Source: Lytechinus pictus (lineage: Eukaryota). From it: DNA of 64,000 nt. The translations under genes and the position numbers were made by a program. The stretch spans positions 6,202,001-6,266,000 of the forward strand of contig NC_087252.1 of NCBI RefSeq assembly GCF_037042905.1, read 5' to 3'. This document shows, in pieces, positions 1-64,000 of the stretch (position 1 is its first letter; every line of letters begins with the position of its first letter). Below the pieces are notes generated by a model. That model did no database searches and was not told the DNA's origin. It saw only the letters and a list, made by a program, of their open reading frames with translations.

Positions 1-216
1 TAGGAAGTAGGCTTTGATGGAAATGCCAACGTATATATTCTTTTTGCCAAAGAAATCGGCGCTCATGCGATGAAAATGATGTTGATTTAAAAAATAAAAC
101 GAAAGCAAGTACAGTAATATTCCAATGCGATTTCCATATACATTCCTTTCTTCTTCTCTTCTCCGTCTTTTTCTACATTCCTCCTTTCTCCAATTTCCCT
201 TTCTCTTTATATCATC

Positions 217-459
217 TACACTGTAAAAACTGCGGTGTTAAAACTGACACCAGTTGGTGTTAATAGAGGACCACACCCCGAGGTGTTAAAATTACACCCT
301 AGAGATTAAAAATAACACCAAAGCGTGTAAATGTAACAACCAACGGTGTTGTAATGACACCTATAGGTGTAAAACTAACACCACCAATTCAACACCGGTG
401 TAAAATAACTGGTGTGGTCCTCTATGTACACCGGTTAACACCACAGGTTTTGCTGTGTA
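217..459. mobile_element. MITE (non-autonomous DNA transposon) with ~25-bp imperfect TIRs and TA ends
   Basis: Left end TACACTGTAAAAACTGCGGTGTTAA; right end TTAACACCACAGGTTTTGCTGTGTA (reverse complement TACACAGCAAAACCTGTGGTGTTAA); internal ACACC/GGTGT repeats. Confidence 0.75.
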
Positions 460-846
460 TATTCCTCTCCCTCTTCTTCCTCCCCTCACCCTTTTCTTCT
501 CTCCTTTTTATACTCTATTCTTCTTCTGTTCCTTTGTCCCCCTTTCCAATCATGAAGACAATCATGCCTGTCTTGCGGATCTGCTTTCTTTTCTTGAGTT
601 TGTAAATGAAAAGATAATTTGCATGAGACTTCAGAACACTACCAATATTTGGGTATAATAAAAGAACACGACCTGGAGATAACTGCATTGATTTTTCTTC
701 GTTTTTATTAGGATATAAGGATATGTAATATCTATATTCACATACATATCAATACATTATTCAAATTGAAATTCTGTGTTATCTCCGCACACACTTCTGT
801 GCGACAAAAAGAATTCCATGTCACGCAGTTGACACAGTCAAACACC

Positions 847-996
847 CGGGGCCGGTTTCATAAAACTTGCTATAATAACAAATTTACAATAACGGTTTCA
901 AGCTTCTGAAATCATTCGATTTGATTGGCTGACAGTAAACTTGTTACAGAATTTGTACTTTTGTTGTTATAACAAGTCTTTTTAACACGACACCCA
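847..996. mobile_element. Short palindromic MITE; related copy near 28620-28773
   Basis: GGTTTCATAAAACTTGCTATAATAACAA ... TTGTTATAACAAGTCTTTT inverted ends around GATTGGCTG; same layout at 28620-28773. Confidence 0.55.
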
Positions 997-3900
997 GTTG
1001 GCGTTCACTTCCTGGTGAAAGGATCAACTCTGTGTAATATAAACACAACAGCAAAAGTAAGTCCTCATATTATCAAGATTTACCTTATTTTGTGAATGAA
1101 AATGGTTTGAGTAACGTAAGTAAGTGTTCACAAAATAATTTGCCATATAGTATTAAATTTTGTGTAGAGAGACTGACTAATAATTGAACAATGAGATTGA
1201 CCGATCAAGTCATTCACAATGGAGTATTGATCAAAGACAAAATGTCACTTTCTAAAAGCCACGAGTGCCATGGAGGAAAGGAGTTGAGGGTGATAATATG
1301 ACTGCAACTTGCAAGGCTATTTACTGTTTTTTATTATAAGAAGTTATCCATGACTGTGACTTTTGAAAAATGACAATTTGCTCTGAATGCATGGTCAGTC
1401 ATGCAACGTTTCCTCGATGAGGTTATGACACTCCTGCCCGATCATTCTGCTCATGCATGTCCAGTGCAGGAATCTCCCAAAACTCGTAGAAGATGCAGGA
1501 CAATAATTTTTTTTTCACATTTGACACAAAGACATCTCCAAAGGTTTACAACAACAAAAAATGTGATAATCATTACTGGATCTTCAACAAAATTCAACAT
1601 CAAAACAATGGTTTACATCATTAGCATTGTACATACTATGTGCCCATCCAATGGTCGTTGACCCTCAGTTGGTAATGCCATCACTGTCTATTGTCCACAA
1701 ATGATTAAGGTCTTGGCACATGTACAGTGCGTATAAAAAGTAATCAAAATAGAGCTCTACAGAGTTAAAAAAAAAGTTAAGAAGAGTCATGCTTAAATGC
1801 CAACTCGCACATGATATAACACACATTCTCATAGACAAATTTGGCATATCTGCATTGACCCTTGACAATCAACCCTCTCCATTGGATTACATGTACTTGT
1901 ACAAATACCACATTTTCATACATGCATCATTCCTATGCAAGCGGGAACACTAGAGTAATGACATCACCGATAGAGGGCCAAACACATAATTTGGCAGTGG
2001 ATTCATTCTGTACAACACATCAGTAATGAATATTCATGAAATAAATTGATAATAAATGCCTCACCCCATGGTTCATAGGCTTTGTTTTAAGATAATATCA
2101 AAAGACTCAAATACTACGTTTCTCTCTAATTTTGTTATTGTCACATTGATCACAATCAAATTTCTGTACACTATATGCATTTCCCATAGACCCCAGCCAA
2201 AGTTACCTTGGGCATAGGGCTCAATGAGTTCAAGTGATATGTTGACTTAAACCTACATTTATTAGCTGCATCCCGACATCAATAGCATTTATAATACATA
2301 TTGAGCAAATATGATGCCCTGGCAATTCAGGAACCCCATTAAAAAGAAAATTGATTGCAACTATAATCATATACCCAGATTAATTCAATTAAAGCAGGCC
2401 TGGGTTAAATTAAGCCCCGACTTCAGAAAACGGGCCACTTAGTCTATACAGGTAGATGAACTGTTTACGAATCAAATTTTTATCTGAGAAAGTAAAACAT
2501 ACATCTAGACAAGAAGGAAATTACAACAGAGCTTTAGGTTACATTAGAATTTAGTATACATGGGTATTAAACCATGCGTAGTGTTGATCAAATTGCAATA
2601 GGACCAAATAGTCAACCAACTGCAGTAGTTCTAGCCCGTGTAGTGTTATCTGACTATCTGAGAAGTATAACAACTGCTTGAAGGTTAAATTAATATAAAG
2701 AATTTATGAATGTTTACTCTTTAAGAGGGAAGGCAGGTAAATACTGTAATATTATTTATTGCGTTTCAGCAGTGTCATATATAATCATGAAATACATGTA
2801 ACGTGAATGCAAACAAATAGTTATATAATGCAGCAGGCAAATACATACAAGACAAGTTAGCGGGAGAGGATAGTGCTAACTTTTTACATCTATAACATGT
2901 TTCATGTGGGTAACATGTTTAATTATCAATATGATTTATTACATATTTGATATGGGTTATGTCATATGGGGGGAAAAACTTGACTTTTTTTAATGCTTAA
3001 TTTTCCCAACTACAGTCGGCAACCATTGCCAACGCTGGCATGCTACTATTAACCATAGGCAATACACCACCTGAATATTTAGTGATTTTAATATTCCAAC
3101 TCATTTTTCATATTAACACTCTAATAATAATCATAAAATTGCATGTGTCACACAAATGTTTGGCTTCATTCTATCACTGAAGAAATTTGATTTTCTAAGT
3201 AAATCATAATATTATTCATAATTTTCTGTTTTGCGATAAAACACAATACTGCAGACAAGGGCTTCATCAGGTAATGTAAGTCAACTTCCCATAAATCAAG
3301 TGTCCACCCAAGACAAGGCATTATCAGAGCAGCTAATGCAAATAAACTACATGTATAACATCTGTTATTTATCATTTCCTTAGTCAAATTTTTCCCAATT
3401 CGTACACATTTCTGTTGTCAGTAAAGATTTTACCTTTCAAAATTTACATACTGGTTGATCTCGGGGGAGGGGGGACCACTTGCAGCTGTGAAATCTAATT
3501 CAACTCAAAAGTGCTGAATTGAATCATTCTCAGATTTGAGTGGCTATGTGTGTAAATAGACATAATCGTATGAGGGGGAATACAGAGCTAGCAAACATCA
3601 TGAAAATTATAGTGCCCCTCAATTTTATACTTGAACATGAGAACACGTATGTGTGTCATGAATTGAAGACAATGAACTGAAGATCCAAGGACATATGTAA
3701 GCAATCAAAATTTACGACTTTGAAAAGCAAATATTGAACATATAACCAGAGTGGTTTGGGTTTTTCGTAGTAGAAATCGGCATAGATAATTGTTATCATT
3801 TGTCTACAATTCTTGAAGAAAAGCCAGAATGTGGGAACATTCTGCTATATTTTCATTTGTTGCAAAGACATTAATCTTGATTGCAGGAAATATATTGGCA

Positions 3901-5060
3901 TTGCCAAAATGTTGCAACATCTATGACCCTTTCACATATTACTGTGTAATAATTCATTCAGCTTCAGTGTAATCGTTTTCAATGGATCGTGCTTGCATAT
4001 TGTAGACTGCTTCCAAATTGGAAGTTCCTATCATTTTGATGGTGTTAAATGGCTGCAAATTTAATCTGTATACATCCAAGTTTCAAAGGACTAGCATTGC
4101 CTATTAAAAGTCTATAAACCAGCAAAAAAGGTATGACCTCAAAGAGTAGCGTTACACAGCAGTACGTGAAAGGGCCTACTGGAGACATTCATATTTCCAA
4201 GAAAAAAAAACTGTCTTGGTATTTTTATGCTGAATGTTAACAAAGCAAATTACAAAGTTAATTGAAAACACACTCATAACACTATTGTTGACACAGAAAA
4301 AGGTAACACATGACATAAAAGTTGTTATAAAGAATAAGAAAGAGCAAAACATACATGTAGATGCATTATTCCAAAATGAATTGAGTAGATTCATTTCATT
4401 TTGTCTTTGAAATAACTATTTCAGATTTACAAAGAAAATGCTCTTAAAAACTTGGCATTGCAAATTCCATCTTTTTTTAAAAATTTTAAACAGTGCTGCA
4501 AGAGTCTGTTGAGATTACTAACCCCCCCCCCCCCCCCCCCGGCCAAACAAAAATAATGCACTAAACTAGGGGCAAAGGGAAACTTGCCCCAAGAAAAAAA
4601 AAATTCCTTGTGTTAAGTTGCAAAATTAGCAGATGGATTCAGAATAAAGTATCACGAGGTATGAACAAAAGAAGGAAAAAGTCACCCAATTCAGAAAATA
4701 TTATATTATCTATCACTCCATTCATTTTTTAGATAAGACATTTTTTACCGCAAAAAACAAATAGAGCTCACTGGCACTCTGTGAGCAGTTGTCAGACTTA
4801 CTGGCCACAATACCCACAGAATATGTGAAGAAGTTGATGGGTGACTGATGAAGAAGACATAGAAAGGGTTAACCAATATTTGCCGGGTCTAACCCACTTC
4901 CGAGAGATAGTATTGCTCAAAAGATGTAAGAAAATTGCTAGGAAAATAGAACAGGGAAAATGCACCTGGTTAGACAGAGCACAGTTAACTAAAGGGTAAA
5001 TTTATGAAATCCATGTCATTCAATATGAGAAGCATTTACAGTTATTATGGGTGGATTCCA

Positions 5061-5435
5061 CTATGACCAAAGCATCATGACTGCTTTGGTGAGGCCGACA
5101 TCGTTATAGTTGAAGTAGCAGAGACCGGCAAAAGATAATGCTGAGATGGCGGTGAGGGAGGCATTTGCGACCTTTGACATCGTCTCGCCGTGGATGTAAT
5201 CCAAGAAGACCTGCTCCATTCCCCTGTGGAAAGGATCGCGTAAAAAGAGAATGACGTGATAAAAGAAATCTACACAACAGAGTTTGTAAATTGAAGACAA
5301 GGTGGCCTACTGCAATGAACTTACCATAAAACTCCTACTATTAAACAAATTGCTGATTGCCTGACAATATTAATAATCAAACATTATCCCATAATCTGAC
5401 CAAGTACCATTATCTACTACTACTTTTTCTACAAA

Positions 5436-5480
<45 letters not shown>

Positions 5481-5637
5481 ATGTACTACTACTACTACTA
5501 ATTCTACTACTACTACTACCACCACCACCACCCCTTCACTTCTAATACTACCACTGGGACTACTGTTTAACTAAGAGTGCATTACTACTCCTACTACATG
5601 AAGTACATGTAGTACTGCATGTACTATTACTACTACA

Positions 5638-5728
<91 letters not shown>

Positions 5729-8700
5729 AGACTACTACTATTGCCACTAAAATTATTACGACTACTACTACTATTTCCGATTCTGATATTACTCTAAAAT
5801 TCTTGCATCCTTACCAATGACCATGTAACACAAGGCTTGCAGCGAGGGCATAGTCTAATGCTGGGTTCTGAATGAGGAAAGCAGCTGGGATGATCCCTAT
5901 CAGACCAACGGATAAAACTCTCTCAGCATTCCAGTGCTTGGATGGAAGTAAACCAGCACCTACAAGAGAAATAAAAAGAACACACGCTTTTTACTGGTAA
6001 CAATTGTACTTAGCTGTATTGCTCTAGGAAAAACTAAACAGGATTTAAATTAATTGATGTTTGGTATTACTTTTGAAAGTAAATGCAAAATATGGATTCC
6101 AAACAGACCTACAAATATAACTCTCTCAGCATTCCAATACTTGGAAGGAAGTCTTCACCTACATTGCACAAGAGCATGTGAAAACTTTAATAATACTTTT
6201 ACTGGTCAAAATGAAAATTTTGCAATAGCTGCATTACCTGCATTGCTTTATGAAGAATACGATAAATTGAAGTCTGGAGTTAATAAAATGTGGAATTTTG
6301 ACATTATACTGTGCATGTGGTTTCATGACTGCCTTTGCAGCCTATTTCAAATCGGGAAGAGGTATTCATACACACAAAAAGTATCCAGACTAACCCAATA
6401 AAAAATACTTTGAGCCAAATTCATCCCATGAAACACATCTCAATTTTGCAATACTGCATCCTAACTGTTTTAAAAATATTTATTCATATCATAATCTGGT
6501 AATTAATTTGAATAGGGCCTATTGAAATGCACTTGAGGGGAAAAGGGATTTACAAAAACTTCCTTTTGTTAATAAATGAAAATATGCAATTTTACATTGC
6601 CGTAACTAAATTTTGGCATAATTATAATGTTTCTTAAATAACAACTTTCCTTCTTCGGTGTTCTCGTTTATCCTGTGTTCTTCTGTGACATAATGCAATT
6701 TTAGAAAACAACTTTTCATACAGATAAAGCTTGACAAACAAAGCAAACAGGTTTGATGGGCAGATGTTTTTTTTTTAAATACACATTTGGGAGAGTTGGC
6801 TTTGATTTTCAGGGTTTTGCTGCTTAATTTGTATTTGTATTTTTTGGGGGGGGGGGACGGGGGAGGCCTGAAAATTGCATTTTCTATGAAATTCCATCAA
6901 TCCTATGTTTTTCTTGAATTCTGTTAATGGAGGAAAGCTGGGGTCTCTACCTCAGAAAATTATATTGACTTTATGGACTTTGGCTGATGCAGACGATTTC
7001 TGACCTTAATAGTGGAAAGATAATATAGAAAGGAAGAGAGAGAAAATTGGCATTCTTTCTACTTACTGTTATTGTGGTGGGTGGTGTGAAATGTGTTCAG
7101 CATGGCAGGTGAATTGGCTTGGTATGGCGACTTCAGAAATGCACTGCTCATCAGGCGTGGACTTGTCAGCAGCACTAAGATGAGGGATACAAAATTGAAA
7201 AATTTGGCTATACATGTATACCGCTTTAATACTTTAAAGTAAGTAAAATGAACTAGAGATCACATAACCAGCTTGTAGACGTACTTGTATGGTATGGTGC
7301 CCCAAGTCTGTGCAGTGCTCCTTGTCTACGCGCATCTGCATGATTCTCATTTAAAAGAAGCAAAAAAATAATAATAATAATGAATTTCAGGCATTTCATG
7401 TGAGTATGTGACAGCCTCACAATGCAGCCTTTCTCATCCAAATTCCTGAATTGTGTAAGTGAATGGGCACACAGACGTGGGACACCATTTTTTTTTTAAT
7501 TATGTAAAAATGATTGGCCGCTGATTTTTTTCTCCATGAAATCATACATTGTATATTTCTCTCAAATTTTATGAGATTTTCTGGCTCAAGTACTCATACA
7601 TGTACATACAAGGAACATTATCAGCTGATTTTTTTTGTGAAAAGAAATTTGTGTTTGATTTTATTGTTAGATACTGTGCAGATGTCAGACATGGGAGTGA
7701 TGGGACCCCGTCCCCCTTCCCTGGCTTTAGTCAATACTTACAATTTCACTTTTCAGCTGTATTTTAGAGGCCTAAATTAACAATGTGGATTTAAATCTTC
7801 ATCATCTTGAAGCAGCAGTCTTAACTTACTCTGGAAGGAGTAGAACATGTACATGTACCTGTCACCTGAATAACTAGGCCTCATTCACTATTTGGCATTG
7901 CCATGCATTGCCAATGAAAATAAGCCAATCAAAATACTGACATTTATTGTTCAAATTCAAGGCATCAGAAATCGTCTCTGAGTCATTTTGACATTTCTAA
8001 TTCAACTACTGTACTCTATTCAGTAGAGGTGCTGGTCCAAAAATTGGGATTGTCCCAGAAAACAAGGATATCCTTATAAACCACTTGGCAAATCATGTTT
8101 TAATAAATTGAGATTATCCTTTTTTATGGGGACAGTTTTTTTTTCACTTACCCCTTTGGGACATAGACGGCAATTACGGAGATTGACTGATTGAGAGTGC
8201 TAAAATTAAAAATAGATTCAGTGACCTCAATTCCCCCCAATTCACTGTCTATTTTTCACAACTTGCCGTCTTCCAATTAAGAAACCTTATAGTATACCCA
8301 GTTGTTGTGTGTCCGGACGATCAATTTTAGAAAGTCATTTGGAAAAATGTACAAGCGAAGTTCCATCAATTTTGAGTACAAAATGTTAGGAATTATAGAG
8401 AACAAAATAGAAGATGATTACAACTATTGAATTCATATTTTCAGTGTAATCTAAAGAAAAAAAAGAAAGCTTCAAAAATATAAAGTGTCCGGACACCCGG
8501 GCCTCCATCCTACATTGTCATTGACTAGCGCAATCAATTGATGTATTGTAGGCACTTGACTCTCTTATCATATGTGACAGGGGAATGAAAAATCCTAGAT
8601 TTCTTTTGTGGAGAAATGTACAAAAACTGAGACAGTCCCTGCAAGTGTAAACTGGGATGATCCATATTTTCTGACCAGCGCAGCGCGGCGGCAGTGCCTC

Positions 8701-9725
8701 TTCTCATATTCATAATTCTATCGATAATCGAGTGATGATTGGACGAGTCTTGAAATATAAATTCACAATTTAATTAATGGTCAAGAAAGCTCATTGCACA
8801 GTAACCCAGAGAGCTCCCGCCCGCGCAGCGGGCGGGAGCCCAGAAGCTTACCGTGTATTTTACCATTGTCACCGGACTAGGGTGATTTATGGTCTAAATA
8901 TTTCTCCAAATGAATTGTAAAAACGGAAAGGATACAATTACCACGATTATATGGATGAAGGTCTAACGAGTGGCAGATTCCTGACATCTGGGCACAGTCT
9001 GGAACCTCAAAAAAAACGAAAAGTTCTCTCCTTCTACCCAGTCTCGATCGGCCATTTTGTTACGATTTTTAACAAAAATGGCCGATCGAGACGGGGTAGA
9101 AGGAGAGAACTTTTCGTTTTTTTGAGGTTCCAGACTGTGCCCAGATGTCAGGAATCTGCCACTCGTTAGACCTTCATCCATATAATCGTGGTAATTGTAT
9201 ACTTTCCGTTTTCACAATTCATTTGGAGAAATATTTAGACCATAAATCACCCTAGTCCGGTGACAATGGTCAAATACACGGTAAGCTTCTGGGCTCCCGC
9301 CCGCGCACTCTCTGGGTTAATTGCACAGCAAAGATCAACATGACCAAGGCCAAAGGCAAGGCCAAGCTTCAACAGTGTTTGAAGCCATGTCCATATTGTC
9401 AATTCAACTCACACCAATTACAGGGTTATCTTGTAGTTGTACATGTATGTCTAGCACTACAAACTAATGTGTTTAACCCGGTGAATTCGTTCCTGTGCAA
9501 TTGCAATTACTTTATCACGGGATCGTGATGTCGCGATACGAAATGTGTGCCTTAGAATTGCTTTCGCCCACAATGAAAATGGCCTGCTGCGTAGGGCCAG
9601 GGGTCTCACTCTCACAGATAAAATAAAATACATGTAGGGTCTATGTATCACCAATACAATTATTCACAGGAAGAAAATATAACAATTTAATTACCTCTGG
9701 ATCTAAACAGGTTGGCCATTGCCAT
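5061..9725 (-). CDS. SDHD: Succinate dehydrogenase cytochrome b small subunit (CybS), 4 coding exons, 148 aa
   Basis: Exons 9695-9725, 7067-7174, 5815-5959, 5061-5223 total 447 nt with GT-AG introns and compatible phases. Translation [21 protein letters not shown]... (transit-peptide-like) ...[55 protein letters not shown]...[23 protein letters not shown] carries the SDHD motifs HWxxER, HGHWG, DY(I/V)HG and GLCYFNY. Confidence 0.96.
5414..5773. repeat. Compound (CTA)n microsatellite in SDHD intron 3
   Basis: Long CTA runs at 5437-5520 and 5627-5773. Confidence 0.97.
8802..9319. mobile_element. 518-bp foldback (almost fully palindromic) non-autonomous DNA transposon with 9-bp TSD, Mutator-like, in SDHD intron 1
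   Basis: Starts TAACCCAGAGAG and ends CTCTCTGGGTTA; arms are near-perfect reverse complements around ~9066; flanked by ATTGCACAG at 8793-8801 and 9320-9328. Confidence 0.9.
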
Positions 9726-10184
9726 TTTGTCGATTGGTTTTCAAACAATTTAGATCAAACTATCCTGAAAAATAGCGAATAAAATCGAAAACTTCGTCGG
9801 TGATTCCTTCTCGAAAACGACCACGAAGCGAAAGTTCGTTGACCTTATTTTGGCTGCGTCAAAGCTATGATACTTGCTTCAAGAACAAAATTTAGGTTTC
9901 AACTTTTCGTTTTTATTCTTTTTTCACTTAAGAGGTAATAATCTAGATATAGCATAAAAATTCATATAACCTCATGTATCATCATAGAAATATAGACGAT
10001 ATATTTGGTAACAATCTCACTTATTATGTATTTTCCTCATTATTAAAAAGTCTTTTATTACTTTTAGCTTATGAGAAAGACTACCAGTACATTTCCAGCC
10101 TGTCAACATGTGACATGAGTCTATGTTTGTGATGAGCGGCAATAATTTTGTTTTTAAAGATCACTTAATTTGCATGTTTGCGCG
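9726..10184. promoter_or_regulatory. Putative bidirectional promoter shared by SDHD and the glucuronokinase fusion gene
   Basis: Divergent start codons at 9725 (-) and 10185 (+) with only 459 bp between them; CpG-richer flanks at ~9780-9860 and 10280-10550. Confidence 0.7.
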
Positions 10185-13100
10185 ATGATTTGCATTATTC
10201 TTGTTGCAGGACATGGGACAATCTTAGAGAATGAAATTAAGGTTCGTAAGCTTGATAAATTTTCAATGAAGAAGCAGCTAAGCGCGAGCGTGATTTGCTG
10301 CTTGACCTGGCCTGGGGCTAGGGGTTGCTGGGTTTCGGCCAGCGGATCGTCTTCTTCTCTCCCCCAGAGGTTGGGCGGGACTTCATGGGCACGCCCCGCT
10401 GGTCTGGATGACCACGTTGCCTGGATGGATGGATCTTTTCCAATTTCGCGGCCGCTTGAATTGCTTGTCCCCCACGTTGCGTTATGTGCATGTTGGCTGA
10501 AGGTCAGCGTTGTTGGCCGGCTATGGCCGCTGTAGCTGGCACCGCGCTGGTAGTGTACTGCAGTAGTGTAGTCATGGTGGTACTACTGGCATGACTGGTA
10601 GTGGTGATGATGGGTAATGATTTTTACTCTCTAGCTAGGAGCCTCGGCTCGGCCTCATGCCCTGGCCTGGCTAGTACTTAGTACTAGTGGTGGGTAAATG
10701 CCAGGTCATGATGGTGTTGCTGTAAAGCCTGTACTGTAGTGTTGATGAGACTGAGTTGAGCTGAGCTGAGCATGCTGAGAGTGAGAGCGGGCTCAAGGCC
10801 CAAATGTGAAATGACAATTTTCCGCCGATATGGCATGAAATTAATGGTGTTCATGACATTACACAGTTGATTACTCTCTTTGGAGAATAAACAGTTAAAG
10901 AGCATTTATTTCAAGTATTGAGCCGAAATTTGTGCGCTAAAAACGGGAAAAGGAAAACACTTGCCTCCTGCCAACACTTGCCAAGTGACTTGGTCTTGGC
11001 AACTCTTGGAAGTTGGATCTAGATCTCACTGAAATCTGAATCGTGAAATTGCTACCTGTTATTTATTAGAATTGAAATGATTTTTATTGCTAATTTTTTT
11101 CATGTCAGTGAGTCGGTCCATTACCATGATTACTTAAGCTAGTTGAACGAGTCCCAATGGCGACGCAACATTGCATCAAAAACGAAAAACCATTCCTAAT
11201 GAGTAATGTTTTGACAAAGTGATAATTGGTGAAAAAGTGTTTTAGGAAAGCTAGAAAAAATTTGCAAGTGGTTATGTCACCATTTTGGCTTTGTCATGGT
11301 AAATGGCTGTGCAATGTCATTGGGCCGATCCTTGGGCAAGATAATTGAAACTCTGCATTGTTTTTATTCTTGCTATGACTATGAGCTGATATTCACTTAA
11401 CTTGGTTTCTCCTTAAATGTACAGGAAGACTCTTCAGGTAGATACAGTTCTTTGGAAGGCATCCCCAAGGCACTTCTTCCTGGAGTTGGTGGAAGAAAGA
11501 TCCTTGATTACTGGTGGGATGCGATCAATACGTGAGTATACCCCCCCCCCCCTTTCAACAACATAAAAAGTAAATTAAAGATAAAACAAATAAAAAAGAA
11601 ATAAATAAAATATTTTAAAAATATAGTAATAACTCTAAAAAAATTAAATAACTGAATAATAAGATGGACATATGATCAGGTATAGCAGTGAAATGCGCAG
11701 CATAACATCTGGATTCCGATTTCCATGATTCTCGTTAACCACCTAGTAAATAGTTTCAGACTTTCAGAGATGTCCCCATTCAGACCATTCAGCTTAATGA
11801 TGAACACTGGAAAAAAGACTTTAAAAATCTCCTTTATTTTTCTTTAAGTTGTCCAGAATACTAGATCTACATCACTTGTCCAATTCATCAGTATACTCAG
11901 ATTGTCCAAACATAAAAAAAATCTGGGAGTAAGCAACATGGAGGGAAAAGTCTATGCCTACATTTTTTTTTTCAGTAAATTGATATGAAACATTGAAACT
12001 TATATTTTCTTTAATTTTGTTTATCTTAGGAGACAACACTTCTCAGAGGTTTACTTGGTGACTAATGCTGACAAGTAAGTCTGCTTATATCTTCTCTCAC
12101 ATAATAAGGAAATGCACTTGACCTCAGGGTCATAAACCCCAAATGGATTTTTCTTTAAGTGCCATTTTCAGGGTGGTCACAAACACTGCAAAGATTTTGC
12201 AAGAGTGCAAATGGCCAAGACCAATATTTGTATTTCTCAGTTTTATATGTTGATTCTCTATGCTATTTTATTTTGTATGTTCTATACCATATTTTTAAAA
12301 ATTCAAATTTCCATCTATTTATTTATTAATTTGGACAATAAATACTACCTTATGAACATTATGAACTTGTGAATACAATGTAAAAAGTCTTTTTAATATT
12401 TTAAATTTTAGTTTGAATATTTTTGTTTTGTTTTGTTTTTTTCATATCAGATACAAGCACTATGAAAGATGGGCCACAGCTAGAGATTTTCCAGTTGACA
12501 ATATCATCAATGATGGTACTACTACATTCAATGGAAGGTACTAATGACTAAATAGAGAATGAAGGGAAGGGGGTTGGAGAACTATCATCATCGAGATCTT
12601 ATAACATTTAGCTGCACATTTAATGATCAAGCACAGCCCAAGATAATTTGAATGAACAGAGTAAAATCAACCGAGCATATCAAGTGAGATGGGAAATTAG
12701 AAAGTCATGGCAGTTAAAGTTTTGATAAATTTTGCAAATTTGGTCCCCAAATGTTTTGCGAGACTGAAATATAAGATTAAAAACAAAGGTATAAACTTTT
12801 TTTTTTCTTTTTTTTTTTCAATGTATCCCAAAAAATGGGGGGGGGGAGGGGAGTTTGGGTGGTGGTGCTGAATCAGGGATAACTACAAAGATCAATATGA
12901 GGTAACAAAAGGTCTAAAAAAATCCTGAAAGCAGAAATAAATAAATTCAATAAATTTATGAAAATACTGCACGAAGATCATACAATAGCCTATTGTATTA
13001 TCTCGGTGCACGCTTTTCATAAATTTACTTCTCTGAACAAAGAATTTACAGAATATGGCTATCAATGATGGTATCCATTTTGTGAAGAAAAGAAAAAAAA

Positions 13101-16100
13101 ATCTGGGTTTATGATGAAGAGGTATTAAAAGAGATTTTGCAGGGAGGTGAACTCGGCCAAGAGAGGGTAAGAATAAATCTTGCTCATTTGTTCATTAGCA
13201 TATTAAGCATATGGCTCTGCAGTCAGGCTGGTAAAGGAACAATCCTAGATAAAAATTTTTTTAAATCATATTTTTTTTGTGATTTTTATTTCTTCAGATT
13301 AGGATCCGTAGGTGATCTTGATCTGGCATTAAGAAATAAACAGATTCAGGATGACATTCTTGTGGTAAGTCTGACTCCCTGTATGTTTAGATCACACGAG
13401 GGGCCTGGGTCACGTGCCTTCCCTTCAGGGCCCCTTCCCCCTGCTTGGAAAAATATAAAACTTTCTCCCTTTTTTTTTTGCCTAAACTTGTGAGGTCAGT
13501 GTCAAACCATTCTGATTCTTATTCCCATCATCAAACCTCTTTTTTCTCATGAATGAAATTCTTGACAGATTTGACCCCCTCGCCCTTGAAAAAAAAAAAG
13601 CTTGCATTCATTATAGAAAACACTTTGGCAATGTATATTAATAAGAAACTAAATGATCTGGATCTGGATGTATATGATGAAGGGCCCTCCGGGCATAAAC
13701 GCATCGGGTACTTGACCTGAATTTTGCCGGGACCGGCAGGTGCTATACACCTGGTGAACACCCTACTATTTGACGAATAGGGTATTGGTTTTAAAGTGCA
13801 TAGGTTGTGACTCCTATACATGGGACCAACATTTGCGTCCTTTCCGATGGACGGAGTGTTTTCCAACTGCATTCACACCTGTACTGAATACAAAGGTGAG
13901 GCACACTAACACACAACGCTATAGCATTAGACTTTTTTGTTAGACGCGTTTCGGCATGAGCGGGACTCGAACCCCTCACGTTGAGATCTACGATCTTATC
14001 CGAAACATGCGCTCTAACCGACTGAGCTACGCTGCCTCCTATTACTATGGTCTTATTACTATGAATTATGTTTAATTTGTATTGATGACTGCTGCTGCTG
14101 TTCGAAAAGAAAAGACATTGTTTTCTTACTGGAGAGATTTTTTTCAGAGATAGAAATATTCATGACCGCCTGCTGGCAGACAGGATATCTGTTGGTAGAT
14201 CGTGTAATCATTATCGCAAAAAAGTGATTTTGCCTATAACTTTTCCTGTTTCTTTATTCTATATGTGCTTTACACTACATGTGTTTTACAGTTTGTCAAT
14301 TTAATTTAATGGAATGTCATCAAAGCCTTATTGTGTGCATTATTCCATAATTGTGTTGATTTACATGTTTGTATAATTCAAAATATTCTGTGTAAATCAT
14401 GCCCTCTATATACAACTTCTTTCAAGTCATGATATTGTGGAGCAGATTGTATTATATTGGATGAACTGGCAACCTACAGCACCATTTGTTATTAAAAGTA
14501 AAATAGGTGAAGCATAAGCAGAATCTATATGTATTTTTTTTTATTTATCTTTTTTGTGGCAGGTTGCTGGTGATATGTTATTTCAAGATCACAAGTTTGA
14601 TATCACTCAAGTAATACACTACTTCAGGAGAAAGGTGAGTTATATTGCGAACAAATTTAAACCAAATACCGATACAACCAAATATTGATAAGGAATTGAG
14701 ACTTGAATTTTCCAACTTGGATATATTTGGTAGTTTTGCTCCACAGGGCATGACAGATTCAAGAACATGGTAAATGTATTGAAAATGCCTATCAAATGAC
14801 AATGAACCGCTGGAAGGTCTTTGTTGAAAATTGGTTACCGGAAAAACATTTCATATCAAGTGCTGAAGAATTGAAAAAAAAATTACAAGTATGTCTTTTG
14901 TCTGGAGTCCAGGATGAAACACTGCTGTTTTGATTCACCAATTTTCAACAAAGACTTCTCGGTTGTTCATTGTCATGAAGGGCATTTGATAGTACATTAG
15001 GTATGTGCTTGAATCCATCATGCAGAGGGGGGGAGGGTGTAAACTCCCTAATAAAGAACACTTAAATGGAAATGCCATGCCTATGTAATTTACATTCCAA
15101 TGCAATGCATATGTCATCCAGTGACAATAGAACAATAGATGGATACCTGATTGGAATGCCATTGACTAAAGAAAGAATGTCTCTGCTGTGAACTTCAAAG
15201 CCTATTCACTACTAAGCAGTTGAGCACCTCCCTAAATTTGCAGGTAAAGCCTGTATGTTAATGTGCACTTGAGGTACAACATAACAACCACTGAGGCGGG
15301 TTAGCTCGGGCAATTTTTGTCTGATCTAAAGTTTGCAATTCTTATTACTGTCATAAGATGAAAGAATGATTCTGAATCCTTGGCAAAAGGTAATAAAGTA
15401 ATTTTACTTACCTGTTGTTGAGAGACATAACCAATTGCGACGATGCATATCAGGACCAGTTGCATAAAGGTCACCATTATGGTAACTTGCATGGAATCCT
15501 TGATTTTGATTGGCTGATGAGTATTGTTACCATGGTAGTTACCATTGGATGGCAAAGTTTCCATAATAGTAACTTTTATGCAACAGGGCCCTGCCGTTCA
15601 GTAGTCAAGTATCAGTATCTCACATGCTGTCTCTGGTAATATGTGCCGGCCGCACAGAAATGTTGTTAGCCTAACAGAGCGCTAACCGTAAGCTTAGTCA
15701 CACCTTTTGGATTGTTGAGTCTAAACATTTATTTTAATGTGTAAGGCAAGGCTCCACATTAACTTTTTTTGGTGGTGGCCCGTTCGGGCCACCAAAACCA
15801 TCAAATATTTTTTTTTGGTGGCCCGATATTAAAGTTTGGTGGCCCGAAAAATATAAAGAAACACATTAAGAATGAATAAAACAAACTTCTGAAATATTGA
15901 TTCTGCAGCCACTACCACTAAGTTACTTTCACTTTATCATAAGTTGTATGTAAACCATGTTTGCTGTTATTTTACTTTGCTAATTGGCTTGTGGTAAAAT
16001 ATAAATTGTTTCTATCGTTGTAAAAATGAAATGATTGAAAGAGAATAAATGAATTTTATTGTTCGCAGGTTGTGTGGACTTTTTGTTTATCTCCGTATAG

Positions 16101-19100
16101 ACACACACTCATATTGGTAAAGTAAATAAATAGTGCATAGCAAATTCAGATAGATGTACAAAACAATGGTTTTTTCATTTCTTCCTCTTTGAATCCTAAA
16201 ACCTAGATTATGCAGGCCCCAAATCCAGTTTATTTCTGTTTTCTCTTTTGCAGCATATTATAGCAGGAGAAAATCACAGAAAAATATGCTGCAAAATTAG
16301 AACAATGCATAAAAGGGGGAAACAAATAAAAAATAATTATCAAAAAGTATATTACAAAAAGAAAACAAAAATAATAAAAGAAATAAGTGAAATAAAAAAA
16401 AGAAAGAAAATGAAGAAAGAAAAAACAAAGAACAGGGAAAAAGAAAACAAATTTAGAGAGAAAAAAAAAGTGAAAGAAAAATGAATAAAACAAAATTAAT
16501 ATAAACATGGGGAAAAGGGGATAATTAAGAAGCCATTACAAATATTTTTTAACAGCTGTGGCAACAGTCTATTCTGACTGGAATATAATTAAAAGCCAAG
16601 CAAATAATTTTCACTTACCTTCTGGGAATGGCACATTTCTATTTTTATATCCTTTAGTTTGTATTATTTTTTTTTCAGTAGAAACATATTTTTTAATCAG
16701 GCATATTCAATGGGAAGGGGTATAAATGGTTTAACCTCTGTAAAAAAAAATGAAAGAAAAAAAAAGAAGAAGGAAAACGGCAAAAGTTATATCTGGAAAA
16801 AAAGTGTGAGAAAAGTCCTTCCCTATATTTGCCAAAATGTTGGAAAAATTCACATTTCAATATCAATGAAATGCCTTCCCAAAGTATTTACTTTCTCAAG
16901 AGTGGTTTAAGAAGTCATTTATAAACAAGAAAGAAAGAAACTGTCTGTTTATTTTTGGCTAGAAAAGACACAGCTTCGAAAGAAACCAAGTATCAACATA
17001 CATACAAATGCACACGTGGGACTGTGATGTACTTGCCTATGTGTTTTTATGTGTATTAATTCATTTGGAAATCGGTATTTTGTAGTAAAAAGAGAGGTAA
17101 TAATTCCTCTTCTTAATGCTTGCAAATAATCAGGGTACACCAAATTTTCGTAATGTAGACTGTAGAATGTCATTTCATAGGTGTAAAATGTGACTTTGAC
17201 TCAGATTTTCAAAGTTCTGTGGAAGATTTCTTATCAGCAACATTTTTTGTCGCAGCTCCATCTAGAGCACAACTGTATGCAGTGGCTTCATGCAAAGCTC
17301 ACGCCAGCCGGCCGGCGCGGCTGGCTGGATAATAGCTACTGTATGCTATAGCTGTAGGCCTAATATGCAAACTTTGTGTGTGTGTATTTGTGTGTAGATC
17401 AACAAAAAGGGCGCATGACGAACTGGGTTGCAATTTGAGCTGTAGAAAGTCGATAAATGCGTGCAAAATCGAGAGAAAAATTGCGCTACTTTGAAAATTA
17501 TTGGTTGCCCGATTCGGGCCACCAAAACTGAACATTTTATCAATAATGGTTGCCCGAGGTGAATTTCTGGTGGCCCCGGGCCACCGGGCCACCGCTAATG
17601 TCGAGCCTTGTGTAAGTAATAGGCACGTTACCGGTTGTATCAGGGCCTCTGTCAGTGCTAACAGTGTTCATGTGCGGATAGTACTGGTCTCTAAAAACGG
17701 ATCTCTGCCATGGCCTGGCGTGGCAGCTCTTACCTTGCTCCCTACGGGCCTATGGTTGACTGGGCATTGGTTGGGAGGGGGGGGGGGGGAAGGATGAGGG
17801 GCAAGGTATACATAGTGCCCTCTATTGGAACATCTTGTTATATCTTGCACATTACAACAGCAAAATTACAGCAAAATTACTAACTGCTAATTATGTTTAT
17901 CCTGTGTTTTTTAGAAAGGGGAGTTGGCCATTTATTACGACATGGAACCTTCTGAGAATATCACGAGTAGAGGCATGGTTGAAGTATGTCCACAAACTAA
18001 CAGGTAAGTTAAAATAGCATTTCTACTTAAGTAAAACCTGTCTGTGAAGACTACCTCAGTGGGACCTGGCAAAAAAAAATCCTCTGAAAATTACATTTCA
18101 GCTCTTATAGTAATGACAAAATAGTGGTCTCCATTTTAAATGATAATTTACAGGTAGTTTGGGAATGTATCCATTGCTCAAAATCTTGGTCACTGAATAT
18201 GTGTATTTAATTGCAATCGAATGGACTTTTTTTCCTGGTAATTGCAACTCTGGTTTAGTCCGATAAATTCATGACTACGTGCATGCAGAGGAGTCGAGCA
18301 ATGACTACAGTATCTGTGTTTAAGAAACAGAATGATAAAAAGTTTTTAACAAACACATAAACTGGATTTCTAGAAAAGGAACGTCATTAGTGGGATTCCA
18401 TACAAAAACCCTCTGATTGAAAGGCGAGAATCGGGAAGCACCAGACAGTGTGATACTTCCATTTTTATTTTCTCATCATTCTGTTTTTAGAATCACAAAG
18501 TTCCTTGAGAAGCCCAGCGAGAGTGAGACCCAGTCTCGTCAAGCCAGTGTAGTCTTCTACTGCTTTCAGGAGGAGACCCTATCCTCCATCCCAACATTCC
18601 TCCAAGCCAACCCTGATGTCAGACAAAGGACATTTGGAAAATACATGGTCAGTAACAAACCCCAAAGACCAGTTTTGGTCAGTGGTCATGGGTAACAAAT
18701 TCTTCCTGTGGAAGCCACTTTATACGCCTGTCCTAGACGGGACGTATTATGGTATCACGCTTGGTGTTCGTCCGTCTGTCTGGCCTTTAACTTTTCCTTG
18801 TAAACACAATAACTTTGTTCTGTGGAAGCCACTTATTCTACACACGAAATGGTCTTGGCTCAGATTGGATCGCTCAAGTATCGATAAAAAATTATTGAGT
18901 TTCTGCAATTTTATGCATATTCATGCGACGGTCCGAAACCTGGAACTCGTTGCAGGATGACGTCACGTAATAAGCAAAGTGTGCGTCGCCCGCTGCGAAG
19001 AACAGCGTGCTATCAGTTTGGTGCCATTTGCCACAGTTACTGTGGATAATTTGCACATATTCATAAGGTAAACTTTTACAAAAAGATTAGATATAAAAAA

Positions 19101-20879
19101 CCATGCCACAAAGCGTTGAATGTTGTCACTAGAAATTTACTGCTGCAACCAAGACAACCTTGCCAAGAAGCATTAAATTTTTTAGCACTCTACATCCAAA
19201 AGTTATTAGGCTAAACCTTGTAAATGTGGTCTCTTTGTCTTAAATAGAGATGAACAAATATATTTCTAAGTTTGTCCCGTTTGAGCATATTTTTTCTTTT
19301 AATCCACCGAGTTGTTATGTGACATTTTTTTTTCGTTATTTTTTAAACTTTATGTCTCATGTACTAACAAAAAACAACTTCACATTCATGGGCAAGCACT
19401 ACCTACAGATATTCGGTACAGCAATGGGCACCCGGATGGCTCCTTCATTCGCCTGTCTCTTCATGACCAAGCTGGAACAGCAGATGTTAGATTCAGCCCC
19501 CTGTCGCCCATGGATTTGGTGGCGTTATATAGACGACATTTTCTTCATCTGGACCAGGGATGAAGACAGCCTCCATACATTCATTGACCACATCAATTCC
19601 TTCCACAGGACCATCAAATTCACTTCTGATTTCTCCCAACAGGAAACCCACTTCCTTGATGTTACAGTCCAGAAAAAGTCTAATGGTATCACCACTACCC
19701 TATACTCTAAACCCACAGATACCCACCAGTACCTCCACTCATCCAGCTGCCACCCCCGTCACTGCAAAACCGGCATCGCTTACAGTCAAGCCCTCAGACT
19801 TCGCCGTATTTGCTCCGAGGACCCTGATTTTTCCTTCCATGCCAGGAATTTGCAGAAACATCTCTGTGCCAGGGGCCACGGGGCCAGGGCCGTCCAACTG
19901 GCAATTAACAAAGTTCGTTCTCTCCCCAGATCTGAAGTTCTCAAACCAAAAAGTGACAAGGAGACCACCGACAGAATACCGCTTGTGACCACCTTCCATC
20001 CCAATCTACCCCCCCTCCGCAAAATCCTGTGTGATAACCACCACATTTTACACACTTCTGATCGTCTCCAACAGGCCGCTCCCGATACTCCCCTTCTAGC
20101 ATACCGACGCCCACCGAATCTCAGGGACCTCATTGTTCGTGCTGAAGTGCCCTCCCTCACTAACCATTCTTCTCCCATACAGCATGGCACCTTCAAATGC
20201 ACCAGCAACAGGTGCATCATATGTGAAATACACCTTCACGAGGGCGATACTTTCACCAGCAACTCTACCAGCCTGTCTCACCAAATCAAGGGCAACATCA
20301 CATGCACTACCACTAATGTTGTATATCTCATCACTTGCAGAGTTTGTGGGGTACAATACATAGGGGAAACCAAGACCACACTCAAGAAACGATTCTACGG
20401 GCACAGATCCACCGTCAACACAGCAAAGCTGGACACTCCAGTTGGCCGCCATTTTAACCTCCCCAACCACTCCATCACTGACATGATGCTACAGGGCATC
20501 GAATCTTTAGGTACCCGTCCTGACTCAGTCCGTACTAGCAGGGAGAAGCTCTGGATGAGACGACTTCGCACCACCCAACCTCATGGCCTGAACATCCAAG
20601 AGGGAAATGACTGATTATTCTTTCCTATCCACTTTCAATTTATATATACATATAATTTTTCCCCTCAGCTCTTTTGAATAGTTACATTATAGTTTCTTCC
20701 TCTACTTACAAGCTCAGCTCCAATTTTTCCTTCCTTATTCAGGCGATATAATAATTATTATATATATACAGTATATATTTGTTTTTTCTCCACTCACCTC
20801 TTTTAGATTTACCACATTTGCTTATTTACATGTATACTATGGTCTTTTTAGGCAATTTGCTTCCTCTTTTTCACATATA

Positions 20880-20922
<43 letters not shown>

Positions 20923-23900
20923 CCCCTACTATATAGTCTTATGTTTTTTTCCCGTCACACCTAGCAGATTACAATATCAGTTACACCATATGTGTATTTA
21001 TATATTTTTTCATATACATTTCTTTTTTGGATATATTTATATACATATCACTTATATATACATATTTACACTTACCTTCTTCTCTTAGTTGGTTTATTGC
21101 TTTATCATATATACTTATATGTCTTTTGCACATTATCAGTTGTTCCCCATTCTTTTCCTTTTTTCCCCCACTCTTATGCACCAGTTTATCATGCCTTTCT
21201 TTGTAACCTGTTTGACCCACCTCTCACTAATTCTCTTGTTATTCATCCCATTATCACTGTTTTGTTCCAGATCCTGTTTGATGTTGCCTGCCTCATTATC
21301 TTAATCCCTCTTGGCTTGAGGTCTTTTACTGGCCTTACTTACACTAACTTCCCTTTGTGTCTGCCTACTCCTTTTCTTTCATCCCCTTCACTAACCCGAT
21401 TGGTCTTCTCTACTCACTAATGCCCCTTTTGTCTCCATGTTTCTAGTGTTGCTGTAGCTTGTTTGTGGTCTATATTATGGTTGTTCCACTTTATATGTTT
21501 GTCATTTTGCCTCCGACGAATATTCTGCTAGGATCGAAAGCTTAGGCCCCTTTTTGACTTTCTAATTTTTTAAACTTTTATAGCAATGGCTGATAAATGA
21601 GACTCGCCATGAGGTTTATGGCATGAAGCTGCCTACAGGGTTCCAGCTTATTGGCCAAGTGGTAAGTTACATTAACCCCTTCTCTGTTTTTCAGAAGAAT
21701 GAATTGAATGAGGTTTGATGATTTTCATTTCAGTGAAAAATTTGTACATTGTGATCAGACAAAGCTTGGGAGTTTGGGAGGGATTAGCTTATATATGAAG
21801 TGTTAAGTGTAATCAGTTGTTGACCCCCCCCCCCCCCCCCCGCCCCGCATTCTAGCATGGCAGCACTGCGAATAAGCTGGTGTCTCATCCCCCACCTTTG
21901 CGTTTGTATGTGTTATCTAAATTCTCGGTTCCAAAACAAAAGCTATATTTCATTTACAACAATAATAACCTTGCACTTGTGATCTTGGTTATGTACTTGG
22001 CTTGAAGGTTGTCTTTCAAATAGCAATCACAGTGATTTGTATCTTTTTTTTTCCAGGGGCTAGGTGATTATGAGAAATGGCTGCATTTCTTCTCAGATAA
22101 AGAGACACAGCAGAGATGTATGGTACCTTACACAGCCAAAGCTTATGCAAGGTAAGGTTCTATGTGATGTCCTGATCAGGTTATTATCATTCTAGTATCA
22201 TGTTTTTCATAGGCATTAAGTTCTATTCATTTTCAATTCAATTCAATTTATTTTTCTCAGTATAAAAACAATATAAATAGTACAAACATGACATATATCA
22301 GACATAAACGTAAATAAAGTATTATACTGAAAGGGTAGCAGCCAAAAAAAAGATAACCTTAGGAACGGCCGACCCAAATAAAATAACATTATTTGAACAA
22401 TCAAAGCAGAAAAAGGGAAAGAATTAGCTAACTAACCCAAACAATCAGAATAATAATTAAGTAAAAAATGAATAAGTACTGATGATTTGGTATTTACAAC
22501 TCCTCCTAAAAACGTTTAACCCTAAATAGACTGGGCTATTTTGATGCCTAAGAAGACTGGGGGGGGGGGGGCTGATTCAGCCCCCCCCCTATGATCTCGG
22601 CCGTCGACCGGGCGATCGCGACAAAATTGGCACGTGCGTTACCCATGGCATAATCTCCAAGACTGTAGGATCAAATTTTCTGAAAAATTTCATAATTCAT
22701 TAATTATGCTAATTTATGCGTACAATCAAAGATTTGCTCTAATTAACTAAATAAGGCCTCTAAACTGCTATTTTTTTATTTGTAGACTCTTTGCAGGATT
22801 CTGATCAAATGTACTTTAAAAAAAGTTCAATATCACAATTCTTTTCTTATGTATTCTTTTGTTTTTTTAATTTATTATGTATTTCTTTGTTTTTCGAGTT
22901 TTTGTTTTTTATTGTTTTTTCAATGGAAATCGTCCGCGACTTTATTCTGACCATACACAAGATGAAATTAATTGAGTTTAATTAGTCAAATTGAAAATAA
23001 TGATACATTTATGAATTTTGGCTAAAAACACAATTTGCATTGGATTTGTACACAAATTCACGTTTTTGAGCAATTTTGGGTCGACATGCACTTACGAAAT
23101 GTTGCGTAATTTCGGAACCACGTACCCGGGCGTCGCATATTTGGTCTCAAAAGTTGCGCAAGACTTGAAAGAAAAAAGTCGTGGAACGGCGCGGCGCCAG
23201 CTTTTTGCATTACAGATTTATCGCGAAAAATGTCAAGGGGGGGCTGAATCAGTCGGTAGAGCGGGGGACTCGTAGAGCGGGGGACTCGTAGAGCGGGGGA
23301 CTCGTAGAGCGGGGGACTCGTATTCCGGTGACCCGGGTTCGATTCCCACTTGGTGCGCTAGTGCCCTTTGGTAAGGCATTAATCCTCTGTACCAGGTCCT
23401 TCGGAGAGGACCTTAAGCCGTCGGTCCTCTGGTTGCTTGCTTACAAGCATTCATGCTTTCTTAGCAATCAGGTAAAAAAAATCACCACCAAATCTTGCAC
23501 AGCATCAAGGGGGAGGGAGTCCTCCCTCCAGTCTTTCAAGGGCTAAAGCATGGGGTGAGAACAATGTGAACATGTGATGATGCAATGTAAACAGAAGTTT
23601 GGCGTTTTGATAAAAAGATGGATATATTTCTCTTATATTGTTTATTTAGAATTGCCCTACCAAAGAGGAATTTCAAGTTGAAATACGACACTAACATTCC
23701 CCGTCAGGTGGTAAGTAGAGCTATTGAAATTTTAAAGTCAGATGAAAGCACTTCTTAGAGTCTAGTCCTCTTTGGAACTTTAGTTATGTCATTCCCAACA
23801 AAAGCTGAATAGACTATTAAAATGAGAGAGAGAAAAAAGCAAAATGATGAATCTTTCATTAAAAATTGTACTTCGTATATCAGAGTTATCAGAAGTTACT

Positions 23901-26900
23901 TCTGATATCAAAGTTATGTCATTTTAAAGTTTTTGTTATTTTTACCTAACAATTATAGCTGTATACAAATGATAGAACCTTCAATGTCACACACTTTATT
24001 TTTAGTATAATAATAAGCATCTGTAATCTATATCATGTGATTTTTTTTCAGACAATTTTTCTGTCAATTGTGGCTGGCATTGCTCCAAGATCATTGTTGC
24101 ATGTTGTCCTAATTATAACAGTGATGATACATGTTTTGTCATTTAAGTTATATTGTTCATTGCTTTTTATTTTGAGTTTCTTTGATTCATGGATATTGCT
24201 TAAAAATTTGCTTCTCTTGTCTCTTTATCTCTCTTTATCTCGCCGCTTTTCCGACGGCGGCGGCGGCGTCAACACCAAATCTTAACCTGAGGTTAAGTTT
24301 TTGAAATGACAGCATAACTTAGAAAGTATATGGACCTAGTTCATGAAACTTGGCCATAAGGTTAATCAAGTATTACTGAACATCCTGCCTGAGTTTCCTG
24401 TCACATGACCAAGGTCAAAGGTCATTTAGGGTCAATGAACTTAGACCATGTTGGGGGAATCAACATCAAAATCTTAACCTAAGGTTAAGTTTTTGAAATG
24501 TCATCATAACTTAGAAAATATATGGACCTAGTTCATGAAACTTATACATAAGGTTAATCAAGTATCACTGAACATCCTGCATGAGTTTCACATCACATGA
24601 CCAAGGTCAAAGGTCATTTAGGGTCAATGAACTTTGGCCGAATTGGGGGTATCTGTTGAATTACCATCATAACTTTGAAAGTTTATGGATCTGATTCATG
24701 AAACTTGGACATAATAGTAATCAAGTATTACTGAACATCCTGTGCAAGTTTCAGGACACATGATCAAGGTCAAAGGTCATTTAGGGTCAATGAACTTTGG
24801 CCAAATTGGGGTATTTGTTGAATTACAGCCATAAATTTGAAAGTGTGTTGGTCTAGTTCATAAAACTTGGACATAATAGTAATCAAGTATCACTGAACAT
24901 CCTGTGCGAGTTTCAGGTCACATGATCAAGGTCAAAGGTCATGTAAGGTCAAAGAACTTTGGCTACGTTGGGGGTATTTGTTGAATTGCCATCATATCTC
25001 TATAAGTGTATTGGTCTAGTTCATAAAACGTGGAAATAAGAGTAACCAAGTATCACTGAACATCTTGTGCGAGTTATAGTAGTTTTCAAAATCAGCACTG
25101 CTGCTATATTGAATCGCGTGATGCAGGTGAGACGGCCAGAGGCATTCCACTTGTTTTTTATGCTAGCACATCAAGCACATCATTGCATGTTTTTCATGAT
25201 TTTGATAACAACAATACAAGTTTTATCTTTTAAGGGTTTCTTCAATCGATAATATTTTGGTTCTCTTTGTCTCTTCCTTTCTTTCACGGTCTCTGTCTTT
25301 CTCTCCACACTCCACATCAACACCTTTCTTGCTTTCTTGTTCTCTTCCTTTATTGATCTCTCTCTATCTCTTCTTTTTCACTCTTTTTTTAACCTTTATC
25401 TTTTTATCTCCTTTACTCTCTCCGTCTCTTTCGGTTTGCTTTTTGTCATCTCTTTGTCTCTTTGGCTTTCTTTCTCACTTTATTTTGATCTCTCTGTTTT
25501 GCAGGGTTTAGCTGGTAGCAGCGCCATAGTAGCTGCTACACTCAGATGTTTGATGCGTTTCTTTGATCTTAACAACTCGGTAAGTTACATTTTTATGCCC
25601 CTTTGATTTTAAATTTTGCTCACCACCCATTGTAGCTTGTGCAGTACTGTGTGCCCCTCAATGGCAAGTGACTGGAATACTCCACAGGGAGTGGAGGATG
25701 TGCATATATCGTGTGCAGGAATGATTGATTGAATTGATGACTTGGGTTATAATATATCAGTAAAGCGCTGAGACGCATCATTCCGATGTGTGAAGCTCTA
25801 TATAAAAGTGGATTATTATTAGTAAGATTATTAGCAACTCAGCCATAACACCTACACATTGATTACAAAGTTCATTTACCTTTTTCCTCCATTCAGGATC
25901 TTGCTAAGCCCCTTCAGCCTCAGTTCATCTTAGACGTTGAGATCGATGAGCTCTTCATCAATGCCGGTCTACAGGTGAGATATCAATGGTACGGGGTGTT
26001 TTACAAATACTTGAGTATGGCCAACATCATGCATAAATTTCCATTTGTGGTATGTAATGGGTCACTGCATTAAACAATATGCATTTGTTGGCACCTTAGC
26101 CTTACTAGTGGTTCATACTTAAAAATGTTACTTTCTCTTTTTTCAATGACTCTTGTGCAGATAGAACATAGACTTTTAGTTGCATAATCATGGTGCAACT
26201 AGCTCAATGGGATCTATGAATACATAGACCTGGACCTAATACCTGACTTCACTTATTTATTTTCTTGGACTGTGTTAATAGACCTGAATAACACGGTGCT
26301 AGTGTCTTTATGGACTTCTCTTGGACCATCATGGAGCAACAGGGCCATGGGGTATATTAGACCTGGACCTAATACCTGACTTCACTTATTTATTTTCTAG
26401 GACCGTGTTATTCAGGTCTATCAAGGAGCAGTCTACATGGACTTCTCTCGGACCATCATGGAACAACAAGGCCATGGGTTATATGAATACGTAGACCTGG
26501 ACCTAATACCTGGCCTGTGGTTGGCCTATATCAGGAACCCTAGTGATTCTGGAAAGATTCATAATAATGTAAGAGAGAGATGGACTGCTGGGGATCTGGA
26601 GGTCCATGGGGCGATGACGACCTTTGCTGATCTTACGGATCAAGCTAGGTAAGGATTAAAGATAGATCCCAGTTATGGGAACGATCTCAAAATGAGTTGA
26701 AACAGAATCCAATGAAATTTCCACCAAAGTGTTTGTATGTTTAAATAAAAAATACATGACAAATGCTCTGGAAGAAAATGCGTAATTACTGCGAAATGAG
26801 CAAAATAAGCACGGAATTCCATCAGATGTGGCATATTTTTCAAAGCAATCTTAATACACTGTCCCACATATGCTTTTCTGTGTTAGTGATCATGGATTTT

Positions 26901-29900
26901 TTGCTAAGATTTCATGATTTTAAAAAGACAAGTTTGCATTAATGTACAAGCTCCAGATGTCTGATAATATTTTGACAATTAACCTTGATTTAAAAGACTT
27001 TCTCTTAAAAAGAAATTGTTGTTTGCTGCAATTAATTTCTTTTACCTTGATTGACACTCTGCCTTTCACTTTCATGGGGAGTGAATGTTCAAGCCTAACA
27101 AAATGTTATATTTGCCAGAGGAAAAAGTTCTGTTAGTTGTTTTTATGCATGATATGAAAGAGCTCCTTCATTTATTTAAACATGAAGATCTAAGGTTGCT
27201 CAGGCACGAGCATCCTCCCCTAATATTAGGGACAATTGCCCACCACACAATCTCTCATTTTGTTAACTACTGCGCTAAATATAGTTCTTGATGAGAGTTC
27301 CTTTCGATGAAACAGTTACATAATTATCCCTTTATTGTAGAAAATTAGATGATTGAAATGTTGCATTGTGGGGGAAAGAGGCCAAGGCCTTGAGAATCTG
27401 TTCTGGGCTGCAGATGCTATTCAGATCAAAAGCCGTGGTAGTTTGCCCTTTTAAAATATTCTATCCTTTATTTTTTTCATTCATCCATTGTTCCCTCACA
27501 GATCTGCTCTTCAAGATGGCAACCATAGCGAACTCCTTGAACTAATGAATAAGAACTTTGATCTACGGAGGTCGATTTATGGCGATGCAGTTGTAGGAGC
27601 GGAGAATCTCAGAATGATTCAACTAGCAAGACAGGTGGGCGAACTTGTTATGATCATTATAGTAATAATAATTTGCAACATTCATATAGCGCTTAATACA
27701 AATGTTTTTAAGCACTGCATACTATTACTCCGGCTTTAGCACGGCTGCACTTATCAGGTGCTCAAGTATTCAAGGAATTCCTTTCTACCAGGTACCCATT
27801 TACTACACCTGGGTGGAGAATGGCCAATGCATATAGAACCGCTACGACTACACCATGGTTTATTATAAAAGATTATTCTTTACTTGTTTGATTTTTTTTC
27901 AACAAGGTAAGCCTTTAGTATTTGGAAATATTCTCTCATGCCTGCCCTGCATAATATAAAAAGTACAGTCAAAGCCAAACATTTGCATTAAAATATCTTT
28001 GTGTTTCTAAGTTTCAGTATGGATCATCTGTTAAGTACCATTTTACTTTTGGGGGGTGAAAAAGGATGAAAAAGGTGAAAGTCAGAACCACTACGACTGC
28101 ACCATGGCTTAGTAAAATAAATTATTTTTCATTGTATAAGTCCCATTAGTATTTTGAATCTTCTTACATGACTATGAAAAATACATTAAAAAGGAAAACA
28201 TTCACATAAAAACATCTTTGTGTTTCTTTATTTCAGTATGGATCATCAGCTAAGTTCTCTGGTAGTGGAGGAGCCGTTATTGGTCTTTGTTTAGATCCTC
28301 ATCAGTTGGTAAGTCTGCTACTAAAGCTTTCTTTACACTGTACCCATGATGCCTCACTTGGGGCATGGGGCATCAGTGAACATCCTGCACCTTTGACTTC
28401 TGCTGTTCATTACTTCTGAGCGACTTTACATGTCTGGTGATCCTTTTTAAGGAAATAAATGAAAATCTGGTGTGTATAAGTTACCACAAGAAAGGATTAC
28501 CAGTCATTTTTAAAGTCGCTTATAACTTACAGCTTTATGAAACAATAACCTGAGCCATTCTCTTGATTGATGATCATGAGTGACCTTTAGTTCTCCACTC
28601 TTGCTCCATAGTCTCTGACCAGGTTACTGTTTCATAAAGATTTGCTATAATAACAAATAAACCACTTCTTAAACAAGTTGACTAATAGCCAATCAGATTG
28701 AAGAATTTTAATAGTTTTTAGCCGTTTATTGCAAATTTGGTATTATAAAAAGTTTTATGAAATTGGCTGCAGGTGTTCTGAGGATATCCACTCTTTGCTC
28801 ACTTCAGGGGAGAATAAGAATATTAATATAAAAAGGCCCAAGTCCATAGGAGGTCATTTCGAGAAAATTGAAGAAAAAAATGGGTTTTTTTAATGGTTGT
28901 TTTTTAAATTTGGGCAATTAAAGTATATTTGGCCAAAAGACATCAGAGAACATCATATAACAAATTCAAGTGTACATTTTGTAAGAACATTAATACTCGT
29001 GTTACTTGTGGGCTGGCCTTTTGTCTGGTGGACTTTGGTCATTTTTAGAATCATATGGACTTGGGTCATTCTTACATTCATATACATGGTAGACTTCTGT
29101 AGAAGTAGTAGAAGTAATGAGAGAGGGCGCTATGATATGAATGTAAGAAAAGCCCAAATCATGGGCTTTTCTTACGCTCATGCCAGATTTTCTTGCGTTA
29201 TTTAAGGCATTTCTGTGAAGATTTCAGATTTATCATTTATACACTAGGTGAGTCATTCTATAAAGAACAATTTCCAATTTTTAACTCAATATTGCCAAAA
29301 TTGGACTTGGGCTGTTTTTATATTCAGATACTCAATTTCATGAATGAACTGGGGTGTTTTATTTGACAAAGTCTCTCTAATTTGACAGTTCATTTAGTAT
29401 TTGTCAGGCACCAGTGCTGCTCGGCCAATCACAATATTAAGGGAAGTTGATTTGAAGCTCCCCTGACATCAAATGATGAGCTACCCCATTTGTGCTGTAA
29501 TAAAGAAAAAGTGACCTTGCATTTTGTAATATTGTAACCCTAGGTCTGCATCTGGCAATAACCTCTTTCAACAGGGTTCCCAGCCCATCAGGGAAAATTA
29601 TTTAACTTTTTTCCAGTCAGGGAAAAATCAGGGAATTTGGAAAAAAAAAACCTGAAATCAGGGAAAATTGCCTCAAATGAGGGAAAATCAGTGAATTTTG
29701 ATCAGCCCAAAAGACGAAAGCATGGTAATCAGTCAGACTCTGTTATATTTTGTTGCATATCAAAAGAACATCCATTGAATGACTGGTTATGGTTGTACTA
29801 ATTAGTTTTACATTGTTTTTATACTGAAAATACATGTAATTAACTGCAACAACTTAGAAAACATGCGAAACTGGGAATGGGCTTAAATAATTATCAGAAT

Positions 29901-30073
29901 ATTTAGACTTCATCACGGACCCTGTTAACGAACCCTGTTCAAGTTAACACTTGCCTTCATCTATTTCTTTGTAGGCTGAGCTGAAGTCCGCATTCCAAAC
30001 CGAGGGCTTTGTGATCTGTGATGTCATCCCGAATCCACCAATTGCAGACAACAATGGTTCGACCAGCAGATGA
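10185..30073 (+). CDS. gkup: Glucuronokinase fused to an N-terminal nucleotidyltransferase (uridylyl pyrophosphorylase-like) domain; 17 visible coding exons, 539 aa as spliced, apparently missing part of the kinase N-terminus
   Basis: Exons 10185-10241, 11425-11531, 12030-12074, 12451-12537, 13298-13364, 14563-14634, 17915-18003, 18491-18647, 21584-21661, 22057-22151, 23650-23710, 25505-25579, 25897-25974, 26401-26648, 27502-27634, 28237-28308, 29975-30073 total 1620 nt, all GT-AG and in frame. NTP-transferase motifs ILVAGHGT, IPKALLP, VAGD, FLEKP; GHMP kinase motifs IPRQVGLAGSSA, AGLQDRV, AKFSGSGGA. Confidence 0.9.
13655..14039 (-). mobile_element. tRNA-derived SINE
   Basis: Minus strand begins GGAGGCAGCGTAGCTCAGTCGGTTAGAGCG (A box) ... 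GGGGTTCGAGTCCCG (B box) and continues into a ~300-bp non-tRNA body; no clean acceptor stem. Confidence 0.8.
15450..15593. mobile_element. Short palindromic MITE
   Basis: CAGGACCAGTTGCATAAAGGTCACCATTATGG ... CCATAATAGTAACTTTTATGCAACAGGGCCCTG inverted ends. Confidence 0.65.
15747..17610. mobile_element. ~1.86-kb non-autonomous DNA transposon (hAT/P-like termini) in gkup intron 6
   Basis: TIRs CAAGGCTCCACATTA / TAATGTCGAGCCTTG (14/15 match); subterminal GGTGGCCCG/CGGGCCACC repeats at both ends; flanks TGTAAGG / TGTAAGT (imperfect TSD); no transposase ORF. Confidence 0.75.
19250..20614 (+). CDS. Penelope-like reverse transcriptase (C-terminal half) + Cys/His linker + GIY-YIG endonuclease; homology starts near 19360
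   Basis: NNFTF..YLQIFGTAMGTRMAPSFACLFM, WWRYIDD, FLDV, LYSKPTD..YL.SSSCHP, CTSNRCIIC..H, NVVYLITCRVCGVQYIGET..LKKRFYGH, PHGLN; no stops across the homologous part. Confidence 0.9.
   Translation: MNKYISKFVPFEHIFSFNPPSCYVTFFFRYFLNFMSHVLTKNNFTFMGKHYLQIFGTAMGTRMAPSFACLFMTKLEQQMLDSAPCRPWIWWRYIDDIFFIWTRDEDSLHTFIDHINSFHRTIKFTSDFSQQETHFLDVTVQKKSNGITTTLYSKPTDTHQYLHSSSCHPRHCKTGIAYSQALRLRRICSEDPDFSFHARNLQKHLCARGHGARAVQLAINKVRSLPRSEVLKPKSDKETTDRIPLVTTFHPNLPPLRKILCDNHHILHTSDRLQQAAPDTPLLAYRRPPNLRDLIVRAEVPSLTNHSSPIQHGTFKCTSNRCIICEIHLHEGDTFTSNSTSLSHQIKGNITCTTTNVVYLITCRVCGVQYIGETKTTLKKRFYGHRSTVNTAKLDTPVGRHFNLPNHSITDMMLQGIESLGTRPDSVRTSREKLWMRRLRTTQPHGLNIQEGND
19355..21560 (+). mobile_element. 5'-truncated Penelope-like retroelement (Neptune-type) in gkup intron 8
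   Basis: RT + GIY-YIG ORF followed by a ~950-bp pyrimidine-rich 3' region that ends in a hammerhead-like motif at 21509-21547. Confidence 0.88.
21509..21547 (+). ncRNA. Degenerate minimal type-I hammerhead ribozyme-like motif at the Penelope 3' end
   Basis: GCCT-CCGACGA-A-TATTCT-GCT-AGGATC-GAAA-GC-TT-AGGC: stem I GCCT/AGGC, CUGANGA-like core with U to C change, weakened stem II, GAAA, palindromic AAGCTT at stem III. Confidence 0.5.
22516..23252. mobile_element. TTAA-terminated MITE lacking a clean right TIR; related ends at ~52462-52524 and ~63919-64000
   Basis: Begins TTAACCCTAAATAGACTGGGCTATTT followed by a G-run GCTGATTCAG C-run hairpin; stops at GGGGGGGCTGAATCAG where a SINE starts; the complementary end AATAGCCCAGTCTATTTAGGATTAA is seen at ~52500-52524. 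Confidence 0.7.
23249..23482 (+). mobile_element. 5'-clipped tRNA-derived SINE with a 16-bp unit repeated four times
   Basis: TCAGTCGGTAGAGCG (partial A box), (GTAGAGCGGGGGACTC)x4 at 23256-23319, GGGTTCGATTCCC (B box), then body and short A tail. Confidence 0.8.
24240..25156. repeat. Interspersed element with internal ~160-190-bp tandem units (Helentron/DINE-1-like non-autonomous element)
   Basis: Four to five units of ...TTCATGAAACTTGG...CTGAACATCCTG...CAAGGTCAAAGGTCA...; ends GATGCAGGTGAGACGGCCAGAGGCATTCCACTTGTT, a terminus also seen at ~31515-31552. Confidence 0.65.
26656..27050. mobile_element. MITE, inverted copy of the family at 30884-31286
   Basis: AAAATGAGTTGAAACAGAATCCAATGAAAT...CCACCAAAGTGT is the reverse complement of ~31210-31253. 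Confidence 0.65.
28810..29333. mobile_element. MITE with ~30-bp TIRs
   Basis: ...AATATAAAAAGGCCCAAGTCCA at the left end and TGGACTTGGGCTGTTTTTATATTCAGATACTC at the right end. Confidence 0.6.
29572..29937. mobile_element. Short-TIR non-autonomous DNA element with TCAGGGAAA subterminal repeats
   Basis: CAGGGTTC...GAACCCTG termini, TTCAA on both flanks, about six TCAGGGAA-type repeats near the left end. Confidence 0.6.
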
Positions 30074-30883
30074 CCTTACCTTACTAAAGAGGTGGATAGA
30101 TCCATTGATGCGACTGACCTGCCCATCCTGAATAGTTAGTCATGTTTGCAATGAAGCATCACTGCCAACCTCTCTCATTCCAAGAAGGTTTGCCCATTCA
30201 GGAACACAATATCCCATTGGTTTTTTCTTTTCATCATTTTTCATTCTCAGGTTGACATCTATTTTCATGTATTGATTAGATAAAAAAGTGTAACATGATT
30301 TGAAGTATGTACCAAATATGGGACATTTCCAATTTCCCATTCAGTGGTGGAATTTTACATTGCAATACCAATCCACCAAGTGTAATGATTAGTATAGATA
30401 ACGTGCGTCCCTCATACTATATAAACCTCATAACATGCGTCGTAGTCTAATTTCATCTTCTTTGAAGATTTATAACAGATGATGATAGCATGTAAACTTG
30501 AGGAGTTGCAGTGGGCAATAATATAAATAGAAGGTCTAGAAACAGGTAGCCATATCATCATAGATATAGATCTAATCAGAAACCAAACTGTGCAAAACAG
30601 TGAAATCTAATTTGAAAATCTAGTATGCTGCGTAGAAAAGCCAGCTTGGATAAGTGTGATGTTATAGCTTGGAAAAAGTCCAGTCTACTAGTGGCACCGT
30701 TGCTATATTAGGGGGTTTTGGCAAGGCAAGCACAACAGGGCTGGATCGTCTGGAAAATCTCAGCCAAAATAGCTCTCGGTCCAGCCACGATACCTCGGCA
30801 TGGAATCGGCCAATCAGTGCTGTTGCTATCGTATGCAAAAAAAGTAAACATGAGTCATGCACGGCATGCGTACAACCTACATG

Positions 30884-31286
30884 TTAAAGAGAAGTTCCAG
30901 TAGTTGCAGTAAACACTGATTTCATGAGAAAGTCTGTAAAACCAGGCTTAATTGGCAGTATATCATCGAGGATCTAGATCTGGTACAGTTACATAAACTG
31001 AACTTTGTGAAATCTTGAAATCTACGCTGAAAAATGTTCAGACTGAACTTCCCCAACACAGATAAGCGCACGTGGGACAGTGTATAATTATTGCTTTGAG
31101 CGTCGGGCCCGACGCTCTACCCGAATCCTGTGCTTATTTGCTGATTTCTCAGCAATTACACAATTTCTTCCAGAATCCTTTGGCACATGCGTTTTATTTA
31201 TACAAACAGACACTTTGGTGGTCATTTCATTGGATTCTGTATGAACTCATTTTGATATCGTTATCAAAACTAGCATTTACCTTTAA
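30884..31286. mobile_element. TTAA-flanked MITE (Kolobok-like)
   Basis: TTAAAGAGAAGTTCCAGT ... ACTAGCATTTACCTTTAA; second copy at 26656-27050. Confidence 0.65.
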
Positions 31287-31979
31287 GCTAGCTAACCTCT
31301 TGTGTTAATTTTGCATTGATTTCATTCTACAGATTTAATTTGTCAAAGTCTTCAACATTGCAAATATACGCAGATTGAACCGTCTCCTGCACTCAATCTA
31401 CCATGTAGATTCGCCATTTTACTTCTATAGACCTAGAATATCTAACCTATCACTTTGCCTGTCAACACAGACAAGTCCTGTGTACCTGCAGCACTGTTGC
31501 TATATAGAATTGCATAATGCAGACGAGACTGTCCGAGGCATTCCACTTGTTTCCAAAAGACATGCTTGATTACAAACCATCCTCGTCTCATTGCTCCTAT
31601 TATCAACCAGGTGAAATACCATGTACTTCCACAAAAGTAAGACTGAATTCTGGGTGCAAACAGTTACTTTTACCAGCACATCGGATAACTTTATTAACAC
31701 TGATAACGCCATCTTCTGGCAATTTCAAAATCTCCTGTAGGGAAGGATTGATGTAAATGTTGGGTTCTTGTACTGATTGGGCAGCTTCGCTGACTGCTGT
31801 AATGAACTGCCAGTTAACACAACGTAATAATTTCCTTCCAAACCAATCCAATAGTCGATATATAGCACCTTTTCCTTTTGGTTGCAAAGAGCTGCACACA
31901 CAATACTCCATATTCGGGTCACTAGAACAATGCAACACCTGGGAATGATCAGCTTAGTCCATGTAATTCATTGTCCTCT

Positions 31980-32070
31980 TTAATAGCAAAATAGATGGGA
32001 TTTGATGGCTTTCTTGAACTGGTCATCGGAGGAGTCTGTCTTCATGCCTTGAAACAATGTCCAAGGTGAT
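31980..32070 (-). pseudogene. 3' tip of an L2/CR1-type LINE ORF2
   Basis: Minus translation ..MKTDSSDDQFKKAIKSHLFCY* resembles the FKKxLKTHLF C-terminus. Confidence 0.45.
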
Positions 32071-32083
32071 TGCATGTTCAATT

Positions 32084-33736
32084 ACCGTATTTGCTGGAAT
32101 ATAAACCACTTTTAACTCTTGGAAAAAACAAATTGAGGAAACCAATGTCCACCAGAAATGGTGAAATCTGTGTCATATTCTATATATTTGAAGCAATATT
32201 TTCATGTTTTCTCTGTGATACTAAAGCAATAAAATATAAGAAAAATTATGATTTTTTGTTGTTGCAAGTGCCTGACTTCGACAATTTTGACGCAATGATC
32301 TTGTCCATGCAACACACAGCGATAATGCCTGTGCGTGGTGCTGAATGTACGGGCAACTGGCCCCAAGATCATCATACGTGTCTACGGGGATTCCTCCTGT
32401 ATATCTTAGGTATTCGTGACGATATCAATTGTATGAATTTTGCATAAATACTCACAAAACAGACCTATTACCTGTTGGCGACGAACAGGAATTGTGTTTC
32501 AGTAACTCAACACCATCACATGACCAAATAATTTGATAATGGACTCGGAGAAACAAATTGATCGCCGATACGAATTGTCACGTTACGTCGGCTTTACATT
32601 TTCTTTTCTGCGCGTTAAGTTATATCACTCGCGAGAAAGGAGTGTGGATGATCTGGCATTGCATCTGAGATGAATTAAAAGGAAAAGGACATGAAACCAG
32701 AATGAACGAGAATACTTGAAAAATAAAAGCTTTTTCATATTTCAAACAGAGAAAATGAAAGAAGGAAGTTTAGAAATAATGAAAATGAGAAAGATGGAAA
32801 TGCCAATTCTAGCATCATATTTTTCCCCTCATCATTGCTGGTTGCTTGAGAGAAGAGACTAACAAGAGAAGGGAAAAGAAATACAAAATAAATGTGGATG
32901 AAATACAAAATTTTGTTTAATAACAACGTTTTGAATCATTGCCATGTGTGGAGGAAAGAGACACACAAGAGAAGAAAGGAATTGAAATAAAAAATAAATG
33001 CGCATGAAATACAAAATTTAGTTTTACAATATAGATGTGATTTGTTGCTGATTGTTTGAGAGAAGAGAGAAAAAAAAGGATATTTAAAATATGAAATTGT
33101 GTTGTATAATTTTGTTTAAATTTTTGTTTAAAATTTTTTGTTATAAATTCTGATATCGTAATATTATTGAGGGAACCTTGGAAATTTATTTCATATGGGG
33201 TATTAGAAGTTATTCTTTCTTTGAGAATTTGTGGCCAATTTCCCAAAATGGGCCAAAGGATCTGAAATCCCAGGAACTCCTTGTCGGATGAAGAAGCGTT
33301 GAAGATGTCAAGCAACCTCTCGTTGTTATAAATGAAATTGGTATTGTCATCGCTGGAGGACCCGATCGGTGGCCTCATCGCTGTCTTCCCAAAGCACATC
33401 GTCCTCGGTCCCGTCAAGCTAGTTGGAAATGCAGCACTTCAGAAATGGCTTCTTGATTGTTTCAGCGGGCATCTTGTTCCACACCTCCAGGATCCATCCA
33501 CAGATCTGCGCTAATTCCACCTTCTTGGTCCTCCCAGACTTGGTCGTCTCCTTCGGTGCATTGGCCGTCCATTCTTCGCAGAGTTGCTTCAGATGATCCT
33601 TAAATGGCTTGTTGATTGCTACGTCGAGTGGCTGAAGAAGCGACGTCATTCCTCCAGGAATCATGGCCAGGTCTGAGTTGAGTCGCCGAAGAACAGCCTT
33701 GGACTCTTGGGACTTGTGGCACAGGAAAGCATCTAA
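32084..33736 (-). mobile_element. pogo/Tigger-like DNA transposon 3' remnant (DDE_1 transposase C-terminus at ~33200-33736)
   Basis: FLDAFLCH..LRRLNSDLAMIPGGMTSLLQPLDVAINKPFKDHLK...ICGWILEVW...FLKCCISN*LDGTEDD; candidate terminus TACCGTATTTGCTGGAATATAA at ~32084. Confidence 0.8.
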
Positions 33737-34009
33737 AAATTTCCTCCTGATTCGTCTCCCAAGCAGTAATCACTTTGTTTGAATACTTCATTGGATACAA
33801 GGGTAATCAAGTCTCCACCTGACATGAGTTGCAGGTCACCTGATCAAGGTCAAAGGTCATTAGAGGTAATTAAATTAACTTTAGCAATATAGTTGTATTT
33901 TTTTTCCTGTATTAATAATACTATAATTCATCTTGTCCTTTTTCATCGTATTGTATGTAGTTCCTTGGGACATATTGTGTGTCAATTGGGAAGGATATGA
34001 TGAAATTAA

Positions 34010-34775
34010 TTAAACGGGATAGAATTGCCTTATGCTATTAACGATCTCCCCAAATTTGTTTGGGCGTAAATTGTTCCTCCACATGAACTCATCAAGGTAA
34101 GATGGGAAAAGGGCCCGGGACGTACCGTGCTGACGCCACAATTTCCTCTTTGCACGCATCCATGTGCCTTCGATTGTATTGTTGTGAAGCCAATCATGGA
34201 TGGGATCTAAAAAATGACGTTCGTGAATGACCATATCGTGTAGATAAACCTTGTTATTCAGCTGATCAAGATGGTGGTATGCCGCCCAACCATCTCTTAT
34301 GATGTGAGTTCCAGGCAAGCACCATTGCTGGATAATGGGCTCAAGTGTGCCCCAGTTCCTTCTAGGGACAACCTGGAGAAGACATCTACCACGCTCCACA
34401 GCGCCAAACACCCGATGGCCTTCATGGTACTCGCCCCGATAGTACTTCCGATGAAAATGTTTGCTTTCGTCAATCTCGACGATGATTGGATTGCCCATAT
34501 CGTCGAATCTGCCAAGTTGACAGAAATTTGCTATGAGATGTTGGCTACAAACTTCCCTTGTCGTACCATCATCATGGATGGATGACTGCCTCCGGATGAA
34601 TTCTAAGGGCACATCCTCTGACCCTAAAAATATGAACATTATTAACTGGTTTAAGGACAAATGACTATGGGGAAAAAAGACCCCATCCAGATGTTTTTTG
34701 GGGGGATAGCACTCAGGGCATCACCACTGCCAACCGTCAGTGCCATAGCTAGCAGTTTTTCTGGACCGCACATTG
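34010..34775 (-). pseudogene. Merlin (IS1595/ISXO2-like DDE) transposase, copy 1; catalytic domain open for 216 codons
   Basis: IVEIDESK..RKY.RG, VFGAVER, TLEPIIQQWCLPGTHIIRDGWAAY, HERHFLDP, NTIEGTW, FPSYLDEFMWR; upstream W..CPEC region has a stop. Confidence 0.9.
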
Positions 34776-35231
34776 TATAGTGGGCAAGTAAAATGAATAC
34801 AAAAAAATTAATAAATAAAAACTTCTAGCTTTGTATGACTATACATTTTATAAACAACATGAGGAATGCACTGGTCAGTTTTGTGCACTATGTCAACACT
34901 TTCACCATTTCCCTTTACCCAGCATGCTCTTTCCTTCGGCTGCTTCTGTGAAGCCTGCTGGAATGTACAGTAACAGCAAGTAGAGGACCCTTCCTAGACC
35001 CTGACGTGCTTCCAATCGGGTTCCTCATGTTTTTTCCTGATGTAGGTATTCCACGCCTACGATTGACCTTACTGGGCCAGTTACTTGAATTTTCCTGTCA
35101 TATCATTCATTTACAAGCATTATAGTGATGTAAAATTATCCATAGCAATGTGCCTCCAGTTGTTTGCATGACACTGACATAGTATCCACATGATCTTGTT
35201 GAGTAATTTGGATATCCCTAAAAGAAAAACG

Positions 35232-35935
35232 TTTCTCCATATGAACTCATCAAGGTAAGATGGGAATAGGGCTCGTGATGTGCCATGCTGTCACTACACT
35301 TTCCTCTTTGCATGCATCAATGTGCCCTCGATTGTGTTGTTGTGAAGCCAATCATGGACGGGATCAACAAAATGACGTTCGTGAATGACCATATCATGGA
35401 GGTAAACCCTGTTATTCAGCTGATCAAGATGATGGTATGCCGCCAAACCATCTCTTATGTGAGTTCCAGGCAAGCATATTGCTGGATTATGGGCTCAAGT
35501 GTGCCCCTGTCCCTTGTAGGGACAACCTGGAGTTCGCATCTACCACTACCACGCTCCACGGCGCCAAACACCCGATGGCCTTCATGGTACTCGCCCCGAT
35601 GGTACTTCCGATGAAAATATTTGCTTTCGTCAATCTCGACGATGATTGGATTGCCCATATCGTCGAATCCGCCAAGTTGACGGAAATTTGCTATGAGATG
35701 TTGGCTACAAACTTCCCTTATCGTATCATCATCATGGATGGATGACTCCCTCTGGATGAATTCTATGGGCACATCCTCTGACCGCAAAAATATGAACATT
35801 ATTAAATGGTTTATGGACAATTGACTATGGGGAAAAAAGACCCCATCCAGATGCTTTTTTGGCGATAGCACTCAGGGCATTGCCACTGCCAACCGTCAGT
35901 GCCATAGCTAGCAGTTTTTCTGGACCACACATTGC
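35232..35935 (-). pseudogene. Merlin transposase, copy 2 (frameshifted, 3' truncated)
   Basis: IVEIDESKYFHRKYHRG...VFGAVERGSGRC; DNA closely similar to copy 1. Confidence 0.85.
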
Positions 35936-36727
35936 ATAGTGGGCAAGTAAAATGAATACTGAAAAAATTAATAAATAAAAACTTTTAGCTTTGTATGACT
36001 ATCCATTTTATAAACAACATGAGGAATGCACTGGTCAGTTTTTTCCACTATGATAACACTCACCATTTCACGTAACCCAGCGTGCACTTTCCTCCGGCTG
36101 CTTCTGTGAAGCCTGCTGGAATGTACAGTAACAGCAAGTAGAGGACCCTTCCTAGACCCTGACTTGCTTCCAATTGAATTCCTCATGTCGTTTCCTGATG
36201 TAGGTATTCCACGCCTACAATTTACCTTACTGGGCAGTTACTTGAATTTTCCTGTCATATCATTCATTTACAAGCATTATAGTGATGTAAAATTATCCAT
36301 AGCAATGTGCCTCCAGTTGTTTGCATGACATTGACATAGTTTCCAGACGATTTTGTCTGGTAATTTGGATATTCCTAAAAGAAAAGTGTCCAGGGACTCT
36401 CATTTCTGACCTAGCATATAGCAATGAAGTGATTCTGTACCCTTTTGTCAAACAAATTTCATATTTTTTTAATGCCAAACTTATGTTTCTTCAGCGGCAT
36501 TCTGATTCATCTCCCAAGCAGTAATCACTTTAAAAAAAATATTTCTTTGGATATAAGGGTGATCAACATCAGTGACCACCTGACATGAGTCACATGATCG
36601 AGATTAAGGAACTTTAACAATATTGGGGGTTTTTTTCCTGTAATAATCCTGTAATTCATCTTATCCGTTTGCATGTAGTTCCTTGGGACATATTGTGTGT
36701 CAATTGGGAAGGATATGATGAAATTAA

Positions 36728-37487
36728 TTAAACGGGATAAAATTGCCTTATGCTATTAACGATCTCCCCGAATTTGTTTGGGCCTACATTGTTCCTCCAC
36801 ATGAACTCATCAAGGTAAGATGGGAATAGGGCTCGGGATGTGCCATACTGACACTGCAATTTCCTCTTCACACGCATGAATGTGCCCTCGATTGTATTGG
36901 TGTGGAGCCAATCATGGATGGAATCAACAAAATGACGTTCATGAATGACCATATCATGTAGGTTAACCCTGTTATTCAGCTGATCAAGATGATGGTATGC
37001 CGCCCAACCATCACTATGATTTGAGTTCCAGGCAAGCACCATTGCTGGATAATGGGCTCAAGTGTGCCCCAGTTCCTTCTAGGGACAACCTGGAGAAGAC
37101 ATCTACCACTACCACGCTCCACGGCGCCAAACACCCGATGGCCTTGGGTACTGGCCCCGATGGTACTTCCGATGGAAATACTTGCTTTCGTCAATCTCGA
37201 TGATGATTGGATTGCCCATATCGTCGAAACCGCCAAGTTGACGGAAATTTGCTATGAGATGTTGGCTACAAACTTTCCTTATCGTATCATCATCATGGAT
37301 GGATCACTCCCTCTGGATGAATTCTATGGGTACATCCTCTACCCGTAAAAGTATGAACATTATTAACTGGTTTAAGGACAAATGACTATGGGGAAAAAAG
37401 ACCCCATCCAGATGCTTTTTTTTTGCAATAACACTCAGGGCATAGCCACTGCCAACTGTCAGTGCCATAGCTAGCAGTTTTTCTGGG
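36728..37487 (-). pseudogene. Merlin transposase, copy 3 (frameshifted)
   Basis: SDGWAAY..HERHFVD..HTNTIEGT..YLDEFMWR..QFYPV*. Confidence 0.85.
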
Positions 37488-37495
37488 TAAGCTAA

Positions 37496-38275
37496 CTAAA
37501 CGAGATAAAATTGCCTGCTGTTATTCATGATCTCGCAGAATTTGTTCAGTCCTAACTTTACATTATTTCTCCAAATGAACTCATCGACGTAAGATGGGAA
37601 TAGGGCTTGGGATGTGCCATGCTGATGCCACAATGTCCTCTTTGCACTCATCAATGTGCCCTCGATTGTATTGTTGTGAAGCCAATCATGGATGGGATCA
37701 ACAAAATGACGTTCGTGAATGACCATATCTTATAGATAAACCTCGTTATTCAGCTGATCAAGATTAAGGGATGCCGCCCAACCATCTCTTATGATGTGAG
37801 TTCTAGGCAAGCACCATTGCTGGATAATGGGCTCAAGGGTGCCCCAGTTCCTTCTAGGGACAACCTGGAGTTGACATCTACCACTACCACGCTCCACGGC
37901 GCCAAACACCCGATGGCCTTGGGTACTCGCCCCGATGGTACTTCCGATTAAAATATTTGCTTTCGTCAATCTCGACGATGATTGGATTTCCCATATCGTC
38001 GAATCCGCCAAGTTGACGGAAATTTGCTATGAGATGTTGGCTACAAACTTCCCTTATCGTATCATCATCATGGATGGATCACTCCCTCTGGATGAATTCT
38101 ATGGGTACATCCTCTGACCGCAAAAATATGAACATTATTAACTGGTTTAACGACAAATGACTATGGGGAAAAAAGACCCTGTCGATATGCTTTTTTGCGC
38201 TTTCATTTCCACTCTGGGCATCGCCACTGCCAACAGTCAATGCCATAGCTAGCAGTTTTTCTGGACCACATATTA
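37496..38275 (-). pseudogene. Merlin transposase, copy 4 (frameshift and stop)
   Basis: Same motifs; directly abuts copy 3. Confidence 0.85.
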
Positions 38276-39440
38276 CGTAGTGGGCAAGTCAAATGAATAC
38301 TAAAAATAAATTATTAAAAAATCCTAGCTATATATGATTATACAAATAAACAACATGAGAAATGCACTGGTCAGTTTTGTCCACTGTGGCAAGACTTTCA
38401 CCATTTCCCTTTACCCAGCATGCACTTTCCTACGGCTGCTTCTGTGAAGCCTGCTGGAATGTACAGTAACAGCAAGTAGAGGACCCTTCCTAGACCCTGA
38501 CATGCTTCCAATTGGGTTCCTCATGTCGTTTCCTGATGTAGGTATTCCACGCCTATGATTGACCTTACTGGGCCAGTTCCTTGAATTTTCCTGTCATATA
38601 ATTCATATACAAGCATTACATTGGTGTAATGTGCCTCCAGTTGTTTGCATGACATTGACATAGTTTCCAGACGATTTTGTCTGGTAATTTGAATATTCCT
38701 AAAAGAAAAGTGTTCAGGGACTCTCATTTCTGACCTAGCATATAGCAATGAAGTGATTCTGTACCCTTTTGTCAAATAAAGTTCATATTTCTTTAATGCC
38801 AAACTTATGATGTTTCTTCAGCGGCATTCTGTAAAAAAAAATGTGACCAACTCCCTCATGAATTTCAGGTTTTTTCAACTGTGTACATACAAAAATACAT
38901 GTATCTAGCATTTTTTATAGGGATTTTCATTGAAATATGCTCAAAGCACCCTTCTCTATAACCTAATATGATTTTTATTTCATTATCACAGAAAGCATAC
39001 ATAATCTGTGTTTTGATAACCTACCCCTCATTTTCAATTTTAATGAAATTTATTTAGACATTGATATGGTATCATGAAAACCTGTTGCTTGATTTCAGTA
39101 TCATTCCCATATTCAAGATTAGCCCCAGGAATGCTAGCATAACTGGAGCATTAAATTCATGGCCAAGCTTAGTCGATTGCTGCAGTCGATGAGAGAAAAT
39201 TTCCTCCTGATTCATCTCCCAAGCAGTAATCACTTTTTTTGAAATATTTCTTTGGATACAAGGGTCATCAAATCTCAGTGACCACCTGACATGAGTTGCA
39301 GGTCACATGATCAAGATTAAGGAACTTTAACAATATTGGGGGGTTTTTTCCTGTAATAATCCTGTAATTCATGTTATCCGTTTGCATGTAATTCCTTGGG
39401 ACATATTGTGTGTCAATTGGGAACGATATGATGAAATTAA

Positions 39441-40525
39441 TTAAAGGGGATAGAATTGCCTTATGCTATTAACGATCTCCCCAAATTTGTTTGGGCCTAC
39501 ATTGTTCCTCCACATGAACTCATCAAGGTAAGATGGGAAAGGGCCCAGGACATACTGTGCTGACGCCACAATTTTCTCTTTGCACGCATCAATGTGCCCT
39601 CGATTGTATTGTTGTGAAGCCAATCATGGATGGGATCAACAAAATGACTTTCGTGAATGACCATATCTTATAGATAAACCTTGTTATTCTGCTGATCAAG
39701 ATGGTGGTATGCCGCCCAACCATCTCTTATGATGTGAGTTCCAGGCAAGCACCATTTGTGGATAATGGGCTCAAGTGTGCCCCAGTTCCTTCTAGGGACA
39801 ACCTGGAGTTGGCATCTACCACTACCACGCTCCACGGTGCCAAACATCCGATGGCCTTCATGGTACTGGCCCCGATGGTACTACCTATGTAAATATTTGC
39901 TTTCGTCAATCTCGACAATGAGTGGATTGCCCATATCGTCGAATCCGCCAAGTTGACGGAAATTTGCTATGAGATGTTGGCTACAAACTTCCCTTATCGT
40001 ATCCTCAATAATGGATGACTCCCTCTGGATGACTTCTGGATGACTTCTAAGTGCACATCCTCTGACCGCAAAAATATGAACACAAGTGTGCCCCTGTCCC
40101 TTCTAGGGACAACCTGGAGTTGGCATCTACCACTTCCACGCTCCACGGCGCCAAACATCCGATGGCCTTCATGGTACTGGCCCCGATGCTACTTCCTATG
40201 TAAATATTTGCTTTCGTCAATCTCGACAATGATTGGATTGCCCATATCGTCGAATCCGCCAAGTTGACGGAAATTTGCTATGAGATGTTGGCTACAAACT
40301 TCCCTTATCGTATCCTCAATAATGGATGACTCCCTCTGGATGACTTCTAAGTGCACATCCTCTGACCGTAAAAATATGAACATTATTAACTGGTTTAACG
40401 ACAAATGACTATGGGGAAAAAAGACCCCATCCAGATGCTTTTTTTTGCGATAGCACTTGTGGCATTGCCACTGCCAACCGTCAATGCCATAGCTAGCAGC
40501 TTTTTTGGACCACACATTGCATAGT
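39441..40525 (-). pseudogene. Merlin transposase, copies 5 and 6 (internal tandem duplication, junction near 40081)
   Basis: The VEIDES-GAVER segment occurs twice (~39770-40080 and ~40082-40380); N-terminal WQWQCHKC knuckle. Confidence 0.85.
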
Positions 40526-40529
40526 TTGC

Positions 40530-41290
40530 AAGTAAAATGAATACTAGAAAATTAATAAATAAAAACTTCTAGCTTTGTATGACTATACATTTTATAAACA
40601 ACATGAGGAATGCACTGGTCAGTTTTGTCCACTATGGTAACACTTTCACCATTTCACGTAACCCAGCGTGCACTTTCCTCCGGCTGCTTCTGTGAAGCCT
40701 GCTGGAATGTACAGTAGAGGACCCTTCCTAGACCCTGACATGCTTCCAATCGGGTTCCTCATGTCGTTTAATGATGTAGGTATTCCACGCCTATGATTGA
40801 CCTTACTGGGCCAGTTACTTGAATTTTCCTGTCATATAATTAATTTACAAGCATTAAATTGGTGTAAAAATTATACATAGCAATGTGCCTCCAGTTGTTT
40901 GCATGACAGTGTCATAGTTTCAGACAATTTTGTCGGGTAATTTGGATATTCCTGAAAAAAAACGTTCAGGACTCTTATTTCTGACCCAGCAAATTGCAAT
41001 GAAATGATTGTGTACCCTATTGTCTCGCAAAGTTCGTATTTCTTAATGCTAAATTTATTATGTTTCTTCAGCGGCATGCATTGAATCGTCCCAGCACGAC
41101 CCCATCCCTTCCTTCAACAATTTTCAAGTTCTGATATGGTAAATAGTGCTTGTAGAATGCCGCATTGAAGTGTTCATAAACATATTGAACCTTTCGCCCA
41201 GGGTTGCACTTTTGTCCTCACAATTATAAAAATGAATCACATTTCAGTCCATACAGCTGAAAGTTTGATGGTATCACAATCGAAGCTAAA
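40530..41290 (-). pseudogene. piggyBac-type transposase remnant; shorter copies at ~34780-35225, 35940-36505 and 38280-38830
   Basis: IHFYN...ERFNMFYEHFNAAFYKHYLPYQNLKIVE, then GRAGTIQCMPLKKHNKFSIKKYELCETIGY, then TGPVRS; resembles the piggyBac pattern LHF..F..Y.P.QNLSIDE...QYMPxK..KFGIK..LC..GY...GTVR. Confidence 0.7.
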
Positions 41291-42145
41291 ATAGAGTTGT
41301 TTCTTAGTATCTGATGATATGTAGAGATGAAATCCAGATGCTTAGTCATTATTGGAGGCCAACCTAATCTTGAAGTATTAAGTGTCATGGCATGTCAAAA
41401 AGAAGGCAGTCAGCTCAGTTAAAGAGAGTATCAACAACAACATGTTCTTTCCATGGTAATTGCTTGTTCAATTATCTTTACCACAATCTTGAGGGGTAGT
41501 TAATAGAAGACAGAGATATTAATTTGCTTGAATACAACTTCTTTCATATCATCTTTGAAATCATCATCCGTTATGACATCACCTGTGTTGTTTATCACTT
41601 ATTCCTTCCGATATCGCAAATGCTTACCTCAGTTACACCTTTACTATTTTTACCAAAACATATATCAGACATGACAATCATTTCTTCCTCATCACTGTTA
41701 TCACTCTTTAACACACATTTGTCATATGTAGCATTTATCACTCCTTTGTAAAGTTCATACGACAAGGACTTGTTATTATGATTAATTATCATTACCCAAT
41801 CGCTCCTGCACTCATTTTCATACAAGAGAAGAACCTTGTATCATATGTTAGAAATTTGAAATAATCATGATTTATTAACTTGCTATTCCCTGGAATTTAT
41901 ATCCCTTTCTTCCTCGCACCCTTTTGCTATCATGAAATATATGACCCCAGTATCCTACCAATCATTCATCGATCGTCCAAGTCATGATGCAGCACTTAAT
42001 GCTAGTAGAATGCGGCATTGAAATGTTCATATACAAATCAAGCCTTGTTCCTGTGCTTGTTGACATAAGACCGTCTTGGGATTGTTGTATTTCATGTAGT
42101 TCCTTGGGACATTTATATGGCAATTGGGGAAGGATATGAAGCTAA

Positions 42146-42680
42146 CTAAACGGGATAAAATTGCCTGATGCTATTCATATTCTCACCGAATTAGTTCGGT
42201 CCTAACTTAACAGTATTTCTCCACATGAACTCATCAAGGTAAGATGGGAATAGGACTCTGGATGTGCCATGCTGACGCCAGAATTTCCTCTTTGCACGCA
42301 TGAATGTGCCCTCGATTGTATTGGTGTGGAGCCAATCATGGATGGGATCAACAAAATGACGTTCTCGAATGACCATATCATGTAGATAAACCCCGTTATT
42401 AAGCTGATCAAGATGGTGGCATGCCGCCCAACTATCACTTATGACGTAAGTTCCAGGCAAGCACCATTTGTGGATCATGGATTCCAGTGTGCCCCAGTTC
42501 CTTCTAGGGACAACCTGGAGGAGGTGTCTGCCAGTACAACGCTCCATGGCGCCAAACACCCAATGGCCTTTATGGCCATTCGTTGGTCCAATAGATCGAC
42601 ACCTCCCATACAACAATTGTAAACAAAATCAAACACCATGTTTACCCATCCCAGTAAGATTGTGATGGACAGCCTGCGCA
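42146..42680 (-). pseudogene. Chimeric fragment: piggyBac motif joined to Merlin transposase copy 7
   Basis: VYNCCMGGVDLLDQ (piggyBac YNxxMGGVDxxD, ~42580-42630) runs into HKGHWVFGAMER...ISDSWAA...NTIEGT..YLDEFMWR (Merlin). Confidence 0.8.
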
Positions 42681-43361
42681 CTTGGGTCATAGAATGAAAT
42701 GCATAGAGAGTGGAACTTGGCACTAAATTTCATTTTTCGACAATTTCAATTTTTCTAAAAATTTTGGTAATCCATTCAAATATCTGAAGTATATGAGTAT
42801 CAAACAGAAAGATGCAATACAGGAAAAAACATATATACAAATTTCCTTGGATCCAACACCCCCTAATGAGCTATCCCGTTAGCATGCTCTGGGTAAATCT
42901 ATCAAAAGAAACACTTTTCGCCATTAGAAACCTCAAGAAGAATTTTGGTCAAACTCCTTTCTAACGGCCTGATAGAAAAGAATTTGACAAATTTCTTTTG
43001 AGATGTTGTATTTTGAAATTTGAGACATTCTGATTATAATTTGTACTTTCATTTAAACTAATATTTCAACTTTTCTTCTCTCTACTGTGGACCTAAAATT
43101 GTTGCCAGTTATGTTTCTCTTTCAATAAAACTTTAACAATTGTCACCTAGGAAGGAGAAGTTTATCAATCTGCCCAAGAAATTGCTGTGCTTCGGCTGCC
43201 GGGCCCAGGTGAGCCTAGCCTAGAATGAATTCTTGAAGTTTCAGAGTGATGAGAATTATAAGCCGAAAATAATTTTGTAAAACCCATGATTACCAAAATG
43301 TTTAGGCCTACCAAGTTCTTCCAGTGTAGTTGGACGGCCATGCCAAGAGAAGTTTTTTTCT

Positions 43362-46300
43362 ATTTCCATAATACATAGTTTAAGCAGGTTGTGGGTGGGA
43401 GAAGGTGGCCTGTGAATAATGTGCCTACTGGGCTTTGCCCCTTAAACTGTAGGTGAACGGCGACGCCCAGTCAGTTTTCAATTTTTTTTTTTTTTCTCTC
43501 TTTTTTTAGCTTTCATAATACATAGTTTAAGTAGATTCTGGCTGGGATAAGGTGGCCTGTGAATAATGTGCCTACTGGGCTTTGTCCCTTAAACTGTAGG
43601 TGAACGGCGACGCCCAGTCAGGTTTTTTTTTTGGCATTGTTTTATAATAGTTTTCATAAAACACAGTTTAAGGAGATTTTGGCTGGGAGATGGTGGCCTG
43701 TGAATAATGTGCCTACTGGGCTTTGCCCCTTAAACTGTAGGTGAACGGCGACGCCCAGTCAGGTTTTTTTTTTGCATTGTTATATAATAGTTTTCATAAA
43801 ACACAGTTTAAGTAGATTCTGGCTGGGAGATGGTGGCCTGTGAATAATGTGCCTACTGGGCTTTGCCCCTTAAACTAGGTGAACGGCGACACCCAGTCAG
43901 TTTTTACATTTTTAATAATTTTTCTCTCTTTTTTTTTAGCTTTCATGATACATAGTTTAAGTAGATTCTGGGTGGGAGAAGGTGGCCTGTGAATAATGTG
44001 CCTACTGGGCTTTGCCCCTTAAACTGTAGGTGAACGGCGACGCCCAGTCAGTTTTCAATTTTTTTTAATTTTTCTCTCTTTTTTTTAGCTTTCATAATAC
44101 ATAGTTTGAGTAGATTCTGGCTGGGAGAAGGTGGCCTGTGAATAATGTGCCTACTGGGCTTTGCCCCTTAAACTGTAGGTGAACGGCGACGCCCAGTCAG
44201 TTTTCAATTTTTTTTAATTTTTCTCTCTTTTTTTTAGCTTTCATAATACATAGTTTGAGTAGATTCTGGCTGGGATAAGGTGGCCTGTTAATAATGTGCC
44301 TACTGGGCTTTGTCCCTTAAACTGTAGGTGAACGGCGACGCCCAGTCAGGTTTTTTTTTTTTGCATTGTTTTATAATAGTTTTCATAAAACACAGTTTAA
44401 GTAGATTTTGGCTGGGAGATGGTGGCCTGTGAATAATGTGCCTACTGGGCTTTGTCCCTTAAACTGTAGGTGAACGGCGACGCCCAGTCAGGTTTTTTTT
44501 TGCATTGTTATATAATAGTTTTCATAAAATACAGTTTAAGTAGATTTTGGCTGGGAGATGGTGGCCTGTGAATAATGTGCCTACTGGGCTTTGCCCCTTA
44601 AACTGTAGGTGAACGGCGACGCCCAGTCAGGTTTTTTTTTGCATTGTTATATAATAGTTTTCATGAAACACAGTTTAAGTAGATTCTGGCTGGGAGATGG
44701 TGGCCTGTGAATAATGTGCCTACTGGGCTTTGCCCCTTGAACTAGGTGAACGGCGACACCCAGTCAGTTTTTACATTTTTTATAATTTTTCTCTCTTTTT
44801 TTTTAGCTTTCATGATACATAGTTTAAGTAGATTCTGGCTGGGAGAAGGTGGCCTGTGAATAATGTGCCTACTGGGCTTTGCCCCTTAAACTGTAGGTGA
44901 ACGGCGACGCCCAGTCAGTTTTTACATTTTTCATAACTTTTCTCTCTTTTTTTTAGCTTTCATGATACATAGTTTGAGTAGATTCTGGCTGGGAGAAGGT
45001 GGCCTGTGAATAATGTGCCTACTGGGCTTTGTCCCTTAAACTGTAGGTGAACGGCGACGCCCAGTCAGGTTTTTTTTTTGGCATTGTTTTATAATAGTTT
45101 TCATAAAACACAGTTTAAGTAGATTTTGGCTGGGAGATGGTGGCCTGTGAATAATGTGCCTACTGGGCTTTGTCCCTTAAACTGTAGGTGAACGGCGACG
45201 CCCAGTCAGGTTTTTTTTTGCATTGTTATATAATAGTTTTCATAAAATACAGTTTAAGTAGATTTTGGCTGGGAGATGGTGGCCTGTGAATAATGTGCCT
45301 ACTGGGCTTTGCCCCTTAAACTGTAGGTGAACGGCGACGCCCAGTCAGGTTTTTTTTTGCATTGTTATATAATAGTTTTCATAAAACACAGTTTAAGTAG
45401 ATTCTGGCTGGGAGATGGTGGCCTGTGAATAATGTGCCTACTGGGCTTTGCCCCTTAAATTAGGTGAACGGCGACACCCAGTCAGTTTTTACATTTTTTA
45501 TAATTTTTCTCTCTTTTTTTTTAGCTTTCATGATACATAGTTTAAGTAGATTCTGGCTGGGAGAAGGTGGCCTGTGAATAATGTGCCTACTGGGCTTTGC
45601 CCCTTAAACTGTAGGTGAACGGCGACGCCCAGTCAGTTTTTACATTTTTCATAACTTTTCTCTCTTTTTTTTAGCTTTCATGATACATAGTTTGAGTAGA
45701 TTCTGGCTGGGAGAAGGTGGCCTGTGAATAATGTGCCTACTGGGCTTTGTCCCTTAAACTGTAGGTGAACGGCGACGCCCAGTCAGGTTTTTTTTTTTGG
45801 CATTGTTTTATAATAGTTTTCATAAAACACAGTTTAAGTAGATTTTGGCTGGGAGATGGTGGCCTGTGAATAATGTGCCTACTGGGCTTTGCCCCTTAAA
45901 CTGTAGGTGAACGGCGACGCCCAGTCAGGTTTTTTTTTTTGCATTGTTATATAATAGTTTTCATAAAACATAGTTTAAGTAGATTCTGGCTGGGAGAAGG
46001 TGGCCTGTGAATAATGTGCCTACTGGGCTTTGCCCCTTGAACTAGGTGAACGGCGACACCCAGTCAGTTTTTACATTTTTTATAATTTTTCTCTCTTTTT
46101 TTTTAGCTTTCATGATACATAGTTTAAGTAGATTCTGGCTGGGAGATGGTAGCCTGTTAATAATGTACCTACTGGGCTTGCCCCTTAAACTGTAGGTGAA
46201 CGGCAACGCCCAGTCATTTTTTTTTTTTTTGCATTGTTTTATAATAGTTTTCATAAAACACAGTTTAAGTAGATTCTGGCTAGGACATGGTGGCCTGTGA

Positions 46301-47390
46301 ATAATGTGCCTACTGGGCTTTGTCCCTTAAACTGTAGGTGAACGGCAACGCCCAGTCAGTTTTTTTTTTCCATTGTTTTATAATAGTTTTCATAAAACAC
46401 AGTTTTAAGTAGATTCTGGCTGGGAGATGGTGGCCTGTGAATAATGTGCCAACTGGGCTTTGCACCTTGTACTGTAGGTGAATGGCGATGCCCAGTCAGT
46501 TTTTACATTTTTATTTAAAAAAATTTAGCTTTCATAATGCATAGTTTAAGTAGGTTCTGTCTGGGAGATGGTGGCCTGTGAATAATGTGCCTACTGGGCT
46601 TTGTCCCTTAAACTGTAGGTGAACAACGACGCCCAGTCAGTTTTTTTTTTTTTGGAATTGTTTTATAATAGTTTTCATAAAACACAGTTTTAAGTAAATT
46701 CTCGCTGGGAGATGGTGGCCTGGGAATAATGTGCCTACTGGGCTTTGTCCCTTAAACTGTAGGTGAACGGCGACGCCCAGTCAGTTTTTTTTTGCGTTGT
46801 TTTATAATAGTTTTCATAAAACACAGTTTAAGTAGATTCTGGCTGGGAGATGGTGGCCTGTGAATAATGTGCCTACAGGGCTTGCCCCTTAAATGTAGGT
46901 GAACGGCAACACCCTGTCATTTTTTTTTTTTTGCATTGTTATATAATAGTTTTCATAATACATAGTTTAAGTAGATTCTGGCTGGGAGAAGGTGGTCTGT
47001 GGATAATGTGCCTTCTGGGCTTTGCCCCTTAAACTAGGTGAACGGCGACGCCCAGTTTTTACATTTTTCATAATTTTTTTTATAGCTTTCATATTACATA
47101 GTTTAAGAAGATTCTGGCTGGGAGATGGTGGCCTGTGAATAATGTGCCTACTGGGCTTTGCCCCTTAAACTGTAGGTGAACGGCCAGGCCCAGTCAGTTT
47201 TTACATTTTTTCGTAATTTTTTTTAGCTTTCATAATACATAGTTAAAGTAGATTCAGGCTGGGAGATTGTGGCCTGTGAATTAAGGGCATACCGGACTGT
47301 GCCCCTTGTGAACCGCAATCTCTAATCGGGTTTTTTTAATTTGTGATAAGTTTTCGACTAGGTTTTGGCTGAGAGATGGTGGCCTGGGAA
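43362..47390. repeat. Satellite array of about 27-29 monomers of 140-150 bp
   Basis: Core GGTGGCCTGTGAATAATGTGCCTACTGGGCTTTGCCCCTTAAACTGTAGGTGAACGGCGACGCCCAGTCAG recurs at 43404, 43551, 43692, 43832, 43981 and onward to ~47127, degenerate at ~47270 and ~47378. Confidence 0.98.
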
Positions 47391-47809
47391 TTTATTTGCC
47401 AAAATTATTTCAACTCATTCTTCTTAACACATACTGGTTGATATGCAAGGCTGTATCTTTGCAACCGTTTGACCTTGGGAAGATTTCATATGAGTTTAAA
47501 GAAAATCAAGTGACACCAGTTTGATGATTTGACGTAGATTGATCCATGAAAAAAAAATTATTACATGCCTCTATTGTTTGTAATCTTTATTTAGCTGGCT
47601 GAACTGACTGAACCTGGTTCTTACCATTGGCTTGGCATCTGTGACCACTTCATACAACGCAAGGAAGTTGTAGAACGTTGTCAACTATTTCGGGAATTCT
47701 AGTGTACATATATTTTGCTGAAGTCTTGATGTAAAAGAGTGATGACATAAGTTAAAGTTACAAGTTGAAAATAATTTGATAAAACGAATGATTGCCAAAA
47801 TGTTTAGGC

Positions 47810-48720
47810 CTACTGAGTAATTATGTTCAATGTAGTTGCCATAGGGACTGGATGCTGGACCTCATTCACAAAGTCACGAAGACAGTACAGATGAAAATGA
47901 GCATCAATTCCCCATAGAGCGAATCTGGGTACTGGTGGGTTATTGGGGCCCAAGTCTGGTATACCTCTCCCTGGCTGAGGCACAGGTTGAGGGGTTGACA
48001 TCAGGGTCACAGACTCCTGAGCCAATTGTCCTGAACTAGACGCAGGTCTCAACGAAATCTGTGATAGTCTTCCTTGAACCTCTCTCAACTCGGCAATAGG
48101 CTTTCGCTGGTTATCAGAGAGTAGGTCCAGCAGGAAAACCAAAGGTCGGTAGTGAATCAACGCTGCTGGCGAGTTCAGTCTAGGCTCGAGAGCCAGATCC
48201 ACTTTTTGCCACTTATGATGGTCAATCATGGCCTGCATCTCAAACAGATTCTCCTTGGTCTACCAAGGAGTCTCTGCATGCCACCGTGAATTAACAAGCT
48301 CTACACGCACGAACTGCTACCAAAAGAGAGACATCGTAGGACGCAAGTCCCCTACCTCTTCCAGTAGCAGGACCGAAGTACCTACTGATGAGAGGGGTAA
48401 CACCCACTCTCCTTCCCAACAGGGTCCTATTGCCAAAGGCAACAGGGGGGGGGGGCACTTCTTGCCGGTCTACACCATCCAAACCCTGGATTATAGGGAT
48501 TCGGAGGAGTAGCCGCAGCCGAAGAGCTGGGGTTCTTCTTCCCGGCCCCTTTCTTCAGCCACCACCTTTACTTGCCGTTCTTGTACTCCTGTTTTTCTTT
48601 GGGAGTAAGTCTCTGCAGGTGGGATTGTTCCGAAGGCTAACTAGGTTGGGCAGCCCCAGCAGTCTTCTTTAGGAGTTTACTGGGCCCAACTGAAGGGTGA
48701 GCCAACGGAACTCCATTTGG
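47810..48720 (-). pseudogene. Fragment of a repeat-associated protein ending at a TatD-like N-terminal motif
   Basis: GC-rich degraded ORF with LNSPAALIHYRPLVFLLDLL and GIDAHFHL (compare TatD IDxHxHL); truncated just after the motif. Confidence 0.4.
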
Positions 48721-48977
48721 AAATTTTCGCTTCGGCGATACCTTTCATTATTTTGATTTAATTGTTATTGCCATCATCATTCACTTACTAGTAGTATTTA
48801 ATAGCAGTGTACCTCCCCCCTCCCCAAGTAAGGAAAATTAGACAAATTTATGAATTCAGTCAATAATATTAATTAAATTCGTATATCTAAATAGTTATCT
48901 TGCAATGATTGCAATGATATACCTAATGACAAATATATAATTTTTTTTTTACTTTGCTACATGAAAAAATTTCAACA

Positions 48978-49290
48978 TCACATGATATAAAAGGAAGTTA
49001 CATTTTTAATGTAATCTTTGGTTTTCCCTAAACCCACTCTTGCCATGTGTTTGCCCCACTCACATATCTGTGTCTCTTTCACTCTCGTCAGGATAGGCAG
49101 AGGTCCCTGTCTTGTCTCTACAGGTGTTTTTCTTGTTGGTTTGTCATGGAGAGTTGACTTTGGGATACCGTACGCGGCTGACGCTTCCCTTATAGAAAGT
49201 TCTCCCAAGTCAACTCACCGTAGTGCCTTGATAAGGTCGTTATGGTTCCAATTTTTAACTTTTCTTTTCGTGCGAGTGCATTATTGGTCA
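48978..49290 (-). pseudogene. psq-type HTH / CENP-B-like N-terminus of a pogo/Fot1-like transposase
   Basis: WNHNDLIKALR*VDLGELSIREASAAYGIPKSTLHDK...GPLPILT..KETQICEW..HMARVG. Confidence 0.75.
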
Positions 49291-49339
49291 GCATCATAAT
49301 TAGGTCAATACAAGCCGAGGTGGATATTTTTTAGTCTAA

Positions 49340-50310
49340 TTCCTCACTATCTTGTTATGTTCTGGCTTTGTAGCAGCGAGGAGCTGCGCAGTTTCCCATC
49401 CCTCCTACATCTGGCCACTTCCTGCCAATTGGATGTGGCATCACTACTTGTATTGGAATCACATTCATGATATCAGTGATCTTGAACACCCATGCCAAAT
49501 GCCTTTGCTGTGACCAATACTCGAACTATATTTGTAGGAGACTTGAAGTTGTTTAACAAAAGTTTCTTGTCAATTTCCTCGTCTTCTCCATGAAATTTAC
49601 TTACGAGCTTAATTTTTGGTACATCAGCAAATAATTTCTTGTCCAAAGCAAGAAATAGCATGGTAGATGTACAGTTTTTTTTTGCTATCAGCAGTGTTTT
49701 GTTGGACTTTTTTTTCTTTTATCCATCAACTCTTGAATAAGCCACTTCAATGCTTCTTTTGTATCAGGAGCATCAATGATATAAAAAAGTGTTTGGGTGG
49801 TCAGGGAAGCACAAATAAAAGTAGGCTTGAGAGATAAAAGTGGAATAATATCATAATGAATCTTATTGGTTATTGTAGCTGAGGGATGAATCCTTGCACC
49901 ACATTTGTATGAAGATACAATGATTTCCTTTTTGAAACACAGATGAGGTCTAAATCGTGATGGCCGTGGGTCCCTTTGACATTGCACGGCAGCCTTTCCT
50001 GGTGCATGAAGAACAAATTAACTGCCTTTTGCGCGAGTGTGATTTCGGTGGACGTCATGATTTGGTCGATGTTTCAAGCTGAGGTTGATGTTTCTGAGTC
50101 AAATTCCTCACCATCTTGTACATGTTCTGCCTTTGTGGCAGCGAGGAGCTGTATGGTTTCCTATCCTTGCTATATCTGCCCACTTCCTGTCAGTAAGATA
50201 TAGCATTGCTACTTGGACTTCAATTAATTACATTCATGATATAAGTAATGTGAAAACCCATGCCAACTGCCTTTGTTGCGACCAATACTCCAACGGATCT
50301 TGTAGGAGAC
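49340..50310 (-). pseudogene. RecQ-like SF2 helicase fragments (two copies: ~49340-49945 and ~50160-50310), AcademH-type
   Basis: SAT (motif III), SKFHG, RVLVTAKAFGMGV (motif V) and WQEVARC (motif VI), with frameshifts. Confidence 0.65.
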
Positions 50311-51109
50311 TTTGTTTATAATTATCATGGTTAAGGTTTAATTACCTTGAAAACTTGTTCTGTTTTTCAAAGTTACCTGTTGTTTTCATAAATTTTGTGT
50401 GTGGTCTATATCCATTTTGAAACTGCAATGCATATTTCTTCTTCCTTTCATCATGGGGAGGAACAGCCACTCCACCACCCCTCCCCCTAGCTATGTAGCA
50501 GTTATAATTCATGAAATGTAAAAATTACTTGAACTTTATTACTTGAATCTTGAACTCACGACACCCCATTTGTGTTATGTCACAATTGAATAGTGCACCT
50601 ATCGGTAATCAAATGGTCATAACTAAAATAAATGAAAATAACCCTATCCTTACAAAACTATATTTTTTCAGAAGAAAATTTCATGAGGATTCCATAAATG
50701 GCATTAAATGAGGTAGATGAATTGCTAACATATTATGAGTGGACATTTTACAACCCCGAACATACTTTATTTCAAACATTCATATTTTTTCCTCTTTGCC
50801 CATATCATTAATTACTTAACATTTTTGTATTGCTTATTATTTAGATGATATATAACTTAAAGGGATTCATTCATTTCATAAAGATCATATTGATATGCAA
50901 ATTTATGTAAATTTTTAATATCCAAAACTGACATTTCTTTTCTGTTGTTGCTTTACTTTCTGAAAAATCATAATAAATGAAGGACTCTTTGATGTGTACA
51001 GAGGTGTATTGTTATGCCCATTATATTAAAGGACAAGTCCATCCCACAAAAAGTTGATTTGACTAAAAAGAGAAAAATCCATTAAGCATGACACTGAAAA
51101 TTTCATCCA

Positions 51110-51185
51110 AATTGTTAGAAGCAGTATCTTATACATGTATTTTATGCGTTGTTCTACGGGAAGCCAGTGAAGGTTTTTTAAGTAC
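51110..51185 (-). pseudogene. Small L2/CR1 LINE ORF2 fragment
   Basis: LKNLHWLPVEQRIKYMYKILLL matches the LHWLPVxxRIxYKI motif. Confidence 0.65.
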
Positions 51186-51219
51186 ATGTAGTTGGTTACA
51201 TTTTTTTTAAAGAAATCGA

Positions 51220-52300
51220 CATACCCACTATCTCCAAGCAACCACCCAGAACCATCTGCTCTTGCCTCTAGCTGCAATTTCAGTGCACTCAGAGAAAATC
51301 CGTGAATCATGAGTGCTGCCAGGCCACCTTGCCACAATACTTGTTATCTTTCCAGCATTATCACAAACAACCTAATCATGGTATACAGAGAAACATCAAT
51401 AGGAGAAAGAAAAAACACATGATAAATTGAATTTGTTCATCTTTTTTTTCATATTTCTAACACCTTCTTCATCATCTTTTCATGTTAATATATGCTAACT
51501 TCTTAAAATAAATCAAATCAATTAAAGGGGAAAAACATTTTATGAGACATATATAAATGAAAATCAATGTCAAAGTATATCAAAAGTAACTGAAAATAAA
51601 TTCTTAGTCTGTAGCGTCTCATATCTAAATAAATAAATTTGTAAGGAAATCGCTCAAGAGCATATTTAAAGGACAAATAAGAACTGTACAATACATTACA
51701 AAGAGAGGGTGCTAAATAAAACAATCTAAATTTCAATGTAAAAAAAAAGTCAATGACCGCTATTATACTTTAGTGACATTGGAATGATGATAGGAGTACA
51801 AGTCACATTATCGACCCTTTCCCAAAACTTCAAACTGGCATAACAGAGTATACGTTTATGAAGATAAGTACCGGTAATATATTCAAAATGCGATCTAACC
51901 TGCACATTGACGGAATACCTGTTCTTTCGGTTAAGGAAGTACAAGGCTTGTTCCCCACCAGGACTCCTAATGTAGACATGAGTCCCATCGATGGCACCTA
52001 TGACGCCAGGAAACCCGCAGTACTCGTAGAATCTCTGCTGGTCATAGACTAGTGCAATAATCATAGTGACTGACGAATGCAATATATGATATACCACTCA
52101 AGCGCATCCAATATCATATAAATATTTGGTGGATAATATGAACTCACCAACGGCATAAAATCGTAAAGTTTTCAGAACCTGCAAAGAAACAGGTAGAGGT
52201 TCATTACGTTCTGTATTTCTCCTCAGATCACCCTCAAGCATGTTGATGAGATGGAGTGCAGTCTCTTTTGAGAAGCGATACCGCATTCGAAAGGCTTTAT
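51220..52300 (-). pseudogene. Intron-containing PIF/Harbinger (HARBI1-like, DDE_Tnp_4) transposase remnant
   Basis: Exons ~52148-52300 (FRMRYRFSKE...LQVLKTLRFYAVG then gtgagt), ~51900-52048 (GFPGVIGAIDGTHVYI...NRKNRYSVNVQ then gttag) and ~51220-51371 (VVCD..ARWPGSTHDSRIF, frameshift, WLLGDSGY); C-terminal part absent. Confidence 0.88.
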
Positions 52301-55061
52301 CATGTACAACTCAAAAGGATTCATTCTGTCCTGTAATCCCCGTCAGGTCTGGGCCTATTGGCTATCTGTGTATACATGGAAAAAGAATGAGAGTAGACAA
52401 ACATGAAAAAAAAATTGGTAATTCAAGATTCCCTGAAAAATAGGTAAGGTTTGCAAACATTCAGCCCCCCCCCCCTAGTCTTCTTAGGTACCGTATGGAA
52501 ATAGCCCAGTCTATTTAGGATTAAGTTTGTTTTTTTTCCCTAATTTTTTTTACTTTAATATATAAATTGCATATATCAAGTTACATGTTTCAAATAATCT
52601 GCTGCTTTAATTGCCGTACTCCTTCCATTCATTTTGGCTCAATCCATTTTTTTATATCCTGGATGAAAATTGTCACTGCTTGTGCAAGTAGGAACAAAAA
52701 TTTGCCATGTTGGTTTCATCACTAGTGCTTCAATCAATATCTCCTCCATATTTAGAAACATAATTTTGTCAGTTATAAAAAAGGAAATATTTTGCGATAA
52801 GCACTGCATCAGTTTGTTGTTCAATAAAAACAAAAGCTTACCTCTCTGAGCCTGTTGACACGATCAAGATGCATTAAATGAGCATGGTGATTTTCTGCCA
52901 TTTTTATTCTGCATAGAAAATGAAATTGACATAGGGTTAAGTTTCAATGGCAAAGAAAATACATAAGAAAGATGAGCATGAGACTAGAATGAAATTCAGT
53001 CATTGAGATAACAGTTTGACAAAATTCCTTCAAATCTGCATTCTGAAAATTGTCTCATCTCTGTAAGGATGTCCCCTATTTTATCTCTGAAAACGCCCAT
53101 TTTTTTTTCCTTTGCTAAAAATACATGTGACTGCTCTCCCAAATTTATTTTCTTTGAAACAATTCCTCATCTCAAATGAAATCTTTAAATTGCTGAAAAG
53201 CCTGCCAATCCTCTGTAATATTGAAGTAATTGTAAAACTTTCTTAAGACAAGAGTTATAGCTTTTCAGAAGCACATACATGTAGAACATAATCTCAGCCC
53301 TATAACACAAAGAAAGCTGCACAAAATAGATCAGGTAAGGTTAAAAGCATTTTCATTATATCACAGTGCATAAAGAAAAACAAAAGTTGTACATAATAGA
53401 AAAACCAATATACATTATTTCTTGTAACATGATAATTGATTTACCTTGGCTGATACAAAGAGACTTGAAAATATTGGCAACATAAAAGTAAGAATTGATA
53501 ATGAATGTTACGGAAGTGCAATCAACACTGATACATAAAATTGTCGACCACGATTATTTTTTATCAAAGGACATAAAGTTTTATACAAACCAGAGATAGA
53601 CAAGCAGACATTTTCAATTAACTTGTTATCCTGCATGCTGGCAATAACCATATTCAACCAGAAAGAGGAAAAAAAATATGAAAATTTTCATTCCATTCTC
53701 CATGCCAAATGTTGTGCCACTCCACTCCTGAATAAAACTTAAAAGCTATTTAATATACCTTCTAAATTGACATGACAATGAAATTATTAAAAAAATCATT
53801 ATGAATAAATAATATTCCCAACTCTCTCGTTACATTTTCAAATTATAATCCATTCTGACTTATCCTTTTACATTTTTTCTCAATTAATTAAAAAAGGTAT
53901 AAAGAGAATATTTTCCCCCAATTTAACAATAAAAAGTTGATCAATTAACACCTTAGGAAGGAGCATCTAGCTGTATTATGGATTGTCAAGTACATGTACT
54001 TCAGATGGAAAGCTGATCTACAAGTGGAATGGACAAGTATGGAATTAGTTTAATAAGTATTTTGCAAGTAAGGACATTTTCTCAAAGTAGAAGAAAAAAT
54101 TACAAAGACTCTGATACATGTACACAAGAAGCTGAATATACAATGAATAAGAAATTCTAATAAAACAATTGATTCTGAGTCACGCCCGAAGGTATTAGTG
54201 ACAAACTTTGGGATATAAGACTTCCTTACCAAGCCTGAATCTTGCAGTACAAAGGTAATTTGGATACTTAGCTAATAAAGCTGGAAATACATACACTGCA
54301 CAAGAAATCCATAATTATAGATTAATGTATTAATTAATTTATTGTGTGCACGTTGGCACCTAAGCATGTCTCTACGTCAGCCTAAATCTTTGCAAAATAA
54401 CCCACATTTCTCAAATATCAATAAGAAATTTATAAGCAAAATCAGCAAATCAAGAAAAGAACAAAATCATGCATTTATAGTACAAAATCTATCATACCTT
54501 GGAAATATGACTTTTAAGAAATTAATATGATTGGTACTATGGTCCATGCATCTTTGAATGCATTGGAAAAAAGCCTACGACCCATTAAGTATACTGAAAA
54601 AGAGAAAGAACTCTTTTAGTATGTTGCCAGTAATTCAGAGACAGGAATATGAAATAGGTGTTCATTTAATCACAATGTTTGGATGGCAAATACATGCAAG
54701 TGTTTGTTGATGTATTCTGATTGCAAAAAAATAATTTATTTTTAGACTGTCATTGTTTCTGCTCATTTCATTAAAACAAAGTGTGATTGGATGTTTTTTT
54801 ATTATATAGTCACTGTCTGACCACACTGTCATTTTGAGGTTAATGAAAGTTTACGAGGGATAAGGTGAAATGAATTTGGACAAATACAGATTTATATTAA
54901 TTTCTTTTAAGTGGTGTAAATGCATGATGAGCAACATTGAAGCGTTTATAATTTAGGCACCTCTAATCTTCATCTTCATTGTCTGTATCGTCCTCATCCA
55001 TTATGGGACCTCTTTGAGCTGAATTTTGACAATTAATACATCTGCATTGATCAGTATACAA

Positions 55062-55222
55062 ATGATGCATGGGTTAGAGTGGGTCAGTAGGAACTGTGTG
55101 CACAAGGTAACTTTGGCATGGTTTAACCCACGAGGCGCAGCCGAGTGGGTTTAGACCATAATGCCAAAGTTACCGCGTGCACACAGTTCCACTGACCCAC
55201 GAAAGAAACCCATGCATCATCT
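55062..55222. repeat. ~160-bp imperfect palindrome
   Basis: ATGATGCATGGGTT..GTGGGTCAGT.GGAACTGTGTGCAC..GGTAACTTTGGCAT pairs with ATGCCAAAGTTACC..GTGCACACAGTTCCACTGACCCAC..AACCCATGCATCAT around GAGGCGCAGCCGA. Confidence 0.9.
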
Positions 55223-55270
55223 GTTTTATAGAATGGAAAAAAATTATTGAATAAACCACAAAAATTAATG

Positions 55271-55415
55271 ATTTACCGGATGCATGATAATTTCATGCGT
55301 CCGGTAAATTCAATTTACCGGACGCATGAAAATATTTACTGGACGCATGATTTTTTTTACTGGACGCATGATTTTTTTTACTGGACGCATGATTTAATAT
55401 TACCGGATGCATGAA
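55271..55415. repeat. 21-bp minisatellite with one inverted unit
   Basis: TTTACYGGACGCATGA plus T/A spacer, about six copies; TCATGCGTCCGGTAAA inverted at ~55293. Confidence 0.85.
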
Positions 55416-56023
55416 AATACCAAAATGTAATGCAGACCCTTTGATAACCCTGGACAACATAAATATGTAGGCTATGCCTAAATTGATAATATGTTGGCAC
55501 AAAGGCATTATTATTATACCCAAAATGCCAGATACAGCTTTGCATTGACTAGTCTAGATCTATGAGGACCGGTATGAGGCAGCCTCAGACCTCCAATAGC
55601 TGTGTGTGTATGCCCGGGCCGCGCCGGGGGCCAGTGCCTACGGCTGCCTGGGCCTGCAGTGGAGATTTGGCTGTGCACAGCCAGCCCAGCTGAAACGTTA
55701 GATCGTATGTCTGGACTTCTCAACTAACGAGTTTGCAGGCAGTTTTAATCGGCCCCTATGACAATTACGGTACCGCATTTATACTTACAGATCATTTTGC
55801 ATCCTTTATTTGATTCATTCTGCCTTGATCGAAAATTCAAAATTTTGACGTAAACAAGCGTAACAGTACATGCGCGATGACATCACAATGACCTTTTCGG
55901 ACGATAGCTTGTTTACAGTGGATATCGTTTTGATTATCGGGATATCGTTCATGCAGCCCAGTAAAAATTCTTGCATTGCTCTCAACCAATCAGATTGCAG
56001 GGATTTTCCCATCCATTCTATAA

Positions 56024-57510
56024 TGCATGCTACTCCATGCTGACGACATGAACATCTGCCCTTTCCATGAGTTTTGGGTTCTTCACAACCAGTCTTCTTG
56101 CAACTACAATAGGTTAGCTCGAGGAGGGTACTTGGTGCAGGAGGAAGGTCACCCCAAACTATTTCTATGTTGGAATCTATTTATACATCCATGGTTGTGT
56201 GGACTAGGAATAACAGGAAATTGTTCAAAGCATCTGATATGTATTGCAGACTGATAGTTAGCTCTCATAGTGTGCTTTAGTGGGGGGCATATTCATTTCT
56301 GTCTTTGTGCCCATTAAGAATTTGTTGTATCTAGCTGTATTAACGCTGGAACAATCCTGATCATACAGTTTGCAAACAAACTTCTCAACTGTGTTAAGCA
56401 CACCTTCCTCTAGGGCAAATGAAGTCCCAAACATCTGGAAGGCTGACTGGAAATCATTAGATGAGGTCATCAGCTTCAGTGCCTTTTTCTTTGACCTTCC
56501 ATAGAAGCAACTCGTAGAATCACATCCTGAAAAGCAGTGGAGGCCGATGAGAGCATTTGCAACACTATCCCCGAGATGAGATCTTATAGCTGTCAGGTTG
56601 ATTGTACGTTTGTTATTGCCCCTACCAGTATGGAAAAGTAGATGGGCCTGAATCTCATGTGCCTTTGCAACCCCGATAATAAACACATCTGTGTCTGGGC
56701 TCTTAATGAATACTGCTGGTGAAGTGGTCGAAGATGAAGGCAGACATGCAGCAGCATACTTACAGTGCAGAAAGAGCCTGGTATCTGCTTCCTCATGATT
56801 ACAATGAAGCTGACTCAGAGCTTCAATCTTGAGTACCCCATCTAAATTCTGGAGCAAATGACAGCTTTCATCATGAGCCATGATGACTTTGACATCTTGA
56901 AGTAGATTTGGATTCTCTTGCCATGTCTGGAATAGGAAGCGAATCAAAGCCTCTTTGTTTTGACTAGATGAAAGAAATTTCTTCCACTGGTTTGGTACTT
57001 TCTGCTCCATACCGTAGATCTTTGTGAGCTGACTTCCACTTGCAGCTCTTCTTCCCCTCTCTGCCGCCTTGATACTGAGTGTCAACTACAAAGTGTATAG
57101 TATCACTACGGGCACTGTGTGCAAGGCGAACAAGCTGTTGAATTACATATCCTGATAGTTCACCAAAAGTAGATGGCACAGCCTTCTGAGGTATTTCTTG
57201 TAGCATCGCCATTCCATCAATTACCCAAACACTGTTAAGCGGAATTCCTTCTACTAGAGGAGCAGGCTCCACACTAGATTCTATAGCATGAAGCAGAGAT
57301 GCCTTTGTAGTCTTGGTCAATGAACCATCAACAGTTGCAAGAGCAAGTGGGAGAGGACCTAGAGCACTCTAAAAACTTCATAAAACTCTTCTTAGAAAAT
57401 GGAATTACCCTTCCGTGAGTCTGGGTAACATGAATAAAACAGTATGAGGACGTTTTTCCATCAGAATCGTCCGTTTCTGATGACAGAGACGAGGACGTAT
57501 ACGCGTCCAT
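56024..57510 (-). pseudogene. Academ(X)-type transposon protein remnant: XPG/PIN-like nuclease plus Cys-rich finger, internally deleted
   Basis: LATVDGSLTKTTKASLL, VIDGMAMLQ, SIKAAER, NKEALIRFL, HEEADTRLFLH, SPDTDV, FSGCDSTSCFYGRSK, EKFVCKLY, MPPT, RANYQ, PPAP..LLELTYCSCKKTGC...RCSCRQHGVAC; frameshifts at ~57080 and ~56270. Confidence 0.75.
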
Positions 57511-57995
57511 CTTGCAAAGTGAGAGTGAATGCTACGAGCGATGTGATAGGACAAGACAGATTTCCTCCTTCTAGACGTGAGTGTAACACGTGAGCTGGTT
57601 GGCTTACAACAATGCCAACAATGGTCACAAATTTTTGGGTGTTTTTCAAAATACTTGAAAATTTGCAAGTTTCACATTTGACGAGTTTGATACGAGACTT
57701 TTATAATATTTTTACATAATATCTGATAATATAAAGTAGTTGCCCGACAGTGGTCACAAGAAGTCATCTTATTGGCCTTTGCATCGCGGCCTATTACATG
57801 TATGTCCAAGTTTCATGAACTACATGCAGGTACATATTAAATATCTAAGTTATGAATCACTTATATAGCTTAACCTTAGGATAAGATTTCAATGTTGACG
57901 CCAGGGCCATCAGATACGCAACCCTACATGTACATGTATAGTCTAACTCTGCTATGCAGCTAGGCTGGACAAAAAATAATAATGACAAAACTTAC

Positions 57996-58166
57996 CGGCA
58001 ACAGCGCCAGTCCTGAAGGGGACAATGTTTTCACTCCTTGTTTGTGGGGGGTTCCCATCACTTTATAATGAGTAGCTGAATTCAATTCTATAGAAACAAA
58101 CTTGCCATCCTCGGGAAGAATAGCTTTGTTATCATCTGATATCAGAAAGACAGAGTCTGGTTGCAG
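57996..58166 (-). other. Orphan 171-bp exon-like segment (probable transposon accessory gene)
   Basis: Acceptor TTTCTTTCTTGTTGTAG, donor GTAAGT, open 57 codons LQPDSVFLISDDNKAILPEDGKF...HYKVMG. Confidence 0.4.
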
Positions 58167-61029
58167 CTACAACAAGAAAGAAAATAATAAAATGTTTTGT
58201 TAAACTATATTTTGATGACGTTTGGAATCGTAAAAGACCTATAATAATCATAATTTTACAAAGAAAACCATTATGGTTTACTTAATTTTTAAACTATTAA
58301 AATTAGATATTCCGGGGGTACCCATCATCTCACTCCCACAAGTGTTTTAGTCATGAAATGAATTATTCATAATTTAATTTTCACAGCAAATGAATGCTCC
58401 AGTCTTCATGGTCTAAGTGAGTATTATGCATAATTCACCTGTGCAGTTGTTATTTTGGAAAGATGTATTTCCCAATTCATCACAATAGTAGCAATTTCGT
58501 CATAAATTTTCTTGAAAATTATGCAATTTTTACTTTAGACTGCTCTTTTTACCGATAATATCGATATCAAAGTATTCTAGTTAGGAAGTCTTTCATGAAT
58601 CAGGTTTAGTAAGATTGGAACTAACTCCGTGGTGGATAAAGATATGACTAACTTGTCCAGGTGTTGAGAAACGGGCCCCAGATGAGCAAACCCCACGGCG
58701 GGCAGGCGGCGGCTCCGGCAGAGACCGCAGGTTGGTTCTGGCGTCGAGGTGAATGTGCAATAAGTACGAAACATACTCATAGCTCCATTTCAAATTTAAC
58801 TTTAACGAGCTTGTAGACTGTAACTTCACCTAAAATTTTAATCAAATACGCTAACACTAACCTTGAATAACTTCCCAAGATTGGAACAGTTGGCATCGCC
58901 GTGTTGAACGGTAAACCGGTGAAGGTCGGAAAAGCCATGTTAAACTGGATTTTTGTTGCATGTGGTCGTAACATGCATGCACTACTATACTGCTGCGTGC
59001 ACGTGTATAACGATTGGAAACGTAGAGGGCGCTCTTTAATTTACATGAATGAAACAGCTAAGAGACGAGCGGAAACCGTATTTCGATATGGCTGTTGGCT
59101 GTTCCGATTTCGTTTTCGCTGTCTGCCTTTTTCCAAACGGAATCACGGAGAGAAAAGATATTACACATTGTATCACTTTCAAGTATACAGACTTAACATG
59201 ATAGCAAATCTGGGAATACGCAATATTTAAATATAAAAATGTATGTATAACATCAAGAGACTGCTCGATCCTTTCAACTGGGTAATAAACAAACTCATTG
59301 TCTAATGTGCTTGAGACTATTCTTGTTATTGAAGGTTGTACATACACCAGGGGATAAAACTCTGTTTGTACCTCTTTGTTTTACAACGTTGGCAAGGGAA
59401 ATTGTTTTCTGTTCCTAAAATCATACTTATACTCTTTCTTTGATGGAACTGTTATTTAAGATATGATCTAACTTTTGCAATTGGAGGAATTGCTTTTCAC
59501 ACATGATTTTCCTGCGGTCGGATAACAATTCTACTTAGTTTAATTCTTTGAGTGCCTCAGTATATTGTGGGTTGATTATACGCATTGCTCGTTTTTGTAC
59601 AGATTCCAGTAATTGTGATTGTTCGTTTGTTAACCCCCCTTCGCAAAATGTGAGCAAATAGCATTTCTTTCCTCCTCTCTCTCTGTCGTTGCCTCCTTCT
59701 CCGCCATGACATTAAAACCATCTTATTTAACGAAGAATACATCACTTCTTCACTCGCTGAGCGCGGCTGAGCTGAGAGGATTGTTGCATAACACCGGTCA
59801 AATACGGCGAAAGTGCTATATTGAAAGGAGTACATTGATTCCATATAGCGGGAAGTTATTCAAAAGCGCGCGCCGTTGAAACTCCAAGATCCGAAAGTGC
59901 GCATGCTCAGAATATCGGGCCTGTTGCCTCAGTCGAGCAGGAATCGCTCTTCTTGCGATGTTGGAGACGGGGTTTCTTGAATCTCGAGATTAATCGCGAA
60001 GAGGGCCGATCGGGCTAAAATCTCGAGATTGAGCAACTCGGGATGGTGCAGCACCGCCTATTGAAGTTCTTTCTGATTTATCACAAATGTCAAATAGTTT
60101 TCCTGTGTCAACAAGCTCTGCCAGAACCTAAGAGATTGAGCTCATTGTTTTCAACTCTGATGTTCTTGTGCTAGATAAACAGATAGACCTATATCATTGG
60201 GTATATGTTTTAGTGACTTTTCAATAGATCAACGGTACTTTCTTTTGAAAAATCTAAATCATTAAATAATGAATCGGATGTCATTAGGCCAAAGTGGAAC
60301 TCGAAGACTCGCCGTTTAGATGGGAGGTACCGCTACTTCCAGTCTCAAAATCTTTCAGAAATGTAAGTGAAGAGCTGACTTTGAAAGACTTAATCACAGG
60401 TAATGCCTCTAGATCTATTTGTGCTTCTACCCACCCTTGCATTCCATCTTCTGTGATTGGTGTCCACATTTTACTCGACAAATTGCCTTACAGCACCTAG
60501 CAAAGCACAGTGAATATAGCCTGGTACGAATTCAGTAATAATGTTGAACAAAGTTAGGAATAAAGTAAGTGAACGGTCTTCACTCCACACACTGGTCTTT
60601 CACAAGAAGCTTGGAGCAGGTGTTCTTCCCAGTGTTCAGAAAGAATGAACATTACTTGTACCATTCTCTACAACTTCCCCAGAATGCAGGCGCCAGTCAC
60701 ACCCATACTTCCATTGAATTTGCTTACAAGTCCTCATGACTGGCCGTGCAATGGAGTCACATGCAGCAGGTAAAAAAACGCTTTTGAGGTTCTTGCTGCA
60801 GCAGTATTGGTATCAACTCAGTCAAATCCTTTGATTGGCCTGGTGTTCTGCCTCTTTGACACAAGGTATAAAAAAATATGTTCATGTCAGGTTTCTTTGG
60901 CCCAAACCACAGTCAAGAAAACAGCATATATTCTTGAGTCTTACCTCTGGCGGTAGTTTGTCGACCACAGCCTGTATTGGCCAGATTGAAATTCCAGAGG
61001 TTTTTAAAGTCTAGTATCCCATAGGCAAA

Positions 61030-61262
61030 GCAGATCCATGTACAGACAAGTTTTTTCAGGTTTCCCATCCCTGCTACATCTTCCCACTTCCTGCCAATAA
61101 GATATGGCATCACTACTTGGATTCGAATCACATTCATGATATCAGTGATTTGAACACTCATGCCAAATGCCTTGACCAATACTCAAACAGTGCTTGTAGG
61201 AGTCTTGAAGTTGTTTAACACAATTTTCTTGTCCAAAGCAAGAAATAGCATGGTAGATGTCT
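61030..61262 (-). pseudogene. Third copy of the RecQ-like helicase C-terminal fragment
   Basis: VKAFGMSVQITDIMNVI and SYWQEVGRCSRDGKP; DNA similar to 49400-49670. Confidence 0.65.
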
Positions 61263-61399
61263 CCTTCTGGTTCTCAAAGAACTCTAGTATGTGAAAGCTT
61301 TCTCAGGAGTTTCTATGGGAATGACTGAAAATGGGGATATTGGAGCTTCATCACTTTAACATCTGCTTTACAACTTGGCCAACAGTGTTCAGGATAGGT

Positions 61400-62000
61400 C
61401 CTTAGCATGTCCAATTTCATCGATTTTAGTGGTGAACTACCCTCAATGATAGACCTATTGATCTCATCAATACAAAGTTCTCGTCAGCTTCAGTTGCAAT
61501 TGTTTTGCTTCGACGAGCTTCACTCATCTATTTCTGTTATGAAATTATTTGTAATTGAACCCTTGCTTGCTCACGTCTCCTTTGTTGTTAAGGTACCTGG
61601 CGTAGACAATCAGTTGTTTGATGTTACTGATGTTGGTCGATTCGTCAACTAGCAACCCTAATTTTGCACTTTGATTGATTTCTTGAAGTCTGACTTTCCT
61701 GGTTGTCCCCGACAACTCTCGAACAAACCCCTGTTCATCTGCTCTGAAATGTAATTTGTATATCCTTTCGGCTGCAAAGTTTGAACTTTTGACAAGCTCA
61801 CCGAGTCCAGGTGTCGGAGATTGATTCTGCAAACTTCAAGAGCCTGGAACTTTGTTGTATGGGAAAGCTCTTCCTTGCATAAAAATACATACTGCGAAGA
61901 GCTTCTCAGACGGCTCACCGGTTAGTACTGGTAATGCGTTGGAAAGCACCCTGGATACCACCTTTTTGGATGATGTCAGTTACAGACACCTTGCATGGCC
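61400..62000 (-). pseudogene. hAT transposase remnant (ZNF862/DUF4371-like)
   Basis: KEELSHTTKF..L and INQSAKLGLLVDESTNISNIKQLIVYARY (xDESTDxS..QL..Y.RY). Confidence 0.75.
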
Positions 62001-62113
62001 CTCATGCAGCTCTTGTGCAAATTACTTCCCTCATGATTTTTTACGTTCCAGATCCTCAACATTGAGGCATCCTCTGAACTCCCCATAAATTCTGCACACA
62101 TAGAATTACACTT

Positions 62114-62460
62114 TTAATTCACATCTTTCTTTATACGGATTTTAGCTTTGTGATTGACGCTCAGATGCATCCCTTCATCGTGCATATAAAAGCATATATG
62201 ATGCATCTGGCGGAGCAATAGTCTAAAGAACTCCTTCCTTGGTCCCCCAATTTCAACGGCACCTTCAACATACCTGTCCATAGCTGAGGTGCGAAAAATG
62301 ATGTCCAGCATCTCAGTTAGATCAAAATTAGGGCGCCTTATCGCCCTTAATGCACCAGAAAGGGGATCGGCACGCAGCACCTGTATCAGTATTATTTTCT
62401 CAGGGTCGAGGGCTGAAGCCAGTCGGGCAAGCTGCGCCTGGAGCGTTTGCCTGAATGATG
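62114..62460 (-). pseudogene. HECT E3 ligase (G2E3-like) N-lobe fragment
   Basis: ALRAIRRPNFD..MLDIIF..EGAVEIGGPRKEFFRLL matches the HECT motif EGxDxGGPxREF. Confidence 0.65.
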
Positions 62461-63039
62461 TACAATTACAAAGAGAAGGGATTAAAATCTCATAATAAAA
62501 TGATTAGGTAATTGTTGGTGCATTTTTGTGTACCATATTCAGATCTTGGCCCTAGATGAGTGAATCATCAACCAATTTTGCCAACATGAAGGTATATGAA
62601 TACTCTTATTAAGCTTCATTTTATTTCATTTATCAGTAAAGGTGGCAAATGAAACACAATCCGTCGAGATTTTTTTAAGTTAAAACCTACCATTTTCACA
62701 GAAAGCATGGCAAGAGTTCCATATGCACATACCGCCCAGGCAAGCAAAACAAATTTTATGTCGTGAATAATTCGCGACGGAATTGGAGACGTGAATTTCG
62801 TCGTGAATCTTCGTGATTTGGTCTATTTGCGATGTCCCTTCAGGGCCACCATACAAAATGTGCAATTTTTACTTGTAATAATGTTCTTGAGTAGATTCCA
62901 GTTTTAGGTGCCTCTTTAATGCACTCTTAAAGTGAGGAAAATTTGTAACAGCTTTTACTTGATTAGGAAGAGCATTCAAAAATTGGATGCCATTAAAATA
63001 AAAAGTGTTCCCTATATGACCCTTATGTTTCGCTAATAC

Positions 63040-63460
63040 AAAATTAAAATTACTATTTCATCCAAACACAAGACTTAGCTGCTTCTCATCTGAAAGTCAT
63101 TTTAGTCTTGCATGTAGAACCACATTCTTTGCTATTGCTTCAGGAGTACAGAAAAGTAAGGTGAAATTCCCATCTTCGAATTCTTACTTTTCCATTCTTG
63201 GCATATTACTTTTGAAATGAATACATTTTATGCTATTCTTCTGCCACTCGAGTAGTTGGTCCTCTCTATTAGACCTACAAGGGACTTATATGCCAGGGTA
63301 AAAAAAAAACATTGAAATGTCAGCCATGAATTGTAATAAGGTGAGTTAGGGGTGGGGAACTGGTTTCAAAGTTCCATCAATGTAGACAGTGGTTACCTGC
63401 ATGTTAAAGGGGACAATAGTAAACTATAGTCATAAGAAAAATAGTCAAGATAGATGATGG
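63040..63460 (-). pseudogene. Highly degraded fragments: MULE transposase (~63250-63460) and RecQ-like helicase N-terminal part (~63040-63200)
   Basis: TVYIDGTLKPVPHP (compare MULE YxDGTFKxxP) and DGNFTLLFCTPEAI (compare LLFxSPE). Confidence 0.4.
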
Positions 63461-64000
63461 TTGCATAAAATGGCTGCCTGAGCAATTGTGAACTATCTGA
63501 CATGGTAACATGGAAAGTAGTCAGTCAGGAAAGGTGCACGCATAAAGACACAACGACACCTTCCACAAGTGAATTAACCTCCTCCCAATCACTGTTGAAG
63601 GGTCTTCCACAATCCTCTTGACATCTGTCTTTACTGTTGAACTCCTCACATTACTCATCAATGCCACACGACTTTCTTGGAGCTTTTGTCCATCATGCAA
63701 CCTCTTATTGATAGAAAATAATTCTGCTGGTGCTTTTTGCTGAATTACCTTCTTGCATTTATTTCAAGTTCTTTCTTGCCTCTCTATTTCTCTGCATTTT
63801 CCATGTCCTATGCCCAAGCTAACTTGACAAATTTACTAGTTGGGGCAGGTATGGGACAATCCTGTCAAGTGAAGGCAGATGTGTATGTTTTTGGCTTACA
63901 CAGTCTGGGTATGATACTGTTAACACTAACTAGGCCGGGCTTTTTTGGCTGTTCTGTTGGGGGGGGGGGGGTTGATTCAACCCCCCCCTGAGATCTTGGC

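Follow-up and report, generated by a model that had tools for sequence, protein, structure and literature searches.

A candidate read-through uni-strand piRNA cluster downstream of a GHMP-kinase gene in Lytechinus pictus, aimed mainly at DNA transposases

A block of transposon remnants which lies directly downstream of a GHMP-family kinase gene in the sea urchin Lytechinus pictus is best read, with a confidence slightly better than even, as a candidate read-through, downstream-of-gene, uni-strand piRNA cluster with DNA transposases as its chief targets. The window is the whole stretch of 64,000 nucleotides that was analysed (GCF_037042905.1, NC_087252.1, positions 6,202,001-6,266,000 of the forward strand), and all positions refer to it. 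RNA polymerase leaves the plus-strand kinase gene, plus-strand RNA covers the block to at least 43 kb, and nearly every coding remnant is antisense to this RNA.

The host gene is expressed, and its splicing and reading frame are intact. One 24-residue exon matches GHMP_kinases_C (E 0.0086) and, judging from a motif, the enzyme is presumably glucuronokinase-like; a PDB search with a host exon found nothing. Three stranded short-read runs from a single study, whose record gives no tissue, were used (about 6% of each run) and cover the block between 31.8 and 43.35 kb. The RNA strand was fixed by reads over the host splice junctions (18-35 reads at four of the five junctions in X19/X20, and 0 in the opposite direction). 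Summed bin depth in the three runs is 46.8, 46.2 and 19.1 on the host-sense strand versus 0, 0.11 and 0.14 on the opposite strand, and host-sense RNA covers 15/19, 16/19 and 15/19 bins (31.8-43.3 kb). The plus-strand RNA that the original prediction called for is thus present over 31.8-43.3 kb in all three runs: it passes the host 3' end on the host strand, enters the block (at low depth beyond 34 kb) and is antisense to every remnant within this interval. Outside the locus, no DNA match to 31.3-43.3 kb exceeds 86% identity among the 39 candidates that were scored out of 1150; reads that match at 95% or more are therefore probably local. The block RNA appears continuous with the upstream gene, and the host transcript is likely to drive the block.

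Assembled contigs of dataset X15 are spliced over 25-43 kb and span 31,217-33,984 with 0 differing letters. Contigs with 0-2 differing letters have a depth of 37-80 at 31.2-34.0 kb, compared to 29.6 for the exons, then 17 at 35.1-35.6 kb and 7 at 38.0-38.5 kb. X15 and X16 also contain 0.59 and 0.53 of the sequence words of 47.4-57.4 kb, but these shares are not counted as evidence because the X15 library is not on record and its contigs are strandless; a search of RNA datasets with 47.4-57.4 kb returned no RNA holder. The claim that there is no host gene from about 31.9 kb stands in so far as the scanned ORFs hold no host-gene domain, although a 3' extension of the host gene seems to take up the opening 2-4 kb.

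The main drop in RNA occurs near the first plus-strand AATAAA after the host stop codon, at 32,228; this signal is not depleted in the block (0.75-1.3 per kb versus 1.2-1.5 in the flanks). Depth is about 1 over 34.3-43.35 kb, compared to 0.14-0.16 in an intron-only bin (28.8-29.4 kb), and beyond 34 kb it amounts to about 3-5% of the junction depth (X19/X20), with gaps; none of the runs has coverage at 40.9-42.1 kb. Such low, gapped RNA could also arise from ordinary termination read-through when libraries are rRNA-depleted. Indeed, a plus-only RNA which declines from the gene end is also what a transcribed gene tail with no piRNA role would produce: the host gene is read through, insertions in the sense direction are eliminated on account of the transposase they would express or the harm they would do to 3' end formation, and those in the antisense direction are tolerated and decay, which accounts for the strand bias without small RNA. 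However, this account leaves unexplained that DNA-transposase relics are heaped here alone within the 294 kb surrounding the locus, which served as the background (profile matches of at least 12 bits are confined to 31.5-57.4 kb, and the flanks hold six retroelement loci, 3 minus and 3 plus). Nor does it explain the packing of bare catalytic cores, with transposase coding homology over 82% of 33.3-42.6 kb, and it fits poorly with the near-intact sense (plus) Penelope in an intron of the host gene and with a strand bias that reaches 85 kb, 55 kb beyond the stop codon. We consider it rather unlikely, if a serious contender.

The features of the locus are collected in the table.

Table. Host gene, RNA, repeats and coding remnants, in window coordinates
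Feature	Position	Strand	Evidence
GHMP-family kinase host gene, last six exons	25506..30073	+	five GT-AG junctions in reads; joined exons form an open frame
Host 3' UTR and 3' extension	30074..33984	+	RNA depth 18 at 31.8-32.4 kb, 5-8 up to 33.6 kb (X19/X20)
Ginger-type (integrase + OTU), C-terminal piece, aa 338-442 of the L198 ORF	31547..31851	-	HMM 75 + 40 bits; 75% DNA
Plus-only RNA, candidate precursor	31827..43350	+	three stranded runs
LINE 3' tip (weak)	31837..32060	-	several copies elsewhere, 79-81%
pogo/Tigger, DDE_1 C-terminal part and non-coding end	32110..33769	-	PF03184 E 9.9e-11; 60% aa to L132
Tandem Merlin catalytic cores (7 pieces) alternating with piggyBac cores	33941..42628	-	PF12762 x8; tblastn
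Ginger-type ORF, second piece, aa 297-339	41449..41610	-	14.4 bits; 84% over 51 nt
Satellite, about 28 copies of a 139-150 bp unit	43363..47391	.
TatD-family fragment, N-terminal part	47825..48398	-	63-65% to PF01026 proteins P0001/P0002
psq-type HTH, pogo-like N-terminus	48981..49214	-	PF05225 E 2e-6
RecQ-type helicase C-terminal pieces, two local copies	49392..50312	-	Helicase_C E 0.079 (weak)
Harbinger transposase, three exon-like pieces	51110..52310	-	PF13359 E 2.1e-5 and 0.0038
Academ, internally deleted	53336..57809	-	92-96% DNA to the C17:21.80-21.81 Mb copy; 94% aa
High-copy non-coding element, MITE-like (another)	58,188-58,680	.
High-copy non-coding element, MITE-like	59155..60065	.	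many copies, 86-98%
CACTA/EnSpm transposase piece	60737..61113	-	tblastn to downstream paralogue
hAT-type (DUF4371/FAM200) piece	61548..61835	-	Atlas 0.94 to DUF4371/FAM200 clusters; Pfam DUF4371 E 0.019
HECT-like fragment	62067..62667	-	72% to unnamed P0003

All 13 groups of transposon-derived coding remnants in 31.5-64 kb lie on the minus strand, and coding homology makes up 39% of this interval. A Pfam scan of 272 stop-to-stop ORFs of at least 45 residues from 31-64 kb (satellite at 43.36-47.4 kb excluded, E<=0.01) gave matches for 13 of the 145 minus ORFs (one DDE_1, eight DDE_Tnp_IS1595, one HTH_psq, two DDE_Tnp_4 and one Lir1, the last weak and probably due to chance) and for none of the 127 plus ORFs, so that the antisense bias is kept under systematic annotation. 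Similarly, in tblastn and HMM searches with transposon ORFs taken from the L. pictus genome, every match from 30.2 to 100 kb that scored higher than the best decoy (12.2 bits) was on the minus strand.

The original prediction, which listed 13 minus-strand remnants and none on plus, therefore holds for the strand but not for every piece. The MULE call (63524..63763, minus) has no match in the Pfam, tblastn or HMM scans, and the second LINE piece (51,110-51,187; 13.6 bits versus 12.2 for the decoys) is not counted separately because it sits between Harbinger exons. The Ginger-type pieces and the CACTA piece at 60.7-61.1 kb, all on the minus strand, were absent from that list and are added here. 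The identities of the pogo DDE_1, Merlin, piggyBac, TatD, psq-HTH, Harbinger, Academ and hAT pieces are firm (Pfam, tblastn or Atlas), although an Atlas search with the TatD piece gave only leads below 0.8; those of the helicase, the second LINE, the HECT-like fragment (blank in Pfam, and assumed to be HECT from a motif) and the LINE tip (no Pfam match, and taken as LINE from a C-terminal motif in the translation) are weaker. The psq-type HTH is 31% identical to an ORF adjoining a pogo DDE_1 gene. A third copy of the helicase lies at 61,025-61,219 and a downstream paralogue matches Helicase_C at E 1.4e-4, while a sister copy of the downstream CACTA paralogue matches Transposase_21 (E 0.0013).

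The chance that 13 independent groups share a strand is 2x0.5^13 = 2.4e-4, close to the 2e-4 first proposed, but this value overstates the case, since a number of the pieces could be nested or cargo and a plus piece lies just outside the window. Merging possible cargo leaves 9-10 groups, all minus in the window, for which the chance is 0.002-0.004; both values are uncorrected for the choice of this window from a whole-genome scan. The block and its bias continue for about 21 kb past 64 kb, except for a short plus-strand Harbinger piece about 4 kb beyond the window end (~68 kb, L001:3979-4053; 46% over 24 residues and E 3e-4 against L. pictus transposon ORFs, no Pfam match). With this piece and a downstream DUF7869 element, 14 of 15 uncollapsed groups of the extended block are minus (p 0.001). 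A second plus-strand match, to Phage_integr_3 (L003:189-440), is weak (E 0.011).

Several other candidates were rejected. The plus ORF at 58,871-59,227, considered as a counter-example, has 0 homologues among 22 candidates and its final part lies inside a high-copy non-coding element. The tblastn matches to "LINE" at 25,085-25,162 and to "piggyBac" at 30,858-30,947 and 31,230-31,286 were not counted, as they stem from non-coding repeats contained in library ORFs; 30,884-31,283 is a 98% MITE-like copy. Elements in both orientations had been reported in the left half of the window, but the plus-strand Penelope is the sole confirmed coding element there and no minus-strand coding element was found.

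A neutral transposon graveyard would also yield a one-strand heap if, in a duplication-prone region under low constraint, the orientation came from tandem copying, nesting bias and the choice of an extreme window, and the RNA from generic read-through. Tandem copying is indeed extensive: the copies of the Merlin/piggyBac array are 85-91% alike, and the CACTA/RecQ/hAT/HECT units recur at 74-81 kb with 79-93% identity. The plus-strand Harbinger piece also speaks for a graveyard, as does the lack of significant genome-wide co-orientation of neighbouring matches from different families (11 of 18 other clusters at 30 kb, p 0.24; 7 of 9 at 10 kb, p 0.09). Yet the collapsed groups are still all minus, the uncollapsed extended block is nearly so, and the remnants are antisense to the only RNA seen, which makes this explanation unlikely. 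Tandem duplication raises the piece counts, not the family counts.

The block was built by many unrelated elements which inserted over a long time, partly nested in one another, and were trimmed by deletions, some units being copied head to tail. The identity of the pieces to their closest genomic relatives ranges from 69 to 96%; this spread and the nesting point to slow accretion and not to one giant element. The two pieces of the Ginger-type ORF are split by 9.6 kb of later insertions; its source locus has rve and OTU domains, a set from which we take the name Ginger. The pogo/Tigger element has many non-autonomous relatives (73-86%). The Merlin core, of about 870 bp, derives from an element of at least 3.4 kb and lies 24 bp from a piggyBac core, and the piggyBac sequence is 39% identical in amino acids to an intact ORF. 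The Academ homology to the C17 copy ends at matching points on both sides, with an unrelated insert at 54,850-56,224. Capture as a reverse-transcribed mRNA is ruled out for Academ, which kept both element ends, and probably for Harbinger by its exon-like pieces.

A single giant composite mobile element with captured, co-oriented cargo genes is very improbable. Genes such as those behind the HECT, helicase and TatD pieces can travel as cargo, and a 600-bp HECT-like piece also occurs, with 88% identity, in a co-oriented heap on C7. Against this, the pieces are nested and differ widely in age, and Academ retains its own ends. In DNA searches with 31.3-43.3, 57.8-62.1 and 62-64 kb, each piece turned up separately elsewhere, and no off-locus match spans two families among the 39-40 scored candidates for each interval (47.4-57.8 kb was compared with selected loci only). 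This alternative, raised at the outset, is thus not borne out, as no between-family junction has a second copy among the scored candidates.

If the locus works as a read-through cluster, the RNA leaving the host gene would be cut into antisense piRNAs. These would act elsewhere on relatives of the Merlin, piggyBac, pogo, Harbinger, Academ, hAT, CACTA and DUF7869-type remnants, silencing both the elements and the cargo genes that they carry. Antisense insertions would be retained because of such piRNAs and sense insertions lost, while trimming to catalytic cores and tandem copying would raise the piRNA dose. With an identity of 69-85% to their nearest relatives, however, the majority of the pieces are old, and their pairing with copies that are active now would be poor. 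A wider proposal, which is possible but doubtful, is that sea urchins keep a genome-wide set of putative read-through clusters specialised against cut-and-paste transposons, in which trimmed cores, tandemly amplified with HECT/helicase cargo and perhaps passed between clusters, form an antisense library against whole superfamilies that is predictable from DNA alone. If piRNAs are made, an invertebrate deuterostome would join mammals and mosquitoes as a host of read-through clusters; this cluster would be directed chiefly against DNA transposases and would have been built in part by amplifying trimmed cores in tandem. If they are not, one-strand heaps with antisense RNA can arise without piRNAs, which calls for caution in sequence-based cluster prediction.

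Since no break is apparent between the block RNA and the host gene, a read-through cluster behind a gene is the better model: in its DNA layout and long RNA, the locus resembles the piC-DoGs of mammals and the read-through clusters of mosquitoes more than it does flamenco. piC-DoGs, described in mouse, human and hamster (PMC11615739), are piRNA clusters located downstream of genes; there, too, transcription runs past the end of an intact, spliced host gene into dense, antisense-biased transposon fragments that stretch over tens of kb. They differ in their LINE-1 and ERV content and in that their piRNAs were measured, whereas mostly tandemly amplified cut-and-paste transposase cores are found here; in the same study, read-through was not generally linked to how much transposon sequence lies downstream. 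The mosquito core read-through clusters (10.1101/2022.08.22.504762) are likewise uni-strand antisense-insertion traps behind an ordinary gene, but they trap non-retroviral viral elements; knockdown showed that they depend on the upstream gene, a dependence that is conserved between species.

Drosophila flamenco and flam-like clusters resemble this block as long one-strand piles of nested antisense fragments, but they owe their strand bias to Gypsy LTR elements and are expressed in somatic follicle cells (PMC10643416). Six L. pictus Gypsy ORFs, a small library which minor pieces could escape, had no match in the block; the locus is therefore not flamenco-like in the strict sense, which is defined by Gypsy LTR enrichment. 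No uni-strand or read-through piRNA cluster of an echinoderm was found in the literature searched, which held few subscription papers and no supplements. Mollusc clusters are enriched in DNA transposons (Kolobok, hAT, Dada, Polinton; PMC6128900), so that such content is not new in itself, but they favour young elements whereas most pieces here are old. A review (PMC13666137) describes clustered piRNA-like RNAs matching DNA transposons in the urchin gonad.

The block of transposon coding remnants downstream of the GHMP-kinase gene is a real feature and a good candidate for a piRNA cluster formed by read-through, and its first 12 kb have RNA support. The DNA examined comprises the window (C8:6,202,001-6,266,000) with 30 kb of upstream and 200 kb of downstream sequence (294 kb of an 812 Mb genome). 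The nearest proteins that carry a name belong to Lytechinus sea urchins. The left half of the window is occupied by a plus-strand gene, and its final six exons, once joined, leave one open frame that ends near 30,073. One host exon matches GHMP_kinases_C in Pfam (E 0.0086), and we take the product to be glucuronokinase-like. On the plus strand, the next ORF that resembles a gene begins at ~100.2 kb; a part of an exon downstream of it has no Pfam match, and the exons that follow have what we take to be an HYR-like appearance.

Coordinates of features in the examined DNA (window numbering, continued beyond 64,000) and of heaps on other contigs of the assembly (C numbers)
Position	Feature	Strand
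8,828-9,304	Near-perfect inverted repeat, MITE-like, ~230 bp per arm, 98%	
19,244-20,614	Penelope ORF, 456 codons (RT + GIY-YIG), in a host-gene intron, sense orientation; 99% to a copy on C17	plus
26,225-26,484	Local 133-bp duplication of the first part of the host exon at 26,401; spliced reads all join at the acceptor of the second copy	
31.55-31.85 kb	Ginger-type ORF, aa 338-442	minus
41.45-41.61 kb	Ginger-type ORF, aa 297-339	minus
43,363-47,391	Satellite inside the block, unit 139-150 bp, ~28 copies, with higher-order repeats and a T-rich plus strand	
67,979-68,053	Harbinger piece, 25 codons	plus
68.6-69.0 kb	Possible ORF, convergent with the Harbinger piece	minus
74-81 kb	Tandem copies of CACTA, helicase, hAT and HECT pieces	
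81.9-84.9 kb	Element with DUF7869-carrying relatives	minus
100,165-101,694	Gene-like ORF, signal-peptide-like start, long Pro/Ala/Gln repeat	plus
C10:30,090,000-30,121,000	MULE, pogo and Harbinger matches, HECT-like and piggyBac-like ORFs	plus
C7:28,735,000-28,745,200	Integrase, piggyBac-related and HECT pieces, tandemly repeated	all plus
C14:10.55 Mb	Merlin, Academ	plus
C14:9.07 Mb	hAT, pogo	minus

The original prediction listed 13 coding remnants on the minus strand between 31.5 and 64 kb. Eight of them are firm, four are weak and the MULE could not be confirmed; two further minus pieces (Ginger-type and CACTA) were missing from that list. Our own list holds 13 groups, which span 12.6 of 32.5 kb and are all on the minus strand, and 9-10 groups are left when possible cargo is merged (HTH with pogo, helicase with Academ, HECT with another element) and the weak LINE is dropped. 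The shared strand was confirmed by a Pfam scan of every ORF of at least 45 aa in 31-64 kb outside the satellite (n = 272), which gave matches for 13 of 145 minus ORFs versus 0 of 127 plus ORFs. The 294 kb were also scanned by tblastn and HMM with 288 ORFs from transposon loci of the same genome (Merlin, Academ, LINE, Harbinger, piggyBac, hAT, pogo, MULE, Gypsy and Penelope), to which TatD, Tc1, Ginger-type and block-derived queries were later added; no plus match in 30.2-100 kb exceeds the maximum of reversed-sequence decoys. This library was partly seeded from families already seen on the minus strand. Helitron, Polinton, P, Kolobok, DIRS and other families are absent from it, so that plus-strand pieces of such families could escape detection. 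The Pfam scan is free of this seeding bias, but its sensitivity is lower. The remnants are packed antisense to the host gene.

Between 63.9 and 73.9 kb, the library scans give no match. The Harbinger piece found there by eye (E 3e-4 against the library) is a single counter-example: the search of the extended block turned up no other coding remnant on plus. The convergent minus ORF, which has no Pfam match, is possibly, by resemblance, a second Harbinger ORF. Pieces of four families then recur in tandem, followed by an element that we take to be Sola-like, with 822 representatives among its relatives at E ≤ 0.001 (DUF7869 in 7 of 10 scanned). The Pfam scan of this downstream part covered 150 of the 182 ORFs of at least 55 aa. 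As pieces extend to 84.9 kb, the block is ~53 kb long (31.5-85 kb). Two unnamed database proteins (P0003 and P0004) carry, repeated within their own sequence, the HECT-like or DUF7869-adjacent pieces of the block, a hint that other genomes may contain comparable duplicated heaps.

The block has grown by accretion: the Ginger-type ORF is split, and LINE, pogo, Merlin and piggyBac make up the 9.6 kb between its two pieces. Academ is 92-96% alike to a copy on C17, with a match that reaches both ends and an internal loss of ~6 kb. The closest genomic relatives found are 88% identical for HECT, 81% for Merlin, 73-86% for pogo, 75% for Ginger and 69-74% for piggyBac. An intact Merlin measures 3.4 kb or more (two loci, 99% identical throughout); in the block it is trimmed to a coding core of ~870 bp, 24 bp from a piggyBac core, and this unit has been duplicated locally, in copies 85-91% identical. 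Coding homology represents 82% of 33.3-42.6 kb. Each DNA search had 39-40 of its candidates scored, and none of these off-locus matches extends across two families. Judged from the DNA, the split ORF, the varied identities, the trimmed cores and the lack of a two-family match among the scored candidates fit stepwise insertion, deletion and local duplication rather than a single mobile unit. One multi-copy giant element, an alternative which the original prediction had itself raised, is very improbable in the light of that last result. A neutral graveyard of duplicated remnants is an unlikely explanation.

RNA was mapped over 25,150-43,350, with the host exons as strand control, from three rRNA-depleted paired runs of one study (~6% of each used). 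The first mate is always minus at host junctions, so this direction corresponds to plus-strand RNA. Over 19 bins in 31,827-43,350, the summed plus depth is 46.8, 46.2 and 19.1, versus 0, 0.11 and 0.14 for minus, with plus coverage in 15, 16 and 15 bins. The plus-strand RNA that had been predicted is present between the end of the gene and 43 kb, and on that strand only. In two of these runs (X19 and X20) the depth is 18 at 31.8-32.4 kb, 5-8 up to 33.6 kb and ~1 past 34.3 kb, compared with 0.14-0.16 in an intron-only bin. In the run X15 (spliced contigs), the depth relative to exons is 1.3-2.7 times at 31.2-34.0 kb and 0.2-0.6 times over portions of the Merlin array. No reads from any of four runs fall in 40.9-42.1 kb. 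Off-locus matches to the RNA-mapped stretch of the block are at most 86% identical among those scored. Downstream of the host stop, the first plus AATAAA comes at 32,228; the 3' UTR therefore probably includes the Ginger and LINE pieces, and the remaining RNA is probably read-through. Total-RNA libraries contain some read-through for any gene. Read-through accompanied by purging of sense copies, and giving no piRNAs, seems rather unlikely; we lean towards a mechanism in which the RNA of the block would be processed into antisense piRNAs and selection would keep the remnants antisense.

In mammals (PMC11615739) and in mosquitoes (10.1101/2022.08.22.504762), long single-stranded read-through RNAs of like layout serve as piRNA precursors. 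PIWI occurs in urchins, as do clustered piRNA-like RNAs that match DNA transposons (review PMC13666137), and the enrichment of piRNA clusters in DNA transposons is already known in molluscs (PMC6128900). The block would work like a piC-DoG or a mosquito read-through cluster, of which it is a candidate member, and may be a variation on this known type. It is set apart from known clusters by its near lack of LTR elements, by the range of superfamilies represented and by tandemly amplified bare catalytic cores. The term flamenco-like, used in the original prediction, does not apply in its strict sense, which carries a Gypsy criterion (PMC10643416): scans with six Gypsy ORFs of this genome gave no match in the block and place it outside that type. 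Among the papers listed by the literature searches, none describes an echinoderm uni-strand or read-through piRNA cluster.

Outside the block, the rest of the 294 kb has no DNA-transposase profile match of at least 12 bits, and its six retroelement loci are evenly divided (3 minus, 3 plus). Co-orientation was tested genome-wide with 427 of the 466 matches from seven family searches, whose lists are lower bounds (at least 466); the 39 dropped are second pieces of the same element. There are 19 30-kb clusters with at least two families, where uniform placement would give 4.6 (95% range 1-9). With this locus excluded, 11 of 18 clusters are single-strand at 30 kb (p 0.24); at the 10-kb scale, 7 of 9 are (p 0.09), and genome-wide co-orientation of different families is suggestive only. 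The four other regions in the table are illustrations and no test, since three were chosen because they already looked co-oriented and the C7 heap for its common HECT piece. The C10 heap has exceptions, a Tc1 ORF on both strands (inverted pair) and a minus gag-like ORF. The 600-bp HECT piece of the C7 heap is 88% identical to 62,067-62,667 of the window, which implies a shared origin or copying from one heap to another. Co-oriented tandem runs of a single family (Merlin, piggyBac or hAT fragments) are found at C15:11.80 Mb, C9:1.84-1.86 Mb, C10:9.36-9.37 Mb, C11:4.49 Mb and C1:40.54 Mb.
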